Shown here in pieces: positions 1 to 64,000 of a stretch of DNA of 64,000 bases. A program made the position numbers and the translations under genes. The notes below the pieces were generated by a model. That model was not told the DNA's origin. It searched no databases and worked only from the letters and a program-made list of their open reading frames with translations. Source of the DNA: an uncultured Solirubrobacteraceae bacterium (GTDB lineage: Bacteria; Actinomycetota; Thermoleophilia; Solirubrobacterales; Solirubrobacteraceae). Position 1 is the stretch's first letter. Each line of letters opens with the position of its first letter. Where the stretch lies: contig CAVUUL010000006.1 of NCBI GenBank assembly GCA_963744685.1, positions 301,749 through 365,748 on the forward strand, given 5' to 3'.

Positions 1-603
1 TTTGCGCTCGCGGTGCTCGCACTGACCCTCGCCGGATTCCTCGCGAGCTCGCTGCTCGACGTCGCCCCGGTATGGATCGCGACCGCGGGCGCCGTGCTCA
101 TCACGTTGCCCGCACTGCGCACGCCGACGCGAACCGCGCGCGAGCTCATCCATGCCGTGCAGCCGGGATTCATCGTGTTCGTGCTCGGCCTGGCGGTGAT
201 CGTCGCCGCGGTCGGCGCCCACGGCCTGCAGAGCGCGATCCGTCACATCCTGCCCGCCACAAGCGTCGCCCACCCGTCGCTGGCGGCGCTGCTGCTGATC
301 GCCGCGGTGGCGGCGGTCGTGGCCAACCTCGTCAACAACCTGCCGGCGACGCTGCTGCTGATCCCGGTGGCGGCGGCACACGGCGTCGGGCCGGTGCTCG
401 CCGTCCTCGTCGGAGTCAACGTCGGCCCGAACCTCACCGAGGTCGGATCGCTGGCGACACTGCTGTGGCGCCGCGAGCTGGCGGCCGACGGGACAGCTCT
501 GCCCCGCCGCGAATTCGCTTTGCTCGGAGCGCTCACGGTTCCGCCCGCACTCGCCGGGGCGACCGTGCTGGTGTGGCTGGCGTTGAGGGTCGTCGGGGCC
601 TGA
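1..603 (+). CDS. ArsB/NhaD-superfamily ion transporter permease, C-terminal part (5' end outside the window)
   Basis: The frame is open from base 1. The sequence is polytopic and hydrophobic, with a ...LVNNLPATLLLIP... segment typical of ArsB/NhaD/CitMHS-type permeases. The frame is GC3-rich. Confidence 0.6.
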   Translation, partial: FALAVLALTLAGFLASSLLDVAPVWIATAGAVLITLPALRTPTRTARELIHAVQPGFIVFVLGLAVIVAAVGAHGLQSAIRHILPATSVAHPSLAALLLIAAVAAVVANLVNNLPATLLLIPVAAAHGVGPVLAVLVGVNVGPNLTEVGSLATLLWRRELAADGTALPRREFALLGALTVPPALAGATVLVWLALRVVGA

Positions 604-635
604 GGCGCCCGGCGACCCCCGCAGCCCTCAGCCGG

Positions 636-1061
636 TCAGGACGCCAGCGACGCGTCCAGCGTGATCTCACCGACGCCGGCCAGCGCCCGGGAGACCGGGC
701 AGCCGGCCTTGGCGTCGGCTGCCGCCTTCTTGAAGCCCTCCTCATCGATGCCCGGGACCGAGCCGACCGTCTTCAGCGCGATCGTGGTGATCGTCGGCGT
801 GCCGTCGACCATCCGCAGCGTGACCGTCGCGTCCGTCTTGACCGAGTCGACGGGCGTGCCGCCCTCGGCGAGGATGTTCGACAGGGCCATCGAGAAGCAG
901 GACGCGTGCGCAGCCGCGATCAGCTGCTCGGGGTTGGCTCCCGGCCCGTCCTCGAAGCGGGACTTGAACGAGTAGTCGCCGCTGATCGAGTCACCCGCGG
1001 TGAACGTGCCGCTCCCGCTCCTGAGATCGCCCTTCCACTCTGCATTGCCCTTGGCTGGCAT
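636..1061 (-). CDS. osmC: OsmC/Ohr-family peroxiredoxin
   Basis: 141 aa with the two conserved Cys contexts of the family (AAAHASCFSMAL and KAGCPVSRAL). Confidence 0.85.
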   Translation of the reverse strand: MPAKGNAEWKGDLRSGSGTFTAGDSISGDYSFKSRFEDGPGANPEQLIAAAHASCFSMALSNILAEGGTPVDSVKTDATVTLRMVDGTPTITTIALKTVGSVPGIDEEGFKKAAADAKAGCPVSRALAGVGEITLDASLAS

Positions 1062-1093
1062 CGGTGCTCCCTTGCTGGTGGTGTCGGATGTGG

Positions 1094-1348
1094 TCAGCCG
1101 CCCAAGCGCAGCGACAGCTGCTCAGGTGGCTGGGTGACGCTCTCGCCGTCCTCCCCGGTTCGCCTGCGACCGGTCCGCCGCCAGTGGCCGACGACCTGCG
1201 TGGCGCTCGCGTGCGACCACCCGGCCGCACGCGAGATCGGTGTGAAGCGCACGGTGCCCTCTCGCACCTCGAGCACCTCGCCATAGATGACGCGCCCACC
1301 GATCGACGCCTTGACGATGTCGCCCACCACGACGCGATCGAGCCTCAC
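1094..1348 (-). CDS. Small hypothetical protein (84 aa)
   Basis: GTG start and a strongly GC3-biased frame. It lies between the AKR and OsmC genes on the same strand. No family recognised. Confidence 0.45.
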   Translation of the reverse strand: MRLDRVVVGDIVKASIGGRVIYGEVLEVREGTVRFTPISRAAGWSHASATQVVGHWRRTGRRRTGEDGESVTQPPEQLSLRLGG

Positions 1349-1372
1349 GCCGCACAGGCTACGACGCGCGGT

Positions 1373-2227
1373 TCAGTCCTTGCCGGTGAACCGGTTCGGG
1401 TTGGGGCCGGTGCGCCCCGCCTCGCCCTTGTCCAGCCCGGTGATCGCCGTCATGTCGGCGTCGGTGAGCTCGAAGTCGAACAGCTCGAAGTTCTCCCTCA
1501 CACGCTCGGGGGTGACCGACTTCGGGAACACGATCGAGTCGCGTTGCACGTGCCAGCGCAGCACGACCTGAGCCGGCGTGCGCTCCAGCCGCTCGGCGAT
1601 CTCGGTGATCACGGGGTCGCCCAGCACGCCGCCCTGGGCGATCGGCGACCACGCCTCGGTCGCGATCCCGTGGCTTTCGCCGAAGGCGCGCACCTCCTCG
1701 TTGAGGAAGTAGGGGTGAAGCTCGATCTGGTTGACGACGGGAACGACATCGCACTCGGCCGCCAGCCGCTCCAGGTGCGCCACCTCGAAGTTCGAGACCC
1801 CGATCGAGCGCGCCCGGCCATCGGCGTGGAACTCCTCGAGCACCTTCCAGCGGACGACGAAGTCGCTGCCCGGTCGCTCGGGCAGCGGCCAGTGGATGAG
1901 GAACAGGTCGACGTAGCTGGAGCCGAGCTTCTGCAGCGTCTCCTCGAACGCGGCGCGGATCTCATCCGGCTCGTTCTTGGAATTCGACAGCTTGGAGGTG
2001 ATCCAGATCGCGTCGCGGTCCAGCGCTGAGTCGCGCACCGCGTCACCGACACCCTGCTCGTTGGCGTACATCTCGGCGGTGTCGATGTGGCGGTAGCCGA
2101 CATCGAGCGCGAGTGCCGTCGCTTCGGCGGTGTCCTCGGGCGGCACCTGAAAGACGCCGAAGCCGAGCTGCGGAATGCCCCGGCCGTCGTTGAGGGCGAT
2201 CGTGGGGACGTGAGTGGTCTCGGTCAT
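1373..2227 (-). CDS. Aldo/keto reductase (2,5-diketo-D-gluconate reductase-like)
   Basis: AKR motifs GYRHIDTAEMYANE, LFLIHWP and VSNF..HLE. I chose the ATG at 2227 (MTETTHVPTIALNDG) rather than the ORF-track start at 2398. Confidence 0.85.
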   Translation of the reverse strand: MTETTHVPTIALNDGRGIPQLGFGVFQVPPEDTAEATALALDVGYRHIDTAEMYANEQGVGDAVRDSALDRDAIWITSKLSNSKNEPDEIRAAFEETLQKLGSSYVDLFLIHWPLPERPGSDFVVRWKVLEEFHADGRARSIGVSNFEVAHLERLAAECDVVPVVNQIELHPYFLNEEVRAFGESHGIATEAWSPIAQGGVLGDPVITEIAERLERTPAQVVLRWHVQRDSIVFPKSVTPERVRENFELFDFELTDADMTAITGLDKGEAGRTGPNPNRFTGKD

Positions 2228-2416
2228 GAAGGTCCTTTCCGTGGTCTCGTCGTCAGCTACCCAGATCGGCGTCGCCGACGCCGGGCGCGCTTTCGAACCT
2301 AGTGCAGGACCCTTGAACGCGGACTGATCGGCCGAGATGCCAAGGCCGAGTGAGCGAGCGTGCGACAGGGGCGTGGCATCCTCTGGACGAACGTTCACTG
2401 CGACGAGGAGTCACAT

Positions 2417-2854
2417 ATGCCGCTCCAGGGTGAGTACGCGCCGAGCTCGGCGAAGTGGGTACGCGACCAGGTCGAGGAGATCGAGAGCTCGGGCGGGACC
2501 CAGGGCACGCTGTTGCGGGGCGTCCCGGTGGTCATCGTGACGTCGGTCGGCGCCGGCTCGGGCAAGCTGCGCAAGAACCCGGTGATGCGCGTCGAGCACG
2601 ACGGAAGCTACGCCGCAGTCGCGTCCAAGGGCGGCGCGCCCGAGCATCCCACCTGGTACCGCAACATCGTCGAGCACCCGCAGGTCGAGGTCCAGGACGG
2701 GGGGCACAAGGGCGACTACACCGCGCGTGAGCTCAGCGGCGACGAGCGCGAGCAGTGGTGGGAGCGTGCCGTGGCGGTGTGGCCCGACTACGCCGAGTAC
2801 CAGAAGAAGACCGACCGTGAGATTCCGGTCTTCGTGCTCGAGCCGTCGGCCTGA
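2417..2854 (+). CDS. Nitroreductase-family deazaflavin (F420)-dependent oxidoreductase (DUF385 type)
   Basis: Carries the family pattern ...[35 protein letters not shown]...WWERAV. The ATG at 2417 gives the usual ~145 aa length. Confidence 0.75.
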
Positions 2855-2881
2855 AGGACGGGCGGAAGCGCTGCGTGACGC

Positions 2882-5014
2882 TCAGAAGGTGACCCGCGAG
2901 CCCATCATCACGGTCCGCTCGATCGGCAGCCGGAACTGGTCGAGCGGGCTCGTCGAATTGCGCGCCATGAACACGAACAGGGCCTTGCGCCAGCGCGACA
3001 TCCCCGGCGCCGAGGTCGGGGTGATCGACATCCGCGACACGTAATAGGAGGCGTGCTCGAGGTCGGTGTTGCGAGCGAGCAGCCCGCGCTTGCGCGCCGC
3101 GGCCAGCGCGGCCGGGATGTCGACCGTGTCGCGGTAGCCGACGCGCAGGGTCACGTAGGCGACCTTGAACGTGCCGCGTCCGACCCAGTCGACGGCGAAG
3201 CGGTCAGGCAGGTCGACATGCGCGATCCCGATCGGCGCCACCGACACGATCAGCATGTGCTGCTGCAGCGCGTGGCCGTGCTCGACTTCGGCGCGGAGCG
3301 CGAGCGGCGTCGTCTGACGGCTCGGTGACAGGAAGACGACCGTGCCAGGGACGCGCTTGGGCGGGTCGTCGGACTCGCAGAGCGTGGCCAGGAACGTCTC
3401 CAGGTCGCCCTCCTCAGCAACTCGGTTGCGGGTGAGGATCTCCCGCCCCCTGCGCCAGGTGATCATCGCGAACGCGACCAGGAGACCGACGGCGAGCGAG
3501 ATCCAGGCCCCGTGGTCGACCTTTGCCAGGTTCGAGGAGAAGAACGCGATCTCGACGACAAGGAAGACGGCGCCGAGCGGCGCGAGCTTCCACCACGCGG
3601 TGTGCCACATCGCCCGTGCGAGTGCGATGAACAGGATCGAGTTGAGGATGAACGTCCCGGTCACGGCAACGCCGTAGATGTCAGTGAGGCGGTTGGAGTT
3701 CTGGAAGACGAGCACGAGCGCGACCACGCCCGCACACAGGAACCAGTTGATGATGGGAACGTAGATCTGGCCCTCGAGGTTGGAGGTGTGGACGACCTTC
3801 AACCTCGGCAACAGGCCGAGCTGGATCGCCTGCTTGGCGACCGAGTAGGAGCCGGTGATCGCCGCCTGCGACGCGATCACGGTGGAAACCGTCGCGAGGA
3901 TGACCAGCGGCAGTTGCAGCGAGCCCGGCGCCAGCAGGAAGAACGGGTTGGAGATGTCCTTGTGGTGAGCCAGGATCAGCGCTGACTGGCCCAGGTAGGA
4001 GAGCAGCACGGCAGGGAGCACGACCGAGAACCAGGTGACCCGGATCGGGCCGGCGCCGAAGTGGCCGCGGTCGGCGTACAGCGCCTCGGCGCCGGTGACG
4101 CAGAGCACGACGCCGCCCAACGTCAGCCACGCCTCGACGCCGTGATCGACCATGAAACGCGCACCCCACACCGGAGAGAGCGCCTGGAGCACCTCCGGCC
4201 GCTGCACGACCTGGATCGCTCCGAGCACGCCGATCACCACGAAGAAGAAGCCGATCACCGGGCCGAAGGTCCAGCCGACCGCGCCGGTGCCGACCCGCTG
4301 CACAGCGAACAACCCGATCAGGATCGCCAGCGAGATCGGCACCACGAGGTGGGTCAAGCTGGGACTGATCACCCCGAGACCGCCGACCGCGGAGGTCACC
4401 GAGATCGCGGGGGTGATCATCCCGTCGCCGAGGAACAACCCCGCGCCGAAGATGCCCAGGATGATCAGGGTCGGGGTGCGCGGAGGCCTGCGGCGCTGAA
4501 CGAGCGCGGTGAGCGCCATGATCCCGCCGTCCCCGCGGTTGTGGGCGCGCATGATCACGCTCGCGTACTTGAACGAGACCTCGAGCATCAGCGCCCAGAA
4601 GATCAGCGACGCGATTCCGTAGACCCCGGCAGGAGTGGTGTGAGCCGCCTTCGCATGCTGGGTGAAGATCGTCTGGATGACGTACAGCGGGCTCGTTCCG
4701 ATGTCGCCGTAGACGATTCCGAGGGCGCCGAGCGCAAGCACCGCCTTCGTGGCGTGCGCGACGACATCGCGATCGTCGTCGGTGGCGGCGGCGACTGCCG
4801 CCGATGGCTCGTCGGCGCCCGCGCGACGCGGCGCGGGGCCGACGGGCCAATACCCGAGCTTGTGCGCTGCCTCATTGAAGCTGCGCCGCAGATGAGGCCC
4901 CGTGGGGGTGGGCGGGGACTCCGGCGGGCGTTCGGCGACGGGATGCGATGGGGGCACGTCCAGATGGTGCCGCGCGAAATGCCCTGAAAACCGAGCAAAA
5001 CCGGCCCCGGGCAT
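2882..5014 (-). CDS. kup: KUP/HAK/KT potassium uptake transporter
   Basis: GDIGTSPLY motif, a polytopic core and a C-terminal cytosolic domain. The start is uncertain: I chose the ATG at 5014, but the ORF stays open to 5311, which would overlap the divergent gene. Confidence 0.85.
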   Translation of the reverse strand: MPGAGFARFSGHFARHHLDVPPSHPVAERPPESPPTPTGPHLRRSFNEAAHKLGYWPVGPAPRRAGADEPSAAVAAATDDDRDVVAHATKAVLALGALGIVYGDIGTSPLYVIQTIFTQHAKAAHTTPAGVYGIASLIFWALMLEVSFKYASVIMRAHNRGDGGIMALTALVQRRRPPRTPTLIILGIFGAGLFLGDGMITPAISVTSAVGGLGVISPSLTHLVVPISLAILIGLFAVQRVGTGAVGWTFGPVIGFFFVVIGVLGAIQVVQRPEVLQALSPVWGARFMVDHGVEAWLTLGGVVLCVTGAEALYADRGHFGAGPIRVTWFSVVLPAVLLSYLGQSALILAHHKDISNPFFLLAPGSLQLPLVILATVSTVIASQAAITGSYSVAKQAIQLGLLPRLKVVHTSNLEGQIYVPIINWFLCAGVVALVLVFQNSNRLTDIYGVAVTGTFILNSILFIALARAMWHTAWWKLAPLGAVFLVVEIAFFSSNLAKVDHGAWISLAVGLLVAFAMITWRRGREILTRNRVAEEGDLETFLATLCESDDPPKRVPGTVVFLSPSRQTTPLALRAEVEHGHALQQHMLIVSVAPIGIAHVDLPDRFAVDWVGRGTFKVAYVTLRVGYRDTVDIPAALAAARKRGLLARNTDLEHASYYVSRMSITPTSAPGMSRWRKALFVFMARNSTSPLDQFRLPIERTVMMGSRVTF

Positions 5015-5066
5015 ACAGATTTTGTGAAGACGGGCGCGCCGGGTGCCTCCTACAGTCGATCGGGAC

Positions 5067-6131
5067 ATGCGATCGCTCGGTTTCCTCTCCTTCGGCCACT
5101 GGCAGGACTCGCCGCACTCGGCGACCCGGACGGCCTCCGACGCGCTCGGCCAGTCGATCGAGCTGGCCGTCGCGGCGGACGAGCTCGGCATCGACGGTGC
5201 GTTCTTCCGCGTCCACCATTTCGCCCGCCAGCTCGCCTCGCCGTTCCCGCTGCTGGCGGCGATCGGGGCCCGCACCTCGCGCATCGAGATCGGCACCGCT
5301 GTGATCGACATGCGCTACGAGAACCCGCTCTACATGGCCGAGGACGCCGCGGCGGCCGACCTGATTGCGGGAGGCCGTCTGCAGCTCGGGGTCAGCCGCG
5401 GCTCGCCTGAGCCGGCGCTGCAGGGCGCGCGGACGTTCGGCCACGTGCCCCCGGAGGGTCACACCGACGGGGACCTCGCGCGGGCCCACACCGCTCTGTT
5501 CCGCGCCGCGATCTCCGGCGCGGGCGTCGTCGAGGCCGATCCGGAGTTCGCCGGCCCGGGCGCCGCCGGGCTGCGGCTGCCGATCCAGCCTCAGTCGCCG
5601 GGGCTGGCCGAGCGGATCTGGTGGGGAGCCGGGACCCGAGCGACCGCTCAGTGGGCCGCCGAGCAGGGGATGCACCTGATGAGCTCCACACTGCTGACCG
5701 AGGACACCGGCGTCCCGTTTGCCGAGCTCCAGGCCGAGCAGATCGAGATCTTCCGTGCGGCGTGGGCCGAGGCGGGCTGGGAGCGCGAGCCGCGGGTGTC
5801 GGTGAGCCGCAGCGTGTTGCCGATCGTCACCGACGAGGACCGGCGCTGGTTCGGGATGCGTGGGGGCGGCTCCTCCGATCAGCTCGGTTACCTGGACGGC
5901 GGCATCGCGCGATTCGGGCGCACCTACGCGGGCGAGCCCGACGCGATCGCCGCTGAGCTGGCCGAGGACCGCGCCGTTCGCGAGGCCGACACGCTGCTCG
6001 TCACCGTGCCCAACCAGCTCGGCGTCGAGCACAACGCCCGGATGCTCGAGACGATCGCCGCCGAGATCGCGCCCGCGCTGGGCTGGAGGCGGCGGGGAGC
6101 CGGTTCGCTGGAGGCGCTCGGCGGTCAATAG
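5067..6131 (+). CDS. LLM-class (luciferase-like) flavin/F420-dependent oxidoreductase
   Basis: N-terminus MRSLGFLSFGHW...ELGIDGAFFRVHHF...IGTAVIDMRYENPLYMAEDAAAADLIAGGRLQLGVSRG, typical of luciferase-like monooxygenases. Confidence 0.8.
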   Translation: MRSLGFLSFGHWQDSPHSATRTASDALGQSIELAVAADELGIDGAFFRVHHFARQLASPFPLLAAIGARTSRIEIGTAVIDMRYENPLYMAEDAAAADLIAGGRLQLGVSRGSPEPALQGARTFGHVPPEGHTDGDLARAHTALFRAAISGAGVVEADPEFAGPGAAGLRLPIQPQSPGLAERIWWGAGTRATAQWAAEQGMHLMSSTLLTEDTGVPFAELQAEQIEIFRAAWAEAGWEREPRVSVSRSVLPIVTDEDRRWFGMRGGGSSDQLGYLDGGIARFGRTYAGEPDAIAAELAEDRAVREADTLLVTVPNQLGVEHNARMLETIAAEIAPALGWRRRGAGSLEALGGQ

Positions 6132-6144
6132 TCTGTGCGGGGCG

Positions 6145-6939
6145 ATGGCCGAGATCAGCTTCCGGCTCAACGCGCCGAACCACTTCCTCTCCGTCCATGG
6201 CCAGCGCGCGGGGTTCGTGCTGCTGGCCGCGTTCCTGCTGGCGTTCATCTTCATCCGCACGAGCGCCCGGATGAACCGCTCACAGAGGTTCCCGTGGTGG
6301 CCGGGCAGCGTCAAGACCGGCAGCGGCGTTCACCTGCACCACCTCGTATGGGGGATCGTGCTGATGATGGTCGCCGGCTTCGTCAACTTCGCCTGGGACC
6401 CCGAGAGCCCGCTCAGCGAGATCCTGGCCGCGCTGTTCGGCGTCGGCGTGGGCCTGACGCTCGACGAGTTCGCGTTGTGGATCTACCTGCGGGACGTCTA
6501 CTGGGCCGAGGAGGGGCGCACCTCGTTCGACGCGGTGGTGATAGCGACCGTGTTCGCCGGTCTGATCCTCGTCGGGGTCGCCCCGTTTGACGTCAGCGGC
6601 TCGGGGACCACGATCGGGTCGCTGTCGATCGTGCTCGTGCTCGACGTGCTGCTGTCGGTGATCGTCATCTACAAGGGCAAGCCGCTCGTGGGCGTGATCG
6701 GGATCTTCGTTCCGCTCGTCTCGCTCGCGGGGGCGCTGCGGTTGGCCGCGCCTGACTCGCGCTGGGCGCGGCGGCGCTATGGGGCGGGCTCGGGGGCGGA
6801 GGCGTCGGACAAGCTCGAGCGCTCGCGGGAGCGCTGGGAGCGGATGGAGGAGCGCCGGCGATGGATCGCCGACGTGGTGGCGGGGGCGCCGCACATCACG
6901 GGTCCCTCGGAGACCACGCGACGCGGCCGTCATGGTTGA
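6145..6939 (+). CDS. Integral membrane protein, unknown function
   Basis: ATG at 6145 (MAEISFRLN...). Several hydrophobic helices, then an Arg/Glu-rich C-terminal tail. Its stop overlaps the next start by 8 nt. Confidence 0.6.
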   Translation: MAEISFRLNAPNHFLSVHGQRAGFVLLAAFLLAFIFIRTSARMNRSQRFPWWPGSVKTGSGVHLHHLVWGIVLMMVAGFVNFAWDPESPLSEILAALFGVGVGLTLDEFALWIYLRDVYWAEEGRTSFDAVVIATVFAGLILVGVAPFDVSGSGTTIGSLSIVLVLDVLLSVIVIYKGKPLVGVIGIFVPLVSLAGALRLAAPDSRWARRRYGAGSGAEASDKLERSRERWERMEERRRWIADVVAGAPHITGPSETTRRGRHG

Positions 6940-7561
6940 GCGCGCGATCGAGGCCGTCGTGTTCGACATCGGCGGCGTCCTGCTGGAATGGGACCCCCGT
7001 CATGTCTACCGGGACGTGTTCGACGACGAGGCGGAGATGGAGCGATTCCTCGCCGAGGTCTGCTCGCGCGACTGGCACGAGGACAACGATCGCGGCGTGC
7101 GCTACGCGCAGTCCTGCGCCGCACTCGCCCAGCGCTTCCCCGAGTACGCCACGGAGATCCACATGTGGGGTGAGCGAACCGAGGAGATGATCGTCGGGAC
7201 GATCGACGGCACCGTCGAGATCCTCGCCGAGCTTCAGGCGGCGGGCGTCCCCTGCTACGGGCTGACCAACATGGAGGCCGAGACCTACCCGGTGCGCTAC
7301 GAGCGCTACGGGTTCCTGCGCTCGCTGGCCGGCACCATCGTCTCTTCACAGGAGGGTGTGATCAAGCCCGACCCCGAGATCTTCCGGCGGTTGTTCGCCC
7401 GGTTCGAGCTCGTGCCCGAGGAGACCGTGTTCGTCGACGACGCCGAGCGCAACATCGCGGCGGCGCGCGCGCTCGGCATGCAGGCGGTGCGGTTCACGTC
7501 GCCCGAGCGGCTCCGCGCCGAGCTCGTGGCACTCGGGCTGCCGCTTGCCGTGGGGGGCTGA
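6932..7561 (+). CDS. HAD-superfamily hydrolase (subfamily IA-like)
   Basis: DxG motif VVFDIGGVLL, then ...SSQEGVIKPDPEIF...VFVDDAERNI. The start ATG at 6932 overlaps the upstream stop (ATGGTTGA). Confidence 0.8.
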   Translation: MVERAIEAVVFDIGGVLLEWDPRHVYRDVFDDEAEMERFLAEVCSRDWHEDNDRGVRYAQSCAALAQRFPEYATEIHMWGERTEEMIVGTIDGTVEILAELQAAGVPCYGLTNMEAETYPVRYERYGFLRSLAGTIVSSQEGVIKPDPEIFRRLFARFELVPEETVFVDDAERNIAAARALGMQAVRFTSPERLRAELVALGLPLAVGG

Positions 7562-7605
7562 CGCGCCCGGGTTGGGCCGCGACGGGGCGAGGGCCGGTTC
7601 AGACC

Positions 7606-7659
7606 GCCGCCCGCAGAAGCATCGGGTGGGTGGAAACCCGAGCGGAGTCGGGCGGCGGC
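7606..7659. terminator. GC-rich stem-loop between convergent genes (possible bidirectional terminator)
   Basis: CCGCCGCCCG (7606-7615) pairs with CGGGCGGCGG (7650-7659), and there is an inner CGGGT/ACCCG pairing. There is no U-tract. Confidence 0.25.
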
Positions 7660-7673
7660 CTGAGGTGTGGAGA

Positions 7674-7884
7674 TCAGGCGGCGACCGGGCCGCCCAGCGG
7701 CTCGGCGCCTTCGATCGGCACGAGATCGAAGCTGCCGCAGTTGGAGCAGCTTCCCGTCAAGCGGAAGGTCAGGACTGCGTTGGTGTGGGTGCCACACTCG
7801 ACGCAGGCGCAGCGAACGAGCTGCGGGGTCGGACGGACGACGTTGGGCACGGCGTTGACGGACGGCGTATCGGTGAGCGCCACG
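7674..7884 (-). CDS. Small zinc-ribbon protein (70 aa, CxxC...CxxC)
   Basis: GTG at 7884 is preceded by AGGAG with a 5-nt spacer. The sequence contains CACVEC...CSNC. Confidence 0.55.
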
Positions 7885-8034
7885 TGGACTCCTTGTCCTC
7901 GGCTGCTAATGCGGGGATGTGGTGCGGGTGGTACGAATCTGTTGTCGGCCGTTCGCCTTCCAGATTCAGCGTTGGTGCGGATAACCAACGTGTGTACGAG
8001 TTGGAGCAGGTTTTTGCGGCTGCGGCGCCGCAGG

Positions 8035-8496
8035 TCAGCTGCGGGTGCGGCCGGCGCGGATCATCTCCACCGCCTGGACGACGCGACGCTCGCGTGTCTC
8101 GTCACGCTTGGCCTCGATGATCCACCGCGCGAACTCCTTGCGGTGGGTGTAGGCGAGCGCCTCGAACAGCCGCTTGGCCTCAGGGTCCGCGTCCAGTGCG
8201 GTCGCGAGCGCCGGCGGCACCTCGACCTCCCGCGGCGCCTCGTCCAGCTCGAGCGTGAACGTCACCGTGTCCCCGATCTCGATCGACGCCGCCTGGCGCG
8301 CGGCCTTGCTCAGCCCGAACAGGAACTCGCCGCGCATCCGCACCACCGTCGTCCGCAGCCGGTGGCCGTTGATCGTGGTGGCCGCTGGGAACCGCTTGGC
8401 GCCCTCGCCAATAGCCGCCACCTGCTCGTCGGTGAGCACGAACGCGCTCCCGGGTCCACGGCCTTCCAGCGCGGTGGTGATCTCGAGCGATCCCAT
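8035..8496 (-). CDS. DUF1905 + YdeI/OmpD-associated family protein
   Basis: N-terminal beta-barrel-like part (...INGHRLRTTVVRMRGEFLFGLS...) followed by a C-terminal YdeI-like helix bundle (YTHRKEFARWIIEAKRDETRERR). Confidence 0.7.
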   Translation of the reverse strand: MGSLEITTALEGRGPGSAFVLTDEQVAAIGEGAKRFPAATTINGHRLRTTVVRMRGEFLFGLSKAARQAASIEIGDTVTFTLELDEAPREVEVPPALATALDADPEAKRLFEALAYTHRKEFARWIIEAKRDETRERRVVQAVEMIRAGRTRS

Positions 8497-8950
8497 GGAC
8501 CCGGCATCCTGACGGGAGGGCCGGACCCGTGCAACCTGCGCGGGTGGTTCTCCGCATGCGCCGCGGTGGCCCGTGCCTGACGTCCGTGGAGCGGGATGTG
8601 GCCGATTTGGGCGGGGGGTCCGCCTCGATCGGCCATTCAGGCGATTGGCCTGGCGGACGAGGCGCCATCCGAGTCGCGGGCCGGCTGACCGGGGAGGTTT
8701 TCACCCACTCGCCGCACCCTCGGAGCCCGTGTGGGGGGAACTGGTGCGAGACGCGGAACTGATTCCCCAGCCGCCCGCGGAGCCTGTTGCAAGTGAGCGA
8801 AAAGCTCCGCCTGAGCGCACGATCGCCCAGCGTCTCGCCCCGCGCCCCGGCCTGCCACGCCTCAAAGGCCCCGCGCTACCCGCGGCGCCGGCTCGAGCAG
8901 GAACGTCGACGCCGCCCCTCGAGGCGCGAGGCGCGCCGAAGGCCCGCCCC

Positions 8951-8956
8951 TACAAT
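8951..8956 (+). promoter_or_regulatory. Candidate -10 hexamer TACAAT for the tRNA-Glu gene
   Basis: TACAAT ends 11 nt before the tRNA 5' end. I saw no convincing -35 element. Confidence 0.3.
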
Positions 8957-8967
8957 CCCCTCGACCC

Positions 8968-9040
8968 GCCCCCATGGTCTAGCGGTTAGGACGCCTGCCT
9001 TTCACGCAGGAAATCACGGGTTCGAATCCCGTTGGGGGTA
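8968..9040 (+). tRNA. tRNA-Glu (anticodon UUC)
   Basis: Cloverleaf read by eye: acceptor GCCCCCA/TGGGGGT, D-arm GTCT-AGCGGTT-AGGA, anticodon stem CCTGC/GCAGG with loop CTTTCAC (TTC at 9001-9003), T-arm ACGGG-TTCGAAT-CCCGT. CCA is not encoded. Confidence 0.9.
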
Positions 9041-9116
9041 CTGCCCGCTCACTCGACGGCGCCTGCCGGTGCACCACGGCGTCGCAGGGCATCGAGAACG
9101 TTTGGATCGATGCGCT

Positions 9117-10541
9117 TCAGCTGAGCGGCACCAAGCGGTTGGCCGCGACGACCTCCCGGTACCAGGAGTAGCTCTTCTTCGGAATGCGCGTCCCGGTCGG
9201 GTAGTCGACGTAGACCAGGCCGAACCGCTTGCTGTAGCCGAGTGCCCACTCGAAGTTGTCAAGCAGGCTCCAGCAGAAGTAACCGCGGACGTCGACGCCC
9301 GCCTGGATGGCGGCGGCCACGGCGCCGAGGTGCCCGTCGATGTACGCGATCCGCACGTCGTCGAGGACCTGCCCGTCGGGATCGGCGTAATCGTCGCAGG
9401 CGGCGCCGTTCTCGGTGATGTAGATCGGGGGGACGTCGTAGTCGCGCTCGACGCGGCGCAGCACCTCGGTGAGGCCCTCCGGTTCGATCTCCCAGCCCAT
9501 GGCAGTGCGCTCGCTGCCGGCGTGGCTCAGGCGCAGGACGCCGAGCTCGTCGGTCGCGGGCTCGCTCTCGACGCCGGCAGCGATAAGCCCTTCGGCCCGT
9601 GCGCGGCCGGCGCTCGACGGGTCGGCGACGAGGGCGGGCGAGTAGTAGTTGATCCCGAGGAAGTCCAGCGGGGCGCAGATCGCCGCCAGGTCCCCGTCGC
9701 GGACGACCGAGAAGCCGGGCGTGGCGCCCGCGTAATGCTCGAGCATGTCCTCCGGGTAGTGGGCCTCGAAGATCGGATCGAGGAACAGGCGGTTGGCGTT
9801 GCCGTCCAGGCGTCGGGCCGCCGCAAGGTCCGCCGGATCCTCGCTGGCGGCGCGAACCGGAACCAGGTTGACGGTGATGCCGACCGCCGCCGCCGGCGCG
9901 TCGCGCAGAGCGGCGACCGCACGCCCGTGGCCGAGCAGCAGATGATGCGTGGCCGCGGCGGCGGCGCCCGGATCGGTCTGGCCCGGCGCGTGCAGCCCGT
10001 TGCCGTATCCGTGCCACGCCGAGCACCAGGGCTCGTTGACGGTGATCCATCGCTCGACGCCGTCGCCGAGCGCATCGGCGACCATGTGCGCGTACTCGCC
10101 GAACCGCTCAGCGGTGTCGCGCTCCACCCAGCCGCCCGTATCCTGCAGCGCCTGTGGCAGGTCCCAGTGGTAGAGCGTCACGGTCGCGGTCACGCCGCGG
10201 GAGCGCAGGCCGTCGATGAGTCGCCGGTAGAAATCGAGGCCCGCCTGATTGGCCGGCCCGCGCCCCTCGGGCTGGATGCGCGGCCATGCGATCGAAAAGC
10301 GATAGGAGCCGATCCCGAGCGAGGCGACGAGGTCGAGGTCCTCGTCAAGGCGGTGGTAATGGTCGCATGCGCGATCGCCCGTGTCCCCGTTGTGGATGCG
10401 CCCCGGTGTGTGGCTGAACGTGTCCCAGATCGACGCGCCGCGTCCGTCGGAGTCGAAGGCTCCCTCGATCTGGTAGGAGGCGGTCGAGACGCCCCACACG
10501 AAGCCCTTGGGAAAGTCGGACGGACCGGCGGTGATGGACAC
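9117..10541 (-). CDS. GH1 beta-glucosidase
   Basis: N-terminal FPKGFVWGVSTASYQIEGA, acid/base motif TVNEP and nucleophile motif ITENGAA. Confidence 0.9.
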   Translation of the reverse strand: MSITAGPSDFPKGFVWGVSTASYQIEGAFDSDGRGASIWDTFSHTPGRIHNGDTGDRACDHYHRLDEDLDLVASLGIGSYRFSIAWPRIQPEGRGPANQAGLDFYRRLIDGLRSRGVTATVTLYHWDLPQALQDTGGWVERDTAERFGEYAHMVADALGDGVERWITVNEPWCSAWHGYGNGLHAPGQTDPGAAAAATHHLLLGHGRAVAALRDAPAAAVGITVNLVPVRAASEDPADLAAARRLDGNANRLFLDPIFEAHYPEDMLEHYAGATPGFSVVRDGDLAAICAPLDFLGINYYSPALVADPSSAGRARAEGLIAAGVESEPATDELGVLRLSHAGSERTAMGWEIEPEGLTEVLRRVERDYDVPPIYITENGAACDDYADPDGQVLDDVRIAYIDGHLGAVAAAIQAGVDVRGYFCWSLLDNFEWALGYSKRFGLVYVDYPTGTRIPKKSYSWYREVVAANRLVPLS

Positions 10542-10795
10542 GAATTGGTTGACCTCCTGAGGGACGGCGAGCGAGCCGAGGATGCAAGCCCACTGCTGGA
10601 CGAGCCCCGATAGTTACCGAACGCTGATTGTATTTACTGTCACCATTCTGGTGTACTGACCCTTACCTGTGAAGTCATAGTTGACCGCGGCAAAGCGTCT
10701 TGACTTCGTGACCGCCCGAACCTAGGCTGAGACACGGACCGCGGCTGGGGGGCCGCGAGTGTCAGCGCACGAAGCGCAGGGGGTAAGGGACCGAA

Positions 10796-13777
10796 ATGAG
10801 GGCATTTGGGAGTGGCCGCCGCCTGCGCGCGGTGGGTATCCGATGGGCGGTGCATAAGACCCGATTGGCGTTCGGGCTGGTTGTCGTCGCATCGGCGGTG
10901 GGGCTCGGGTTCTACGCAACCGGAGCCGGTGCCGCACAGAACGGGGCCGCGCGCGCCAGGGTGGCGAAGGCCGCGCAGGCGGGGCAGACCGCACTCGCGG
11001 AGACCCCCCTTCCGGTACGCAACGGTGAGGCGCAGAACCTGGGGGCGGAGAGCGCCTCGCAGACCATCCGGCTCGCCATCGGGCTCCGACCCCCGCACAT
11101 GGCGGCGGAGAACGCGTTCCTGAAGGCGATCCAGACCAAGAAGTCGCCGCTGTTTCATCACTTCCTGAGCACGTCGCAGTGGGTGGCCCGCTTCGCGCCG
11201 ACGCCGGCTGCCCAGCAGGCGGTGGTGAGCTGGGCCCAGAACGCGGGTCTCACCGTGACCCACACCTACCCCAACCGCCTGGTCGTCGATCTGTCCGGCA
11301 GCGTGGGGGCGATCCAAAGCGCGCTGAGCGTGCAGATCAACAGCTACAAGCTCGGTTCAACCGCGTTCTTTGCCAACGACAGCGCGCCGACCCTTCCCAG
11401 CGCGTTGACCGGCATCGTTCGCTCGATCGACGGGCTGAGCAGCCTGCAGACGATGTACCCGGCATCCGGAGGACTCCAGGAACCGGCAAGCACGGCCTAC
11501 TCGCCCGGACCGGTCGTGGCCAACGGCGCGAGTGCGCAGGCGAACGGGAGCCGCACCAAGCTGCTGGCGGCCGAGGCCTCGGGGCAGGCGAGCCCGAACA
11601 TCACCGGCGGCGCATATGACCCGACCGACATCTACAGCTCGGAGGCCTACGACTACAACGCCCTCTATGACCAGGGCCACTGCTGCAACCCACTGAACAA
11701 TTCCACTGGGTCACCGCCGCAGACGACGATCGCGATCGCGACGTTCGGCTCGCAGAACATCAGCGACATCACGGGCTTTCACAACCAGTACCCCTACCTC
11801 GCCTACAGCGTCCAGGAGGTGAACATCGACGGAACGCCGTCGTGCTGTGACGCCGAGGGGACGATGGACGCAGAGTGGTCGACCGCGATGTCCAACAGCT
11901 TTGGCTCCTACCTGGACACCTCGAAGGTGTACCTCTACGACGGAGCCAACTTCAACGACTCGACGTTCACCGACCTGTACAACCAGATGGTGAGCGACAA
12001 TGCGGCGAGGATCTTCAGCACCAGCTGGAGCTGCACCGAGTTCTACGGCTGCTCCTCCTCGACGATGTCGACCCGCAACGCCATCTTCAACGAGATGACA
12101 GGCCAGGGGTGGACGCTGGTTGCTGCGTCGGGAGACCGCGGTGCGTTCGACGACTGCTCGCATCTGGCCGTCAGCTATCCCGCGTCGGACCCGAATGTGG
12201 TCGGAGCCGGCGGTACCGAGCTCAGCCTGAGCTCTGGACCGGTATACAACTTCGAGACCGCGTGGTCTGGCGGGCCGGACGGATGCAGCTCGAATGACGG
12301 CGGCTCTGGCGGAGGCTGCAGTTCGATGTTCCCCGCACCGTCCTACCAGAGCAACCAGCCATGCGGGAGCCGGTCACGCGGGGTTCCGGATATCTCGTTG
12401 AATGCGGACTGGTACCACACCCCTCAGAACCTCTACTTCGGCGGGAGCCTCAGCGGAAACGGAGGTACGAGCATCGTCGCTCCGGAGCTTGCCGGGTTCT
12501 TCGCCCAGGAGAACGCCTACCTGCTGTCGGAAGGGAGTATCTGCGGTTCCGGCTCATCCGCGTGCGCCCCGATGGGCAACGCCAACTATCCGATCTACGA
12601 GGACGCCATCGACGGCGCTCCGCACGTTCCGTTCTACGACATCACGTCGGGTTGCAACAGCAACAACGTCGGCACCGGCTACTGCGCGCAGACCGGGTAT
12701 GACCTGGTGACCGGTTGGGGCTCGGCGAACATGCTCCAGCTCGCATGGGCGATGAACTGGCACCTGCTCGCCGATGACGGCCGTCCGACGGTGTCATTCT
12801 CCGGACCGACATCGGGGACCTGGTACAACAGCGACCAGACGATCGGGATCTCGGTCGCCGACACCGGGGGCGGGCTCCCGGCCAGCGGCGTCGCCGGGTT
12901 CAGCGACGCGTGGAACGTGAGTCCCGGTGATCCGACGAGTGAAGCGACACCGGGCAGTGGGAATCCGTTCTACAACGGTCCTGAGTTCATCAACCAGACC
13001 AACGGCGCGCTGGATCTGTCCGCCGAGGGCCAGGGGTGCAACACGGTCCATGTGGAGGCCTGGGACAACATGGGCCTGCAGTCGGGCGATGCCACCGACG
13101 GCCCACTCTGTTACGACACGGTGGCGCCGAAGATCACCACAGCGCCGACGGTCGCACTGAAGAGCAAGGTCGGACCGGTGAGCTCGACCGTCCCGGTGAC
13201 GGTCAGCTGGGCCGGCAAGGACACGACGAGCGGCATCGCTGACTACACGCTGTACGAGAGCCACGACGGCAGCGGGTTCTCGTCGCTGGGCACGGTGACC
13301 GGCAAGTCCAAGGGTCTGAACCTCGCGCCCGGCCACAGTTACAAGTTCGAGGTGTCGGCGACCGACAGGGCCGGCAACACAAGCGCTCCCACCGCCGGCA
13401 CGGCGCCGACGCTGACGCTCCTGCAGGAGAACTCGAGCGCCATCACGTACTCCAGCGGTTGGACCCGTCAGGCGGTGTCCGGCGCCAACGGCGGCGACGT
13501 CGACTACGCGACGGTCGCGGGCAAGACCGCGACGCTGTCGTTCACCGGCCGGTCGGTCGCCTGGATGACGACCGAGGGTTCCAACCGGGGGTCCGCGACG
13601 GTCTCGCTGGACGGCAAGACCCCCAAGACGGTGAGTACGAACACCGGCGCCACCAAGCCCGCGGAGATCGTGGACGTGGCCACGGGCAGCTCCGGGAACC
13701 ACAAGCTGGTCATCAAGGTCCTGGGCACCTCCGGGCATGCCCGGGTGGACGTCGACGCCTTCGTGGTCCTGTCCTGA
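10796..13777 (+). CDS. Secreted S53 (sedolisin/kumamolisin-type) peptidase with pro-domain and ~350-aa C-terminal Ig/Fn3-like and jelly-roll extension
   Basis: Signal peptide and pro-kumamolisin activation-domain pattern. Putative Glu/Asp pair in AEGTMDAE, Ser motif GGTSIVAPELAG, and Ca-site-like DITSG...GYDLVTGWGS. Confidence 0.85.
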   Translation: MRAFGSGRRLRAVGIRWAVHKTRLAFGLVVVASAVGLGFYATGAGAAQNGAARARVAKAAQAGQTALAETPLPVRNGEAQNLGAESASQTIRLAIGLRPPHMAAENAFLKAIQTKKSPLFHHFLSTSQWVARFAPTPAAQQAVVSWAQNAGLTVTHTYPNRLVVDLSGSVGAIQSALSVQINSYKLGSTAFFANDSAPTLPSALTGIVRSIDGLSSLQTMYPASGGLQEPASTAYSPGPVVANGASAQANGSRTKLLAAEASGQASPNITGGAYDPTDIYSSEAYDYNALYDQGHCCNPLNNSTGSPPQTTIAIATFGSQNISDITGFHNQYPYLAYSVQEVNIDGTPSCCDAEGTMDAEWSTAMSNSFGSYLDTSKVYLYDGANFNDSTFTDLYNQMVSDNAARIFSTSWSCTEFYGCSSSTMSTRNAIFNEMTGQGWTLVAASGDRGAFDDCSHLAVSYPASDPNVVGAGGTELSLSSGPVYNFETAWSGGPDGCSSNDGGSGGGCSSMFPAPSYQSNQPCGSRSRGVPDISLNADWYHTPQNLYFGGSLSGNGGTSIVAPELAGFFAQENAYLLSEGSICGSGSSACAPMGNANYPIYEDAIDGAPHVPFYDITSGCNSNNVGTGYCAQTGYDLVTGWGSANMLQLAWAMNWHLLADDGRPTVSFSGPTSGTWYNSDQTIGISVADTGGGLPASGVAGFSDAWNVSPGDPTSEATPGSGNPFYNGPEFINQTNGALDLSAEGQGCNTVHVEAWDNMGLQSGDATDGPLCYDTVAPKITTAPTVALKSKVGPVSSTVPVTVSWAGKDTTSGIADYTLYESHDGSGFSSLGTVTGKSKGLNLAPGHSYKFEVSATDRAGNTSAPTAGTAPTLTLLQENSSAITYSSGWTRQAVSGANGGDVDYATVAGKTATLSFTGRSVAWMTTEGSNRGSATVSLDGKTPKTVSTNTGATKPAEIVDVATGSSGNHKLVIKVLGTSGHARVDVDAFVVLS

Positions 13778-13872
13778 CCATCCGCAGATGAGCGTCTGTG
13801 CCAGGGTCGCCCTCCGGGGCGGCTCTGGCCGGCCGCTCGCCATTGCTTGACGACGGTGGTCTAATCGGCGAG

Positions 13873-14619
13873 ATGGGCGAGCCGACCTCGGGTGACCCTC
13901 GGCGCGTGGATGCGCGCAGGGTGGCGATGTGCGCCGCCGCCGGTCTGGCGCTCGCCGTCGTGATGTGGGGTGGCTACAGCCATCGATGGCCGTGGACGGG
14001 CATCAGCGGCTCGACGGCGACGCTCTGGGATTGGCTGCACCTGCTCCTGCTGCCGCTTGCGTTTGCGGTGCTGCCGGTGTGGCTGCGATCGGACACGCGG
14101 GTCGCGACGCGCACCAAGGGCCGCGGCGCCACGGCGGTGGCCGTGTTCGTCGCCGTCGTCCTCCTCGGCTACACGGTTCCGTGGGGCTGGACGGGCTTTC
14201 GCGGGAACACGGTCTGGGACTGGCTTGAGCTCGTCGTGCTCCCGCTGTCGGTGGTCCTCGCGCCGCGCGTCCCGGAGCTGCGACGGCGGTGGGGGCCTCG
14301 CCACACCGCGGCCGCGCTCAGCGGACTGGTCGTCTTCGTGGCGATCGTCATCGGCGGCTATGTCGGCGACTGGTCGTGGACCGGGTTCACCGGTAACACG
14401 CTGTGGAACTGGCTGAACCTGCTGTTCCTGCCGCTGCTGGTGCCGACCGTGGTCGTGCCGGCGCTGACGCCGAGGGTGATGGGCGAGGTCGTCTACCTCG
14501 ACGCCCACGGCAACCCGATCAAGGTCGAGGTGGTGGAGGAGCCGCCCGCTGAGGCCGCCGCCCCCGAGAACCCCGCCGTCCCGCCGCCCACGGTTCAGCC
14601 CACCGACAGTTCGTCATGA
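13873..14619 (+). CDS. Membrane protein built from three ~70-aa repeats (TM - WxWTGFxGNTLWDWL - TM)
   Basis: The three repeats read GYSHRWPWTGISGSTATLWDWLHLLLLPL, GYTVPWGWTGFRGNTVWDWLELVVLPL and GYVGDWSWTGFTGNTLWNWLNLLFLPL. I chose the ATG at 13873. Confidence 0.65.
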   Translation: MGEPTSGDPRRVDARRVAMCAAAGLALAVVMWGGYSHRWPWTGISGSTATLWDWLHLLLLPLAFAVLPVWLRSDTRVATRTKGRGATAVAVFVAVVLLGYTVPWGWTGFRGNTVWDWLELVVLPLSVVLAPRVPELRRRWGPRHTAAALSGLVVFVAIVIGGYVGDWSWTGFTGNTLWNWLNLLFLPLLVPTVVVPALTPRVMGEVVYLDAHGNPIKVEVVEEPPAEAAAPENPAVPPPTVQPTDSSS

Positions 14620-14634
14620 CATAAGGTGCGCGCA

Positions 14635-17600
14635 ATGTCCGCCGGCGCCTACCTCCGTTACCCCGCGATCCGAGGCGACCGGCTGGTCTTCGTGACCGAC
14701 GACGACCTGTGGGTAGGGTCGGTGCAGGCCGCAGCGGCGTGGCGGCTTGGCGCCGAGGGGGCGACGATCCGGACCCCGAAGCTCTCGCTCGACGGCAGGC
14801 GGGTCGCCTGGTGCTCTGACGCGGCCGGGCACCCCGAGGTGTGGGTGGCGGAGATCGATGGCGGTGAGCCGCGACGGTTGACCTGGTGGGGCGACTCCGC
14901 GACCCGCGTCATCGGCTGGCGGGACGACCGGACGGTCGTGGCGGTCAGCGCGACCGGCCAGCCGTTCTCCCAGCTGACGTGGGCCTGGACCGTGCCGATC
15001 GACGGCGGTCAGCCCGACCGGCTCGGATTCGGGCCGGTCTCCGCCCTCTCGGAGGCGCCCGGAGGCGGGGTGGTCGTCGGTGCCGACCAGACGCTGCGCG
15101 GCGCCGCCAGTTGGAAGCGGTACCGGGGTGGTACCGCCGGCAAGGCGTGGATCGACGCCGACGGAACCGGCCGGTTCACGCGATTCGCCGCCGATCTGGA
15201 CGGCCAGATCGAGGACCCGCAGTGGTGGGACGGACGCGTCGTGTTCCTCTGCGACCACGAGGGATGGGGCAACGTGTACTCGTCCGCGCCGGACGGCAGC
15301 GATCTGCGGCGCCACAGCGACCACGCCGACGGATACGCGCGCAACGCCAACGGTGATGGCTCGCGGCTCGTCTATGGCTGCTTCGGCGACCTGTGGATCC
15401 TGGACAGCCTGGCGGCTGACTCGTTACCGCGGCGCCTGGACATCCGGCTCGGCTCGGCGCGCCGTGGGCGGATCCGCTACCCGCTGGACGCCGCGGGCGC
15501 GATCGCGCGGGTGGCGCCGGACCGCACCGGCCGCGCGAGCGCGCTCGATGTCCGGGGCGCCGCGGTCTGGTGCACTCACCGCGAAGGCCCGGCTCGCGTC
15601 CTGGCGCCAGGGGGCAGGGTCCGTGCGCGGTTCACCACGCCGCTGGGCGACGACCATGTGGTGTGGGTGACCGACGCCGATGGCGAAGATGAACTCGAGA
15701 TCGGTGCCGTCGCCGGTGGACCGGCGCGACGGATGCAGGCGGGAGAGCTGGGCCACGTGGTCGAGCTGGCCGCCTCGCCGGATGGCGCCTGGGTCGCCAC
15801 GGCCGGCAAGGACGGCGCGGTGCGGATCACCGACGTCGCCGGCGCCGGGACCCGGGAGCTCGATCGGTCGACTCACGACATCGCAAGCGGGCTGTGCTTC
15901 TCGCCGGACTCGAGGTGGCTGGCCTGGGCGGCGGCGGGGCCGCGCAGCGATGAGGCCGGCCTGCGACAGATCAAGCTCGCCGCGGTGGCGGGCGGAGCGG
16001 TGCACGAGGCGACGCCGGTGCGCTTTCACGATTGGGAGCCGGCCTTCACCCCGGACGGCCGCTACCTGGCGTTCCTGTCGCGACGGACCTTCGACCCGGT
16101 CTATGACCAGCTGCGCTTCGATCTGTCCTTCCCCGTCGCCACCCGCCCCTACCTCCTGCGCCTCGCCACGGCGACGCCCGGTCCGCTGTCGCCCAAGCCG
16201 GCCGGAGGAGATCTGCCGTGGGCAGCGGACCACCGGGACTCCCCCCGGGCGCAGGACGCAGCCCCCGAGGTCCGCCTCGAGCCCGAGGGCCTCGCATCGC
16301 GACTGGTCGAGCTTCCGGTGGCCGCCGGCCGGCTCGTGGACCTGCGTGCGGTCGTCGGAGGCCTGGTGTGGCGCTCGCTGCCGGTCGCCGGCGAGCTCGG
16401 CGAGGATCGGATCGAGCCGTTCGGCAAACCGGTCAAGGGACGCCTGGAGGGTCTGGAGTTCTCGACGGGCAGGGTGACGACGCTCGCCGAGGAGGCCGAC
16501 GGGGTCGAGGTCTCTGGCGACGGGCGCACACTCGTGGTCCGTACTGACGACACCTTCCGGGTGCAGCCGGCCGACTGGATGCACAAGCAGGACGACGCCG
16601 GCCTTCGGGCGCCGTTCGAGATCGACCTGGACCGGATCCGGATCACCGTGCAGCCCGCCGACGAGTGGGTGCAGATGTTCGACGAGGCGGCTCGGCTCAT
16701 GCGCCACCACTACTGGGTGCAGGACATGGCCGGTCTCGACTGGGATGCGGTCGTCACGCACTACCGCCCGCTGGCCGAGCGGGTGGCCACCCGCGACGAG
16801 TTGCACGACCTCATCTGGGAGCTCCACGGCGAGCTCGCCACCTCGCACGCGTACGTGTGGACCGACCCGGAGCAGACGCCGGCCGTCGCGCGGATGGGCC
16901 ACCTGGGCGCCGACCTGCGCCGCGAACAGGACGGCGCATGGCGGATCGTCCACCTGCCGACTGCCGAGCCGTCCGTACCCGGGTCTCACAGCCCGCTGGA
17001 ACCGGTCGGCGCGCAGGTGGGCGACGCCGTGGAGTCGGTCGACGGCCGCGCGGTCGATCCGGCCACCGGCCCGGGTCCGCTGCTGGTCGGCGCCGGGCGC
17101 AAGGTGGTCGAGATCGGGCTACGGACCGCGGACGGCGACCGGCGCACCGAGGCCGTCACCCTGCTCGCCGATGAACGGCCGCTGCGCTACCACGCGTGGG
17201 TCGCCGCCAATCGCGCCGAGGTGCGAGCGCACACCGGCGGGCGCGTCGGCTACCTGCACGTGCCGGACATGATGTCGCCGGGGTGGGCTGAGCTGCATCG
17301 CGATCTGCGGATCGAGACCGGCCTCGACGGACTGGTCTGTGACTTCCGCGGCAACCGCGGCGGACACACCTCCGAGCTCGTCCTCGAGCGGCTGTCCTCG
17401 GTGGTCACCGCCTGGGACAACCCGCGCGGGTTCGACGCGGTCACGTATCCGGTCGACGCTCCGCGCGGTCCGATGGTGGCCCTCTGCGACCAGTACGCCG
17501 GCTCTGACGGCGACATCGTCTCGATGGGCTTTCGCCAGCGCAACCTCGGTCCGCTCGTCGGAACGCGCACCTGGGGTGGCGTGATCGGCATCGACATGCG

Positions 17601-17871
17601 CTACCGGCTCGTCGACGGCACGGTCGTGACACAGCCGACCTACGCGTTCTGGTTCGAGGGCGGTCCCGGTTGGACGGTCGAGAACTACGGGGTCGACCCC
17701 GATGTCGAGGTCGCCATCGCCCCGCACGACTGGGCCGCCGGCCGCGACCCCCAGCTCGAGAAGGCGATCGAACTCGTCCTGGCGGCGCTCGAGAAGCACG
17801 GCCCCAAGCGCCCGCCAGCACGCGACGACCGGCCGGACAAGTCGTTGCCGCAGCTGCCGCCCCGGCCCTGA
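14635..17871 (+). CDS. tri: Tricorn-type protease homolog (S41 family, ~1078 aa)
   Basis: N-terminal YLRYPAIRGDRLVFVTDDDLW propeller start. The C-terminal S41 core carries GNRGGH and AGSDGD motifs, and the length matches tricorn homologs. An alternative GTG start lies at 14626. Confidence 0.85.
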   Translation: MSAGAYLRYPAIRGDRLVFVTDDDLWVGSVQAAAAWRLGAEGATIRTPKLSLDGRRVAWCSDAAGHPEVWVAEIDGGEPRRLTWWGDSATRVIGWRDDRTVVAVSATGQPFSQLTWAWTVPIDGGQPDRLGFGPVSALSEAPGGGVVVGADQTLRGAASWKRYRGGTAGKAWIDADGTGRFTRFAADLDGQIEDPQWWDGRVVFLCDHEGWGNVYSSAPDGSDLRRHSDHADGYARNANGDGSRLVYGCFGDLWILDSLAADSLPRRLDIRLGSARRGRIRYPLDAAGAIARVAPDRTGRASALDVRGAAVWCTHREGPARVLAPGGRVRARFTTPLGDDHVVWVTDADGEDELEIGAVAGGPARRMQAGELGHVVELAASPDGAWVATAGKDGAVRITDVAGAGTRELDRSTHDIASGLCFSPDSRWLAWAAAGPRSDEAGLRQIKLAAVAGGAVHEATPVRFHDWEPAFTPDGRYLAFLSRRTFDPVYDQLRFDLSFPVATRPYLLRLATATPGPLSPKPAGGDLPWAADHRDSPRAQDAAPEVRLEPEGLASRLVELPVAAGRLVDLRAVVGGLVWRSLPVAGELGEDRIEPFGKPVKGRLEGLEFSTGRVTTLAEEADGVEVSGDGRTLVVRTDDTFRVQPADWMHKQDDAGLRAPFEIDLDRIRITVQPADEWVQMFDEAARLMRHHYWVQDMAGLDWDAVVTHYRPLAERVATRDELHDLIWELHGELATSHAYVWTDPEQTPAVARMGHLGADLRREQDGAWRIVHLPTAEPSVPGSHSPLEPVGAQVGDAVESVDGRAVDPATGPGPLLVGAGRKVVEIGLRTADGDRRTEAVTLLADERPLRYHAWVAANRAEVRAHTGGRVGYLHVPDMMSPGWAELHRDLRIETGLDGLVCDFRGNRGGHTSELVLERLSSVVTAWDNPRGFDAVTYPVDAPRGPMVALCDQYAGSDGDIVSMGFRQRNLGPLVGTRTWGGVIGIDMRYRLVDGTVVTQPTYAFWFEGGPGWTVENYGVDPDVEVAIAPHDWAAGRDPQLEKAIELVLAALEKHGPKRPPARDDRPDKSLPQLPPRP

Positions 17872-18037
17872 GGCGGTCCGGCGGGCTCACGCGGCCATCC
17901 GTCCAGTCCCGGCGGCCGCCGGTCGGGATCCGCCCCTGGATGACCGATCCCTCCTCAAGTGCCTGCGGCGGCGCGCGCTGCCTGCGACCCGCGGGATACC
18001 GGTCACGACCAGCCGAACTCAGGGGGAGGAGCCAGCG

Positions 18038-18475
18038 ATGTCCAAGCCGATCATCGTCACAGCGGCCGCGCTGTGTGCTCTGGCCGTCAGCGGTTGCGGC
18101 GGTTCGTCCCCGGCCACGCCCGCGGCGATCTGCCAGCACGGACAGGCGGTCGGGGTCCGCTTCACCGCGGACCTGGAGCAGTGGGCGATGGCAGCCCAGA
18201 CCAACCCGGTCACCGCCGACACGACCCGCGTCCGCCACGACCTGGCCCAGCTGAGCAGCATGGCGACCACCCTGAGCCGCGACGACACCAACCTCTCCGA
18301 TCTTCAGCGGCTTGCCGGCGCCAAGCGGGGAATCGGCGTGATCGAGGCCGCGCTGGACCAACTGCACAACGGCAATCTGGTGGGCTATCTCAGCGACCTG
18401 CGGGGAGGGGGCGGAACCGATATCCGTGACCTGGCGGGCGGCTCGTTGGCGATCTGCACCAGCGCCGGCGCCTGA
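18038..18475 (+). CDS. Lipoprotein, unknown function
   Basis: A GGGGGAGGA Shine-Dalgarno precedes the ATG at 18038. Signal peptide with lipobox LAVSGC. Confidence 0.65.
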   Translation: MSKPIIVTAAALCALAVSGCGGSSPATPAAICQHGQAVGVRFTADLEQWAMAAQTNPVTADTTRVRHDLAQLSSMATTLSRDDTNLSDLQRLAGAKRGIGVIEAALDQLHNGNLVGYLSDLRGGGGTDIRDLAGGSLAICTSAGA

Positions 18476-18578
18476 TCGCGCTTGATCACGGCGCGGGCCG
18501 GCGTCCACTCGTCGTGATCTGACCGAGGAGACGTATCACGGCTGGTTCTCAGGTCTCTCTCATGCAGGGGCATGCCTA

Positions 18579-19553
18579 GTGCTACCTGTGGCGGCCATTG
18601 CCGCACCGGCGGCGCAGGCGGACACGTCCGAGCTGGCGGCGTCCTCCCCGGCCGGGCTGATCCAGTCCACCGGCAACCTCTACTGGACCGCGAACAGCCG
18701 TGGCGCCGGGAACGACTACGTCGGGACCGTGTACCGTGCCTCGAAGTCGAACCTCCCGGGGCAGGAGACCGTGCTCTACCAGGAGCAGAGCGCCTCGCCG
18801 CTCGACTTCGGAAAGATCAAGTGGGCCGACGTCGGCGGTCAGTTCTACGCCTACTTCGTGGTCAACTATCCCTCGAAGGGAATCTCGAAGATCAAGCGTG
18901 TGAGTCTTGCCGGCGGGCCTGCCGTGACGCTTCACAAGTCCCCGGCTCCGGTGGGCGATCGTCAGCTGGTCACCGACGGCACGAACCTCTATTGGGCCGA
19001 TGCGGCCGGGGTCCGGGAGATGCCGGTCGGGGGCGCCGCCACGGTCAAGACGCTCGTCCACGGCACCACGTTCCAGAACGTCGCGCTCGACAACGCCTAC
19101 GTCTACTACACCTCGATCGTGACCGGCCCGGACGGGGTGCCGGAGGGCAACCTCAACCGGATCAAGAAGAACGGCAACGGCGGCCCCGCCCTCGAGCTTG
19201 CCACCCCGGACGCCGGGATCGAGGCGCTGGACACGCTCGCGCTCCCTGCCTTCACCGAGTACTACCTGGGCCTGACCAACGGCACGGTCGAGGAGGGGAC
19301 GACCCTCGGCGGCATCAGCGACGTGCTGCAGGCGGAGAGTGTCGGGACCGAGATCACCTCGATCTCCCGCGATGCGACCAACGGCGACATCCTGTGGGGC
19401 GAGGACGACTTCCTCGATGGGTTCGACCTCGCGGTCGAGTTCCGCGCCGGCAGCACCGGGGCGGTCGTGACCGACGCGCCGCCGCTCGACATCCAAGGTG
19501 ACGGCGCAGCGAGCTACTGGGGCGACGAGCATCTGGAGAAGACGACGCTCTGA
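18579..19553 (+). CDS. Secreted repeat protein, probable beta-propeller (recurring LYW/YYT/LWG blades)
   Basis: Repeated motifs GNLYWTA, TNLYWAD, AYVYYTS, GDILWGE and ASYWGD. The leader MLPVAAIAAPAAQA is very short, and an in-frame TAG sits directly upstream of the GTG start. Confidence 0.5.
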   Translation: MLPVAAIAAPAAQADTSELAASSPAGLIQSTGNLYWTANSRGAGNDYVGTVYRASKSNLPGQETVLYQEQSASPLDFGKIKWADVGGQFYAYFVVNYPSKGISKIKRVSLAGGPAVTLHKSPAPVGDRQLVTDGTNLYWADAAGVREMPVGGAATVKTLVHGTTFQNVALDNAYVYYTSIVTGPDGVPEGNLNRIKKNGNGGPALELATPDAGIEALDTLALPAFTEYYLGLTNGTVEEGTTLGGISDVLQAESVGTEITSISRDATNGDILWGEDDFLDGFDLAVEFRAGSTGAVVTDAPPLDIQGDGAASYWGDEHLEKTTL

Positions 19554-19634
19554 CCCATTGACGTCAGCTGTGTCGAGACCGCGTCGCCGTCCACGGACGG
19601 GCGGCGGCGTGACTTGCACTATGTTCGACGCGCT

Positions 19635-21743
19635 GTGACTTCGAGCGCTGAGCATCCCTTCGTGCCGGCCCATCGCGTCGACCAGGTCGACGACTTCCAC
19701 GGCGAGCAGGTCGCCGACCCCTACCGGTGGCTGGAGGACACCAACGCCCCGGACACGAGGGCGTGGATCGACGCCGAGAACGAGGTCACCGAGGCCTGGC
19801 TGTCCCGGGTACCGCAGCGCGAGGAGATCCGGCGCCGCCTGTCCGAGCTCTGGGACTACCCGCGCGTCACGGCGCCGTTCCAGCGCGGCCGGCGTTGGTT
19901 CCAGATGCGCAACAGCGGGTTGCAGAACCAGAGCGTCCTCTATGTGATGGACGGGCCTCGGGACGACGGGCGCGTGCTGCTCGATCCCAACGAGCTGTCG
20001 GACGACGGCACGATCGCGGTGACCTCCTTCGAGGTCACCGACGACGGCGAGCTGCTCGCGTACGCCACCAGCGCCGGGGGCTCGGACTGGATGACGTGGC
20101 GCGTGCGGGAGGTCGCGAGCGGCGAGGACCGCGCCGACACCGTCGAGTGGGCCAAGTACTCGGGCGCGTCCTGGCTGAAGGACGGATCGGGATTCTTCTA
20201 CGGAACGGTCGACGCCCCCGCCCCAGGAGCCGAGTACCTGGAGGCCGCGCACGCGCACAAGGTGCGCTTCCACCGCGTGGGCACCGCGCAGGCCGAGGAC
20301 GAGGTGGTGTTCGAGACTCCTGACGAGCCCGAGTGGATCTCCCAGGCCGACGTCAGCGACGACGGGCGGTTCGTGGTCATCTCGACCTTCAAGGGCACCG
20401 CCCCCGAGGCGCAGCTGCAGGTCATCGATCGCGAGGACCCCACGCGAACCCTGCGCGCGCTCGTGGACGGCTTCAGCTCCAAGGCGAGCTACGTCACCAA
20501 CGTCGGCAAGACGTTCTACGTGCTCACCGACGATCGCGCGGAGCGCCAGCGGATCGTCTGCGTCGACCTCGACGATCCCGCTCGCGAGCATTGGCGGCAG
20601 GTGATCGCCGAGTCCGACGCGCTGCTGCTCGCCGCCCGGGCGTGCGGCGGCCGGCTGGTCTGCCATTACCTCAAGGACGCGTGCTCCCAGCTCTCGGTGT
20701 TCGGTCTCGACGGCGCTCACGTCGAAGAGATCCCCGTGCCCGAGGTCTCATCGCTGGTCCCCGGTCACGACCCCGCCGGCTTCGAGGGCGAGTTGGACAG
20801 CGCCACCCTGCACTTCGTCGTCGCCTCGTTCATCGATTCAGGCTCGGTATGGACCCACGATCTGGACAGCGGTGAGACGAGCCGGATCCGGCCGCCGGCG
20901 GCGCGCATCGATCCCGACGCGTTCGTCAGCGAACAGGTCTTCGTCACCGCGGACGACGGCGCCCGCGTTCCGCTGTTCCTCACGCGGCGCCGCGACGTCG
21001 AACCGACCGGTGACGTCCCGGTGCTGCTCTACGGATACGGCGGGTTCGACATCCCGCTCACGCCCGAGTTCAACGTCAGCCGCGCGGTGTTCATCGAGCG
21101 CGGTGGCGTTTTCGCCATGGCGGTGCTGCGCGGCGGAGGTGAGTACGGGCGCTCCTGGCAGCGTGCGGGCAAGCTCGCCCACAAGCAGCGCGTCTTCGAC
21201 GACTTCTGCGATTGCGCGCGGTGGCTGGCGAGCTCGGGATGGTCCCGGGCGCAGCGAATCGCCATCAACGGCGCCTCCAACGGCGGGTTGCTGGTCGGGG
21301 CATGCTTCACCCAACACCCCGAGCTGTTCGGCGCCGCCATCGCCGACGTCGGCGTCATGGACATGCTCCGCTTCCATCGCTTCACGATCGGCTGGGCGTG
21401 GAAGAGCGACTTCGGCGACCCCGACGACCCGGAGGAGTACCGCTGGGTCCGCGCCTACTCGCCGCTGCACAACGTCGAGGCGGGCCGGGCCTACCCCCCG
21501 ATCCTGCTCACCACCGGCGATCATGACGACCGCGTCATCCCGGGGCACACCTTCAAGTTCGCAGCCACCCTGCAGGCCGCCGCGGTCGACGGCGACGGGG
21601 CCGATTCGCCCGCGCCCGTTCTCGTGCGCATCGAGACCTCAGCCGGGCACGGCGCGGGGATGCCGACCAGCAAGGCGATCGCGGTGGCCACCGACAGGCT
21701 CTCCTTCCTCGAGGGGACGGTCGGGCGGGCCTCCACCGCGTAG
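19635..21743 (+). CDS. Prolyl oligopeptidase (S9A)
   Basis: DPYRWLED N-terminal motif and catalytic GASNGGLL, TGDHDDRV and SAGHGAG. The start is uncertain: GTG at 19635 or TTG at 19614. Confidence 0.9.
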   Translation: MTSSAEHPFVPAHRVDQVDDFHGEQVADPYRWLEDTNAPDTRAWIDAENEVTEAWLSRVPQREEIRRRLSELWDYPRVTAPFQRGRRWFQMRNSGLQNQSVLYVMDGPRDDGRVLLDPNELSDDGTIAVTSFEVTDDGELLAYATSAGGSDWMTWRVREVASGEDRADTVEWAKYSGASWLKDGSGFFYGTVDAPAPGAEYLEAAHAHKVRFHRVGTAQAEDEVVFETPDEPEWISQADVSDDGRFVVISTFKGTAPEAQLQVIDREDPTRTLRALVDGFSSKASYVTNVGKTFYVLTDDRAERQRIVCVDLDDPAREHWRQVIAESDALLLAARACGGRLVCHYLKDACSQLSVFGLDGAHVEEIPVPEVSSLVPGHDPAGFEGELDSATLHFVVASFIDSGSVWTHDLDSGETSRIRPPAARIDPDAFVSEQVFVTADDGARVPLFLTRRRDVEPTGDVPVLLYGYGGFDIPLTPEFNVSRAVFIERGGVFAMAVLRGGGEYGRSWQRAGKLAHKQRVFDDFCDCARWLASSGWSRAQRIAINGASNGGLLVGACFTQHPELFGAAIADVGVMDMLRFHRFTIGWAWKSDFGDPDDPEEYRWVRAYSPLHNVEAGRAYPPILLTTGDHDDRVIPGHTFKFAATLQAAAVDGDGADSPAPVLVRIETSAGHGAGMPTSKAIAVATDRLSFLEGTVGRASTA

Positions 21744-21778
21744 CGGTTGACGCCTTCGGCGGGGGTAGCGTTGCGCGC

Positions 21779-22530
21779 ATGGTGAGTGGACCGACGATCC
21801 GCGACGTCGCGCGTGACGCGGGGGTCGCGATCGGGACGGCCTCTGACGCGTGAACGGCAAGGGCCGGGTCGATCCCGCGACCCGGACGCGCGTGGCGGAG
21901 GTGGCGGATCGGCTCGGGTACCGTGCCAACCGGCACGCGATCAGCCTGCGCTCGGGGCGGTCGGCGGCGATCGGGTTGTTGCTCCCGGTGCGAGGGGAGG
22001 CGATCTCCGACGAGGCCCTCAGCCTGGACTTCTACATGCGCCTGGCGGGTGCCGCGGCGGCGAGCGCGTTCGACCGCCGCCAGGCGCTGATGCTGCTGCC
22101 ACCACAGCCGACCAAGGCCGACCTGCGCGGGATGGCCCTCGACGGTGGAATCATCGTCGACCCTGCGATCGGCGACGCGCGGGTCGCTCTGTTCGATTCG
22201 CTCGGGACGCCGTTCGTGACCATCGAGCGAGACCTCGCCCGCGATGACGGCTGGTTCGTCGGCTCGCGGCCCGCGGAGAACACCGTCCGGATGCTCGATC
22301 ACCTTGCCGAGCGCGGTGCGCGCCGGCCACTGCGCCACGCGGCGCGCTCGCTGCTCATCCTGGCCGGGCTGCTCGCCGGCGCCGGCGGGGCCGCCGCCCT
22401 GGCGCTCGTCTCGCCACGCGCCGCCGTGTGGCTGCCCGCGGGGTTCGTCGCCGCGGCGATCAGTCTGTTGAGCTGGTCGGCTCGCTCGAAAGGCGCTCCT
22501 GCAGCCCAAGCACCATCAGTCGCCCCGTAG
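21779..22530 (+). pseudogene. LacI-family regulator remnant (frameshift in the HTH, 3' half missing)
   Basis: ATG at 21779 encodes MVSGPTIRDVARDAGVAIGTASDA and then TGA. The HTH continues in another frame from 21850 (NGKGRVDPATRTRVAEVADRLGYRAN). LacI-like sequence stops after ...MLDHLAERGARR, and the remainder is unrelated. Confidence 0.55.
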
Positions 22531-22942
22531 CCCAGTCGAAGAACCCGCCGCCGGCGATGATCAGCCGTCGCCGGAGGCCGCGGCTGTGGATCTGGCCCCG
22601 GAAGCGGAGCCGCAGCTCGGTGTGACCGTCGTCGGCCGGTGTCAGCAGCAGCGCCCACGTGAACGGGCGCCCGCGCCGCTCGCTGCGGTAGACGAGGGCG
22701 CGGGGCGGGTCGAGACGGACGACCTCGAGCCACTCGTCGCGTCCGCCGTAGTCGGGGATCCGATCCCCGAGGACCAGCTGCCATCGGGGGTCGAGCGTGC
22801 GCAGCGCGCGGCGAGACGCGGGCAGCAGGCGTTCCAGCCGGGCCGGGAGGTACCAACCCCCGCGTCCCCTTCCGAGCTGCACCAGCCACGGCCAGATCTG
22901 CTCGGGCGTCCCCTCGACAACGTCGTGTTGGTCGAACACCAT
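22460..22942 (-). CDS. SRPBCC-superfamily (START/polyketide-cyclase-like) protein
   Basis: MVFDQHDVVEGTPEQIWPWLVQLG... pattern. I chose the ATG at 22942. Its 3' end overlaps the LacI remnant ORF. Confidence 0.6.
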   Translation of the reverse strand: MVFDQHDVVEGTPEQIWPWLVQLGRGRGGWYLPARLERLLPASRRALRTLDPRWQLVLGDRIPDYGGRDEWLEVVRLDPPRALVYRSERRGRPFTWALLLTPADDGHTELRLRFRGQIHSRGLRRRLIIAGGGFFDWATGRLMVLGLQERLSSEPTSSTD

Positions 22943-23074
22943 GTTCGCGCCGGGCAGCAGCTCATCGCCCCCAGGCCGTTGGCGACGGCGGTCGCGTTGT
23001 CGCGGGTCTTGACCCATTCCTCCTGCATCTGCACAGCTGTTCATGGAGACCCTGCAATTCCCTTCGACGCCCGG

Positions 23075-23587
23075 TCAGTCGATGCGGAACGTCTGCCTGG
23101 CGAAGCAGACGAAGTCGCCCGGTCGCAGCTGTGCACGCTCGATCCTTCGCCCGTTGAGCACGGTCCCGTTCCTGGACCCGATGTCGTGGATCACCCACGT
23201 CCCGCCCCGCCACACCAGCTCCGCATGCCGGCGCGAGACGCTGCCGTCGTCCAGCACGATGTCGGACTCGGGCGCGCGGCCGATCAGCAGCCGCTCCGTC
23301 GCTCCCGACCAGTCGAGGCCGAGCAGGGGAATCGCGCGCCGGGTCGGCCACATCGCGACGCGCGACGCGAACCGCCGCGCGGCGGCCTGCGGCCCGCGCG
23401 CGGCGCCGACGGTGAGGTCGCCGACGAGCCGGCGGGGATCGATCGTCGCCTCGCCGAGCACCTGATCCAGCCGCGTCATGAAGGTGCTGTCGCTCAGCAG
23501 CCCTTCGCTGTACGCCGCGCGAAGCGTCTCATCAAGCTGCCGGCGACGGGCCCCGGGCTGCATCGGTCCATTCTCCTCCTGTGCCAC
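23075..23587 (-). CDS. DUF1707-like N-terminal domain fused to an FHA domain
   Basis: LRAAYSEGLLSDSTFMTRLDQVL is DUF1707-like. The C-terminal part, LLIGRAPESDIVLDDGSVSRRHAELVWRGGTWVIHDIGSRNGTVLNG, is a canonical FHA domain. Confidence 0.8.
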   Translation of the reverse strand: MAQEENGPMQPGARRRQLDETLRAAYSEGLLSDSTFMTRLDQVLGEATIDPRRLVGDLTVGAARGPQAAARRFASRVAMWPTRRAIPLLGLDWSGATERLLIGRAPESDIVLDDGSVSRRHAELVWRGGTWVIHDIGSRNGTVLNGRRIERAQLRPGDFVCFARQTFRID

Positions 23588-23620
23588 GGCAAACGCCAGC
23601 GATCACATAGGCTTGCTCGG

Positions 23621-24034
23621 GTGAGCGCGTCCGGCGCACAGTCCTCGCTCTCGGTGATGCTGATCGTCCCTGACGTGGCTGCCGCGGTCGCCTGGTACCG
23701 GGATGTGCTCGGGGCGGTCGTGCTGTGGGATCTCGGCGGCGTGGCCGGATTGCAGATCCAGGGGGCGCCGTTCTTCCTTCATGAGGCGGTCGCGGGCAGG
23801 ACCCGCGAGTCCAGCCCGGCGGATGCTGGGATGACCACGACCCGGATCGAACTGTTCCTGGATGACCCGGACGGGCTGCTCGCGCAGGTGGCCGCCGCGG
23901 GAGCGACGGACGTGGAGGACGTGCGAGACCACGATGTGCCGTGGGGCATCCACCGGCAGGGAGGGTTCACGGACCCGTTCGGCCATCGCTGGTCGGTCGG
24001 CGATCGCAGTCCGCTCAGCCCGTTCCCGCAATAG
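23621..24034 (+). CDS. VOC/glyoxalase-family protein
   Basis: MLIVPDVAAAVAWYRDVLGA...FTDPFGHRWSV pattern. The start is GTG at 23621 or ATG at 23657. Confidence 0.7.
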   Translation: MSASGAQSSLSVMLIVPDVAAAVAWYRDVLGAVVLWDLGGVAGLQIQGAPFFLHEAVAGRTRESSPADAGMTTTRIELFLDDPDGLLAQVAAAGATDVEDVRDHDVPWGIHRQGGFTDPFGHRWSVGDRSPLSPFPQ

Positions 24035-24045
24035 CGCGACGCCCG

Positions 24046-24603
24046 ATGGGGTCGATCGTCCTGGTCGAGGGCGAGAGCGATGCCGCCGCGGTGAGGGCGC
24101 TCGCGGAGCGCCGCGCGATCGATCTCGCGCGAGCGGGCGTCGAACTGACGGTTCTCGGTGGCGCGCAGGCGGTCGGTCGCCACCTGCGCGCCTACCGGCA
24201 GCGCGGGGACCGGCGCCCCGTCGCGGGTCTGTACGACGCCGGCGAGGAGGCGGTGTTCCGGCGCGCGCTGGAGCGCAATGGCTTCGGCGCGCCCGTGGAT
24301 CGCGTGGATCTGGAGGCCCGTGGGTTCTTCTGCTGTGACCGTGACCTCGAGGAGGAGCTCATCCGCGCACTCGGCGCCGCGCGCGTGCTCGCGGTCATCG
24401 CCGAGCAGGGCGACGACCCGCCGTTCCGCACGCTCCAGCACCAGCCCGTCTGGCGCGATCGGCCGATCGAGGCGCAGCTGCGGCGGTTCATGGGCAGCGG
24501 TGCCCGGCGCAAGATCCGCTATGGACGGCTGCTGGTCGACGCGCTCGATCCGGGTCAGGTGCCGCGACCGTTGGAGGAGTTGCTGACCGTCGCGCTCGCC
24601 TGA
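24046..24603 (+). CDS. Stand-alone Toprim-domain protein (OLD-nuclease-type Toprim, no ATPase domain)
   Basis: IVLVEGESD (Toprim Glu motif) and CCDRDLEEEL (DxD-type motif). About 185 aa. Confidence 0.65.
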   Translation: MGSIVLVEGESDAAAVRALAERRAIDLARAGVELTVLGGAQAVGRHLRAYRQRGDRRPVAGLYDAGEEAVFRRALERNGFGAPVDRVDLEARGFFCCDRDLEEELIRALGAARVLAVIAEQGDDPPFRTLQHQPVWRDRPIEAQLRRFMGSGARRKIRYGRLLVDALDPGQVPRPLEELLTVALA

Positions 24604-24606
24604 CGG

Positions 24607-25707
24607 TCAGCCGGCTTTGAAGGTGACCTCGACCTCGAGGCCGCCCTGCGGTCGAGAGCGGGCCACCAGCGAGGCCCCGTGCGCATCGGCGATCGCCTGG
24701 ACGATGGCCAGCCCCAGACCGTGGCCGTCGACGGGGCCGACCCGTTGGCCGGCGAGTCGCTGAAACGGCTGAAACAGGCGATCGAGATCGGCCGGGGGGA
24801 TCTCGGCGCCGGTGTTGGCCACCCGCAGCCGCGGCCCGTCCGGCGTCGTGCTGGTTGCGATCTCCACCGAGCCACCGCTGATGTTGTGCCGAGTCGCGTT
24901 CTGGAGCAGGTTCACGATCAGGCGCTCGACGAGGCTCGGATCGCCACTGGCGACCGACCTGTCCAGCCGGGCGTCGATCTGGATACCGTGACGTTCCGCG
25001 TCCCGCCGCTGGGTCTCGATCGCGGCGCCGCCGAGCCGCGCGAGATCGAACGACTCCCAGCTCTCCACCCCGCGCTCACTGGTGGCGAGCGTGAGCAGCG
25101 CATCGATCAGCTGCTCCTGCCGGGTGGAGAGCTGCAGGGCCTCCTCGCAGGTCTGTCGCAGAGTCCGCGCGTCGGCCTCCGGGTCGGAGAGCGCGACCTG
25201 CAACAGCGTGCGCTGCCCGGCGAGCGGGGTGCGCAGCTCGTGCGAGGCGTTGGCGACGAACTGATGCTGAGAGTCAAACGATGCCTGCAGGCGCCCGAAC
25301 AGATCGTCGAGCGTGCGGGCGAGCTCGGTGAGCTCGTCGTCGGGGCCGGCGAGGCTCAGGCGGCGGTTCAGGTTGGTCGCCGAGATCTCACGAGCGGCGG
25401 CGGTCATCGTCCGCAATGGGCGCAGGAAGCGGCCCGCGAGCCACCACGCCGCGGCCACCCCGACCGCGACCAGCGCCAGGGCGATGAGCAACGGCCAGGG
25501 GCTGTAGGTCGGGCCGGGGCTCTGGTGTGCGGGCGCCGCGCCCACGTGATAGGCGGACTGCGAATGGCCGAAGAACACGTTCGAGGTCCCGAACAGCACG
25601 CTCGACGCAGCGAACAGGACCACCACCAGGCTGATGAACACACCGGAGTAGAGCAGCGCGAGCTGCACCCGGAGGACGGGACGCTCGCGCGTCAGCAGCC
25701 GTCTCAC
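24607..25707 (-). CDS. Sensor histidine kinase (2 TM, HAMP, HisKA, HATPase_c)
   Basis: H-box ASHELRTPLAG, N-box LLQNATRH and G-box GHGLGLAIV. Confidence 0.9.
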   Translation of the reverse strand: MRRLLTRERPVLRVQLALLYSGVFISLVVVLFAASSVLFGTSNVFFGHSQSAYHVGAAPAHQSPGPTYSPWPLLIALALVAVGVAAAWWLAGRFLRPLRTMTAAAREISATNLNRRLSLAGPDDELTELARTLDDLFGRLQASFDSQHQFVANASHELRTPLAGQRTLLQVALSDPEADARTLRQTCEEALQLSTRQEQLIDALLTLATSERGVESWESFDLARLGGAAIETQRRDAERHGIQIDARLDRSVASGDPSLVERLIVNLLQNATRHNISGGSVEIATSTTPDGPRLRVANTGAEIPPADLDRLFQPFQRLAGQRVGPVDGHGLGLAIVQAIADAHGASLVARSRPQGGLEVEVTFKAG

Positions 25708-26366
25708 GCGGGTCCGATCCGATAGCCGGCCTCACGGACGGTGTGGATCATCGGCGGGTCGCCGAGCTTGGCGCGCAGCCGGCGGATCGTCGTCTTGACC
25801 GCGGTGGTGAACGGGTCGGTGTACTCGTCCCAGGCACGCTCCAGCAGCTCCTCGGAGGACAGGACACGGTCCTGGGAGGCGAGCAGGCATTCCAGCACCG
25901 CGATCTCCTTGGGGCTGAGCTCCAGCCGCTGGCCCGAACGGAACGCCACGCGCCGGCCGCAGTCGAGCACCAGATCCCCGCATTCGAGCGTCGGCGCCAG
26001 CGGCGCCGCGACGCGTCGCGCCAGCGCCCGGACCCGGGCGACCAGCTCGGCGAAGTCAAACGGCTTGGGCAGGTAATCGTCGGCGCCCAGCCCCAGGCCC
26101 TCGACGCGGTCACGGACCGTCCCGGAGGCGGTGAGCATCAGGATCCTGGACCCGAGCCCGTCGCTCACGATCCGGCGGCAGATCTCGTCGCCGTGGACGC
26201 CTGGGAGGTCGCGGTCCAGGACGACGACGTCGTAGCGCGCGAGAGCCAGCCGTGAGAGCGCCTGCGCACCGTCGAGCACGACGTCGACCGCCATGCCCTC
26301 GCGCCGCAGACCGGTCGCGATCGACCGGGCCAGCACTTCGAAATCCTCGACGACGAGCACTCGCAT
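25704..26366 (-). CDS. OmpR-family response regulator
   Basis: MRVLVVEDFE..., receiver Asp in VVVLDRDLPG, and a winged-helix C-terminus. Its stop overlaps the HK start by 4 nt. Confidence 0.9.
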   Translation of the reverse strand: MRVLVVEDFEVLARSIATGLRREGMAVDVVLDGAQALSRLALARYDVVVLDRDLPGVHGDEICRRIVSDGLGSRILMLTASGTVRDRVEGLGLGADDYLPKPFDFAELVARVRALARRVAAPLAPTLECGDLVLDCGRRVAFRSGQRLELSPKEIAVLECLLASQDRVLSSEELLERAWDEYTDPFTTAVKTTIRRLRAKLGDPPMIHTVREAGYRIGPA

Positions 26367-26455
26367 CGTGCCGGGACGATGACAGGTGGAAGGTGTCAGT
26401 CCGGTGTCGGGCGGCGACACCGAGGCGACACCATCGCCGACGTAGAAAGCGCTCC

Positions 26456-27205
26456 ATGAGCGACACCACAATCGAGGTCGACGGGCTCCACAAGCGGTTC
26501 GGTGCGACGGTGGCCCTCGACGGCATCTCATTCACCGTCGCGCCGGGAACCGTCACTGGGTTCGTCGGACCCAATGGCGCCGGAAAGTCCACGACGATGC
26601 GGATCATCCTCGGGCTCGACCGCGCCCAGAGCGGCACCGCCCTGGTCGCCGGACGTCCCTACGCGACCCTGACCCACCCGATGCGACAGCTCGGGTCACT
26701 GCTGGACGCCGGCGCCCTGCAGCCGAGCCGCAGCGGGCGCAACCATCTCCTCTGGATCGCCCGCTCCCAGCGGTTGGGGGCGCGGCGCGTCGACGAGGTC
26801 ATCGAGCTCGTCGGGCTCGGCCGGGCCGCGCGCCGGAAGGCGGGTGCCTATTCGCTGGGGATGCGCCAGCGGCTCGGGATAGCGGCGGCGATGCTCGGCG
26901 ACCCGCCGATGCTGATCATGGACGAGCCGTTCAACGGGATGGACCCGGAGGGCATCATCTGGATGCGCTCCTTCCTGCGCGGACTCGCGGCCGAGGGACG
27001 GGCGGTCCTCGTCTCGAGTCACCTGCTGAGCGAGCTGCCCGACGTTGCCGACCACGTGGTGGTGATCGGTCGAGGACGGGTGCTGGCCGACGGGCCGCTC
27101 CGAGAGCTGACCGCCGGCGAGGAGTCACTGGAGGACGCGTACCTGCGGCTCACCACCGGTGCCGTCGAGTACCGGTCGGGCGGCGATCACGAGGCGCTGC
27201 GATGA
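26456..27205 (+). CDS. ABC transporter ATP-binding protein (ABC-2 exporter type)
   Basis: Walker A GPNGAGKST, signature YSLGMRQR and Walker B LIMDEP. ATGA overlap with the next gene. Confidence 0.9.
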   Translation: MSDTTIEVDGLHKRFGATVALDGISFTVAPGTVTGFVGPNGAGKSTTMRIILGLDRAQSGTALVAGRPYATLTHPMRQLGSLLDAGALQPSRSGRNHLLWIARSQRLGARRVDEVIELVGLGRAARRKAGAYSLGMRQRLGIAAAMLGDPPMLIMDEPFNGMDPEGIIWMRSFLRGLAAEGRAVLVSSHLLSELPDVADHVVVIGRGRVLADGPLRELTAGEESLEDAYLRLTTGAVEYRSGGDHEALR

Positions 27206-28773
27206 GCGCGCAGGCGGCGGCGCCCCCTGACCGTGGCCTGGGCGACGTGGTGCGCGCGGAGTGGACGAAGTTCCGCACGGTGCGCGGGTGGCTGGTCGGA
27301 CTCGTGCTGGCGGTCGGGCTTCTGGTGCTGTTCAGCTACCTACAGGCGCACGGCAAGCACACCGGGTACTGCACGAGCCCGACGAGGTGCGTCGCCGGTC
27401 ATCCCTACATCCCGGACGGACCCGGCGGCGAAGCGGTCGCCGACGCCTACGAGCTGGCCTGGCGGCCGCTGACCGGCGACGGCACGATCACCGCTCGCAT
27501 CACCTCCTTCACCGGCCGGATCTGGGCGGGGCCGAGCGACGAGGCGCCGTCGATTCGCGACACGCGCCCCGGGCTGGCGAGCTGGTCCAAGGCGGGCCTC
27601 CTGATCACTCCGAGCGCCAGGCAGGGGGCCGCCTACGCGGCTGTCATGGCCACCGGTGGCCACGGCGTGCGCTTTCAGTACGACTACACCCACGACGCGC
27701 CTGGTCTGGCCGGGCCGGTTTCCACGGGCGCGCGCTGGCTGCGGCTGATCCGCTCCGGCGAGACCATCACCGCCTACGACTCGGGCGACGGTACGAGCTG
27801 GCACCGGATCGGCAGCGCCCGGCTGAACGGGCTGCCGCGGACAGTCCGGGTCGGGCTGTTCGCTACCTCGCCGACCACGTTCGCCGGTCAGGCGACCCGG
27901 GCCACGGCCGCGTTTGACCACATCGACCTGCGACCGTCCGGCGCGGGTACCGCCGCTGGGCCGTCGGCGTCCTGGCACGAGACCAGCACCGGTGTCGGTC
28001 CTGGCGACTTCTACCCCGCGCTCGGTCGCGGGAGCGAGCGCCGGCAGGATGGCTCGATCCTCGTCACCGGCTCCGGCGACATCGCGCCGGCGGTGGCCAA
28101 CGCCGGGCCGGACACCGCCTCGGACTCGTTGCTGTTCGGGCTGGTGGTGGCGATGATCGTGCTGACCGTCGTCGCCGCCATGTTCGCCACCAGCGAGTAC
28201 CGGCGCGGGTTGATCCTGATCACGCTCGCGGCCACGCCGCGGCGCGGCCGGGTCCTCGCGGCGAAGGCGGCCGTGATCGCCGCCGCCGGTTTCGCCGTGG
28301 GCGCGGTCGCATCGGCGATCGCGGTCCCGTTCGCGGAGCACGTGATGCGCGCCAACGGGAACTACATCTATCCGGCCGGCCCGTGGACGATCGCGCGGGT
28401 GATCGCCGGCTGCGGCCTGCTGGTCGCGCTCTGTGCGGTCGCGGTGCTCGGCTTCGGCACGATCCTGCGCCGAAGCCCGGTGGCGATCCTCGCCGGCGTC
28501 GTGGTGTTCGTCCTGCCGGCGTTCACCGGACCGGGCGTCCTGGGCGGTCCCGGAGGTGCCGGCGCTGCTGGGACCTGGCTGTACAGCGTGACCCCGGCAG
28601 CCGGATTCTCGGTGCTGGGCCTGCTGCCTCGGTCCGGGCTGGTCAGCTTCCCGTACACGATGGGCAACGGCTACTACCCGCTGCCGGCGTGGGCGGGGCT
28701 GCTCGTGCTCGGCGTGTACGCGGCGGCCGCGCTGGGCGCGGCTGCGGTCGTGCTCAACCGGAGAGACGCGTGA
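27202..28773 (+). CDS. ABC-2 permease with ~230-aa extracytoplasmic ConA-like/DUF1349-like beta-sandwich insert after TM1
   Basis: EWTKFRTVRGW N-terminus. The insert carries ...WSKAGLLITPS...VRFQYDY...RWLRLIRSGETITAYDSGDGTSWHRIG...VGLFATSP...AAFDHIDL. Five or six TM helices follow. Confidence 0.8.
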   Translation: MSAQAAAPPDRGLGDVVRAEWTKFRTVRGWLVGLVLAVGLLVLFSYLQAHGKHTGYCTSPTRCVAGHPYIPDGPGGEAVADAYELAWRPLTGDGTITARITSFTGRIWAGPSDEAPSIRDTRPGLASWSKAGLLITPSARQGAAYAAVMATGGHGVRFQYDYTHDAPGLAGPVSTGARWLRLIRSGETITAYDSGDGTSWHRIGSARLNGLPRTVRVGLFATSPTTFAGQATRATAAFDHIDLRPSGAGTAAGPSASWHETSTGVGPGDFYPALGRGSERRQDGSILVTGSGDIAPAVANAGPDTASDSLLFGLVVAMIVLTVVAAMFATSEYRRGLILITLAATPRRGRVLAAKAAVIAAAGFAVGAVASAIAVPFAEHVMRANGNYIYPAGPWTIARVIAGCGLLVALCAVAVLGFGTILRRSPVAILAGVVVFVLPAFTGPGVLGGPGGAGAAGTWLYSVTPAAGFSVLGLLPRSGLVSFPYTMGNGYYPLPAWAGLLVLGVYAAAALGAAAVVLNRRDA

Positions 28774-29549
28774 CTGCCGCGCTGGCCGCGGAGTGGACGA
28801 AGGCGCGCACCCTCGGCGAGACGTGGTGGCTGACCGCGGGAGTGGTCGTCGTCGCGATCGCCGCAAGCGCCGCGATGGCCGCCACCACGCACGTCTCCCC
28901 GGGCGCCGCCGGCGCCGGACCGGACCCGACCAAGCTCGCGCTCACCGGCATCGACCTCGCTCAGGCGGTCGTCGCCATCCTTGCGGTGGTGATGGTGACC
29001 GAGGAGTACGGGACGGGCATGATCCGGATCAGCCTCGCCGCGATTCCCCGCCGCGAGGTGATGCTCGGCGCCAAGGCGCTGACCGTGGCCGGGCTGGCGG
29101 TCGCCGCCGCGATCGCGTCCGTCGCCGGTTGCCTGCTCGTCGGCCGGCTGCTGCTGCCCGGTGCCGGTCTGGATCCGGCTCACGGCTACGCCCTCGTATC
29201 CGTCGGTCACGGGCCGACGCTGCGCGCGGGCCTGGGCGCGGTGCTCTACCTGGTCCTGATCGCGCTGCTCAGCCTCGGCATCGGCGCGATCATCCGCGAC
29301 ACCGCGGTCGCGACCGGAGCCGTGCTCGGGTTGCTGTACCTGCCTCCTCTGCTCGCGCTGCTCGTGTCCGACCCCTGGCGGCGGCACATCGAGCAGGTCG
29401 CCCCGATGACGGCGGGGCTTGCGATCGAGGCGACCCGGGGGGTGCAGTCGCTGCCGGAGTCGCCGTGGGTTGGAATGGGGGTGCTGGCCGGGTGGGCGCT
29501 GGGAGGGGTGGTTGTCGGAGGGGTGGTGCTGCGGGTTCGGGATGGGTGA
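28770..29549 (+). CDS. ABC-2 permease (second subunit)
   Basis: The GTG at 28770 overlaps the upstream stop (GTGA). EWTKARTLGETWW N-terminus and EEYGTGMIR motif. Confidence 0.8.
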   Translation: MTAALAAEWTKARTLGETWWLTAGVVVVAIAASAAMAATTHVSPGAAGAGPDPTKLALTGIDLAQAVVAILAVVMVTEEYGTGMIRISLAAIPRREVMLGAKALTVAGLAVAAAIASVAGCLLVGRLLLPGAGLDPAHGYALVSVGHGPTLRAGLGAVLYLVLIALLSLGIGAIIRDTAVATGAVLGLLYLPPLLALLVSDPWRRHIEQVAPMTAGLAIEATRGVQSLPESPWVGMGVLAGWALGGVVVGGVVLRVRDG

Positions 29550-29567
29550 GGAGGGTGGGGTGATGCG

Positions 29568-29975
29568 GACGGTTCGCGATGTGGCATGCCGTGACGCCGG
29601 CCGTCAAGCAGCGCCCGCACTCCCATGGCCTCCGTGCGAGGTTTCGGGCGCTGCTTGACTGCCGTCGCCCCGTCATGCCATCGGCAGTGAGGTCGAGCCC
29701 ACTTCGTGTGCACGACCTCGCGCCAACTGCGACTGTCCGGACGGCACTGATCACCCACCCGCGACGGGCTGCGCGCCAGGTTGGGGGATCTTCTCCGTGA
29801 GGCGGATCGGATCACCCACACGGCCTCGGACCGTGCGGTGAGTGGGCGAAACGTTCCCCCGGAGACGCCAGCTGGGCATCAAACGCAAGCAGGGCTGTCG
29901 TTTGATGCCCAGGTCCCTCGTTCGGACGGCTCACATCAGCCCAAGTGCGGGACGCTGCTTGACGGCGGACGCCAG
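29568..29975 (+). repeat. Structured repeat element, copy A (terminal inverted repeats 29601-29620 and 29945-29965)
   Basis: It is the reverse complement of 46293-46800. It contains three TCAAGCAGCG cores and several long hairpins. No credible CDS. Confidence 0.85.
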
Positions 29976-30004
29976 TGAGACCACCCGCGTCTCGCATTGG
30001 ACGC

Positions 30005-30307
30005 TCAGGACTGCTGCTTGACCCAGTCGAGGATCGCGCGGGAATGGTGCAACACGGTCCCGTCGGGCAGGCGCATCGCGGGCAGCTTCGTGTCGCCGGT
30101 CACCTCGCGCACCGACTCACGCGAGCCCTTACGCAGAAACGGGATCGGGCTGCCGTGGGCGGCGACCTGCTTGTCGTAATCGATGCCCGCCGCGCGAAGC
30201 GCCTCCTGGACCCGGCGGCAGGGGTGCATCGCGATGCCGCCATCGTCGCCGTGGCACACCAGCAGGAGCGGCTTCTCCCCGGTGGACGGCTCGTCTTGCA
30301 CTGACAT
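30005..30307 (-). CDS. Glutaredoxin-like / GST N-terminal (thioredoxin-fold) protein
   Basis: ...LLLVCHGDDGGIAMHPCRRVQEALRAAGIDYD...TGDTKLPAMRLPDGTVLHHSRAILDWV. I chose the ATG at 30307. Confidence 0.65.
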   Translation of the reverse strand: MSVQDEPSTGEKPLLLVCHGDDGGIAMHPCRRVQEALRAAGIDYDKQVAAHGSPIPFLRKGSRESVREVTGDTKLPAMRLPDGTVLHHSRAILDWVKQQS

Positions 30308-30351
30308 CGCCTCTCCTCTCGATCGGCGCACGGCGCCATTACGATGCAGAT

Positions 30352-30618
30352 GTGAGCACCGCAACCGTACCGGGTGGCGTCGTGCATGAGTTGCCCGCAG
30401 ATCTGCACGACGCCCTCCTGCGCAACCCCACCGCGCTGGACCGTTGGAAGGACATCACGCCGCTCGCGCGCAACGAGTTCATCTGCTGGGTCGAGGACGC
30501 CAAGCAGGCGACGACCCGGGAACGGCGGATCCGTCGCACTCAGGAGGAGCTGGAGGACGGCATGCGCCGTCCCTGCTGCTGGCCCGGGTGCCAGCACCGC
30601 GAGCGCAACGGCCATTGA
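30352..30618 (+). CDS. YdeI/OmpD-associated family protein (short form)
   Basis: ...WKDITPLARNEFICWVEDAKQATTRERRIRRT...RRPCCWPGCQHR. GTG start. Confidence 0.65.
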   Translation: MSTATVPGGVVHELPADLHDALLRNPTALDRWKDITPLARNEFICWVEDAKQATTRERRIRRTQEELEDGMRRPCCWPGCQHRERNGH

Positions 30619-30637
30619 CCCAGGCCGCCGGCGGCCC

Positions 30638-30886
30638 CTACTGCCAGTAGCCCTCGACGGTCTCGCCGGAGCGTTCTTCGGCGTCGTCCGGATCCATCCC
30701 CGCGTCGCGGAGGGCGCGGCGCTGGCGCTGGAGATCCCATAGCCGGTCGAGCTCGACGCGGATCTCCTCCAGCCGCTTCGCGTCGCCGGAGACCGACCCG
30801 TGCGTGGTGCTCTCGTCGCGGCGCAGGAGCTCGCGCTCCTCCTCGAGTTGCTCGATCTTGCGGCTGATCTGCTCGTCGCTCGGCAC
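30638..30886 (-). CDS. DUF2630-like small coiled-coil protein
   Basis: The GTG at 30886 is preceded by AAGGAGG with a 7-nt spacer. Sequence ...DEQISRKIEQLEEERELLRRDES...LDRLWDLQRQRRA. Confidence 0.6.
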   Translation of the reverse strand: MPSDEQISRKIEQLEEERELLRRDESTTHGSVSGDAKRLEEIRVELDRLWDLQRQRRALRDAGMDPDDAEERSGETVEGYWQ

Positions 30887-30974
30887 GGCGTGACCTCCTT
30901 CGATCCTCGGACGTGTCCGAACTCTACGGACCTGGCTGCCGGTGCGAAAGGTCGTCGTAGCATCGGCCGGCGAG

Positions 30975-32213
30975 ATGATCGAGCGGCTGTTCCCGGCGCG
31001 CCTCGGCTCTGGGTTCCGATGGCTGGTCGGCTCCTCGTGGGCGGCCGATCTGGGGGACGGCTTCGCGGTCGCCGCCGGCCCGCTGCTGGTGGCATCGCAG
31101 ACCCACAACGCCAGCCTGGTGGCGTTGGCCCTGCTGCTGCAGCGCCTTCCCTGGCTGCTGTTCGCGCTCCTCGCCGGGGCGGTTGCCGACCGCGTCGGCC
31201 GAGACAGGCTGACCGCGGGCGTCGAGCTGCTCAGAGTCGTCGTGCTGGGGGTGCTGGTGCTCGCGATCCTCACGCACAGCGTGAGCATCGCGGTCGTGCT
31301 GGCGGCGCTGTTCCTGATCGGGACCGCCGAGGTGTTCAGCCAGACCGCGTCCGGCGCACTGCTCCCGTCACTCGTCGACCGCGACGATCTGATCCTCGGC
31401 AACTCGCGGATCCTCACCGGCCGGGTGACGCTGAACCAGCTGGCCGGCCCTGCTCTCGGCGCGTTGTTGTTCGCCGGCGGCATGGCATGGCCGTTCCTCG
31501 GGCAGGCCGTGCTGGTCGCCGCGGGCGCCGCGATGATCCTGCGGATCTCGCTGCCGGCCCGCGCGCCGGCGGAGGCGCCCGCGCATCTGTGGGGCGAGGT
31601 CGTCGAGGGCTGCCGGTGGACATGGCAGCACGCGGGCGTGCGCACGCTCGTGCTCACGATCTTCATCTTCAACATCACCTTCGGGGCGGCGTGGTCGGTG
31701 CTCGTCCTCTACGCCGAGGAGCGGCTGCACCTCGGCGCCGTCGGATTCGGGCTGCTCACCACCGCGATGGCGGTCGGCGGGGTCGTCGGCAACCTGGGTT
31801 ACGGATGGCTGATCCGGCGGGTGAGCCTCGGCAACATCATGCGCGTCGGCCTGATCATCGAGACGCTCACGCACCTGTCGCTCGCACTGACGACCGTCCC
31901 GGTGATCGCGATGGGGATCATGGTCGTGTTCGGCGCGCATGCGTTCATCTGGGGCTCGACGTCGGTCACCGTCCGGCAGCAGGCCGTGCCCGAGGCGCTG
32001 CAGGGCCGGGTCTCCAGCGTCAACGGACTCGGTGTGTATGGCGGTCTGGTGTTCGGCGCCGCGCTCGGCGGGCCGATCGCGAGCCAGTTCGGGGTGACCG
32101 GGCCGTTCTGGTTCGCGTTCGGCGGCTCGGGCGTCTTCCTTGTGCTGATGTGGCGCCAGCTCAGCCACGTCGCCCACGAGGAGACGCAGCCGGTCACCGC
32201 GCCGACGGTGTGA
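30975..32213 (+). CDS. MFS transporter
   Basis: 12-TM pattern with ...LADRVGRDRL... loop motifs. An alternative start lies at 30942. Confidence 0.8.
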   Translation: MIERLFPARLGSGFRWLVGSSWAADLGDGFAVAAGPLLVASQTHNASLVALALLLQRLPWLLFALLAGAVADRVGRDRLTAGVELLRVVVLGVLVLAILTHSVSIAVVLAALFLIGTAEVFSQTASGALLPSLVDRDDLILGNSRILTGRVTLNQLAGPALGALLFAGGMAWPFLGQAVLVAAGAAMILRISLPARAPAEAPAHLWGEVVEGCRWTWQHAGVRTLVLTIFIFNITFGAAWSVLVLYAEERLHLGAVGFGLLTTAMAVGGVVGNLGYGWLIRRVSLGNIMRVGLIIETLTHLSLALTTVPVIAMGIMVVFGAHAFIWGSTSVTVRQQAVPEALQGRVSSVNGLGVYGGLVFGAALGGPIASQFGVTGPFWFAFGGSGVFLVLMWRQLSHVAHEETQPVTAPTV

Positions 32214-32292
32214 CCCTCCTCGTGGGTGGTGGCGTGGACGTGCAGGCGCACGCGTACCCGCCCAATCATCGGACGCTCGGGGCGCGCGTCCT

Positions 32293-33231
32293 CTACAGCT
32301 CGGCCCGGGCGCCCTCGGCGCGGGCCGCACCGGCCATCGCCACCGCGGTGGCGATGGCCATCAGCACGGCCGCGGCCAGCAGCCTTGGCACGACGGGCGA
32401 AGGATGGGCGACCGTCGAGCCACCGGTGAGCGCCCCGGGCGCGTCGGCACCGACGACGGCCCACCAGACGAGCGCCGCCGCGGTCATCGCCGTCATCGCA
32501 ACCGCGACCGCGGGCGCGATCCACGCCTGAGCTCGCAGCACCCGCCGGTCAGAGCGGATGTCGGAGGCGATCCTCGTGGCCACCGACGTCCATGCGAACA
32601 GGCAGGCCGCGACGAGCGCGCCCCAGCCGACGAATGCCGCGGCGTAGATGTGATCGTGACCGTTGCGATCGGCGGAGCTGAGGCCGTGACCCCAGGCGGA
32701 GACGGCGACCGTCGCCGCGATCACGACGACGGTGAGTATCACCGCGGTCACGGTCCGCCCGCGGATCCGCCCCCAGCCGCCCTCGCGCAGCAGCCGCCAG
32801 ACGGCGGGGAGCGACAGCCCGATCCCGCCGGCGATCAGTGCCGCCGCCGCAAACGCCACCACCTGGAGCACGGAGAACGCCACGTGCGCCGCGGATGCTC
32901 CCGGCAGCGCCTGCTGCCAATGCTCGCTCGTCTTGGCGAGGATCGCTCCTGCGATGACGAACAGCGCCCACGCCCAAAGCACCAGCGACGTGCCCCCGCG
33001 GACGCGCCGGCTCGGATCTCCGGTGCCACGCAGCCGCTGTCGCACCGCCGAGCGCAGCAGGTCGCCGCGCATGCGCGGACCGGTGTCCCGGCCATCGGCG
33101 TGCATGTCGAGGATCAGGGCGTCGAGCTCGTCGCCGTAGCGACGGCGCCACGTGGCCGGATACAGCGCAAGCAGCGTGGTCGGCCCCGGGGTGAACCGCC
33201 GGCGTGCCGGCTTGTCGTACCGAGCACTCAC
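32293..33231 (-). CDS. Membrane protein co-transcribed with PadR
   Basis: Cytoplasmic N-terminus (YPATWRRRYGDELDAL), then about 6 TM helices. Its start overlaps the PadR stop by 4 nt. Confidence 0.6.
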   Translation of the reverse strand: MSARYDKPARRRFTPGPTTLLALYPATWRRRYGDELDALILDMHADGRDTGPRMRGDLLRSAVRQRLRGTGDPSRRVRGGTSLVLWAWALFVIAGAILAKTSEHWQQALPGASAAHVAFSVLQVVAFAAAALIAGGIGLSLPAVWRLLREGGWGRIRGRTVTAVILTVVVIAATVAVSAWGHGLSSADRNGHDHIYAAAFVGWGALVAACLFAWTSVATRIASDIRSDRRVLRAQAWIAPAVAVAMTAMTAAALVWWAVVGADAPGALTGGSTVAHPSPVVPRLLAAAVLMAIATAVAMAGAARAEGARAEL

Positions 33232-33554
33232 GCGAGCGCTCCGGCGGACGTCATCCGCGCGGCCAGCCTGCGGCTGCCCTCATCGGCGATCGCCCGAAGC
33301 TCGGCGAGCGCGTCGCTCAGCTCCTGCGCGCCGGCCGCGGTCAGGCGGTAGGGCCGTCGGCGGCCCGACTCCTCGACGGGCTCGATCATCCGGCGCTCCT
33401 CCAACCGGGTGATCGCGCCATAGAGCGTCCCGGGCCCGAGTGTCACGCCGGCGAACCGCTCGATGTCCTGCAGAAGTGCGTATCCGTGCTTGTCGCCCGA
33501 GGCGAGGCTCGTGAGGATCAAGAGCGTCGGATCGTTGGGTCTCGTAGATGCCAT
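33228..33554 (-). CDS. PadR-family transcriptional regulator
   Basis: LLILTSLASGDKHGYALLQDIERFAGVTLGPGTLYGAITRLEE is the canonical PadR winged helix. Confidence 0.9.
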   Translation of the reverse strand: MASTRPNDPTLLILTSLASGDKHGYALLQDIERFAGVTLGPGTLYGAITRLEERRMIEPVEESGRRRPYRLTAAGAQELSDALAELRAIADEGSRRLAARMTSAGALA

Positions 33555-33561
33555 GGCTTCA

Positions 33562-33601
33562 TGCTACTACGTACAACGTAATAACGCAACGCGTAGTAGC
33601 A
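33562..33601. promoter_or_regulatory. Candidate PadR operator: perfect 10-bp inverted repeat TGCTACTACG-N20-CGTAGTAGCA
   Basis: Lies in the AT-richer divergent intergenic region, 8 nt upstream of the padR start and ~105 nt upstream of the ABC ATPase start. Confidence 0.45.
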
Positions 33602-33705
33602 GTTTGGGTGTCATGTGTGTCACCGATTGTCGCGGGGTGAGAACGCACTGAGAGCTGCGGCCCGTATGAGAAGCCGCCTTATCCGCGGGGTCTACCGTCC
33701 GGTTG

Positions 33706-34647
33706 GTGATCGAGGTCCGCAACCTCACCAAGCGCTACGGGGACCAGCTCGCGGTCCAGGATCTGACGTTCACGGTCGAGCCGGGAGTCGTCACCGGTTT
33801 CCTCGGCCCCAACGGATCGGGGAAGTCGACCACGATGCGGCTCGTGCTCGGCCTTGACGCGCCGACGAGCGGCACGGCGCTGGTCGGCGGTCGCCGCTAC
33901 GCCGAGATCCCCGACCCGTTGCGTGAGATCGGAGCGATGCTGGAGGCGCGCGCCATCCACGGCGGCCGCTCTGCGCGCAACCACCTCCGCGCGCTCGCGG
34001 CCACCCATGCGATCCCGGATCGCCGGGTCGAGGAGGTGATCGAGCTCGTCGGTCTCTCCCAGGTCGCCAACAAGCGGGTCGGCTCGTTCTCGCTGGGGAT
34101 GGGCCAGCGGCTCGGCATCGCCTCCTCGCTGCTCGGTGACCCGCGGACCGTGGTGCTCGACGAGCCGGTCAACGGCCTGGATCCGGAGGGCATCCGCTGG
34201 GTCCGGGATCTGCTGCGCCGGCTCGCCGGCGAGGGCAAGACGGTCTTCCTCTCCTCGCACATGATGAGCGAGATGGCGCTGATCGCCGAACGGCTCGTGG
34301 TCATCGGTCGCGGGCAGCTGATCGCCAACACGAGCGTCGAGACGTTCGTCGCCCGCGCCTCGGAGGCCGCGCCGGTGCTCGTGAAGTCGCCGCGGATCGC
34401 GGAGCTGCACGAGGCGCTGGAGCAGATGGAGTACCGCGCGGAGCCGGAGGGTGAAGATGGCCTGCTCGTCCACGGCGCAGCCGCCGCGGCCATCGGGGAG
34501 CTGGCGGCCAGCCGGTCGATCCCACTGCACGCCCTCACCCCGCAGCAGGTCTCGCTGGAGGACGCGTTCATGCAGCTCACCCGATCGTCGGTCGAGTTTC
34601 ACGCGGGTGTCCCGGTGGCGCCCCCCGCGGAGAAGGCGGCGGCGTGA
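33706..34647 (+). CDS. ABC transporter ATP-binding protein (ABC-2 type, with C-terminal extension)
   Basis: Walker A GPNGSGKST, signature FSLGMGQR and Walker B VVLDEP. Paralog of 26456-27205. Confidence 0.9.
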   Translation: MIEVRNLTKRYGDQLAVQDLTFTVEPGVVTGFLGPNGSGKSTTMRLVLGLDAPTSGTALVGGRRYAEIPDPLREIGAMLEARAIHGGRSARNHLRALAATHAIPDRRVEEVIELVGLSQVANKRVGSFSLGMGQRLGIASSLLGDPRTVVLDEPVNGLDPEGIRWVRDLLRRLAGEGKTVFLSSHMMSEMALIAERLVVIGRGQLIANTSVETFVARASEAAPVLVKSPRIAELHEALEQMEYRAEPEGEDGLLVHGAAAAAIGELAASRSIPLHALTPQQVSLEDAFMQLTRSSVEFHAGVPVAPPAEKAAA

Positions 34648-35474
34648 GCGCGGTCAGCCTCGCTGCGGGCGCCGTCGATGTTCGCCCGGGCCGCATCGTC
34701 ACCCAGCGCCAGGTCCTGCGCTCGGAGTGGATCAAGCTCTGGTCGCTGCGTTCGACCCGCTGGTCGCTGGCGCTCGGGGTTCTCGGTCTGCTGCTCGGCA
34801 TCGTCGTCTCGGCGTTCGTGATGGCGCGCTGGTCGTCGTTCACTTTGCCGCAGCGCCGGCAGTTCTCACCGGTCGACACCGCCCTCGTCGGCTGGCACCT
34901 GGCTGAGCTCGCGATCGGCGTGCTCGGCGTGCTCGTGATCTGCGGTGAGTACTCCACGGGCATGATCCGATCGACGTTCATGGCCGTGCCGGCGCGGCTC
35001 CCCGTCCTCTGGGCGAAGATCGCGGTGTTCGCCGCGGTGACGTTCGCGTTCGCGCTGCCGATGACGTTCGTCGGGTTCTTCGGCGCCGCCGCCGTGCTCA
35101 CCCAGCACCACGTAGCGCCGACGCTCTCCTCGCCGGGCGCCCTGCGATGCCTGCTGGCGATCCCGATCTACCTCGCAGTGCTCGCCGTGTTCACCGTCTC
35201 GCTCGGGGCGCTGCTGCGCAACACGGCCGGCGGCATCGCCGCGTTCGCGGGGATCATCTTCGTGGTCCCGGGGATCGTCAGCGTCCTCTCGACCAGCCTG
35301 CGCAACGCGATCAACCCGTACCTGCCCTCCAACGCGGCCTCCGCGTTCTTCACCGCCCGGCCCGACCCCGCCGACCACCTGCTGCGCCCCTGGGCCGGCT
35401 TCGGTGTCTTCTGCGCCTACACGGCGGCGCTGTTGCTAGCGGCGGCGGTGCAACTCGTCCGGCGAGATGTGTGA
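34644..35474 (+). CDS. ABC-2 permease
   Basis: SEWIKLWSLRSTRW N-terminus and GEYSTGMIR motif. GTGA overlap with the ATPase gene. Confidence 0.85.
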   Translation: MSAVSLAAGAVDVRPGRIVTQRQVLRSEWIKLWSLRSTRWSLALGVLGLLLGIVVSAFVMARWSSFTLPQRRQFSPVDTALVGWHLAELAIGVLGVLVICGEYSTGMIRSTFMAVPARLPVLWAKIAVFAAVTFAFALPMTFVGFFGAAAVLTQHHVAPTLSSPGALRCLLAIPIYLAVLAVFTVSLGALLRNTAGGIAAFAGIIFVVPGIVSVLSTSLRNAINPYLPSNAASAFFTARPDPADHLLRPWAGFGVFCAYTAALLLAAAVQLVRRDV

Positions 35475-36178
35475 GCCGATCGCGTCATCGAGCGCTGCGG
35501 CGCCTGGTGGCCGGGGTGCTCCTGCTTCCGGTCGCGATCCTCGCCGCGACCGCAGGCGCCATCGTCTCGCTGCGCTCGGTCTCTGACGCACCCCAGCTCG
35601 CGCGATCGCAGATGGCCGGTCACGCCGAGGGCACCGCGACGCCGGTGCCGCGCCGCCTCGCCGCGGCGGTGATCGCGACCGAGGACGAGCACTTCGACGA
35701 GGACGTCGTGGTCAACGTGGCGGCTGGAATCGCGCGGGCGGGTCTGGCGGTGCTCGAGGGGCAGACGAACCCGGGCGGCGCGACGATCGACCAGCAGTTG
35801 GCCAAGGCGCTGTACGGCGACGCCGGCGGTGTGCTGGGGGTCGTGCGTCAGATCGGGCTCGGCGTCAAGCTCGGAGCCGACTACTCGCATCATGCGATCC
35901 TCGCGATGTACCTCAACGTCAACTACTACGGCAACGGCTACTGGGGGGTTCGCCAGGCGACGGAGGGCTATTTCGGCACCGCGCCCGCACGGATCACCTG
36001 GCCGGAGGCGGCAATGCTCGCCGGCCTGCTCCAGGCGCCGTCGGCCTACGACCCGCTTCATCATCTCGCGCTCGCGCGCCGGCGCCAGCGCCACGTGCTC
36101 GCGCAACTGGTCGCAAACCACGACCTCACCGCCCGCCAGGCGGCGGCCGACGCGCGCGCCAAGCTGCCGCTGCGCTGA
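35471..36178 (+). CDS. Monofunctional GT51-like peptidoglycan glycosyltransferase (membrane-anchored, 235 aa)
   Basis: GT51 motifs ATEDEHF, GGATIDQQLAK, ILAMYLN and RRRQRHVL. The GTG at 35471 overlaps the permease stop. Confidence 0.75.
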   Translation: MSRSRHRALRRLVAGVLLLPVAILAATAGAIVSLRSVSDAPQLARSQMAGHAEGTATPVPRRLAAAVIATEDEHFDEDVVVNVAAGIARAGLAVLEGQTNPGGATIDQQLAKALYGDAGGVLGVVRQIGLGVKLGADYSHHAILAMYLNVNYYGNGYWGVRQATEGYFGTAPARITWPEAAMLAGLLQAPSAYDPLHHLALARRRQRHVLAQLVANHDLTARQAAADARAKLPLR

Positions 36179-36193
36179 GCGCGACGCCGCCGA

Positions 36194-37099
36194 TCAGGCG
36201 TTGTAGGCGATCATCGACGCCCCGAACAGCAGGCAGTAGATCCCGAAGGGCCACAGCGTCCCCTTCTTGAAATACCGCGTGAGGAAGTGCACCGTGATCA
36301 CGGCGGTGACGGCCGCCACCGCGGCCGCTATCAGCGCGGCCAGGCGCACGCCGTGGTCGCCGTTGGGCCCCAGCAGGTCCGGCAGCTTGAAGATGCCGGC
36401 GGCGAGGATGATCGGCGTGGCGAGCAGGAAGCCGTAGCGCGCCGCGTCGGCGTTGTCGAGGCCGCGCGCAAGGCCGGTGGCCATCACGACCCCGTCGCGG
36501 CTGATGCCCGCGACCAACGCCGTCGACTCGCCGAGGCCGATCCATGCCGCTTCGCGGTACTGCAGCGTCTCCAGTCTCCGGCTCGTGCCCGGGCCGGTTC
36601 CCGATCGCTCGGCGAGCTCGCGGACGGAGGCGCGGCGGCGCAGTCGCTCAGCGCCGATCAGCATGAAGCCGTTGACCGTGAGGAAGATCGCGGCAATCAA
36701 AGGCTTGGCGGTGAGGACGCGCAGCGGGTGCTCGAAGACAAGACCGAGGATCCCGACGGGGATGCTCGCGACCACGATCAGCCAGGCCAGCCGCTCGGTG
36801 GGGGTCTGGACGCTGCGTCGCCGGAGGCTGCCGAAGAACGCTCGGACGAGCTCGATCCAGTCGCGCCAGAAGTAGATGAGCAGCCCGATCGCGCTGCCGA
36901 CGTGAAGCATGACGATGAACGCCAGCCACGGCGACTCGGTCGACCTCGACTGCCAGGCCACAATGTTGTTCCAGCCGAACAGGTGCGGGAACAGAACCGT
37001 GTGCCCGAGGCTGGAGATCGGAAACAGCTCGGAGATGCCCTGGAGGACGCCGAGGACGATCGCCTGGAAGGTCGTGATGAGCGCGCCGAAGGTCAACAC
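36194..37099 (-). CDS. uppP: Undecaprenyl-diphosphate phosphatase
   Basis: GVLQGISELFPISSLGH N-terminal motif, 8-TM BacA/UppP layout and ...PISRDG-like GISRDG. Confidence 0.9.
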   Translation of the reverse strand: MLTFGALITTFQAIVLGVLQGISELFPISSLGHTVLFPHLFGWNNIVAWQSRSTESPWLAFIVMLHVGSAIGLLIYFWRDWIELVRAFFGSLRRRSVQTPTERLAWLIVVASIPVGILGLVFEHPLRVLTAKPLIAAIFLTVNGFMLIGAERLRRRASVRELAERSGTGPGTSRRLETLQYREAAWIGLGESTALVAGISRDGVVMATGLARGLDNADAARYGFLLATPIILAAGIFKLPDLLGPNGDHGVRLAALIAAAVAAVTAVITVHFLTRYFKKGTLWPFGIYCLLFGASMIAYNA

Positions 37100-37321
37100 C
37101 GGATCGCGCTCCGGCTGTCGGAGGGCTCGTAAGTCACAGGCTCACCCTCATTGTGCGGTGCCCGGCGGTCGTAGGCAATCGGGCGCAAGGGTGAGGTTCG
37201 AGAGCGCGACTGTCCGCCAAAAGTCGCAGCTGAGGTCATCCCCTGGTCGCAACGTAACTCAACTCTAACCTGTGACCGCCCGCCCGCGTCGTCCGCCTCA
37301 TCGACCTCTCATCGCCTCGGT

Positions 37322-37687
37322 TCACGGTTGCTCCTCGATGACCGTGCGGATGGCGCTGGAGGACTCGAGCAGAATCACCGCGCTCGCCGCCACCAGCATG
37401 GCGGCGAGCAGCGTCACCACCACCCCGAGGGTGCCCTTTCCGATCGGCCCCGCGCCGATCACGGGGCTGAGCGGGACCGGCAGGACGATCTGGACGGCCA
37501 GCTCGACCGGCGCCACGCGCGACGCGGAGAAATGCTGGAGTGCGCTCATCTCCGCGACCAGCCCGACGCCCCCGCCCACGGCGCTCACCAGGATCCAGCC
37601 GGCGACCGCGTCGGTGTCGCTTCGGTGCAGCGCCGCGGCGGCGAGCGCTGTGCTCATCCCCGAGGCCGCAAAGCACAGGCCGCCCAT
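37322..37687 (-). CDS. Small 4-TM membrane protein
   Basis: Four hydrophobic helices. The start is uncertain: ATG at 37687, or 37786, which would overlap the divergent deacetylase gene. Confidence 0.4.
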   Translation of the reverse strand: MGGLCFAASGMSTALAAAALHRSDTDAVAGWILVSAVGGGVGLVAEMSALQHFSASRVAPVELAVQIVLPVPLSPVIGAGPIGKGTLGVVVTLLAAMLVAASAVILLESSSAIRTVIEEQP

Positions 37688-37711
37688 CGCGGCGCTAGCG
37701 CTACCGATCCC

Positions 37712-38410
37712 ATGAGCGGACGGGCCCTGTTTCGCGGCGCGGTCGGCGCGGCGGTCGTCCAGTTCGCGCCGGCGATCTCGTGCCATGCCCCGCGGGTGTG
37801 CGACATGCTCTCACTGCGCCGCCAGCTCCAGGTCGGGGGGACGGTCGCGCTCACGTTCGACGACGGACCGCACCCCGAGGGGACCGCCGCCGTGCTGTCG
37901 GTGTTGGCCGGCCACGATGCGAAGGCGACGTTCTTTCTCGTGGGCGAGCAGGTCCGGCGCTTTCCTTCGCTGGCGCGGGAGATCGTCGACGCCGGCCACT
38001 CCATCGGTCTGCACGGTGAAACCCACCGCTGCGAGCTGCGATTGACGCCCGGCATGCTCGCCGAAGACCGGGCGCGCGGCCTGGAGTCGATCCACTCCGC
38101 CACCGGCGTGCGGCCGATCATCCACCGACCGCCCTACGGGGCCGCCAGCGGGCCGGGGGTGGCGCACGCGAGACGCGAGGGGATGGAGACCGTCCTCTGG
38201 AGTCGCTGGGGCCGGGACTGGCGCGCCGCGGCGACCGCGGACACGGTGCTGCGCGACGTCACACGCTCCGGCCCCCTCGACCGTGAGATCGTGCTCCTGC
38301 ACGACGCCGATCACTACGCCGCCCATGGGAGCTTCCAGGCGACGGTGGGGGCGTTACCGGGGATCCTCGAGCGCTGCGCCGAGCAGGGGCTCACCCCGGT
38401 GCGGCTCTGA
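37712..38410 (+). CDS. Polysaccharide deacetylase (NodB/CE4 family)
   Basis: TFDDGP, GLHGETH and LLHD motifs. Confidence 0.8.
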   Translation: MSGRALFRGAVGAAVVQFAPAISCHAPRVCDMLSLRRQLQVGGTVALTFDDGPHPEGTAAVLSVLAGHDAKATFFLVGEQVRRFPSLAREIVDAGHSIGLHGETHRCELRLTPGMLAEDRARGLESIHSATGVRPIIHRPPYGAASGPGVAHARREGMETVLWSRWGRDWRAAATADTVLRDVTRSGPLDREIVLLHDADHYAAHGSFQATVGALPGILERCAEQGLTPVRL

Positions 38411-38486
38411 CCGGCGTCTATGCACTGAAGGAGCATCGAACCGGCGATCGTCGCCGACGAAGCCCAGTTGACGGTGAGACGCCCGG

Positions 38487-39140
38487 CTAGGACGCGGAGG
38501 CGCTGGCGAACGCCGTGAACGCCTCGATGACGCTGCGCAGGTGCTCGTGCATTGCCCTCTCGGCCGCCGCGGAGTCGTGGTTGACGACGGCCTCGACGAT
38601 CGCCTCGTGCTGAGGCAGCGAGACGGCGGAGCGTCCGGGAACCAGCGAGAGCGTGAACTGGTGGCGGACGGTGAGGCCGCGGAGCTGCTCGAGCAACTGA
38701 GCGGCGATCGTATGGCCGGAGATCTCCCGCAGCGTCGCGTGCAGGGTCACGTTGAGCTCGCTGTAGCGCATCAGCTCGCCGTTCTCGACCGCGACGCGCA
38801 TGTCCTTGGCGAGCTGCCGGAGCGCCGCCGCCTGCGCTCGGGTCACCCGTTCGGCGGCGCGAGCCGCCTCGTGGCCCTCGAGCAGCATCCGGACCTCGGT
38901 GATCTCGATTGCCTCGCCGAGACTGACGTCTCGCACGCGTGCGCCGCGATTGCGCTGGAACTCGACCAGGCCCTGCGCGGCCAGGTCCTGGAGGGCGGTG
39001 CGGATCTGAAAGCGCGACGCCCCGAACCGCTCGCACAGGTCGGCCTCGATCAGCCGCTGGCGAGGTGCGAAGCTGCCGTCGAGGATCGCGTCCCGGATCC
39101 GGTCCGTGAGGGTGATGATCGGGCTCTCTTCTGGGCTCAT
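38487..39140 (-). CDS. GntR-family regulator (FadR/FCD subfamily)
   Basis: N-terminal wHTH (...QRLIEADLCERFGASRFQIRTALQDLAAQGLV) and an FCD-type helical C-terminus. Confidence 0.9.
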   Translation of the reverse strand: MSPEESPIITLTDRIRDAILDGSFAPRQRLIEADLCERFGASRFQIRTALQDLAAQGLVEFQRNRGARVRDVSLGEAIEITEVRMLLEGHEAARAAERVTRAQAAALRQLAKDMRVAVENGELMRYSELNVTLHATLREISGHTIAAQLLEQLRGLTVRHQFTLSLVPGRSAVSLPQHEAIVEAVVNHDSAAAERAMHEHLRSVIEAFTAFASASAS

Positions 39141-39204
39141 GGCTGCTCGGCGGGGTCTCGACGGGGCGTGGAGGCTGGCACAGACTAGGCCGGCAATCCG
39201 CTGA

Positions 39205-39279
39205 TTGTCAACAAAGCTGAGCCGAGTGAGGCGACTCGTGCAACGATCTCCATTCGAATTCGCGCAATATTGTTGACAT
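39205..39279. promoter_or_regulatory. Two GntR-type operator candidates (TTGTCAACAA at 39205-39214; TTGTTGACAT at 39270-39279)
   Basis: TTGT-NN-ACAA palindromes fit the GntR/FadR t.GT.N.AC.a half-site logic. The two sites share the 9-mer TGTCAACAA in opposite orientation. Confidence 0.4.
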
Positions 39280-39301
39280 TCTGAGCGGTGACGTCTGTAC
39301 T
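39273..39301 (+). promoter_or_regulatory. Candidate promoter TTGACA-N17-TGTACT for the PIG-L/RraA/dioxygenase operon
   Basis: Perfect -35 (39273-39278) and a 4/6 -10 (39296-39301). The predicted TSS is about 39308, at the GTG 39309, which implies a leaderless mRNA. Confidence 0.35.
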
Positions 39302-39308
39302 ACACCTC

Positions 39309-40025
39309 GTGAGTGGTCGCAGATTGTTGGTGATCGGTGCGCATTCCGCCGATTTTGTCTGGCGCGCGGGCGGCGCGATCGCGGTGTGCACCGCCACCGG
39401 CGGCGAGGCGCAGGTGGTTGCGCTCTCCTACGGCGAGCGGGGCGAGTCGGGGGAGCTGTGGAAGCAGGACGACCAGACGACCGAGAACGTCAAGCGCATC
39501 CGCCACGGCGAGGCCGAGCGCGCCGCGGCGCACCTCGGCGCGTCGTTTCGCGCCCTGGATCTCGGTGACTATCCGCTCGAGATCGATTCCGAGGCGCTTC
39601 TGCAGATCACCGACGTGATCCGCGAGTTCGCCCCCGACGTGCTGATCACGCACACCGATACCGACCCGTTCAACCCCGACCATCCGGTGGCCTATCGCGC
39701 GGTCGACCGCGCGCGCAGTCTGGCGGCGGGGGCGGGAGTGCCGAGCTCGTTTCGGACGGTCCGACCGCCGCAGCTGTTCCTGTTCGAGCCCCACCAGCCG
39801 GAGCTGTGCAACTTCACGCCGACGACGTTCCTCGACATCACCGCGGTCTTCGATCGCAAGGTGGCGGCGATGGCGGAGATGAAGGCGCAGGCCTATCTGC
39901 AGACCTACTACCGCGAGCGCGCCGATCACCGCGGCAACCATGCGCGGCGCGCGTCGGGCGACCAGTCGATCCGCCAGGCCGAGGCGTTTCAGCGGGTGAT
40001 ACCGCAGGTGGTGAGTGCGCTGTGA
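39309..40025 (+). CDS. PIG-L/LmbE-family zinc hydrolase, GalB-like (putative 4-oxalomesaconate hydratase)
   Basis: LLVIGAHSADFVWRAGG and HTDTDPFNPDHP metal motifs of the PIG-L fold. Its context with an RraA-like aldolase matches gallate-pathway GalB/GalC. An alternative start lies at 39288. Confidence 0.6.
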   Translation: MSGRRLLVIGAHSADFVWRAGGAIAVCTATGGEAQVVALSYGERGESGELWKQDDQTTENVKRIRHGEAERAAAHLGASFRALDLGDYPLEIDSEALLQITDVIREFAPDVLITHTDTDPFNPDHPVAYRAVDRARSLAAGAGVPSSFRTVRPPQLFLFEPHQPELCNFTPTTFLDITAVFDRKVAAMAEMKAQAYLQTYYRERADHRGNHARRASGDQSIRQAEAFQRVIPQVVSAL

Positions 40026-40657
40026 CCGTCTCGGAGCAGACGCTGCGGGAGCTGGCGCGGCTCGGCGCCGCGACCGTATACGAGGCGGGTGGCCGCGGCC
40101 GGTTCGTCGACGTCGATCTACATCAGATCGTGCCCGGGTCCCGGGTGGCAGGTCCGGCGCGGACGGTGCGCTGCGGTCAGGACGACAACCTGATGGTTCA
40201 CGCCGTGATGGCGTCGGTGCAGCGTGGGGAGATCATCGTCCTGACGATGCCCGAGCCGCGCCCCATCGCGTTGGTCGGCGATCTGCTTGCCACCCAGGCG
40301 CTCACCCAGGGCGCGGCCGGCATGCTGATCGACGCCTCGGTGCGCGACCTCGAGGAGCTGCGCGAGCTGGGCCTGCCGATCTGGGCGCGCTGGGTCCGGG
40401 TGCATGGAGCCGTCAAGGACGTCGTCGGAGCGATCGGTGAGCCGGTCATCGTCGGCGGCGCTCAGATCAGCACCGGCGACGTGCTGGTGATGGACGCCGA
40501 CGGCGTGGCGGTGGTCGAGGCCGGGCGGGCCGAGGAGGTGCTGCAGGCATCGCTTGAGCGGGAGGGGCGCGAGGCGGACAAGCGCGAGCAGCTGCGTGCC
40601 GGAGGCCTGTCCTACGACCTGGACGGATTACGCGCGCGGGTGGAGAGCGGCGGGTGA
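40022..40657 (+). CDS. RraA-family protein, GalC/LigK-like (putative 4-carboxy-4-hydroxy-2-oxoadipate aldolase / oxaloacetate decarboxylase)
   Basis: ...TVYEAGGR...GDLLATQALTQGAAGMLIDASVRDLEEL...GDVLVMDADGV. GTGA overlap with the upstream gene. Confidence 0.7.
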   Translation: MTVSEQTLRELARLGAATVYEAGGRGRFVDVDLHQIVPGSRVAGPARTVRCGQDDNLMVHAVMASVQRGEIIVLTMPEPRPIALVGDLLATQALTQGAAGMLIDASVRDLEELRELGLPIWARWVRVHGAVKDVVGAIGEPVIVGGAQISTGDVLVMDADGVAVVEAGRAEEVLQASLEREGREADKREQLRAGGLSYDLDGLRARVESGG

Positions 40658-41667
40658 CAGCGAACAACGCGCTCACGCGCGATGTCGCGCACATCCATCA
40701 CGCCGAGCTGCTCACCCCGTACCCGGAGCGCAGCGAGCGCTTCTTCGTCGAGCTGTTCGGGATGCAGGTGGTCGCGCGCGAGCGCCAGTCGGTGTTCCTG
40801 CGCGGCTGGGGTGAGACGCAGGTCTACGGCCTGAAGCTCACCGAGGCGCCGCTGCCCGGCCTCGGCCACCTCGCGCTGCGGACCTGGGACGCCGAGGGGC
40901 TGGCGCGGCGGGTGGCCGCGATCGAGGCCACGGGCCTGGGGGAGGGATGGACCGAGGGTGATCTCGGGCATGGCCCTGCCTATCGGTTCCGCGACCCGGA
41001 TGGGCACACCCTGGAGATCCTGTTCGAGGCCTCGCGCTACGCGCCGCCCGACGCGCTTCGCCCGCGGTTGAAGAACGTGCCCCAGCGTCACGTCGATCGC
41101 GGCGCCGCGGTCAAGCGCCTGGACCACGCCAACCTGCTCGCCGCCGATGTGACCGCCTGCCGCGAGTTCTCGGTGCAGACGCTCGGCTGCCGTCTGTACG
41201 AGCAGGTGATCCTCGACTCCGGTGAGGAGGCGGGGGCGTGGATGAGCTTCACCATCGCCGCCCACGAGCTGATCTACACCGCCGACCACATGCGTGGCCG
41301 GGGCCGGCTGCATCATCTCGCCTGGTTCGTCGACACCCGCGAGGAGCTGCTGCGCGCCGCCGACCTGTTCCTCGATGCGGACGTCCCGATCGAGGCGGCG
41401 CCGTCCAAGCACGCTGTCGCTCAGGGGATGTTCCTCTACGTGTATGAGCCCGGCGGCAACCGGGTCGAGGTCACGACGGGCACCCACTTCATCTATGACC
41501 CGGACTACGAGCCGGTCGTCTGGACCGAGGCGGAGCGCCGCCGCGGCCAGGCGTGGGGCGTGGCGACCGTCCCGACCTTCCACACGTACGGCACGCCCGA
41601 TCTGTCCGGTGCTGCGCCCGGGCCACCGATCCCACCGACGAGCCAGATCGTCGGCCCGGAGGTCTGA
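40654..41667 (+). CDS. Type I (two-domain VOC) extradiol dioxygenase, catechol 2,3-dioxygenase-like
   Basis: HAELLT...FRDPDGHTLEI...RLDHANLL...RLHHLAWFV...YVYEPGGNRVE pattern. GTGA overlap with the upstream gene. Confidence 0.8.
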   Translation: MTANNALTRDVAHIHHAELLTPYPERSERFFVELFGMQVVARERQSVFLRGWGETQVYGLKLTEAPLPGLGHLALRTWDAEGLARRVAAIEATGLGEGWTEGDLGHGPAYRFRDPDGHTLEILFEASRYAPPDALRPRLKNVPQRHVDRGAAVKRLDHANLLAADVTACREFSVQTLGCRLYEQVILDSGEEAGAWMSFTIAAHELIYTADHMRGRGRLHHLAWFVDTREELLRAADLFLDADVPIEAAPSKHAVAQGMFLYVYEPGGNRVEVTTGTHFIYDPDYEPVVWTEAERRRGQAWGVATVPTFHTYGTPDLSGAAPGPPIPPTSQIVGPEV

Positions 41668-41706
41668 CGCGCGGTCGCCGCCCCTACGGTCGCGGCGCCC
41701 CCCGGC

Positions 41707-42696
41707 TCACGAGGACAGCGCCGCCGCGACCGGTGCGACGACGAGCTCCGGAGCAGGCCCGAACCGGCGCGCGACGGCCTGATCGACGACCGCCCAAGCC
41801 GCGTAGCAGAGCGATCCGGTGATCCCGGTGACCGCCACCAGCACCCCGGCGGCGGCGGTCGCGGCAACGCCATGCGCGCCCAGGATGAGCACGGCGGCGG
41901 CAGGCCCGATGCTCGGCCCGATCGGGAGCTGTCCCAGCGTGAACATCGCGATCAGCCAGGCCATCGCGGCGAACACGGAGACGTCGACGCCGATCGCGCG
42001 AAGCATCAGCCAGTTGCGGGCGACCTGAGCGACCACCGCGATCAGCGTGAACGTGATCATGTGAGCGCGCCGCTTACCGCGAAGGACGGCCAATCCAGCC
42101 CAGCACCCGGTGTGGCGTCGCTCCGACAGCCTGCGCAAGCCGACAACAACGCCGCCCATCAACCCCACGGCGATCACCGGAACCCACCATGGAACGCCCA
42201 GCGGCGCGATCAACGTGAACGAGAACAGGGCGGCGAGCACGATCTCGATCGTGATGATCGGGACCTCCGCCGCTACCAGCGCGGGCACCCGTGGCGCGCT
42301 GCTTCCGGCCATTCGGCGCAGCGACGCGATCCGCGCCGCCATCCCCAGTGAGCCGTTGATCACGCTCGCGAGGTAGCCCACTCCGGCCGCCCTGAACAGC
42401 AGGCGCCGGGACACCGTGCCGCCAGCCTCCCGTACGCAGACGTTCCAGGCTTCACTGCGTGACAGCAGGGCGATGATCTGGAGCGCCACCGACATCGCGA
42501 GCAGCGTGAGCGGAGCATGATGAAGCGCCGCGACGAACTGCCCACGGCGCCCTGCGAGCACGACCGCCAGCACTCCGGTGACCGCCAGCGCTCCGACCGT
42601 GCTCAGCAGAACCTTTCGGCGGACCGACACACGCTCACAGGTCGCAGCGCTCGCCACCACTTTCGGGTCAAGCTCGAGCGACACCGCGACCTCCAC
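41707..42696 (-). CDS. UPF0104 / lysylphosphatidylglycerol-synthase-TM-like membrane protein
   Basis: Polytopic, with ...LSRSEAWNVCVREAGG...FRAAGVGYLASVINGSLG... typical of the family. The start codon is uncertain. Confidence 0.65.
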   Translation of the reverse strand: MEVAVSLELDPKVVASAATCERVSVRRKVLLSTVGALAVTGVLAVVLAGRRGQFVAALHHAPLTLLAMSVALQIIALLSRSEAWNVCVREAGGTVSRRLLFRAAGVGYLASVINGSLGMAARIASLRRMAGSSAPRVPALVAAEVPIITIEIVLAALFSFTLIAPLGVPWWVPVIAVGLMGGVVVGLRRLSERRHTGCWAGLAVLRGKRRAHMITFTLIAVVAQVARNWLMLRAIGVDVSVFAAMAWLIAMFTLGQLPIGPSIGPAAAVLILGAHGVAATAAAGVLVAVTGITGSLCYAAWAVVDQAVARRFGPAPELVVAPVAAALSS

Positions 42697-42827
42697 GCCT
42701 CATGCGATTTCGGAGGATCAGATCGCGCCGCCGTTCGTGGCCGCCCGCGTCGACTGGTGCTCCCGTCGACCGACCGTATCAGCGGCATCAGTGTTTGGGA
42801 ACCGGTTCCCGGCCAGATCCACCGGGG

Positions 42828-44447
42828 TCACCGTGCAGCCCAGGAACGCAGGCTCTGAAGCGAGCCGGCGTTGAGCACGTGCGCGTCGGTCGCCCACCCT
42901 CGCCGCGCGGTGGCGACCGAGAACTCCATGTTCGCCAGCCCCGCGACCGAGTGCGCGTCGGTGGAGCAGACGATCCGGGCGCCCGCGCGCAGCGCGTCTC
43001 GCACGTGCTCGCCGCTCAGGTCCAGGCGCGGTGGGAGCCCGTTGACCTCGAGCGCCACTCCTCGCTGGACCGCAAGCGCGTAGACCTGCTCGAGATCGAC
43101 GGCGTTCTCCGGCCGGCGGGTGAGGAGTCTGCCGGTCGGGTGGCTGAGGCAGCTGACGTGCGGGTTCTGGAGCGCGTGGCACACACGTGCGGTCATCTCC
43201 CGGGCGGCCATGCGCTGGCCGCCGTGGACGCTGATCTGGACCCAGTCGAGCTCGGCGAGCACATCGTCGGGGAGGTCGAGGCGGCCGTCGGGGAGGATGT
43301 CGCACTCGATCCCGCGGAGCACCACGAACGGCGCCAGCGCCTCATTGGCGGCCGCGATCTCCTCAGCCTGGCGGCGCACCGCGTCCGCGTCGAGGCCCTG
43401 GACGGCGCCGACCGCGGGCGTGTGGTCGCAGATCGCCAGGTACTCGTAGCCGCGGGCGCGAGCCGCCCGCCCCATCTCCTCGATGCTCGCCCGGCCGTCG
43501 GACCAGGTCGAGTGGCAGTGCAGGTCGCCGCGGATCGAGGCGAGCTCGAGCAGCGGCGGCGGCTCACCGCGAAAGGGAGCCTCACGCAGCTCCGGGGGAC
43601 ACCACGGCGCGCCCAGCTCGGCGTAGACCGCCGCCTCGTCGCACGCCTCCGGGAGCGGTCCGAGTGCATCGACGTAGGAGCGCGTTCCGGTGGCGCGGAT
43701 CAGTTCCGCGCCGAACTGCTGGGGCGAGGGTACGACGAGCTCGACCGCGACACCCTCGACGGTGACTCCGAGCGCGCGCCGCTCCTCGCGCTCGGCCACC
43801 GCGACGATCTGGGGGAGCGCGGCGAACCGGTCGAGCACGAGTGCGGGGTCGTCTGCCTCGCAGACGACGGATAGGTGCTCGCAGAGGTCGCGCCGGCGGC
43901 GGACGTCGCCCGCGGGACGGCCTCCGAGTGCCGCGGCGATCCCCTCCACGAGCTCGATCGCCCGGTTGAGCAGCAGGCCGGTTCGGGCGGGCGGCTCGGC
44001 GTCCCGGGCGAGCGCCCCGAGCAGGCGGGCCTCGGTCTTGGGCCCGACCCCCGGGACGTCACGCAGCCGGCCGCCGGCCGCCGCCTCGCGCAGCTGCTCA
44101 GGGGTGTGGACGTCGAGCGCCCGGGCCAGCTCGAGCGCGCGGTTGGCGCTCACGCCGAGGTAGCGCAGCAGGCCGACCAGTCCGGGCGAGAGCTCTCGCT
44201 CGAGCTCGGCCAGCTCGGCGATCTCGCCCGTGTCGAGCAGTTCGCGCAGCCGCGTCTCGATGCCGGAGCCGATGCCCCGCAGCTCGCGCACGCGCCCTGT
44301 GCGCACCAGCTCTTCGATCGGTGCGGCGGTGGTGCGGATCGTCTCGGCCGCGCGACGATAGGCGCGAGTCGTATACGAGTTGGCGTCGCTGAGCTCGAGC
44401 AGCATCGCAAACGCCTCGAGCCGGTCTGCGATCGCCGCGTTGTCCAC
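42828..44447 (-). CDS. polX: PolX-family protein: Pol-beta-like HhH/palm domain fused to a PHP phosphoesterase domain
   Basis: N-terminal NAAIADRLEAFAMLLEL and HhH motifs. PHP motifs HCHSTWSDG, ICDHT, ISVHG, SHPTGR and STDAHS. GTG start at 44447. Confidence 0.85.
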   Translation of the reverse strand: MDNAAIADRLEAFAMLLELSDANSYTTRAYRRAAETIRTTAAPIEELVRTGRVRELRGIGSGIETRLRELLDTGEIAELAELERELSPGLVGLLRYLGVSANRALELARALDVHTPEQLREAAAGGRLRDVPGVGPKTEARLLGALARDAEPPARTGLLLNRAIELVEGIAAALGGRPAGDVRRRRDLCEHLSVVCEADDPALVLDRFAALPQIVAVAEREERRALGVTVEGVAVELVVPSPQQFGAELIRATGTRSYVDALGPLPEACDEAAVYAELGAPWCPPELREAPFRGEPPPLLELASIRGDLHCHSTWSDGRASIEEMGRAARARGYEYLAICDHTPAVGAVQGLDADAVRRQAEEIAAANEALAPFVVLRGIECDILPDGRLDLPDDVLAELDWVQISVHGGQRMAAREMTARVCHALQNPHVSCLSHPTGRLLTRRPENAVDLEQVYALAVQRGVALEVNGLPPRLDLSGEHVRDALRAGARIVCSTDAHSVAGLANMEFSVATARRGWATDAHVLNAGSLQSLRSWAAR

Positions 44448-44470
44448 GCTCGCAGTGTCGCGCCGCTGGC

Positions 44471-45079
44471 TCAGCGCGGACCCCACGCCGCCGATCGCCG
44501 ATCGCCGATCCAGCTGATCAGCAGCGCCAGCAACGCCATCAGGATCGCCAGGATGACGCAGGTCAGAGCGACGTGGACGTAGCCGCCCTTGCGACTCGCG
44601 TCCAGGAACGGATACGGGTACCAATGGACGATCGGCCCGCGGATCAGCGAGTAGACGAGGTACGCGAGCGGGCCGGCGAGCCACGCGAGAGCGGTCGACC
44701 GCGCGGTGATCGGCCAAGGGTCGAACAGCACCCAGTCGAGGAGGACCGCCAGCGGGACCACGCGGTGCAGGACGTCGTTGACCCACGGCGAGATCAACCC
44801 GACGTCGGTGTTGGCGAGCAGCGCCGCGTAGACGATCCCGGTGATCGTCAGGTAGAGCGTCGTGGCGGCCCTGAGGGTCGACCACCCACGCGAGTCCGGG
44901 TCGACCAGCGCCCCGCCGAGCAGGACCACGCAGCCCACGATGTTGCTCTCGATCGTGAAGAAGCTGAAGAAGTGGCCGAGGTGCTTGGAGCCGGTGGCCG
45001 CGTCGATCAGCGCGGCGGCGCAGAGCAGCCCGACGACGAGTCGTGCCACGCGTACGCCCGTTCTTGCCGGCGGCGCCAT
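44471..45079 (-). CDS. Pr6Pr-family membrane protein
   Basis: FFSFFTIESN motif and 6-TM layout. Confidence 0.65.
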   Translation of the reverse strand: MAPPARTGVRVARLVVGLLCAAALIDAATGSKHLGHFFSFFTIESNIVGCVVLLGGALVDPDSRGWSTLRAATTLYLTITGIVYAALLANTDVGLISPWVNDVLHRVVPLAVLLDWVLFDPWPITARSTALAWLAGPLAYLVYSLIRGPIVHWYPYPFLDASRKGGYVHVALTCVILAILMALLALLISWIGDRRSAAWGPR

Positions 45080-45203
45080 GGCGCCATCAAATCAGGCGGT
45101 GCGCTGTGCGGTGCGCCGACCCTGATTCGCCGAGATGCAGATCTCAGCCGCTCACGCATAGATTTACTGATATCGAAACGCGCAGCTGGAGTATGCTGGC
45201 GCG

Positions 45204-46250
45204 GTGGTGGCTCAGGGGATCCCCGCCCGGGAAGAGGTGAGCGGGTCGCCCCGGGCCGATCGCGTCGCGCGGGCCAACGCCCGCTGGTACTTCGCCGGCC
45301 TCGCCGCATCTCTGATCGGCAACAGCGCCATGTCGCTGGTGGCCGGCATCTGGGTCAAGTCGCTCACGGGCTCCAGCGAGCAGGCGGGGCTGGTGGGCGG
45401 GTGCGTCTACGCGGCCACGCTGCTCGCGCCGTTCGCCGGGCTGCTCGCCGATCGGCTGCCGCGCCGGCCGCTGCTGCTCTGTCTCAACCTGATCGCCGCC
45501 GCAACGGTCGCCCTGCTGCTGCTCGTGCGCTCCCGGGGCGAGGTATGGCTGATCTTCGTGGTGATGGCGGCCTACGGGGTGCAGGCGACGCTCATGGACC
45601 CAGCCGAGGATGCGCTGTTCGCGCAGATGTTCACGACCGAGTTCCGCCGGCGGATCAACGGCTGGCGGCTGACGATCCAGGAGACCGGACGACTCGCCTC
45701 GCCGCTGCTCGGGGCTGGGCTCTTCGTATTGCTCGGCGGGGGCGCCGTGGCCGCGCTCGACGGGGCCACGTTCGTCGTTGCGGCATTCGTCGTCACGCGC
45801 CTGCGGGTTGATGAGTCCGGCGTCGCCACGGTCGTACGGCCAGGTCGGCCGCCCTGCGTGCCGGGATCACCCACATCCAGGGCGCACCCGGCCTGCGGCA
45901 GGTGGCCGTCGCAGCCACGCTCGTCATGGCCCTCTCGGGCGCCGGCGTCGCCGCTCAGTACAGCCTCGTACACGGCATCGGTCAGCGTCCGGCGTTCCTG
46001 GGCGTGCTGTCCGCCCTGCTCGGCGCGGGCTCGATCATCGCCGCCCTCTCGGCCGGCCGGCTGATCGGGTCGCTGGTGAGCGGGCGCGGCGGTGTTCGTG
46101 GCGTCTCGCGGTGGTGGGTCTGGATTGCGGGGTGGTTGGTGGGGAGCGGTGTGGGGGCGCTGGTGCGCGGCGTGGGGGTGTGGTGGTCGTGGCGATCAGC
46201 ATCGCGCAGCGACTCGGCGCCGAGCCCTCCGGGCGGGTCGCGGGGGGGTG
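45204..46250 (+). pseudogene. MFS transporter, frameshifted and 3'-truncated
   Basis: TM1-6 lie in the frame of 45204 and become nonsense after RLRVDES (~45815-45845). The protein continues as RSAALRAGITHIQGAPGLRQVAVAATLVMALSG... in the frame of 45902. A further fragment ...AISIAQRLGAEPSGRV is in a third frame. TM11-12 are absent, and repeat copy B follows. Confidence 0.55.
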
Positions 46251-46292
46251 ACCCTGGGCGTTCGGGGGGGGATGCGCGTCGGGTCGTCGGTC

Positions 46293-46800
46293 GCTCAAGC
46301 AGCGCCCGCGAGGGTTCGTGGGGTCGCGGCGTGAGTCTGTGTGGGGTGGGTGGCGCTGCTGTGACTGCCGTCGCCCCGCCGCGCTATGGGCAATGAACGG
46401 GTCGCGCAGGTGCGCCTCGCACTTGGGCTGGTGTGGGTCGTCCGCGGGAGGGTGCTGGGCATCTGACGTCACTCCTGGTTGCGTGAGATGCCCAGCTCAC
46501 GCTGGGGGCGGAACGTTTTGCGCACCCGCCGCAGCCTCCGAGGCCGTGTGGGTGATGTGGTGCGCCTCGCGGAGAAGATCCCCCAGCCTGACGCGCGGCC
46601 TGTCGCGAGTGGGTCAACGGTGCCGTCCGAACCGTCTGATTTGGCGCGAGGTCGTGCACACGAAGTGGGCTCGACCTCACTGCCGATGGCATGACGGGGC
46701 GACGGCAGTCAAGCAGCGCTACAAACCTCGCACGGAGGCCATGGGAATGCGGGCGCTGCTTGACGGCCGGCGTCACGGCATGCCACATCGCGAACGTCAC
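46293..46800 (-). repeat. Structured repeat element, copy B (inverted relative to copy A)
   Basis: The reverse complement of 46641-46793 is nearly identical to 29568-29726. TCAAGCAGCG cores lie at 46295-46309, 46352-46365, 46708-46719 and 46751-46764. Confidence 0.85.
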
Positions 46801-47122
46801 ACACCACCCCGGCCGACCACACCGCACCGCGCGCCTCCGAGTCCACCACGCCGAGCAACCAACCGCGCCCACCAGATTGTCAGCAATCGCGGCGACGAGA
46901 TGTCCCGTCATCCCGCCGCCACCCACCGACCCGCCACCGCCAATCCGACCACAAGGCGGCACGCCACACGAGTCCGACTGCGCAAGGTGTAGACCTGATC
47001 TCCAACAAGATCGTTTACAATCTGTCCTCGAGGGCTACAGTGGCGGCACACAGAGGAGGGAGCCGGCGGTCGTGGACGTCTGCCGGGTTCTACGAGAGGA
47101 AATCACATGACCCCAGCCGTGT

Positions 47123-48367
47123 ATGCGTCTCATCGTCCGAGTTCGCTGGGGCGCCACGGCGGCCCTGGCCGCACTCACCGTCGCCGCGTGCGGCAGCAGC
47201 AAGTCGGGCTCGTCGGGCGGTTCCGCGACGTCGGGCAGCTCGGCCACGTCGAGCGGGTCCGCCACGTCGGGTGGGGCCACCACTGGCTCATCGTCGGGAT
47301 CGAGCGCAGGAGCGGTCTCGTCCTCGACGCTCGCGTCGCTGAAGGCATCGCTGACGAAGGCCGAGGCCACGCCGAAGTTCGTCGCCCCTGGTCCACCGGT
47401 GAGCGCGAGCGTGCTGAAGGGCAAGACGATGGTCGTGTTCCCGATCAACAGCCAGATCGACGCCTGCCAGACGCAGGCCGAGGACTTCAAGGCGCTTGGC
47501 ACGCAGCTGGGCGCCAAGGTCACGCTCGTGTCCAACTCCGGACAGCCGACGCAGTGGCAGCAGGCGGTGCAGGACGCGACCGGCGGCCATGACGCCGCGG
47601 TGGCGATGCTCTGTGGAGTCATCCCCGGCGCGATCGGCCCTCAGCTGACAGCGGCCAAGCGGGCCGGCGTGGCTGTCGTCGACGGCAACTACAACGAGAC
47701 CAGCAACTACGCGGGGCTCGATGGGGAGACCGCGGTGCAGACCGCCGAGGGAATGAAGCAGGACGTCGACGATGCGCTGGTCAACCTCAACGGCAAGCCG
47801 CTGCACGCTCTCGTCGTCACCAGCGACTCGATCATCCAGGGCCTGGCGGCCTCGGCGGCGATCGCAGCCGAGATCAAGAAGGACTGTGCGAGCCAGTGCT
47901 CGATCGAGCAGACGATCACGGTGCCGATCCAGAGCTGGGCGACCTCGGTCCAGTCCGACGTCGCCTCGGCGCTGACCGCCCACCCGAGCGTCAACGCGGT
48001 GATCGTGCCCTTTGACGGCCTCACCCAGTTCGTCGATCCGGCGCTCACCCACTCGCATACCAGTGGCCTGAAGGTCTACACGTGGGGCGGTAGCCGATCG
48101 GTGGAGAAGCTCCTTGCGTCAGGCGGCGTCATCGCAGCCGACCCTGGACCCGACGAGCAGTGGGACGCGTATGAGGCGATGGATCAGGTCATCCGCCTGG
48201 TCAACCACAAGTCTGCCGCGCCGGTGGCCAAGGAGGTGGACCCCAACCGCTTCTGGGTCTCCTCGAACGTGTCCTCGTTCTTTGGGCCGGGCGGCAGCTA
48301 CGGCAACAAGGGTTACGGCGGCAACGCGTTCGTGAACGGATTCGACAAACTGTGGGGCGTCTCCTGA
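47123..48367 (+). CDS. Sugar ABC transporter substrate-binding lipoprotein (type I periplasmic-binding fold)
   Basis: Signal peptide with lipobox LTVAAC, a Ser/Gly-rich linker and a PBP-like body. Confidence 0.8.
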   Translation: MRLIVRVRWGATAALAALTVAACGSSKSGSSGGSATSGSSATSSGSATSGGATTGSSSGSSAGAVSSSTLASLKASLTKAEATPKFVAPGPPVSASVLKGKTMVVFPINSQIDACQTQAEDFKALGTQLGAKVTLVSNSGQPTQWQQAVQDATGGHDAAVAMLCGVIPGAIGPQLTAAKRAGVAVVDGNYNETSNYAGLDGETAVQTAEGMKQDVDDALVNLNGKPLHALVVTSDSIIQGLAASAAIAAEIKKDCASQCSIEQTITVPIQSWATSVQSDVASALTAHPSVNAVIVPFDGLTQFVDPALTHSHTSGLKVYTWGGSRSVEKLLASGGVIAADPGPDEQWDAYEAMDQVIRLVNHKSAAPVAKEVDPNRFWVSSNVSSFFGPGGSYGNKGYGGNAFVNGFDKLWGVS

Positions 48368-48388
48368 GCCACGCAGACCGCGTCCTCG

Positions 48389-50008
48389 ATGACCGCAGAT
48401 AACGACCAGGAAGCGCCCCCGCCGGCGCAGGGTGAGGCCCCGTCGCTCCAGGCGAGGGGCCTCGCCAAGCGGTTCGGGGCCCAATGGGCGCTGCGGGGCG
48501 TCGACCTGGAGATCCACCGCGGCGAGGTGGTGGCGCTGCTGGGCGAGAACGGCTCGGGCAAGTCGACCCTGGTCAAGATCCTGGCCGGCTACCACGAGCC
48601 CGAGCCGGGCGGGACGCTGTCGATGGCCGGCCGCCCGGTCGCGTTGCCGGTCGCGCTCGGCGGCTTCCACGACGCCGGCTTGGCGTTCGTCTTCCAGGAT
48701 CTCGGGCTGGCCAACGAGCTGACCGTGGTGGAGAACCTGTTCGTCGGCCGCCGGCTCTCCGGGACCGGGGCGCGGGCGATCAACTGGCGTGCCGAGCGGC
48801 GCGAAGCACAGGAGGTCTTTGCGCGGTACTCGGTCGATCTGGACGCCTCGGCCCAGGTCGGGCGGCTGCGCCCGACTGCCCAGGCGCTGCTTGCGATCGT
48901 GCGCGCCGCCGAGGAACTGCGCACGTACCGCGCCACCTCGGGCGCGACCGGCGGGGTTCTCGTGCTCGACGAGCCGACGGTGTTCCTGCCCGAGCACGAG
49001 AAGGTGTTCCTGTTCGATCTGGTGCGCCGGGTCGTCGCCGACGGGACCGGCGTCCTGTTCGTCTCCCACGACATGACCGCGGTGCGTGAGATCAGCCACC
49101 GCGCCGTCGTCCTACGCGACGGCGGCAAGGTGGGCGACGCAACGGTCGCCGACACCACCGACGCCGAGCTCGTCCAGATGGTGTCGGGCCATCGTCTGGC
49201 CGCGGTCGCCGCCTCAGAGGATCACGCAAAGGCTGCCGGCGGCGGGGAGGTCGTGCTGTCGATCGACGGTGTGCGCGGTGGGCGCCTGCGCGACGTCGCG
49301 CTCGAGGTCCGCGCCGGAGAGATCGTCGGCGTCGCGGGCCTGCTCGGCTCGGGCACCGAGGATCTGCCCTACGTCCTCTTCGGTGCGGTCGGCGACGGCG
49401 AAGGACGCATCTCCGTCGGCGACTGGTCCGGCGAGATCTCCGATCTGGATCCGGCCGGCGCACAGCGGCTCGGCGTGGCGCTCGTGCCGGCCGACCGCAA
49501 GCAGCTGGGGGTGGCCGCGGCGCTGTCGGTGGAGAAGAACATGCTGTCGCTCGTCCTCGGACGCTACGTCCGCCGCGGGGTGCTCGCCCACCGCCAGATG
49601 CACGACACGGCTCGAAAGCGCAGCGAGACCTACGACGTGCGGCCCCGCAACCCCAGCGCGAGCATGAACGCGCTCAGCGGGGGCAACCAGCAGAAGGTGG
49701 TGCTCGCGCGGTGGCTTGAGATCAACCCGCGTCTGCTCCTGCTCCACGAGCCGACCCAGGGCGTGGACGTCGCCACCCGGGCGGAGATCTACGAGATCAT
49801 GCGCGCCCGGTGCCGCGACGGGGTGGCGATCCTGTGGGTCAGCACAGACTTCGATGAGCTTGCCGCGGTCGCGCACCGGGTGCTGATCTGCGCCGGCGGA
49901 CGGATCGCGGGCCGCCTGTCGGCTCCTCTGACCCGGGATCGGATCACGAGCGAGGTCTACGCGACTGCCGCGCGCGGTGGAACCAGAGAGGTGGCAGCGA
50001 CGTCATGA
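48389..50008 (+). CDS. Sugar ABC transporter ATP-binding protein (tandem NBDs, RbsA/MglA type)
   Basis: First NBD has GENGSGKST and LVLDEP. The second NBD has a degenerate Walker A, LSGGNQQK and LLLHEPTQGVD. Confidence 0.9.
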   Translation: MTADNDQEAPPPAQGEAPSLQARGLAKRFGAQWALRGVDLEIHRGEVVALLGENGSGKSTLVKILAGYHEPEPGGTLSMAGRPVALPVALGGFHDAGLAFVFQDLGLANELTVVENLFVGRRLSGTGARAINWRAERREAQEVFARYSVDLDASAQVGRLRPTAQALLAIVRAAEELRTYRATSGATGGVLVLDEPTVFLPEHEKVFLFDLVRRVVADGTGVLFVSHDMTAVREISHRAVVLRDGGKVGDATVADTTDAELVQMVSGHRLAAVAASEDHAKAAGGGEVVLSIDGVRGGRLRDVALEVRAGEIVGVAGLLGSGTEDLPYVLFGAVGDGEGRISVGDWSGEISDLDPAGAQRLGVALVPADRKQLGVAAALSVEKNMLSLVLGRYVRRGVLAHRQMHDTARKRSETYDVRPRNPSASMNALSGGNQQKVVLARWLEINPRLLLLHEPTQGVDVATRAEIYEIMRARCRDGVAILWVSTDFDELAAVAHRVLICAGGRIAGRLSAPLTRDRITSEVYATAARGGTREVAATS

Positions 50009-51035
50009 CGGCCAACGTGGATCAGCCGCCGCCCGCGGAGACGCCGTCCGGCGGCACCGGCGCGGCGACGCCAGGGCTGGAGCGCTCCAGAAGGGGCAAG
50101 ATCCTGGAGAGCGCGATGCTGCCGATCGCGTTCATCGCGGTGGTCGTGGGCTTCGGGTTGCACTCGCCTGATCAGTTCCTCACGGTCTCGAACTTCTCGA
50201 ACATCTTCGGGTCCCAGGCCGTCCTGTTCGTGCTCACGATGGCGCTGCTGATGCCGCTGACCAATGGCGATCTCGACCTGTCGGTGGGGGCGCTCTCGGG
50301 GCTGGTCTCGATGATCATCGCCGTGCTCAACGTCAATGACCACATGGCGATCGTTCCGTGCATCGTGATCGGCCTCGCCGTCGGGCTCGCCTGTGGCCTG
50401 ATCAACGGCTTGATCATCGTCCGCTTCGACGTCAACCCGTTCATCATCACTCTCGCCACCGGCACCGTGTTCGGCGGGATCCAGGAGTGGCTGTCCAAGG
50501 AGCAGACGATCGTCGGTGTCTCGACCCAGCTGAGCAACTGGACGTTCGGCAACGAACTGCTGGGGATCCCGATCGAGTTCTACTACGGGCTCGGTGATCA
50601 TGCTCGTCATGTTCTTCGTCCTGACGTTCACCGCGTTCGGGCAGCGGGCGCTGTTCGTCGGGCAGTCGCGTGAAGTCGCCCGGCTGAGCGGGTTCAAGGT
50701 CGGATCGATGCGCCTGTGGGGCTTCGTGATCGCCGGCCTCGTGGCGGGGATCTCCGGCGTCCTGTTCGTGGGCACGACGGGCTCGGCGAGCGCCGGGACC
50801 GGCGCCAACCTGCTGCTGCCCGCCTACGCGGCGGCGTTCCTCGGGCTGACCACGATCCAGCCGGGCCGCTTCAACGCGATCGGGTCGGGGATCTCGGTCT
50901 ACTTCCTGGCCACCGGCGTCGCCGGGAATGCTCGGCGCCCAGGACTACGTGCAGTCGCTGTTCTACGGCGTCGTTCTGGTGATCGCGGTGGTGCTGTCGC
51001 GGCTGGTCAACAGGCGCAGTGTCGGCGTCAGCTGA
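50005..51035 (+). pseudogene. Sugar ABC permease (RbsC/AraH type) interrupted by two +1 frameshifts
   Basis: The frame of 50005 reads through ...IEFYYGL. The protein continues as VIMLVMFFVLTFTAFGQRALFVGQSREVARLSG in the frame of 50594. After ...FLATGVAG it continues as MLGAQDYVQSLFYGVVLVIAVVLSRLVNRR and stops at 51033-51035 in the third frame. Confidence 0.6.
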
Positions 51036-51081
51036 GCCACCGGGCGGGCATCCGGTCCCGTCGGCGCGGGCCCGCGAGGCC

Positions 51082-51960
51082 GTGCGCGGCGGCTTTGACC
51101 CGCACGTGCACGTCGCGCCCGATTTCGCCCCGCGCCGGATCACCGATCTGGAGCTGGCGCTGCGCTGCGAGGAGGTCGGCCTGGCGGGGTTCGGGCTGAA
51201 GTCCCACTACACCGCCACGCACGAGCGAGCTGCGGTTGTCAGCGCCGCGCGTCCCGGAATCCGCGCGCTGGGCACGATCACGCTCAACCACGCGGTCGGC
51301 GGTCTGAACGCGACGGCGGTCGAGGTCGCCGCGCGGCAGGGGGCGCGGATCGTCTGGCTGCCGACGGTGAGCTCCCCGCAGGAGTTCCAGGAGGTGCAGG
51401 ACACCGACCCCAACGGCAAGGTCCCCGTCTGGGTCGGTTTCGAGCTCGAGCTCCGGGCCGCCGGGGTCCGCCCCGGTCCGGTGGCGGTCCTGGACGAGTC
51501 CGGGCGCCCGCTGCCCGCCCTGCTGGAGGTCCTGGAGGTGGTGGCCCACCACGGCATCGCACTGGCGACCGGGCATCTCTGCCAGCGCGAGATCGTTGCC
51601 GTCGTCGACGCTGCCGTCGCTGCCGGGGTGGAGACCGTCGTCGTCACCCACCCCGAGTTCCCCTCGCAGTCGATCCCGCCCGCCGTTCAGCGCGATCTCG
51701 CCGACCGGGGCGCCCTGATGGAGCGCGCGTTCACAACCCCGTACACCGGCAAGTGCACCTGGGAGGCGGTGTTTGAGGCGACCCGCGCCGTCGGGGCTGC
51801 ACGCACCGTCTGGGGCTCGGATCTCGGGCAGGTGTTCAACCCACCGGTGGAGGATGGGCTGGCGATCATGGCCGACCGGTTCCTCGCGGCCGGGTTCAGC
51901 GACGAGGAGGTCCGGCTGATGGCCGTCGAGAACACGCGACGGCTGGCCGGCGCCGGCTGA
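51082..51960 (+). CDS. Amidohydrolase-fold (DUF6282-like) metal-dependent hydrolase
   Basis: FDPHVHVAPD metal motif, then ...THPEF... and ...WGSDLGQ. The start is uncertain: GTG at 51082 or 51019. Confidence 0.6.
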   Translation: MRGGFDPHVHVAPDFAPRRITDLELALRCEEVGLAGFGLKSHYTATHERAAVVSAARPGIRALGTITLNHAVGGLNATAVEVAARQGARIVWLPTVSSPQEFQEVQDTDPNGKVPVWVGFELELRAAGVRPGPVAVLDESGRPLPALLEVLEVVAHHGIALATGHLCQREIVAVVDAAVAAGVETVVVTHPEFPSQSIPPAVQRDLADRGALMERAFTTPYTGKCTWEAVFEATRAVGAARTVWGSDLGQVFNPPVEDGLAIMADRFLAAGFSDEEVRLMAVENTRRLAGAG

Positions 51961-51997
51961 CGCCTCGCGCGCCGGCGGCCGGTAGCATCGCCGCGGA

Positions 51998-52477
51998 ATG
52001 AGGCCGTGGCCCCGCCCAGCAAGACGACGCGCGGCCGCGACGCTCCTCGCTGCCGGCATCTCGATCTCGGTGAGCGCGTGCGGCGGCTCGTCATCGTCCG
52101 GGGGCAGCGGCTCGTCGACTCCGGCGACCTCGGCCTTGACCTCGACCTCGAGCGCCGCCGGGGCGACCTCCACCGCGGCCGATCCCACGACTCAGAGCAC
52201 GACCGCCTCGCAGAGCGCGGGCTCGGGTGCGCAGGGGTCCTCGAACGCCGCGGGGCTGAAGGTGTTCACGAGCGCCGGCTGCGGCTCGTGCCACACGCTC
52301 GCCGCCGCCCATGCGAATGGCAACGTCGGGCCGAACCTCGACGACCTCACGCCCTCCGCGGCGCGGGTTGCCACCCAGGTCACCAACGGCGGCCCGGCGA
52401 TGCCGAGCTTCTCCAGCCGGCTTTCGAAGGCGCAGATAGCGGCGGTCGCCAAGTTCGTCGCCTCAGCCTCCGGATGA
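51998..52477 (+). CDS. Class I c-type cytochrome lipoprotein
   Basis: Lipobox SVSAC, a long Ser/Thr/Ala linker, heme motif CGSCH and a distal PAMPSF Met ligand. Confidence 0.8.
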   Translation: MRPWPRPARRRAAATLLAAGISISVSACGGSSSSGGSGSSTPATSALTSTSSAAGATSTAADPTTQSTTASQSAGSGAQGSSNAAGLKVFTSAGCGSCHTLAAAHANGNVGPNLDDLTPSAARVATQVTNGGPAMPSFSSRLSKAQIAAVAKFVASASG

Positions 52478-53403
52478 CGGCCGAGATCGACGATCCGCGC
52501 CTGGCGCCGCTGATCGATCCCGACGCAGAGTTGCGGCGGCTGTGGACCGGCGGAGACTGGACGGAGGGGCCCGTCTATGTCCCGGCGGAGGACTGTGTCT
52601 ACTGGAGCGACATCCCGAACGACCGGGTGCTGCGCTTCAGCGAAGCCGACGGCGCGTCGGTGGCGGTGCACCCGGCCGGATATGCCAACGGGCACACGCT
52701 CGATCACGAGGGCCGGATCGTCCGCTGCGAGCACGGCGGGCGCCGGGTGAGCCGCCTCGAGCACGACGGATCGCTGCACACGATCGCCGATCGCTACGCG
52801 GGCGGCCGGCTCAACTCGCCCAACGACGTCGTCGTCAAGTCCGATGGCGCGATCTGGTTCACCGATCCGCCGTACGGGATCGTGTCCGACCGCGAGGGGC
52901 ACAAGGCCGACTCCGAGCAGGAGGGCTGCTTCGTGTTCCGCTGCGACCCCGCGGCCGGCTCGCTGCAGCTGGTCAGCGACGGGCTCGAGGACCCCAACGG
53001 GCTCGCCTTCTCACCCGACGAGTCGATCCTGTACGTCTCGGACACCTCGGCGGCGCGCCACGAGGGCGGGCACCACCACCTGTTCGCCTTCGATGTGGTC
53101 GACGACGGCACCCGGCTGGTCAACCAGCGAGTGTTCGCCGTCTGCGATCCCGGCGTGTTCGACGGCTTTCGCGTCGATGTCGACGGCAACGTGTGGACGT
53201 CCGCCGGGGAGAGCGTCGTCATCTACGCGCCCGACGGGACCCGCCTCGGCCGGATTCCGATGCCCGAGGAGGTCTCCAACTGCACCTTCGGTGGACCGGC
53301 GGGCACCACGCTGTTCATCACGGCGACGAGTTCGCTCTACGCGTTGACCGTTGCCACCACGGGCGCGAACTTCTTCCCGCCTGGCGCGGGCTCGCCCAGG
53401 TAG
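52474..53403 (+). CDS. SMP-30/gluconolactonase/LRE-family beta-propeller protein
   Basis: ...EGPVY...NGHTLD...LNSPNDVVV...FTDPPYG...PNGLAFSPD...DGFRVD.... ATGA overlap with the cytochrome gene. No signal peptide seen. Confidence 0.85.
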   Translation: MTAEIDDPRLAPLIDPDAELRRLWTGGDWTEGPVYVPAEDCVYWSDIPNDRVLRFSEADGASVAVHPAGYANGHTLDHEGRIVRCEHGGRRVSRLEHDGSLHTIADRYAGGRLNSPNDVVVKSDGAIWFTDPPYGIVSDREGHKADSEQEGCFVFRCDPAAGSLQLVSDGLEDPNGLAFSPDESILYVSDTSAARHEGGHHHLFAFDVVDDGTRLVNQRVFAVCDPGVFDGFRVDVDGNVWTSAGESVVIYAPDGTRLGRIPMPEEVSNCTFGGPAGTTLFITATSSLYALTVATTGANFFPPGAGSPR

Positions 53404-55898
53404 TACCCCTGGCCGTAGCCGCAGCCGAGCGCGCGTAGCAGCTGCATCTGGCGGTGGCTCTCGATCTCCTCGGCGACAACGCGCACCCCGAGGCTCGCCG
53501 CCAGCGCGAGGATCATCCGTACGAACGGCCGGCTGGTCCCCTCGGGCTCGATGTCGTCGGTGAACGGGCGGCCGAGCTTGAGCCAGTCCAGCGGCAGGCC
53601 CCGCAGCTGGCTCAGCGAGGAGTAGCCGGTGCCGAAGTCGTCGAGGGCGAGCTGGACGCCGAGGCCTCGCAGCTGTTGCAGGACCGCCACGCAGCGCGCC
53701 GGGTCGGTGAGCAGGACGCTCTCGGTGATCTCGAGCACCAGCCGGTGCGGATCGAGCCCGCTCTGCTCAAGCGCCGAGTGCACTCCGGGCAGAAAGCCCT
53801 CGTCGCGCAGCTCGATCGGGGAGATGTTCACGTGCACCGCGGGGAGGAGGCCTTCCTCGGGCTCCCAGGTCTGGGCCTCGCGGCACGCGCGATGCAGGAT
53901 CCGGCGGCCGAGGGGAACGATCACCCCGAGCTCCTCGGCGACGGGAATGAAGGACGTCGGGCCGATCATGCCGCGCGGACCGTCGATCCAGCGCACCAGC
54001 GCCTCCTGCGCGGTGAGGGCGCCGGTGTTCATGTCGACGATCGGCTGGTAGTAGACGGAGAACGCGTCACGCTGGGTCGCCTCACGGACGCGGCGGCGCA
54101 GCCCGTGCTGGTGGAGCACCGACACCTCCATGCCGGACTCGAACAGCTGGTAGCCGGTGCGCTTGGCCTGCTTGACGCGGTACATCGCCAGGTCCGCGTT
54201 GCGGATCAGCTCCTCAGAGGTCATGCCGTCGGTCTCGCCGAGCGCGATCCCGATGGAGACCCGCACGAGGTGCAGCTCGCCGGCGATCGAGAAGCGCTCC
54301 TCCATCCGCCGGTCGATTCGCTCGGCGATCTCGACCGCCTGCGCCTGGGTCGCGCCGTCCTCCAGCAGGACCGCGAACTCGTCGCCGCCGAGCCGCGCGA
54401 GGGTGTCGGTCGGGCGCACGCAGTCGCTCAGGCGTCCGGCGATCGCGATCAGGAGCTCGTCGCCCGCCGCGTGGCCGAGCGTGTCGTTGACCATCTTGAA
54501 CTCGTTGACGTCGATGAAGATGACCGCGGTGCCGTCGCCGGTGCGCCCCAGCGCGCCGTCCAGGCGCTCGGAGAACAGCGAGCGGTTGGCCAGGCCGGTG
54601 AGCGGGTCGTGCGAGGCCTGGTGCTCGAGCTCGGACTGGAGCATCCGCAGCTGCCACACGGTATGGCCCAGGCGATCGTTCTCCAGGGCGACGCTCGTGT
54701 TGGCCGCGAGCGTCTCGAACAGCTTGACGTCCTCGGAGCCGTAGTGCTCCACCGCGCCTGACGGGTCGCCGAGCGCGATCGCGCCGATGCAGTTGTGCTC
54801 GCCCTGGAGCGTCGCGAACAGCCCATCGCCGAGGCCCCGGGCGCGCAGGTACTCCCTGAGGAACGGGTCGGTGATCTCACGTGCGGCGCACGCCGCCGGG
54901 GAGGCGCCCATCGCCTCGGCCAGCGGCGCCGCCGCGTCGGTGCCGAGCGGCTCCAGCAGGATCGCGTTGCCTTCGGCATCGACTGTCGTGCGCAGCGCCT
55001 CGTCGCCGTCGGGCGAGAAGAAGATGATCTCGGCGGTCTCGGCCCGGAACGCGTCAAGCGTGCGGGTGAGCAGGCTCTCGAACGCCTCGCCGGTGCCCGC
55101 CGAGCCTGACAGCGCGCGGGCGGTGTCGTAGAGGAACTCCAGACGGCCGTGCCGGGCGCGCTCGGCGGCGTAGGCACGCATCGTCACGAACATCGCGAGC
55201 ACCGGGACGATCAGGAGCACGGCGGTGCGCCAGTCGTTCTCCACCAGCCGAGCGGCGCACAGGCCGACCGAGGTGTTGGCGAGCGCGACGGTGATGTCGG
55301 TCCGCATCGAGGAGACGATGCGGTCGAGGGTGAGACGACCTTCCGACAGTGACACGGCCACGGTGATCATCAGCACCGCGAATGCGGATGCCGCGGTCGC
55401 CGCGATGGCGGCCGCCAGCCAGCTGCGGGGCTGCTCGGCCGACGCGCCCGCGCTGATCGCGTGGAACGTCGTCTCAGCCAGGCAGGCGCCCAGGGCGAAC
55501 TGGGCCGCGTTGAACATCAGGCGGACCGCCGGCAGGCGCAGGACCACGAGCGCACAGGCGCGCCCGACGGTGTAGGCGATCACAACCGTCCAGCCGCCCG
55601 AGAAGAGCAGCGCGAACACGAGCGGGATCTCGCCCAGCGACATCGAGTGCGAGCTGCGGCGGAAATGGACGTGCACCACGAGGTGCTCGGCCACTGCGAA
55701 GCCGATTGCGAGCGCCCAGATGGGCAGCCGCATCGAACCGTGGGCCGGCTGCAGCGAGCCGACTCCGGCGACCGTGAGCAGGAGCGCCGCGCCGGCCAGC
55801 ATGGCGGCACTGAGCAACCAGATGCTCAGCTCGCCACGCGCGAGCGTGCGGTGTCGCGGCGCGCTCAGCGCGCCGTCCCCAGTCACGGTGTGGCTCAT
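53337..55898 (-). CDS. Membrane-anchored GAF-GGDEF-EAL c-di-GMP turnover protein
   Basis: ~8 TM N-terminal sensor and a GAF-like region. GGDEF motif in LGGDEFAVLL. EAL-domain motifs QPIVD and EITES. Confidence 0.9.
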   Translation of the reverse strand: MSHTVTGDGALSAPRHRTLARGELSIWLLSAAMLAGAALLLTVAGVGSLQPAHGSMRLPIWALAIGFAVAEHLVVHVHFRRSSHSMSLGEIPLVFALLFSGGWTVVIAYTVGRACALVVLRLPAVRLMFNAAQFALGACLAETTFHAISAGASAEQPRSWLAAAIAATAASAFAVLMITVAVSLSEGRLTLDRIVSSMRTDITVALANTSVGLCAARLVENDWRTAVLLIVPVLAMFVTMRAYAAERARHGRLEFLYDTARALSGSAGTGEAFESLLTRTLDAFRAETAEIIFFSPDGDEALRTTVDAEGNAILLEPLGTDAAAPLAEAMGASPAACAAREITDPFLREYLRARGLGDGLFATLQGEHNCIGAIALGDPSGAVEHYGSEDVKLFETLAANTSVALENDRLGHTVWQLRMLQSELEHQASHDPLTGLANRSLFSERLDGALGRTGDGTAVIFIDVNEFKMVNDTLGHAAGDELLIAIAGRLSDCVRPTDTLARLGGDEFAVLLEDGATQAQAVEIAERIDRRMEERFSIAGELHLVRVSIGIALGETDGMTSEELIRNADLAMYRVKQAKRTGYQLFESGMEVSVLHQHGLRRRVREATQRDAFSVYYQPIVDMNTGALTAQEALVRWIDGPRGMIGPTSFIPVAEELGVIVPLGRRILHRACREAQTWEPEEGLLPAVHVNISPIELRDEGFLPGVHSALEQSGLDPHRLVLEITESVLLTDPARCVAVLQQLRGLGVQLALDDFGTGYSSLSQLRGLPLDWLKLGRPFTDDIEPEGTSRPFVRMILALAASLGVRVVAEEIESHRQMQLLRALGCGYGQGYYLGEPAPGGKKFAPVVATVNA

Positions 55899-55901
55899 GT
55901 C

Positions 55902-56285
55902 CTACCGCCAGCTGGCGGCGTTCGGTTGCGCGATGCCACCCAGGTCCCCGGTCCCGGGGAAGGTCGAGACAGAGGGGTCCGAGGTGATGGTGGTATCCGA
56001 TGCGGGGGCGGTTGCGGTGCTGGCGGTTGCCGACGTGTCATCCGTGGTCGAAGTCGTGGTATCCGTCGAGCTCGTCGTCGTCGGCGTGACGACGGAGTTC
56101 GCCGAGCCGGCGCTGGTCCCTGCCGCCGGGGCGGTCGCGGTCGCGGTCACGGGCGTCGCGGCGGTGCTGTGCGAGGTATCGTCGGCGCGCGCGAACCCGG
56201 GCGTGGCGAGAGCGAAAGCGGCGACGAGCGCGATGATGGCGGGGATGAACCAGCCGTTGATCCGATTGCGACTCAGCAAGGTCAT
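55902..56285 (-). CDS. Small secreted Thr/Ser/Ala-rich protein
   Basis: AAGGAA Shine-Dalgarno, ATG at 56285, and a signal peptide ending ...GFARA. The mature part is low-complexity and T/S/A-rich. Its stop lies 3 nt before the GGDEF-EAL start. Confidence 0.55.
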   Translation of the reverse strand: MTLLSRNRINGWFIPAIIALVAAFALATPGFARADDTSHSTAATPVTATATAPAAGTSAGSANSVVTPTTTSSTDTTTSTTDDTSATASTATAPASDTTITSDPSVSTFPGTGDLGGIAQPNAASWR

Positions 56286-56394
56286 GGCATTCCGTTCCTT
56301 GGACGAGGGCAGCATTCACGACCTCCACTCGGGTCGCTCTCCACTACAAGCCGTGTCGGCAGCCCGGGCGAAAGCTTGAGCACCGGTTTGCAGA

Positions 56395-56413
56395 ATCCGT
56401 AGTAACTACGGAT
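56395..56413. promoter_or_regulatory. Perfect 19-bp palindrome ATCCGTAGTaACTACGGAT (operator candidate)
   Basis: Lies ~110 nt upstream of the 56285 start and downstream of the MFS stop at 56544. Confidence 0.35.
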
Positions 56414-56543
56414 ACCGCGTGCGCCGTGAAACGGAGCTTGCGCGCCAGTTGAGGAGCTTTTGCCAGACCAAGGTGCAGGTCAATCCGTCGAGCTTTGCAG
56501 CGGTTGACGGCCGCGGACGTCGCGGGGATGAAACGCCGAACGG

Positions 56544-57803
56544 TCAGCCGGTCAGCGTTGAGGGCGCCGGTGCAATCGGCTCCGCGTCCTGGACGGGCGC
56601 TCCTGAGCGCACGCGCCGCGCGATCGGCAGCCCGCAGAGAGTCACGCCGGACAGCAAGAGGAATGCCGCCACCGGCGTACCGCTCACGAGGCCGACGGCG
56701 ACCGCGACCAGGAGCCCGCCGAGGTTGCCCATCAGCAGCAGGATCCCCGTTGCGACGCCACCCGCGCCGCCCATCCGCCGTTCGGTGAGCTCGAGGATGA
56801 CCGGCAGCGCGGCGAGCAGCAGGAACCCGACCGCCGCTATCGCCACGAAATCGAACGCCGCGACCGCGTGGGCGATCGCCATCAGGGCCATCGCGATCGC
56901 GACGCAGACCACCGCGAGCGTGAGGTACCCCCGTTGGGCGCCGCGCCGCGCCACGATCGGCGGGTTGATCGCACAGCCGGCGACACCCGCCAGCAGCATC
57001 CCGGCGAGCATCAGCCCGGCTGCGGTCGACGAGATGTGGTCGTGATGGAGGATCGGCTGCAGGTAGGTGCTCACCGCGACGAACACACCGACCCCGACGA
57101 ACATGATCCCCGACAGCCAGCGCACCATCGACACGCTCCAGGCGGCGCGCAGCTCCGCCATCCCGGCTCCGGCGGCCGGTCCGGACTCAGCGGGAGGCGT
57201 TCGCAGCCCGACGGCGAGCGTCAGCAGCGCTCCGCAGCTGATGGCGGCCTCGACCGAGAGCAGCAGCGTGATCCCGTGGTGCCCTTCGAGCAGCGGCCCG
57301 AGCACCAGGGCGACGATCGCACCCAGGAACTGTGCCGCCGAGCCGATCGCGATCCCGACCGCACGCGAAGAGGGGGGCAGGTAGCCGGTGGCGACCTTGG
57401 TGATGGCGTTGAGCACGAGCGGCTGGGCGCAGGCGCCGATCAGCTGTCCGGCCATCGCCCAGGTGTACGTGGGCGAGACGACCCGCACGAGCCCCCCGAC
57501 CGCGGCCAGCGTCGCCCCGAGCATCAGCGTCGAACGGAACCATCGGTCCAGCGCGAGGCCCGCCGGCAGCGCGATCAGCACGTAGAGCAGCGGGAAGACG
57601 TTCGCCAACCAGCCGATCGAGTCCTTGGAGACGCCGTAGTCACGGGCCACGTCGGTGTCGATGGGCGCGAACGTGAGCCACAGCAACTGGGTGACGAGCA
57701 CGACCAGCGAGAACGCGATCACCACCGGCCACTGGGCCGCCTGGCTCTCGGGGGCGGAGATGGGCGGGTCGATCACGGACTCGGCCGACACGCCATCAAT
57801 CAT
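56544..57803 (-). CDS. MFS transporter
   Basis: 12-TM layout. The ATG at 57803 overlaps the TetR stop by 8 nt. Confidence 0.8.
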   Translation of the reverse strand: MIDGVSAESVIDPPISAPESQAAQWPVVIAFSLVVLVTQLLWLTFAPIDTDVARDYGVSKDSIGWLANVFPLLYVLIALPAGLALDRWFRSTLMLGATLAAVGGLVRVVSPTYTWAMAGQLIGACAQPLVLNAITKVATGYLPPSSRAVGIAIGSAAQFLGAIVALVLGPLLEGHHGITLLLSVEAAISCGALLTLAVGLRTPPAESGPAAGAGMAELRAAWSVSMVRWLSGIMFVGVGVFVAVSTYLQPILHHDHISSTAAGLMLAGMLLAGVAGCAINPPIVARRGAQRGYLTLAVVCVAIAMALMAIAHAVAAFDFVAIAAVGFLLLAALPVILELTERRMGGAGGVATGILLLMGNLGGLLVAVAVGLVSGTPVAAFLLLSGVTLCGLPIARRVRSGAPVQDAEPIAPAPSTLTG

Positions 57804-58425
57804 CGCTGACCGCCCCCAGCCGTTCGCTGACGTACGCCCGCAGTGCGTGAGCGCCCTCGGCCAGCAGCAGCGGATCTCCGTCGCGGTCGACCCGGAACGC
57901 CTCGCGCAGAACGCCATCACCAAGCAGCGTGATCACCCGCGCGACGACCGGCCGCAGCTCCCCGTCCGCCGCAGGATGGGTGATTTCGAGGATCCGCCGC
58001 ACCGAACCCGCCACGCGTTCACGGCTCGGCCGGGTCGCCTCGCGTAGCTCCGCGGTGCGCAACTCCCCGAACCACAGCGCGAGGAAGCCCGGGCGCGCCC
58101 GGAAGCCCGCCGCGAGCGCCGTGAACGCCTCGCCGATCGGATCACGCAGCTCGCCGGTCTCCGTGCGGTCGGCGATCGCCTCGACGAGGGTGGAGAGGTC
58201 GGCCCAATGGCGCAAAGCGAGCGCGAGCGCGATCGATTCCTTGTCCGGGAACCAGTGGTAGAGCGATCCGATCGAGACGCCGGCGGCCTCGGCGACCGGG
58301 CGGGTGCCGAGCGTGCCCTCCTGGGCGAGTACCGAGTCGGCCGCGTCGAGGATGCGCGCGACCCGTCTGTGCGCGCGGCGCTGGGTCGGCGTGCGCCTCA
58401 TCGAGTCCTCGGCGACGGCAGACAC
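57796..58425 (-). CDS. TetR-family transcriptional regulator
   Basis: N-terminal HTH ...RRVARILDAADSVLAQEGTLGTRPVAEAAGVSIGSLYHWFPDKESI. An alternative start lies at 58401. Confidence 0.9.
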   Translation of the reverse strand: MSAVAEDSMRRTPTQRRAHRRVARILDAADSVLAQEGTLGTRPVAEAAGVSIGSLYHWFPDKESIALALALRHWADLSTLVEAIADRTETGELRDPIGEAFTALAAGFRARPGFLALWFGELRTAELREATRPSRERVAGSVRRILEITHPAADGELRPVVARVITLLGDGVLREAFRVDRDGDPLLLAEGAHALRAYVSERLGAVSDD

Positions 58426-58440
58426 TCGCGTCTCCCGCGT

Positions 58441-59373
58441 CTAGATCGTCGTTCCTGACGCGACGAGCTGCTGCGCGTCGCGCAGCGTGAACGCCCCGTG
58501 GTCTGAGCCGAGCCCGCCCGCGACGAAGGCCGCTGTCGCACACCCGAGCACCGCGGCGTCGCGGCGAGCGGCCCCGAGAGAGAGCCCGCGCAGGAATCCC
58601 GCGGAGAATGCGTCGCCGCAGCCGGTGGTATCGACGACGTCGACGGCGTATGCGGGCACCCGCTCCACGCCGGAGCCGTCCGCGACGATCGCGCCGCGGG
58701 AGCCGTCAGTGACCGCCACGCAGCCGACGCCGCGGTCCAGCAGCGCTCGGCAGCCGTCCTCGAGGTCTGCGCTGCCCGACAGGCCGAGTACCTGCTCGGC
58801 GTTGGGAAGCAGGTAGTCGAGCTCGGGCAGTGCGGCCCCGATCCAGTCGATGATGTGGGCCGCCTGGTCGCCGGGGGCGAGCAGGTCCGCGGAGGTCACG
58901 GTCTGATGGGCGCGCGCGTGGCGCAGGATCTTCGCGGCCTCCTCGCCGCCCATGAACTCGGGCGCCCCCAGGTGCATATAGTCGGCCTGCGCGATCGCGT
59001 CCCAAGGCGCGTCGGCCGAGTTGTAGGTGCCGTTGGCGCCGATCACGTGGAATGCCGGACGCGAGCCGTCGGGCCGGATCGGCAGCACGCTTGCGGAGGT
59101 CTGCACCCCCTCGCGTCGGACGAGCAGGCTGGTGTCGACGCCGACCGCGCCGAGCATCGACAGCAGCACGTCGCCGAGGGCGTCTGAACCGATCGCCCCC
59201 GCCGAGCGGACCTCGGCCCCCAGCTTGGCGAGCGTCACCGCGGTGCCGCCGGCGGTGCCCGCGGGGGTCAGACGGATCTCCTCGACCAGCTGGCCGCCTT
59301 GGCCCTCGGGGATCGACTCGATCGGTCGCGCGAGGGTATCGACGACGTGGACGCCGAGGGTGATCACGCGCAT
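58441..59373 (-). CDS. PfkB-family carbohydrate kinase
   Basis: ...GGTAVTLAKLGA... and C-terminal VVDTTGCGDAFSAGFL. I chose the ATG at 59373, which starts 5 nt after the aldolase stop at 59378. Confidence 0.85.
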   Translation of the reverse strand: MRVITLGVHVVDTLARPIESIPEGQGGQLVEEIRLTPAGTAGGTAVTLAKLGAEVRSAGAIGSDALGDVLLSMLGAVGVDTSLLVRREGVQTSASVLPIRPDGSRPAFHVIGANGTYNSADAPWDAIAQADYMHLGAPEFMGGEEAAKILRHARAHQTVTSADLLAPGDQAAHIIDWIGAALPELDYLLPNAEQVLGLSGSADLEDGCRALLDRGVGCVAVTDGSRGAIVADGSGVERVPAYAVDVVDTTGCGDAFSAGFLRGLSLGAARRDAAVLGCATAAFVAGGLGSDHGAFTLRDAQQLVASGTTI

Positions 59374-59377
59374 CAAG

Positions 59378-60055
59378 TCAGTCCTTTGGGTCGTGGGTGC
59401 GGGTGTTGCCATAGCCGCTGCGCACGACGGTCTCGATCACCGCCGCCAGGTCGGCCTCGGTCAGCGTGCGCGGCGTCCCGATCGACGCGGCTCGCCAATA
59501 GATCGTGCACGCCCACTCGAGCAGGTGGGCGTTCTCGACCGCTGCCGGCAGGTCGTGGCCGAGGGTGATCGCGCCATGGTTGGCCATCAGCGCGGCCAGG
59601 TGGCCTTCCAGCGCGGCCACCGTGGCCTCGGCCAGCTCGACCGAACCGAACGTGAAGTAGGGGACCACCGGCACCGGGCCGCCCAGCGCGAGCATCTGGT
59701 AGTGAACGCACGGCAGTTCGTCGAGCACACAGGACAGGGCGGTGGCCAGCGGAGCGTGGGTGTGGACGACGGCGCCGGCCTGGTGCCTGGCGTACACGCC
59801 GAGGTGCAGCCCTGCCTCGCTTGTCGGCGCCAGTGGGCCGTCGATCACCGCGCCGTCGAGGTCGACCACGGTGATCTGGGCCCCGGTGAGCTCGGCGAGC
59901 CGGGCGCCGGTCGGGGTGACCGCGACGAGCTCGCCCACGCGCTCGGACACGTTGCCCGCGGTGCCATGCACGAGGCCGGCGCCGGCCAGTTCGCGCGAGG
60001 CGGCGGCGACGCGCTCGCGGGCCGCGGTCAGCTCAGGGCCGAGGTTGGCGGTCAC
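59378..60055 (-). CDS. Class II aldolase/adducin-family protein (fuculose-phosphate-aldolase-like)
   Basis: HGTAGNVSER and VVHTHAP metal motif. GTGA overlap with the upstream gene. Confidence 0.85.
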   Translation of the reverse strand: MTANLGPELTAARERVAAASRELAGAGLVHGTAGNVSERVGELVAVTPTGARLAELTGAQITVVDLDGAVIDGPLAPTSEAGLHLGVYARHQAGAVVHTHAPLATALSCVLDELPCVHYQMLALGGPVPVVPYFTFGSVELAEATVAALEGHLAALMANHGAITLGHDLPAAVENAHLLEWACTIYWRAASIGTPRTLTEADLAAVIETVVRSGYGNTRTHDPKD

Positions 60056-60561
60056 GATGCACCCTGTCCGGGCTCGGAGGCGACGATCTCAGCCAGCCGG
60101 GTCATCGAGCGGCGCATCATCCCGCGCAGCTCGCCCTGCTGGAGGGCGTCGATCCGCCGTCCCAGCGGCCCGAGCGCCGGCCGGTAGCGGTTGCGCCAGG
60201 TGAAGCGGGTGGCCGGACCCTCACCGCCGGGTTGGGTCTGCAGTTCGAAGATCGACTCCAGGCCGGAGACCAGCGGCATGCCGGTGCCGGTGTCGCGCCG
60301 GTAAAAGGTCCCGTCACCGACTCGGATCTCCGCGACCCGCCACGTCGTACGCACCGGAAGCGGTCCGAGCCCATGGCCAACCTCCTTGTAGACGCCTCCG
60401 AGCGCCGCCTCGCCGTGGTGGTAGGTCACCTCGAGGCAGGTCTCAACCCACTCGGCGTAGCGGCCGGTGTCCGAGAGCACCGCCCACACCCGCTCGGCGG
60501 GCGCGTCGATGTCGAGCGTCTCGGCGACGTCTGCGGGCGGTGGGGTCGACCCGCGGCTCAC
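60052..60561 (-). CDS. SRPBCC-superfamily protein
   Basis: ...IDAPAERVWAVLSDTGRYAEWV.... The GTG at 60561 overlaps the oxidase stop (GTGA). Confidence 0.65.
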   Translation of the reverse strand: MSRGSTPPPADVAETLDIDAPAERVWAVLSDTGRYAEWVETCLEVTYHHGEAALGGVYKEVGHGLGPLPVRTTWRVAEIRVGDGTFYRRDTGTGMPLVSGLESIFELQTQPGGEGPATRFTWRNRYRPALGPLGRRIDALQQGELRGMMRRSMTRLAEIVASEPGQGAS

Positions 60562-61958
60562 AGGATCTGCTCCACCTCGCGCGCGGCGCGGTGGCCGGAG
60601 CTGACCGCGCCGTCCATGAACCCGTTCCACTGGCGCGCGGTCTCGGTGCCCGCCCAGTGGACGAGTCCATGGGGCACCGCGCGGCTGTGGCCGAAGTCGA
60701 CGAGCGTTCCGGGTCCCGGGATCGATGTCGGCCCACCGCGGCTCCAGGTCTCACTCACCCAGTCGGTCTCGAAGTAGTCACGCGCGTCGAGTGCGCGCGG
60801 ACCGAAGGCACGAGCGAAGCAGTGCAGAACGCCGCGCCGGCGGGCGTCAGGGGAGACCCCCACCCACAGCCGCCAGTCCTCGCCGCCGAGGAATCCCATG
60901 AGCACCCCCGGTGTGCCCTCGGGCGGGGTCTTGTCGAAGATCGAGCGGATCGGCGTGCCGTCACGCAGCGCCGCCATCCCGCACAGCCCCTCCTCGCGCC
61001 AGAACGGCGTGTCGTAGACGGCGTCGCACTTCATCAGCGTGCCGAACGGCAGCCGCCGCAGCAGCGCGTCCTGGGCCGGGGGGAGCGCGGGGTCCCAGGC
61101 GATCTCCGAGGCGAGCTGCGGTGGGACGGCAACGATCACGCGTGCCGCACTCCAGGTGCCGGCGTCGGAGTGCACACGCACAGAGCCGTCCTGCTCGATC
61201 CGTCGCACCGGCGCGTCGAGGATCACCCGTTCGCCCAGCTCCTCGGCGAGCCGCAGCGAGATGAGCTGGCTGCCGCCGACCAGGCGCGCCTCCTGAGCGC
61301 CGCCCTCCATCGCGATGCCGCGGTCGAGGTTGCCCGGGTGGGTGTCGTCGCCCATCATCGCGATGTACCACAGGCTGAACAGCAGCGAGACGTCGCGCGC
61401 CTCCGCGCCGAACGCCGAGCTGAGGAAGACGTTGAACCACTCCAGCGCGCCGGGGCCGAGGCCCGTGGTGGTCCGCCTCAGCCAGCTCTCGAAGGTGATC
61501 GAGTCCCACGCACGGGCTTTCGGGTGATCCCACGGCGCCTCCAGTGGGATCTGGCGGCACAGCTGGTTGACGCGAGCCATCGCGATCCCGAGACCCGGTA
61601 GCGCAAGATGGTCGGGAGGGACGTCTCCGTGATAGCGCTTCACGCGCCGCCCGTGGACGAACACCTGGTCCCCGCCGATTCCGGCCGGGAACGTCTCGAT
61701 GCCGAGCTCGCGGGCGAGCGACAGCACATGGACCTGGGTCGGTCCCACGTAGGCAGCTCCGGCCTCCACGACCGCCCCGCCGGCGATCTCGTGGTTGAGG
61801 GTGCGTCCGCCGACACGGGGCCGCGCCTCGAGCACGACGACCGACCGGCCGCCGCGGCTCAACTGTCGCGCCGCGGTCAGGCCGGCGAGGCCGGCGCCGA
61901 CGATGGCGACGTCGACCCGGCGCGGCTGTGGCGGCGTCGGCTCGGCGGGGGGCTCCAT
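60558..61958 (-). CDS. Flavin-containing amine oxidase (MAO-family, FAD-dependent)
   Basis: Dinucleotide fold VAIVGAGLAGLTAARQL...VVVLEARPRVGGR. C-terminal ...HWAGTETA...GFMDGAVSSG. Confidence 0.85.
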   Translation of the reverse strand: MEPPAEPTPPQPRRVDVAIVGAGLAGLTAARQLSRGGRSVVVLEARPRVGGRTLNHEIAGGAVVEAGAAYVGPTQVHVLSLARELGIETFPAGIGGDQVFVHGRRVKRYHGDVPPDHLALPGLGIAMARVNQLCRQIPLEAPWDHPKARAWDSITFESWLRRTTTGLGPGALEWFNVFLSSAFGAEARDVSLLFSLWYIAMMGDDTHPGNLDRGIAMEGGAQEARLVGGSQLISLRLAEELGERVILDAPVRRIEQDGSVRVHSDAGTWSAARVIVAVPPQLASEIAWDPALPPAQDALLRRLPFGTLMKCDAVYDTPFWREEGLCGMAALRDGTPIRSIFDKTPPEGTPGVLMGFLGGEDWRLWVGVSPDARRRGVLHCFARAFGPRALDARDYFETDWVSETWSRGGPTSIPGPGTLVDFGHSRAVPHGLVHWAGTETARQWNGFMDGAVSSGHRAAREVEQIL

Positions 61959-61992
61959 GGCGCAGGCATCACACCATAAACCGAACCTGAGT

Positions 61993-63594
61993 TCAACTAC
62001 GAATTGAGCACTCGCCTCGAGGGGGAAGCGACAGCGGCGCCGTCTCGTCGCTGACCACTCGGTTGCGGCCGGCGCGCTTGGCGCGGTAGAGCAGCTCGTC
62101 CGAGCGCGCGAGCAGCGTCGCGCGGGTGTCGGAGCCACCAGGGGAGCTGGTCGCCAGGCCGATGCTGATCGTGGGCGCGATCGTGGAGGGGACGGCGTTC
62201 CAGCGGTGGGTGGCGACCACGCTGCGCAGGCGCGAGAGCGACGCGGCCGCCTCGGTCGGGGTGACGCCAGGGGCGACGATCACGAACTCCTCGCCACCGA
62301 GCCTGACCGCGAACCCGTCGGGTGACATCTGCCGTGCGTGCTCGGCCAGGATCGTGGCCAGCTCACGCAGGATGGAGTCGCCGGTCTCGTGGGAATGCTC
62401 GTCGTTGACGCGCTTGAAGTGGTCGATGTCGAGCATCGCCAACGCCAGCTCGCAGGTGCCGACCAGTTCGGTGAGCCGGTCCTCGAGGTGGCGGCGGTTG
62501 TACATCCCGGTGAGCGGGTCGCGCACCGACAGCTCCTGGTAGTAGCGGCGCTGGTCACGCTCGCTCTGCGCCGCGTAGATGCTCTGGAGCACCGCGGCTC
62601 GCCGTTCGCTCTCCCCGCGCTCGAACTGGGCACGCTCGTCGACCAGCCGCCGCAGCCTTCGGTAGGCGCGCCGGTAGTCGCCGCGCTCGGCGTCGATCTC
62701 GGCCAGTGCGTCCAGCGCCTCGAGCGCGAACTCGGGGGTCATGGCGGCGAGCGCCTCCGAACGGCCGTGCCGGAGCAGGTGGGCGGCGTCGTCCAGGCGA
62801 CCCTGCTGGCGGCGCACAGCGGCCAGATGGATCCGCAGTGCCGCAGCGCTGTCGGGCTCGACGTGGTCTGTGTGGGTGAGGCCGAGCTCGAGCAGCCGCT
62901 CGGCCTCCTCCACCTCGCCGTTGGCGAGACGAAGCCAGCCCATCGTGTCGAGGTCCGCGGCCGAGGGGACCGCGCGGCCCTCGGCGACGAGCGTCGTCAT
63001 CTCATCCATCAGCTCGTAGGCGCGTGGGCGTCCCTCGTCGCACTGATGGGCTGTCCAGGCGAAGTTGTTGAGCACCAGCAGCAGGACGTCGGAATCGCCC
63101 AGCGCGCGGGCGCGGCGCAGGCTGTCCTCCAGCAGCTCCAGGTCGATCCCCCCGGCGCGGTCGTAGTTGGTGAGCATCGCGAGCACCATGTGGTGCTCGA
63201 CGTGCCAATGCGCGGGGCAGCTCGCATCGAGCAGCCGGACGCCCTCGTTGGCCGCATCCAGGCTCTGGGTGCGCAGCCCGATCCGGTCCCAGTTGGAGGC
63301 GAGGTAGAACTGGGCGCGCCCCTCCACCGTCAGCTGGCCCTCGGAGCGCGCTCGCTCAAGCATCGCGCGCTGCAGCTCGATGGCGCGATCGATCTTCCCA
63401 ACACGTGCGTGGCGGTCGGCGATCAGCAGCTCGGCACGCGCGAGCGTATGCGCATCGCCCTCGGCCAGTGCTCGGTCCCGCAGTTGGTCGGCGCGTTCCA
63501 GGAGCCCACCGAGCCGGACGTTGATCGCGATCTCAAGCGCCGTCGCCTCCTCGGCGGCGGACGGTTGTCGGACGGGTGCGTCGAGTGTTGACAC
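61993..63594 (-). CDS. TPR-like sensor domain fused to a GGDEF diguanylate cyclase
   Basis: ~350-aa helical-repeat N-terminus. The C-terminal part carries DPLTGMYNRRH...DIDHFKRVND...GGEEFVIV. Confidence 0.85.
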   Translation of the reverse strand: MSTLDAPVRQPSAAEEATALEIAINVRLGGLLERADQLRDRALAEGDAHTLARAELLIADRHARVGKIDRAIELQRAMLERARSEGQLTVEGRAQFYLASNWDRIGLRTQSLDAANEGVRLLDASCPAHWHVEHHMVLAMLTNYDRAGGIDLELLEDSLRRARALGDSDVLLLVLNNFAWTAHQCDEGRPRAYELMDEMTTLVAEGRAVPSAADLDTMGWLRLANGEVEEAERLLELGLTHTDHVEPDSAAALRIHLAAVRRQQGRLDDAAHLLRHGRSEALAAMTPEFALEALDALAEIDAERGDYRRAYRRLRRLVDERAQFERGESERRAAVLQSIYAAQSERDQRRYYQELSVRDPLTGMYNRRHLEDRLTELVGTCELALAMLDIDHFKRVNDEHSHETGDSILRELATILAEHARQMSPDGFAVRLGGEEFVIVAPGVTPTEAAASLSRLRSVVATHRWNAVPSTIAPTISIGLATSSPGGSDTRATLLARSDELLYRAKRAGRNRVVSDETAPLSLPPRGECSIRS

Positions 63595-63657
63595 CCGGGA
63601 GCCATCGGTCCGGTCCGCTCGCCGCTTGAGCAGGACCCGCCGGGGCTCGACGACTCG

Positions 63658-64000
63658 TCAATGCTGGCGGTTGAAATGCGTCAGCCGGCTGTGGCTGCGG
63701 TCCGGGGCGACCGCCGCGTCGTAGGGCGCGTAGATCCCGTCGCGAAGCAGCCGTTCTCTGGGGCCGGTGATGTGGAAGTCGGCGTGGCGCACCAGGCTGA
63801 CCGCGCGGGCGGGCCAGAAGACCGCGGTTGGGGGCGCTCCCTGGCCGCAGCCGCGCCCGTCGCCGGCTGAGCCGCCAGGGTTGGTGAACCACAGGAAGCC
63901 GTCGACGCCGGTGTAGCCGGTCTGGACCGACAACGGGCCGAGGCCGCGCCCGGGTGGGTTGCAGAGCTTCTCGTTGCCGTAGTCCTTGCGCGAGGTGGGA
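63658..64000 (-). CDS. GH6-family glycoside hydrolase, C-terminal fragment (5' end outside the window)
   Basis: The frame is open to the window edge. Sequence ...KLCNPPGRGLG...GVDGFLWFTNPGGSAGDG..C...FWPARAVSLVRHA resembles the GH6 C-terminal consensus (CN..G.G...D.f.W.K.PGEsDG...W). Confidence 0.55.
   Translation of the reverse strand, partial: PTSRKDYGNEKLCNPPGRGLGPLSVQTGYTGVDGFLWFTNPGGSAGDGRGCGQGAPPTAVFWPARAVSLVRHADFHITGPRERLLRDGIYAPYDAAVAPDRSHSRLTHFNRQH

Follow-up and report, generated by a model that had tools for sequence, protein, structure and literature searches.

The two inverted repeats, A and B, of the window (the whole 64-kb stretch of Solirubrobacteraceae DNA analysed here) are very probably members of a dispersed, non-autonomous, MITE-like family that goes back to an ISL3-family (DDE) insertion sequence (IS) of the Solirubrobacterales (Thermoleophilia), namely to its left end, their bracketing of a gene block being a by-product of copy density. 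The Solirubrobacterales are abundant, poorly studied soil Actinomycetota known mostly from metagenome-assembled genomes (MAGs); neither this family of MITEs nor the related ISL3-type elements of the order had been described before, the element itself being of an ordinary kind. Such repeats break assemblies, can truncate genes and can pass for structured RNAs, and the assignment removes a false lead, as the 16-kb block appears to be neither a mobile nor an invertible cargo unit, its genes rather being normal chromosomal neighbours in a region prone to rearrangement.

An earlier note had described A and B as mutual reverse complements, and a repeat search of the window recovered them as its sole large inverted pair (arms 29557-29955 and 46412-46810, 399 nt, 85% complementary), confirming two inverted homologues with the extents given in Table 1. 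A 29687-29726 is indeed the exact reverse complement of B 46641-46680, lying inside a perfect match of 79 nt (29648-29726 against 46719-46641), and the roughly five differences that had been counted by eye between A 29568-29726 and B 46799-46641 come to six of 160 alignment columns, i.e. 96-97% identity; outside these first 160 positions identity is 81%. The surplus of B, put at 60-70 nt, amounts to 109 nt, because A lacks part of the 3' hairpin, namely its 5' arm and its loop. Neither copy (455 and 564 nt) has any coding content. The claim that the window holds nothing else like them stood as far as the covariance model is concerned, which matched A and both ends of B and nothing else, but not for the core, from which a degraded third piece of ~120 nt at 8691-8814 (-) is derived (blastn, 70.7% over 123 nt, E = 1.3e-13 against B), so that the element content of the window is two copies and one fragment. 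That no mobility gene is present also held: the window ORFs that were scanned gave no domain of a transposase, integrase or recombinase, and tblastn of ISL3, IS5 and integrase proteins from the loci gave no match to the window.

Table 1. Repeat elements of the window, their parts and the adjoining genes.
Feature	Position	Strand	Basis or remark
Copy A, MITE-like, 455 nt; long-form derivative in which the 3' hairpin lost its 5' arm and its loop to an internal deletion of ~109 nt	29557..30011	+	boundaries, identity to B; covariance-model match 29558-29755, 166 bits
H1 of copy A, imperfect hairpin of ~100 nt	29581..29681	+	fold, motif positions
H1 arm motif GTCAAGCAGCG	29603..29613	+	
H1 arm motif CGCTGCTTGAC	29649..29659	+	
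H2 of copy A, second hairpin, loop CCCACTTCGTGTG	29683..29724	+	fold and compensatory pairs
Core of copy A, with long hairpin H4 (29871-29912) and conserved CGGACG..CAGCCCAAGTGCG block	29725..29955	+	no IS counterpart detectable
Leftover 3' arm of the 3' hairpin of copy A (GCTGCTTGAC, 29954-29963) and C/A-rich tail	29954..30011	+	
Copy B, complete long-form MITE-like element, 564 nt	46247..46810	-	
Copy B 5' module (terminus, H1 and H2), a homologue of the ISL3 IS left end	46612..46809	-	covariance model, 176 bits; blastn
Copy B 3' module, an inverted second H1 module	46274..46425	+	covariance model, 57 bits, opposite strand
Copy B tail ...GCGCATCCCCCCCCGAACGCCCAGGGTCACC, IRR/IRL-like terminus common to other copies (consensus ACCACCCACCCCCCAGGGTCAC)	46247..46273	-	
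Degraded third piece, ~120 nt of core without H1/H2 ends	8691..8814	-	~150 nt from tRNA-Glu
MFS transporter pseudogene abutting copy B	45204..46189	+	Pfam MFS_1 3-187/347
ABC-2 operon, last gene, intact, 259 aa, directly 5' of copy A	28770..29549	+	
GST_N-like gene (100 aa in relatives), intact, directly 3' of copy A	30005..30307	-	

The pair is structured, as had been proposed, A and B folding far better than shuffled sequences on both strands (z = -4.8). The 5' module of the element consists of the ~100-nt hairpin H1, with its two invariant arm motifs, followed by hairpin H2; in long forms, hairpin H3 is the reverse complement of H1, loop included. Copy B carries such an inverted second H1 module, positions 391-542 of B aligning to IS_L006 192->39 (blastn, 68%, E = 2e-13), and therefore has long terminal inverted repeats. 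The 11-nt H1 motif was invariant in 20 of 20 aligned copies, with a covarying stem base, and the alignment revealed double compensatory changes at seven pairs; compensatory pairs of H2 are 155/179 (CG12/GC8), 157/177 and 161/173, and the pairing of H4 is maintained across variant sequences. The hairpin measures 55-59 nt in the subfamily of the window and 72-77 nt in the autonomous IS sampled.

H1-H2 forms the left end of an ISL3-family IS of ~1.54 kb (1538-1563 bp), laid out as IRL (GGCGCTCCTGCA..TTCCGTGGGTGAGG), H1-H2, a 411-aa ISL3 transposase and IRR. The transposase matches Pfam DDE_Tnp_ISL3 (7e-70), HTH_Tnp_ISL3 and Zn_ribbon_ISL3 and scores 279 and 266 bits against NCBIfam NF033550, the cutoff of which is 180 bits. 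It adjoins the hairpin in 34 loci, and wherever its N-terminus is present (33 loci) the two share the strand, with the hairpin upstream and its end 137-144 nt from the start of the transposase. Each IS gave one match to a covariance model derived from the copies, spanning the whole module and lying inside the terminal inverted repeats (TIRs), the IRL (GGCGCTCCTGCA..TTCCGTGGGT) being external to the module and matching the reverse complement of the IRR (..ACCCACGGWWCCTGCAGGAGAYYC). Six IS copies are surrounded by perfect AT-rich 8-bp target-site duplications (TSDs), namely L055 (CATTAAAC), L116 (GTTTATAC), L006 (CGTTATTT), L060 (CCGAAAAC), L118 (GGTTTTCC) and L070 (ACAAATTG). With a DDE transposase, TIRs and 8-bp TSDs, these and others belong to the ISL3 family, which includes e.g. 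ISL3, IS1096, IS31831, IS1001 and IS204. They share with it the single transposase (DDE_Tnp_ISL3, its N-terminus comprising a zinc ribbon and an HTH), the size of ~1.54 kb, imperfect TIRs of ~25-30 bp and the AT-rich 8-bp TSDs, but differ in the conserved ~170-nt double-hairpin module with its invariant 11-nt motif between IRL and transposase start. The window, in contrast, holds transposase-less derivatives only, and the autonomous IS sampled represent a sister subfamily, with ends 63-70% identical to the window elements; no transposase-bearing parent of the window subfamily, with its hairpin of 55-59 nt, was seen among the loci sampled.

To our knowledge, the end architecture of ISL3 elements is little characterised. 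The invariant motif in its covarying hairpin is most likely a candidate cis-acting feature of the IS end, its candidate role most likely being that of a binding site for the transposase or a host factor, or of a regulator of transposase expression; the hairpin between IRL and transposase gene is a concrete and testable candidate for a site of regulation or transposase binding in ISL3 elements. The H1-H2 module also occurs ~350 nt past a tyrosine-recombinase gene in tRNA-integrating islands and is therefore not exclusive to ISL3 elements, the motif remaining unchanged across ISL3 elements (with transposases 63-95% identical), MITEs and these islands. A more far-reaching reading, which we consider unlikely, would make H1-H2 a portable cis-acting cassette with a dedicated protein or RNA action, kept by three unrelated kinds of mobile DNA, and more than a mere IS end; the good preservation of the copy at the ancient A site and the survival of the core in fragments would then be due to exaptation by the host, e.g. 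as a 3'-end stabiliser or insulator.

The family is dispersed. A search with the hairpin pattern gave 27 genome loci, 14 of them in one Solirubrobacteraceae MAG and none beside a recurrent gene; the element thus occupies at least 14 unrelated intergenic sites in that MAG and is also found on many soil metagenome contigs, 104 further metagenome loci carrying the hairpin. Most copies follow closely on the end of a gene. Of 106 hairpins, 48 are no more than 300 nt from a locus end, as expected because such repeats break assemblies. No transposase was found next to the 14 MAG copies or to 18 close-family copies from metagenomes. The ends of the long form align to IS positions ~17-240, one directly and one inverted, at 63-70% identity, and the core of ~190-230 nt is unrelated to the IS. 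Since the window elements thus combine two IS left ends, one of them inverted (copy A keeping only half of the 3' repeat), with an unrelated core and no transposase, we classify them as MITEs: they are small, lack a transposase gene, possess TIRs and IS-homologous ends and occur in multiple dispersed copies. No consistent 8-bp repeat was found as a TSD at the window copies or at any close-family copy, a single 8-bp match at copy B being within chance (~0.2 expected), which weakens the assignment without excluding it, because direct repeats of MITEs wane with age (PMC10969869). Also counting against it, the outermost termini of the window and close-family copies are heterogeneous. The 3' flank of kup carries a copy in L003 and none in the window, and the downstream neighbours differ. 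The earlier note had missed that the repeat is an IS-derived MITE.

Compared with other prokaryotic MITEs (Correia, ERIC, RUP, QMITE2 and others), the elements are likewise small, non-coding, IS-derived, intergenic and multicopy, with TIRs and very stable stem-loops; loss of direct repeats with age, recombination hotspots and occasional truncation of genes are further traits in common (PMC10969869). They differ in their TIRs of ~150-200 nt, each a hairpin, versus typical ones of ~4-30 bp (PMC10969869), in being GC-rich (66-72%) and not AT-rich, in a length of 455-564 nt, which is at or above the usual size limit, and in that no TSD was recovered.

The pair had been thought to delimit an accessory block, an idea that the neighbourhood in relatives does not support. 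Window positions 30005-38425 are collinear gene by gene with L030, the orientation relative to the left flank being kept, at 74-91% amino-acid identity, and partly collinear with L029; the GC content of the block equals that of the flanks, and the element occurs at many unrelated sites. The same spacer, i.e. the copy-A site, holds degraded element remnants in L028, L029 and L030, in the orientation of copy A, rather than being empty. For 38.4-46.2 kb, which is the right half, no placement of the block was found in the relatives compared. The earlier note had named as signs of coincidence copies at unrelated intergenic sites and a block collinear in relatives, and this is largely what was found, the sites being unrelated and 30005-38425 collinear in L030. 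That the copies bracket this 16-kb stretch, in which most genes are ancestral, seems to be a coincidence.

The last gene of the block had been described as broken exactly where copy B begins, which is approximately right. The MFS gene is indeed truncated beside B; homology to full-length relatives ends at ~46189, residue ~322 of 415, and the terminus of B lies at 46247. It is a pseudogene with a change of frame near 45820-45850 and ~90 C-terminal residues gone; homologues align only up to residue ~206 of the ORF, and the full-length homologue P0247 matches in two frames to 46189 (tblastn). The rest of the gene was not detectable beyond B. On the other side, relatives carry an anti-sigma/ECF-sigma pair between the GST_N-like gene and the ABC-2 operon that is missing in the window.

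Both losses would be scars if A and B formed an active switch, at which RecA-mediated crossover inverts the 16.3-kb segment, and both copies do lie beside missing DNA (the MFS 3' end and the ECF sigma pair) and lack TSDs. The inverted copies, with their 79-nt exact match and a 160-nt stretch at 96-97%, are long and similar enough for homologous recombination, which makes the proposed recombination plausible, and MITEs are known as recombination hotspots (PMC10969869). Moreover, the 5' modules of A and B are 97.4% identical versus 78% in the centre, above all 36 other copy pairs (80-89%), which hints at sequence exchange. Crossover is not needed for gene conversion, however, and the sequences suggest that these modules may represent a gene-conversion tract. 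Across A and through the first 8.4 kb of the block, the genes have the order and orientation found in L029 and L030, the remnants at the A site of relatives are oriented alike and there is no reversal of GC skew; that the pair marks an inversion is hence not supported, none being evident for the block from sequence, and we consider a switch decidedly unlikely. A site-specific invertible segment of the invertase or shufflon type was rejected, with no recombinase domain in the window and no match to locus integrases.

Improbable, too, is the reading of the element as a structured RNA, either a non-coding gene in multiple copies or a stabiliser or terminator in 3' UTRs, maintained for its function and not as selfish DNA. 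The folding scores, the compensatory changes of H1, of H2 and, in the core, of hairpin H4, several majority G.U and few A.C pairs on the copy-A (+) strand, the persistence of the core alone in the L029 remnant and at 8691-8814 and the position of most copies just past gene ends would all fit an RNA. Yet both strands fold equally well, DNA-level processes can preserve pairing in palindromic DNA, and the copies are so closely related that G.U counts are not independent. No Rfam family matched even at E < 10; in the window only the tRNA reached the gathering threshold, and permissive scans of A and B gave chance miRNA-like hairpins only. Neither a promoter-like nor a terminator-like site was found, the best-conserved part is the IS end inside inverted repeats and TSDs, and copies decay into fragments in relatives.

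Very improbable is a composite transposon, i.e. a 17-kb unit with outward-facing IS left ends moved by an ISL3 transposase acting in trans. The IRL-type 5' ends of both copies do point outward, integrons flanked by MITEs and segments bracketed by them are on record (PMC10969869), and the block had been perceived as a mosaic of regulator-plus-cargo modules. As in MITE- or IS-bracketed composites and IS-mediated inversions, two inverted IS-derived repeats flank a multi-gene segment; unlike them, the segment is largely ancestral and collinear, and nothing indicates moving or flipping. No 8-bp duplication was found outside the pair, the left 8.4 kb of the block are syntenic with the left flank in relatives, remnants are already present at the A site there, and the composition of the block is that of its flanks. 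Hardly credible at all is H1 as a REPIN-like REP doublet mobilised by a RAYT (TnpA_REP, HUH) transposase: its two inverted arms with an invariant motif, its stem base GGTAGCGCG...CGCGCTACC, reminiscent of the REP head GTAG, its dispersal 3' of genes and the IS elements and integrases clustering beside some copies resemble REPs, but the hairpin moves within a DDE-type ISL3 IS or MITE; in the IS, inverted repeats and 8-bp duplications enclose it and its distance to the transposase start is constant (137-144 nt), no Y1/HUH transposase was among the locus proteins examined and copies number tens, not hundreds, so that REPIN/RAYT membership is effectively refuted.

For the MITE-like elements, the course of events may be pictured as follows. 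An ISL3 transposase encoded elsewhere would have spread them in trans, and they would have landed in gene-poor spacers at the 3' ends of genes. By now they would be old, their TSDs decayed and only fragments left in relatives at the copy-A site. The inverted layout, 16.3 kb apart, would be a by-product of copy density; A and B probably exchanged 5'-module sequence by gene conversion, and an inversion through them is conceivable in principle. The gene order seen today would be ancestral and the genes between the copies no cargo unit. Since the 259-aa gene has a conserved C-terminus and reaches only to 29549, copy A starts past it. On its other side, the tail of copy A overlaps the stop codon (30005-30007) of the convergent GST_N-like gene.

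The two inverted repeats of the window, copies A and B, which bracket a 16.3-kb gene block, are IS-derived MITEs, an ordinary kind of object, of a family that we did not find described. Gathering and permissive Rfam scans recovered only tRNA and chance miRNA-like hairpins, with no family match over the element, and literature on Solirubrobacter or Conexibacter repeats held nothing relevant. Within the window, a repeat finder revealed a single large inverted pair, whose 399-nt arms at 29557-29955 and 46412-46810 are 85% complementary. Alignment with MAFFT and exact comparison bore out the identity of A 29687-29726 with the reverse complement of B 46641-46680 reported in the earlier note, a stretch that sits within a 79-nt exact match; the high identity at the start of the alignment was also recovered, with six differences in the first ~160 nt instead of about five, and the rest is, as described, homologous and more diverged (81% identity). 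Copy B is indeed longer, though by 109 nt and not by 60-70 nt, because copy A lacks the 5' arm and the loop of the 3' hairpin (H3). The predicted folds of the two strands are each about 4.8 SD more stable than those of shuffled sequences.

On its 5' side, copy A follows the stop codon that closes an ABC-2 operon, and on its 3' side it meets the stop codon of a GST_N-like gene read in the convergent direction. Copy B is flanked by a truncated MFS gene on one side and by the beginning of a sugar-ABC operon on the other. The 259-aa gene 5' of copy A stops at 29549 and its C-terminus is conserved in orthologues, so that the G/T-rich sequence ahead of copy A is coding, which rules out a left terminal inverted repeat (IRL) of copy A reaching into this gene. 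The window has a GC content of 70.6% and its best protein matches are annotated as Solirubrobacteraceae. As had been noticed before, no ORF of the whole window carries a transposase, integrase or recombinase domain; searches of plasmid and phage collections (blastn) and of viral contigs (pattern scan) revealed no match to the element. A third, degraded piece in the window aligns with copies A and B over ~120 nt at ~70% identity, comprises only the core, which is not IS-derived, without H1/H2 ends, and lies ~150 nt from a tRNA-Glu gene in a ~1.4-kb stretch (7561-8968) without a confident gene. A Logan contig of 2,662 nt from sample ERR11571141, which encodes identical ABC-2 proteins, stops within H1 of copy A, near window position 29600; the same strain or a nearly identical one is present in this sample, where assembly was interrupted at the repeat. 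Exact-protein look-ups of other flank genes gave nothing informative beyond this contig.

The most distinctive feature of the element, a hairpin with arms GTCAAGCAGCG / CGCTGCTTGAC, served as search pattern in a collection of species-representative genomes from which the window's own genome is absent. It matched 27 loci, 14 of them in one Solirubrobacteraceae MAG and the others mostly in Solirubrobacterales MAGs; a metagenome scan added 104 further loci. Copy number and flanks, which the earlier note had left to a search for homologues, thus place the element at many unrelated intergenic sites. The MAG copies share with the window copies the 5' module (76-83% identity), core and tail, and they occupy unrelated spacers, mostly directly past gene 3' ends, with no recurrent neighbour protein family among the first 22 loci. 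Two forms exist, a long one as in copy B and a short one without the 3' hairpin. In long forms, H3 and the 5' hairpin are reverse complements of each other, and so are their loops (28/32 inverted vs 9/13 direct for the loops of locus L025), and a covariance model of the 5' module, with its hairpins H1 and H2, matches the 3' end full-length on the opposite strand; the long form is therefore bounded by terminal inverted repeats (TIRs) of ~150-200 nt, each itself a hairpin. An alignment of 20 copies, distant ones included, unveiled an invariant motif of 11-12 nt and seven base pairs (H1 base and H2) with double compensatory changes. On the copy-A strand, several pairs are G.U in the majority of copies, which are non-independent samples, and this gives a hint that one strand may be the functional one.

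An ISL3-family transposase adjoins the hairpin in 34 of the 104 metagenome loci (tblastn screen). Its start codon follows the hairpin end at 137-144 nt (median 140), on the same strand, in all 33 loci with the N-terminus present, and despite this fixed distance the transposases show only 63-95% identity to the query. They display the domains DDE_Tnp_ISL3, HTH_Tnp_ISL3 and Zn_ribbon_ISL3 and lie above the NCBI ISL3 equivalog cutoff. The IS right end reads ...ACCCACGGWWCCTGCAGGAGAYYC, and past it the sequence is AT-rich and differs from copy to copy; the inverted counterpart of this end, IRL GGCGCTCCTGCA..TTCCGTGGGTGAGG, is found 67-68 nt 5' of the H1 motif, outside the hairpin. The IS has a length of 1538-1563 bp, and six copies are flanked by perfect 8-bp direct repeats, the target-site duplications (TSDs). 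With the IRL outside the hairpin and the element ends located, the H1-H2 module is an internal, subterminal part of the left end of an ISL3-family IS, which transposes with 8-bp duplications. The same inverted repeats and TSDs, placing the hairpin inside a DDE IS, rule out that the hairpin is an IS target, as well as the REPIN/RAYT identity suggested by the GTAG-like stem base. A promoter with its -35 box in the TTGACA of the 3' arm of H1 is unsupported, since neither the IS left end nor copy A has a predicted sigma-70-like promoter; an intrinsic terminator was not predicted there either. The invariant motif is plausibly a binding site of the transposase or a host factor, or an RNA-level regulator of transposase expression.

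In blastn comparisons with complete IS sequences, full copies align through their 5' module to IS positions ~32-214; in long forms the 3' module aligns, inverted, to positions ~17-240, and the core matches nothing in the IS. In copy B, positions 391-542 match the IS of L006 from 192 to 39 (68% identity, E = 2e-13). The tail, rich in C and A (ACCACCCACCCCCCAGGGTCAC), is similar to the right terminal inverted repeat (IRR, ACCACCCACGGAACCTGCAGGAGATTC), and its complement to the IRL. The copies in the window derive from such an IS, with two left ends and no transposase, and their family is dispersed. None of the 14 MAG and 18 metagenomic copies of the window subfamily (hairpin 55-59 nt) has a transposase beside it, the transposase-bearing copies sampled being a sister subfamily with a hairpin of 72-77 nt. 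A 2024 review (PMC10969869) gives the definition of MITEs and describes their direct repeats as waning with age. The elements match this definition, with IS ends but no transposase, a core of unrelated sequence, several copies at dispersed sites, and stem-loops of high stability. They depart from the usual picture in the unusual length of their TIRs, in being GC-rich, in that the sampled copies with a transposase are of the sister subfamily, and in that no target duplication was recovered for A and B or in a search around 14 close-family copies. An ISL3 transposase encoded elsewhere would have mobilised the copies in trans, and insertion would prefer AT-rich octamers, in a 70% GC genome mainly spacers and terminators. 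A tyrosine recombinase as mobiliser of the window copies is unsupported, since this enzyme goes with a different hairpin subclass, tied to tRNA genes, and is absent from the window.

The earlier note had regarded the pair as delimiting an accessory block and as able to flip it; neither idea is supported by the gene order of relatives. Syntenic contigs were reached through homologues of the ABC-2 gene, one of them (L029) from the same MAG that has at least 14 copies elsewhere. L029 and L030 share the order HK/RR; ABC, ABC-2 and 259-aa gene; short spacer; anti-sigma and ECF sigma; GST_N; DUF2630; MFS, and L030 continues with a 312-aa gene, PadR, Transgly, BacA, a 300-aa gene and a deacetylase. 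By tblastn, window 30005-38425 matches the L030-type genes one by one, with order and orientation kept and 74-91% identity. Given this gene-by-gene collinearity, the left half of the block is the ancestral neighbourhood, continuous with the left flank, and an A-B inversion relative to L029/L030 is excluded. A foreign origin of the block is likewise unsupported, since GC content and skew equal those of the flanks. The detectable synteny break against L030 lies near 38.4 kb, at neither repeat copy. To the right, the upstream neighbours of the sugar-binding protein gene differ among its relatives, and a GntR/PIG-L/RraA-like/glyoxalase module that precedes the sugar-ABC operon by 8 kb in the window stands directly downstream of it, after DUF6282, in contig L035; DUF6282 stays downstream of the operon in the window. 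The shift, as judged from gene order, suggests either that a local rearrangement took place or that the module is paralogous, and the varied neighbours together with the differing module order mark the region as rearrangement-prone.

The last gene of the block had been described as broken where copy B begins, and this truncation is real. The MFS ORF (45204-46064) matches full-length relatives (~415 aa) only to residue ~206, the following part is found in another frame (45851-46189, tblastn), and for the last ~90 residues tblastn gave no match on either flank of copy B. An assembly error may account for the frameshift, because a nearby sugar-ABC permease is likewise split over three frames (50005-50592, 50594-50926 and 50928-51029); with 80-94% identity to intact orthologues, the latter is a pseudogene or reflects assembly indel errors.

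In L028/L029 and L030, the spacer past the 259-aa gene carries degraded element pieces oriented as copy A, with the core kept in L029 (E ~ 3e-7) and the 3' hairpin arm and tail in L030 (E ~ 5e-10). Such remnants imply that the insertion predates the lineage split or that the site is recurrently targeted, and we infer that the insertions are old. DNA is missing next to both copy A and copy B, and neither shows a target duplication, which fits old insertions followed by adjacent deletions and does not in itself identify the mechanism. The 5' modules of A and B are 97.4% identical and their centres 78%, as compared to 80-89% and 64-88%, respectively, in 36 MAG copy pairs. These identities are most simply explained by a tract of gene conversion, in which A and B exchanged sequence with each other or with a third copy; recombinational interaction of the copies is apparent, with no evidence of crossover.

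Coordinates of the repeat copies, of related modules and of neighbouring features in the window and in loci or contigs of relatives (L numbers; genome or metagenome collections)
Feature	Source	Position (strand)	Remark
Copy A	window	~29557-30011	boundaries as set in this analysis
Copy B	window	46247-46810	boundaries as set in this analysis
Core-only fragment	window	8691-8814 (-)	
tRNA-Glu	window	8968-9041	
Site of copy A	window	29549-30005	sigma/anti-sigma pair of relatives missing; copy A in its place
Anti-sigma (245-247 aa) and ECF sigma-70 genes	L029	12357-13844	between ABC-2 operon and GST_N-like gene
Anti-sigma (245-247 aa) and ECF sigma-70 genes	L030	12351-13798	between ABC-2 operon and GST_N-like gene
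Extra ABC ATPase and permease	window	33703-35474 (+)	between PadR and GT51 transglycosylase, vs L030
Truncated homologue of 300-aa gene	window	37325-37696 (-)	by uppP; ~124 residues left, vs L030
GntR/PIG-L/RraA-like/glyoxalase module	window	38487-41667	
GntR/PIG-L/RraA-like/glyoxalase module	L035	13913-17838	
Split sugar-ABC permease	window	50005-51029 (+)	
DUF6282	window	50983-51960	
IS3-family (rve) transposase	L031	17004-18262 (-)	downstream of ABC-2 operon, where window synteny stops
IS5/IS1182-like DDE transposase	L016	1806-3356 (+)	~430 nt from module
Copy with apical part of H1 cleanly deleted	L015	~1300-1730	..GATGTGGCATGCCGT|TCGCAATGG..; H2, core and 3' hairpin intact
Distant copy	L011	2490-2810	internal ~59-nt tandem duplication (GCGTGGGCAGAAATGCCACCCGGGACAGCACCATCGCCCACGCGCCCGC..) between its two hairpins
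Two modules 2.1 kb apart	L086	53-264 (-) and 2345-2549 (+)	IRL-side (5') ends face to face; no ISL3 transposase or integrase match between them
TSD of IS	L055		CATTAAAC
TSD of IS	L116		GTTTATAC
TSD of IS	L006		CGTTATTT
TSD of IS	L060		CCGAAAAC
TSD of IS	L118		GGTTTTCC
TSD of IS	L070		ACAAATTG
Recombinase-linked module	L016	3790-6195	
Recombinase-linked module	L024	3102-4794	
Recombinase-linked module	L059, L050, L053, L067, L113, L115, L008		
Tandem repeats	L016	~3960-4050	

A second class of H1-H2 modules, with a hairpin of ~73 nt, is found downstream of a conserved tyrosine recombinase gene, 330-400 nt from its stop codon or, in L016 and L059, ~850-940 nt. These recombinases share 60-97% mutual identity, and every such gene abuts a tRNA gene (tRNA-Arg, tRNA-SeC or tRNA-Thr), the layout of tRNA-integrating islands; locus L022 carries the same module without an integrase. 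Between the hairpin module and the integrase of L016, three tandem ~29-nt repeats (ACACGTCGCCCTCAACCCACGACAGGAAC) were found, which may be arm-type binding sites.

Follow-up and report, generated by a model that had tools for sequence, protein, structure and literature searches.

In a soil Solirubrobacteraceae genome, a three-gene operon, presumably repressed by a GntR-type regulator, on balance encodes a short pathway that degrades gallate (3,4,5-trihydroxybenzoate), or a compound very much like it, by meta-cleavage. A metal-dependent VOC-fold dioxygenase would open the gallate ring next to the vicinal hydroxyls, yielding the tricarboxylate 4-oxalomesaconate (OMA) and not a semialdehyde. A GalB-type hydratase would convert OMA and water to CHA, and an RraA-fold class II aldolase would split CHA into pyruvate and oxaloacetate. 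The third hydroxyl on the substrate would lead to OMA instead of a semialdehyde, so that no dehydrogenase would be needed, and the VOC enzyme would stand in for the LigB-type enzymes GalA, DesB and LigAB. The earlier note on this DNA had predicted a three-enzyme route to pyruvate and oxaloacetate, and the analysis supports it on all three points where that note had named a possible refutation; we infer gallate as the substrate and OMA as the product from context.

Operon organization and host genome

The window, the whole stretch of DNA that was analysed, is 64,000 nucleotides long and contains the following features:

38487-39140, minus strand: GntR/FCD-family transcriptional regulator, divergent from the operon (ORF and Pfam)
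39141-39287, no strand: divergent promoter/operator region (sequence reading)
39288-40025, plus strand: predicted GalB-type 4-oxalomesaconate (4-carboxy-2-hydroxymuconate) hydratase, PIG-L fold, Zn-dependent (5CGZ homology and residues)
40022-40657, plus strand: predicted RraA-type CHA aldolase (3NOJ homology and residues)
40654-41667, plus strand: type I (VOC) extradiol dioxygenase of two domains, proposed to cleave gallate (PDB homology and residues)
50983-51960, plus strand: DUF6282 amidohydrolase-superfamily protein (PF19799, E 3.7e-60)

Two GTGA overlaps, 40022-40025 and 40654-40657, join the three plus-strand genes, and the GTG start at 40022 fits the point where homology begins. The gene order and GTGA coupling, the divergent regulator and the PIG-L, RraA and VOC families claimed in the earlier note were all recovered (Pfam E 1e-21, 1.8e-32 and 1.7e-18 for the three families, the last over two Glyoxalase/VOC stretches), as were the motifs AHSAD and HTDTDPFNPDHP in the PIG-L translation. 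The operon is flanked by genes for NodB deacetylase, BacA, an LPG-synthase TM protein and PolX. The claimed absence of PDC hydrolase, CHMS dehydrogenase and OMA tautomerase genes is true of the operon, with the qualification that the DUF6282 amidohydrolase, which is in-operon in most relatives, lies 9.3 kb downstream. A nearby MFS gene (45204-46064) gives a partial MFS_1 profile match (positions 3-187 of 347). Across the whole genome (93% complete) there are 0 matches to PF02900 (LigB), hence no LigB-type dioxygenase such as GalA, and 0 to PF04303 (PrpF), hence no GalD-type OMA tautomerase. The same genome encodes a separate protocatechuate route, pobA-pcaHG-pcaIJ.

The regulator matches the Pfam families GntR (E 3.5e-13) and FCD (E 1.3e-24) and reaches the cut-off of no NCBIfam equivalog. 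It is the presumed repressor of the operon. Of the 80 related loci, 59 have a GntR/FCD gene with the trio, and so do clusters of Streptomyces and Thermus. In the intergenic region, ATTGTTGACATTCTG (39269-39283) combines a -35 box (TTGACA) with a half-site of GntR-like type; TGTCAACA recurs at 39205-39214, the distal site. The former is unchanged in L001 and L002, the two closest relatives, and the latter is present in L002 and deleted in L001. We infer from the DNA that the GntR/FCD protein would bind these candidate sites.

The hydratase and the aldolase

By homology and residues, the PIG-L protein is a GalB-type hydratase with a predicted conversion of OMA/CHM to CHA. It matches P. putida GalB (5CGZ) with an E value of 9.3e-60 over residues 13-243, at about 50% identity, whereas other PIG-L chains reach 4.5e-06 (TT1542) or worse and MshB and other deacetylases about 1e-3. 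Mazurkewich et al. are said to have assigned the GalB residue roles in 2016, with Ala replacing the general-base Asp and the His/Asp/His metal ligands retained. In the window's protein AHSAD aligns with AHSAD of 5CGZ, which places Ala at the deacetylase general-base (Asp) position. The His/Asp/His ligands are kept, PDHP aligning with YDHP of 5CGZ, and the equivalents of Glu-48 and His-164, within GERGES and FEPHQPE, are identical in the two proteins (5CGZ chain numbering is the published GalB numbering offset by +4). NCBIfam deacetylase models give 29-62 bits against cut-offs of 182-277. The clustering with true deacetylases (MshB/LmbE) that the earlier note had allowed for did not appear, given the gap between the GalB and deacetylase E values and the Ala at the base position.

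The RraA protein matches 3NOJ with an E value of 5.4e-40 and retains its Arg-40, Asn-71, His-75, Gly-101, Arg-123, Asp-124, Gly-144, Lys-147, Arg-195 and Glu-199; Thr-145 of HMG/CHA aldolase is Ala. It scores 177.6 bits on NF006731 (cut-off 179) and 168.8 bits on TIGR02798 (cut-off 304.5). In HMG/CHA aldolase Arg-123 is essential, Asp-124 and Glu-199 are metal ligands, and Asn-71 and Lys-147 bind CHA (PMC5065237). All five are kept, and the loss of aldolase residues considered in the earlier note was not found.

The ring-cleavage enzyme and its clade

The VOC protein is, by its conserved residues, a two-domain type I extradiol dioxygenase with all six catalytic positions kept. It has two PF00903 stretches in Pfam, equivalents of the 2-His-1-carboxylate triad of XylE (His153/His214/Glu265) in the C-terminal domain, and counterparts of the second-sphere catalytic residues His199/His246/Tyr255 of XylE that align identically with 1MPY. 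The best PDB match is 9WGJ (E 9e-106, residues 1-318); the Rhodococcus structures 3LM4 and 7Q2A follow at about 1e-76 and XylE (1MPY) at 2e-36. The closest solved relative, 9WGJ (323 aa), has the ER(K/R)RGQAWG lid motif in common with the window's enzyme and was deposited as 'Catechol 1,2-dioxygenase', a name at odds with its VOC extradiol fold; no paper, organism or substrate was found for it. Both Rhodococcus structures align well but lack the lid arginines.

In the tree the protein groups with VOC enzymes that are encoded in gal-type clusters of four phyla and form one clade, and the genuine meta-pathway C23O of T. thermophilus falls outside it. Arg295/Gln299 are invariant and common only to the window's protein and these clustered enzymes; the invariant clade Arg in the C-terminal lid sits at the location of Arg292/293 in homoprotocatechuate dioxygenase. 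Assignment as a catechol 2,3-dioxygenase proper was rejected: the protein reaches 287 bits on TIGR03211, short of the 320.2 cut-off, no meta-pathway genes (HMS dehydrogenase/hydrolase, 4-OT, 4-OD) adjoin, and the protein stands apart from the T. thermophilus HB8 enzyme. No assayed or characterised member of the clade was found in the literature. From the context of related clusters, the VOC protein is proposed to be a gallate dioxygenase that would convert gallate to 4-oxalomesaconate.

There is a precedent in R. opacus PD630, which needs its type I catechol 2,3-dioxygenase AHK27425.1 to consume gallate (Cai et al. 2021, PMC8442903). In E. coli this enzyme removes gallate, its actinobacterial host lacks DesB/LigAB, and it also cleaves methylcatechol; the authors proposed 2,3-cleavage (PMC8442903). 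Compared by description only, it resembles the window's enzyme as a VOC-fold extradiol dioxygenase in an actinobacterium. Unlike the window's gene, it has no reported linkage to GalB/GalC. The 'non-canonical dioxygenase class' of the earlier note thus holds in that a VOC enzyme would replace a LigB-type one, but it is not wholly unprecedented.

Related clusters

VOC-GalB-GalC clusters are found in Streptomyces, Thermus, Agrobacterium, Pantoea and Paracoccaceae, with an OMA tautomerase gene in all but Thermus. The Streptomyces cluster reads GntR-GalB-GalC-PrpF-VOC-aromatic acid/H+ symporter, and its PrpF protein exceeds the cut-off of NF033377 'OMA tautomerase' (491 bits against 440). The pAt cluster of A. 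tumefaciens 186 combines PIG-L, VOC, CHA aldolase, OMA tautomerase and tannase, with the same core in A. vitis. Plasmids of Pantoea and Paracoccaceae carry galB-galC-galD with a VOC gene, and the Pantoea cluster, like that of Streptomyces, includes an aromatic-acid symporter gene. Thermus oshimai pTHEOS01 has the order VOC-GntR-DUF6282-PIG-L-CHA aldolase-oxidoreductase and adjoins genes for an aldehyde dehydrogenase and 4-hydroxybenzoate 3-monooxygenase (pobA). These VOC-GalB-GalC(-GalD) clusters share the window's three enzyme families, and their VOC proteins, of the same clade, carry no annotation beyond 'VOC family protein' or 'catechol 2,3-dioxygenase'. They differ in the added OMA tautomerase, tannase, aromatic-acid transporter or DUF6282, and the proteobacterial ones have a LysR regulator in place of GntR/FCD. 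The earlier note had considered that the dioxygenase product might be unable to enter an OMA/CHA route; the occurrence of VOC kin beside GalB, GalC, an above-cut-off OMA tautomerase and the Agrobacterium tannase argues otherwise. Its 'hybrid' cassette is a real operon, but one not peculiar to the window, being a widespread cluster type in several phyla.

Closer to home, 77 of 80 related Solirubrobacterales loci have the trio with its gene order unchanged, an arrangement far beyond chance. There it is usually accompanied by genes for a DUF6282 amidohydrolase and for a protein homologous to fungal gallate decarboxylase, and the window's operon derives by trimming from a larger one, with five or six genes, that is common in Solirubrobacterales. 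The trimmed trio is under purifying selection (dN/dS 0.08-0.19 for the hydratase gene, 0.12-0.19 for the aldolase gene and 0.09-0.16 for the dioxygenase gene).

DUF6282 is encoded in the operon in 73/80 relatives. The single copy in the window's genome is 58% identical to these in-operon proteins, and the sublineage to which the window belongs (L001-L003) keeps a DUF6282-SGL lactonase pair 2-9 kb downstream of the VOC gene. Its HxH/K/H/H/D residues are invariant, its model (pLDDT 89) is a generic amidohydrolase TIM barrel, and the nearest folds, at TM 0.5-0.6, include the putative PDC hydrolases 2FFI and 4I6K. It is possibly a displaced pathway accessory, perhaps a lactonase or isomerase, although the association is uncertain.

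The homologue of fungal gallate/protocatechuate decarboxylase directly follows the VOC gene in 59/80 related loci and is absent from the window and from its whole genome. It matches 6W54 (E 6e-25) and 7JMR (E 6e-26) and keeps W35, R39, D40, T60, W61, I84, H86, Y150 and Q192, the reference being the ligand-binding and dyad residues of the fungal gallate decarboxylase AGDC1 (PMC7862292). In 22 relatives there is an MFS transporter, which belongs to the CynX/NimT type rather than to the aromatic-acid symporters. LigM/DesA-like O-demethylase genes lie <3 kb from the VOC gene in L017, L066 and L071, one of them with a tannase-like gene alongside, and 6/80 loci have aldehyde dehydrogenase genes within 8 kb on either side of the VOC gene.

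Comparison with known pathways and alternative substrates

The gal cluster of P. putida KT2440 (GalA, GalD, GalB, GalC, GalT, GalP, GalR) shares with the window a GalB-type hydratase and an RraA-fold CHA aldolase, encoded in the window by adjacent, co-transcribed genes, and the predicted end products pyruvate and oxaloacetate. The window differs in its VOC (type I) ring-cleavage enzyme instead of LigB-type GalA, its GntR/FCD regulator instead of LysR, a genome without PrpF-type GalD, and an operon without transporter or porin. P. putida KT2440 degrades protocatechuate by an ortho route and gallate by the gal route; the separate pcaHG route of the window's genome mirrors this division and counts for gallate. 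Sphingobium sp. SYK-6 (LigAB, LigC, LigI, LigU, LigJ, LigK) has the same lower pathway from OMA through CHA to pyruvate and oxaloacetate, and the window's aldolase is a homologue of its LigK. The window's hydratase is GalB-type, whereas LigJ has an amidohydrolase fold, and the operon contains no LigAB, LigC, LigI or LigU homologue, the genome lacking the LigB and PrpF families. Against gallate stand the lack of a transporter, tannase or tautomerase gene in the operon and an aldolase below the NCBIfam equivalog cut-offs.

It is unlikely that the type I dioxygenase performs 4,5-cleavage of protocatechuate to 4-carboxy-2-hydroxymuconate semialdehyde, with a dehydrogenase encoded elsewhere producing PDC or OMA, DUF6282 hydrolysing PDC, and GalB and the aldolase completing the route. 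The Thermus oshimai neighbours (pobA, aldehyde dehydrogenase, oxidoreductase) do fit this scheme better than gallate, and the in-operon DUF6282 of most relatives, with putative PDC hydrolases among its nearest folds, and the aldehyde dehydrogenase genes near six loci point the same way. Those fold matches are generic, however; the operon has no dehydrogenase here or in most relatives, pobA-pcaHG-pcaIJ already serves protocatechuate in this genome, and there are the Agrobacterium tannase and several clusters with a GalD equivalog and neither dehydrogenase nor hydrolase. Somewhat less probably, gallate is decarboxylated first by the AGDC1-like protein of the relatives, the VOC enzyme turns pyrogallol into 2-hydroxymuconate or 2-pyrone-6-carboxylate, and the GalB-like and RraA-like enzymes act on 4-descarboxy analogues to give pyruvate and malonate semialdehyde. 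Catechol 2,3-dioxygenases cleave pyrogallol, and the (cofactor-free) decarboxylase homologue with its key residues could mean that pyrogallol is the ring-cleavage substrate in those relatives; the CynX/NimT-type transporter of 22 relatives also agrees with this. Yet the window's trio is under purifying selection in a genome devoid of that homologue, and its VOC protein shares 84% identity with the counterpart in a decarboxylase-bearing relative. The HMG/CHA aldolase that has been characterised favours 4-carboxylated substrates, and OMA tautomerase (Streptomyces, Agrobacterium, Pantoea) and aromatic-acid symporters (Streptomyces, Pantoea) likewise speak against pyrogallol. Should it nevertheless be true for the clade, the GalB/GalC homologues would constitute a new 4-descarboxy route to pyruvate and malonate semialdehyde.

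Another hydroxylated aromatic acid whose cleavage product enters the same lower pathway, for instance a substituted trihydroxybenzoate or 3-O-methylgallate (which would yield PDC or the methyl ester of OMA), is a slimmer prospect still. The O-demethylase genes of three loci fit it, and DUF6282 or the SGL lactonase could open a pyrone, but the window's operon has no esterase or lactonase and the Agrobacterium tannase context favours gallate itself. It is very improbable that the three genes adjoin without any functional tie, encoding a PIG-L deacetylase of the mycothiol/bacillithiol type, an RraA-type regulator of RNase E and a catechol 2,3-dioxygenase. This reading has only the default database and NCBIfam names in its favour, and it is refuted by the residue and synteny evidence: Ala at the deacetylase general base, deacetylase models far below cut-offs, only 63.1 bits on the RraA regulator model NF006875 (cut-off 136), the translational overlaps, and a gene order kept across phyla.

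Implications

Growth of P. putida on gallate depends on GalD, so a tautomerase-free route would call for a directly usable product, spontaneous tautomerisation or an unrecognised substitute. There is an even chance that the pathway is complete without a tautomerase and that an unrecognised type I subfamily, misannotated as 'catechol 2,3-dioxygenase' in thousands of genomes from at least three phyla, comprises true gallate dioxygenases. For the window's organism, the operon most likely turns gallate-type plant phenolics into pyruvate and oxaloacetate by way of a ring-opening enzyme from a different family than the textbook one.

Organization of the cassette

The window has a G+C content of about 70% and its closest contigs are Solirubrobacteraceae MAGs. 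The four-gene arrangement claimed in the earlier note is borne out: four open reading frames match it, Pfam confirms all four families, and both of the GTGA stop/start overlaps are present in the sequence.

Genes of the cassette (open reading frames with Pfam assignments)
38487-39140, minus strand, GntR/FCD regulator
39288-40025, plus strand, PIG-L protein
40022-40657, plus strand, RraA-like protein
40654-41667, plus strand, two-domain VOC protein

The promoter-proximal sequence ATTGTTGACATTCTG (39269-39283) is unchanged in L001 and L002, two of the nearest relatives of the window. None of the flanking genes has to do with aromatic catabolism: the upstream side encodes a NodB deacetylase, BacA and a GT51 transglycosylase, the downstream side an LPG-synthase TM protein and PolX. 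The NodB-type polysaccharide deacetylase gene (37328-38410) adjoins the cluster. In an actinobacterial family only distantly related, a gene of this type immediately precedes DUF6282 (L098:6775-7647), and a Methylobacterium plasmid has one close to its VOC gene (L112:3189-4103); this may be coincidence or mark an unrecognised accessory.

An inverted pair of 399-nt repeats (29557-29955 and 46412-46810, 85% complementary) brackets 16.5 kb that include the cassette. These repeats were considered as borders of a mobile block and rejected, as the element has 111 whole or partial blastn matches genome-wide; it is a dispersed repeat and the bracket is therefore no specific evidence of mobility. Between the cassette and a downstream DUF6282-SGL lactonase pair sits an inserted sugar-type ABC transporter (47111-50673) made up of Peripla_BP_4, a double ABC ATPase and a BPD_transp_2 permease. 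In the examined stretches of L001-L003 the transporter was not found at the matching position.

Hydratase and aldolase

The PIG-L protein is GalB-like rather than a deacetylase, and the RraA-like protein carries aldolase residues, both as the earlier note had proposed. The former matches P. putida GalB (5CGZ) over its whole length with an E value of 9.3e-60, all other PIG-L chains, deacetylases included, giving 4.5e-06 or worse. In the alignment with 5CGZ the metal ligands are conserved, an alanine (AHSAD) occupies the position of the deacetylase general base, and the motifs GERGES (Glu-48) and FEPHQPE (His-164) are identical. The roles of Glu-48, His-164 and the other GalB residues are taken to be those reportedly assigned by Mazurkewich et al. 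2016. Against the mycothiol and bacillithiol deacetylase models the protein scores far under the cut-offs.

The RraA-like protein matches the HMG/CHA aldolase 3NOJ (E = 5.4e-40) and scores 177.6 bits with NF006731, where the cut-off is 179. Read against the published aldolase residue list (PMC5065237), it keeps Arg-40, Asn-71, His-75, Gly-101, Arg-123, Asp-124, Gly-144, Lys-147, Arg-195 and Glu-199, the sole difference among the residues checked being Thr-145 to Ala.

The VOC dioxygenase

Equivalents of XylE His153/His214/Glu265 and of His199/His246/Tyr255 are all kept in the VOC protein, which scores 287 bits with the catechol 2,3-dioxygenase equivalog model, under the cut-off of 320. Among solved structures 9WGJ is the best relative (E = 9e-106); a literature search found no paper for this entry. 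Assignment of 9WGJ and the window clade to the PraA-type protocatechuate 2,3-dioxygenases was rejected on length, praA being 881 bp (~290 aa) as against 323 aa for 9WGJ and 337 aa for the window protein.

In the tree the gal-linked VOC proteins form one clade (SH-aLRT 96), with the T. thermophilus HB8 enzyme of a classical meta pathway as the exception. The same clade also takes in Methylobacterium and Roseomonas proteins, a paralogue from the window's own genome and the representatives P0121 to P0124, all of other or unknown context. The gal-linked proteins have invariant residues in common that are absent from the outgroup. One of them, Arg295, lies in the C-terminal lid, where homoprotocatechuate dioxygenase has Arg292/Arg293, the second of which binds the substrate carboxylate. 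There is no arginine at the Arg295 position in the Rhodococcus enzymes 3LM4 and 7Q2A, the latter being the alkylcatechol enzyme AphC.

Two database proteins, P0043 (545 aa) and P0042 (556 aa), are 80% identical to the VOC enzyme and have an additional domain, either RraA (PF03737) or SnoaL_4 (PF13577). These may be genuine fusions, or else the gene calls read through the overlap; fusions, if real, would support functional coupling. The window's genome has a second VOC dioxygenase, 47% identical (C8:389090-390019; locus L082:9031-10026), with a carboxylesterase, FAD-linked oxidases, an FMN reductase, an FAA hydrolase and a cupin as neighbours. This is a different, putative aromatic cluster in the same genome.

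A role for a type I enzyme in gallate catabolism has a precedent in R. opacus PD630, which lacks DesB and LigAB and needs the 'catechol 2,3-dioxygenase' AHK27425.1 for gallate consumption (PMC8442903). E. coli expressing this protein removes gallate; the paper leaves the product and the downstream route open (PMC8442903). No description of a VOC-GalB-GalC cluster was found in literature searched from the gallate, type I extradiol, Streptomyces, Agrobacterium and tannase angles.

Conservation and distribution

GalB-like, RraA-like and VOC genes occur in the window's order in 77 of 80 related loci, nearly all from Solirubrobacterales. A tblastn census of the 80 finds VOC in 80, RraA in 78, GalB in 74, DUF6282 in 73, and GntR and SnoaL_4 in 59 each. 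The usual operon in relatives is GntR-DUF6282-GalB-RraA-VOC-SnoaL_4, often followed by an MFS transporter, with pcaIJ, pcaF, pcaHG and intradiol dioxygenase genes around it. In the window and in its three nearest relatives, L001-L003, the form is derived: GntR is inverted, and the operon has lost DUF6282 and SnoaL_4. The three enzyme genes are under purifying selection (dN/dS 0.08-0.19). The hybrid cassette of the earlier note is confirmed as an observation and supported in its interpretation, with the corrections that the cluster type is widespread and that the window's copy is trimmed.

Of 401 evenly sampled Actinomycetota genomes, 15 carry a GalB-like gene. Two, the window's genome and one other, belong to the window's own family and are of the VOC type; five genomes (~3 Mb) of another family have DUF6282-GalB-RraA-VOC. 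Four Streptomyces have GntR-GalB-RraA-PrpF, and in the two loci covered over their full length a VOC gene and then an aromatic-acid symporter come next; the PrpF protein scores 491 bits, above the curated 'OMA tautomerase' cut-off of 440. Only two of the 15 pair GalB-RraA with a LigB-type dioxygenase, and in the remaining genomes, G307 and G065, no dioxygenase was identified beside GalB-RraA in the stretch examined.

A plasmid collection extends the distribution. Thermus oshimai pTHEOS01 carries VOC-GntR-DUF6282-PIG-L-CHA aldolase. A. tumefaciens 186, from walnut, has PIG-L, VOC, CHA aldolase and OMA tautomerase genes and then a tannase, and A. vitis shares this core. In Pantoea piersonii and on a Paracoccaceae plasmid, galB-galC-galD occurs with a VOC gene. 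In R. opacus DSM 44186 the partners of GalB-GalC are a LigAB-type enzyme and a LigM-like demethylase. VOC-type gal clusters from Agrobacterium, Pantoea, Methylobacterium, Roseomonas and some Solirubrobacteraceae (L110, L111, L112, L113, L115 and L079) repeatedly contain or adjoin a gene for a DUF1932/NAD_binding_2 oxidoreductase.

Accessory proteins

Immediately 3′ of the VOC gene, L042 (8990-9568) and 58 other related loci encode a SnoaL_4/NTF2 protein of ~190 aa; no homologue was found in the window or its genome. It is homologous (E about 1e-25) to the fungal cofactor-free gallate/protocatechuate decarboxylases AGDC1 (6W54) and PPP2 (7JMR). Compared against PMC7862292, it conserves W35, R39, D40, T60, W61, I84, H86, Y150 and Q192. 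The His-Asp dyad and the Trp clamp are retained; Y146 is replaced by Arg and the K+-binding E88 by Leu. Lactic-acid-bacterium homologues reported earlier were judged not to be of this decarboxylase type (PMC7862292), so that the SnoaL_4 proteins may be an unrecognised bacterial branch of it. Alternatively, the scaffold may have been recruited as an OMA tautomerase. From the homology and the kept residues, a gallate- or protocatechuate-shaped ligand is expected in the relatives' operon.

DUF6282 lies directly upstream of GalB, after GntR, in most other Solirubrobacterales. In the window form, L001-L003 included, it forms a pair with SGL that follows the VOC gene at a distance of 2-9 kb; in the window the pair spans 50983-53403, a DUF6282 protein with invariant HxH, K, H, H and D being followed directly by the SGL protein, which is SMP-30/gluconolactonase-like. 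The gene (50983-51960) is the only copy in the genome. A literature search on DUF6282 found nothing and its sequence has no match in the PDB. Foldseek with the AlphaFold model returns a generic amidohydrolase barrel, the predicted structure matching PDC hydrolase-like, dipeptidase, lactonase and decarboxylase folds alike, at TM 0.5-0.6. The adjacent ABC transporter would suit an unrelated sugar-lactone gene. This explanation is only partly rejected: in L001-L003 the pair stays near the VOC gene without the transporter.

Substrate of the pathway

Cleavage of a trihydroxy substrate leads straight to OMA, and this accounts for the absent dehydrogenase. GalD, aromatic-acid symporters and a tannase in related clusters count in favour of gallate and suggest it as the substrate, as does the ligand expected for the SnoaL_4 protein of relatives. 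The window's own genome, 93% complete, points the same way, having a separate pobA-pcaHG-pcaIJ route for protocatechuate and no match to the LigB or PrpF family. Protocatechuate suits the Thermus context, where pobA, an aldehyde dehydrogenase and an oxidoreductase are found. Pyrogallol could also be fed to the VOC enzyme by the AGDC1/PPP2-like decarboxylase homologue encoded in the relatives' operon. GalD is reportedly required in the gal pathway; the minimal operon raises the question of whether the OMA tautomerase step can be dispensed with.

Implications

The evidence supports a known pathway with a non-orthologous ring-cleavage step, and no new kind of system. Because gallate is both the monomer in hydrolysable tannins and an end product when syringyl lignin breaks down, its degradation makes up a sizeable carbon flux in soil and is a target for lignin valorisation. 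To our knowledge, all gallate or protocatechuate-4,5 ring cleavages defined biochemically rely on a LigB-type enzyme. If the VOC enzymes of these clusters do this job, engineering would gain a single-subunit enzyme smaller than the fused GalA/DesB type, and the label 'catechol 2,3-dioxygenase' would be wrong on thousands of proteins. Pathway predictions based on LigB/GalA would then overlook this route in Solirubrobacterales, Streptomyces, Microbacterium-like actinobacteria, Agrobacterium/Rhizobium plasmids and Thermus.
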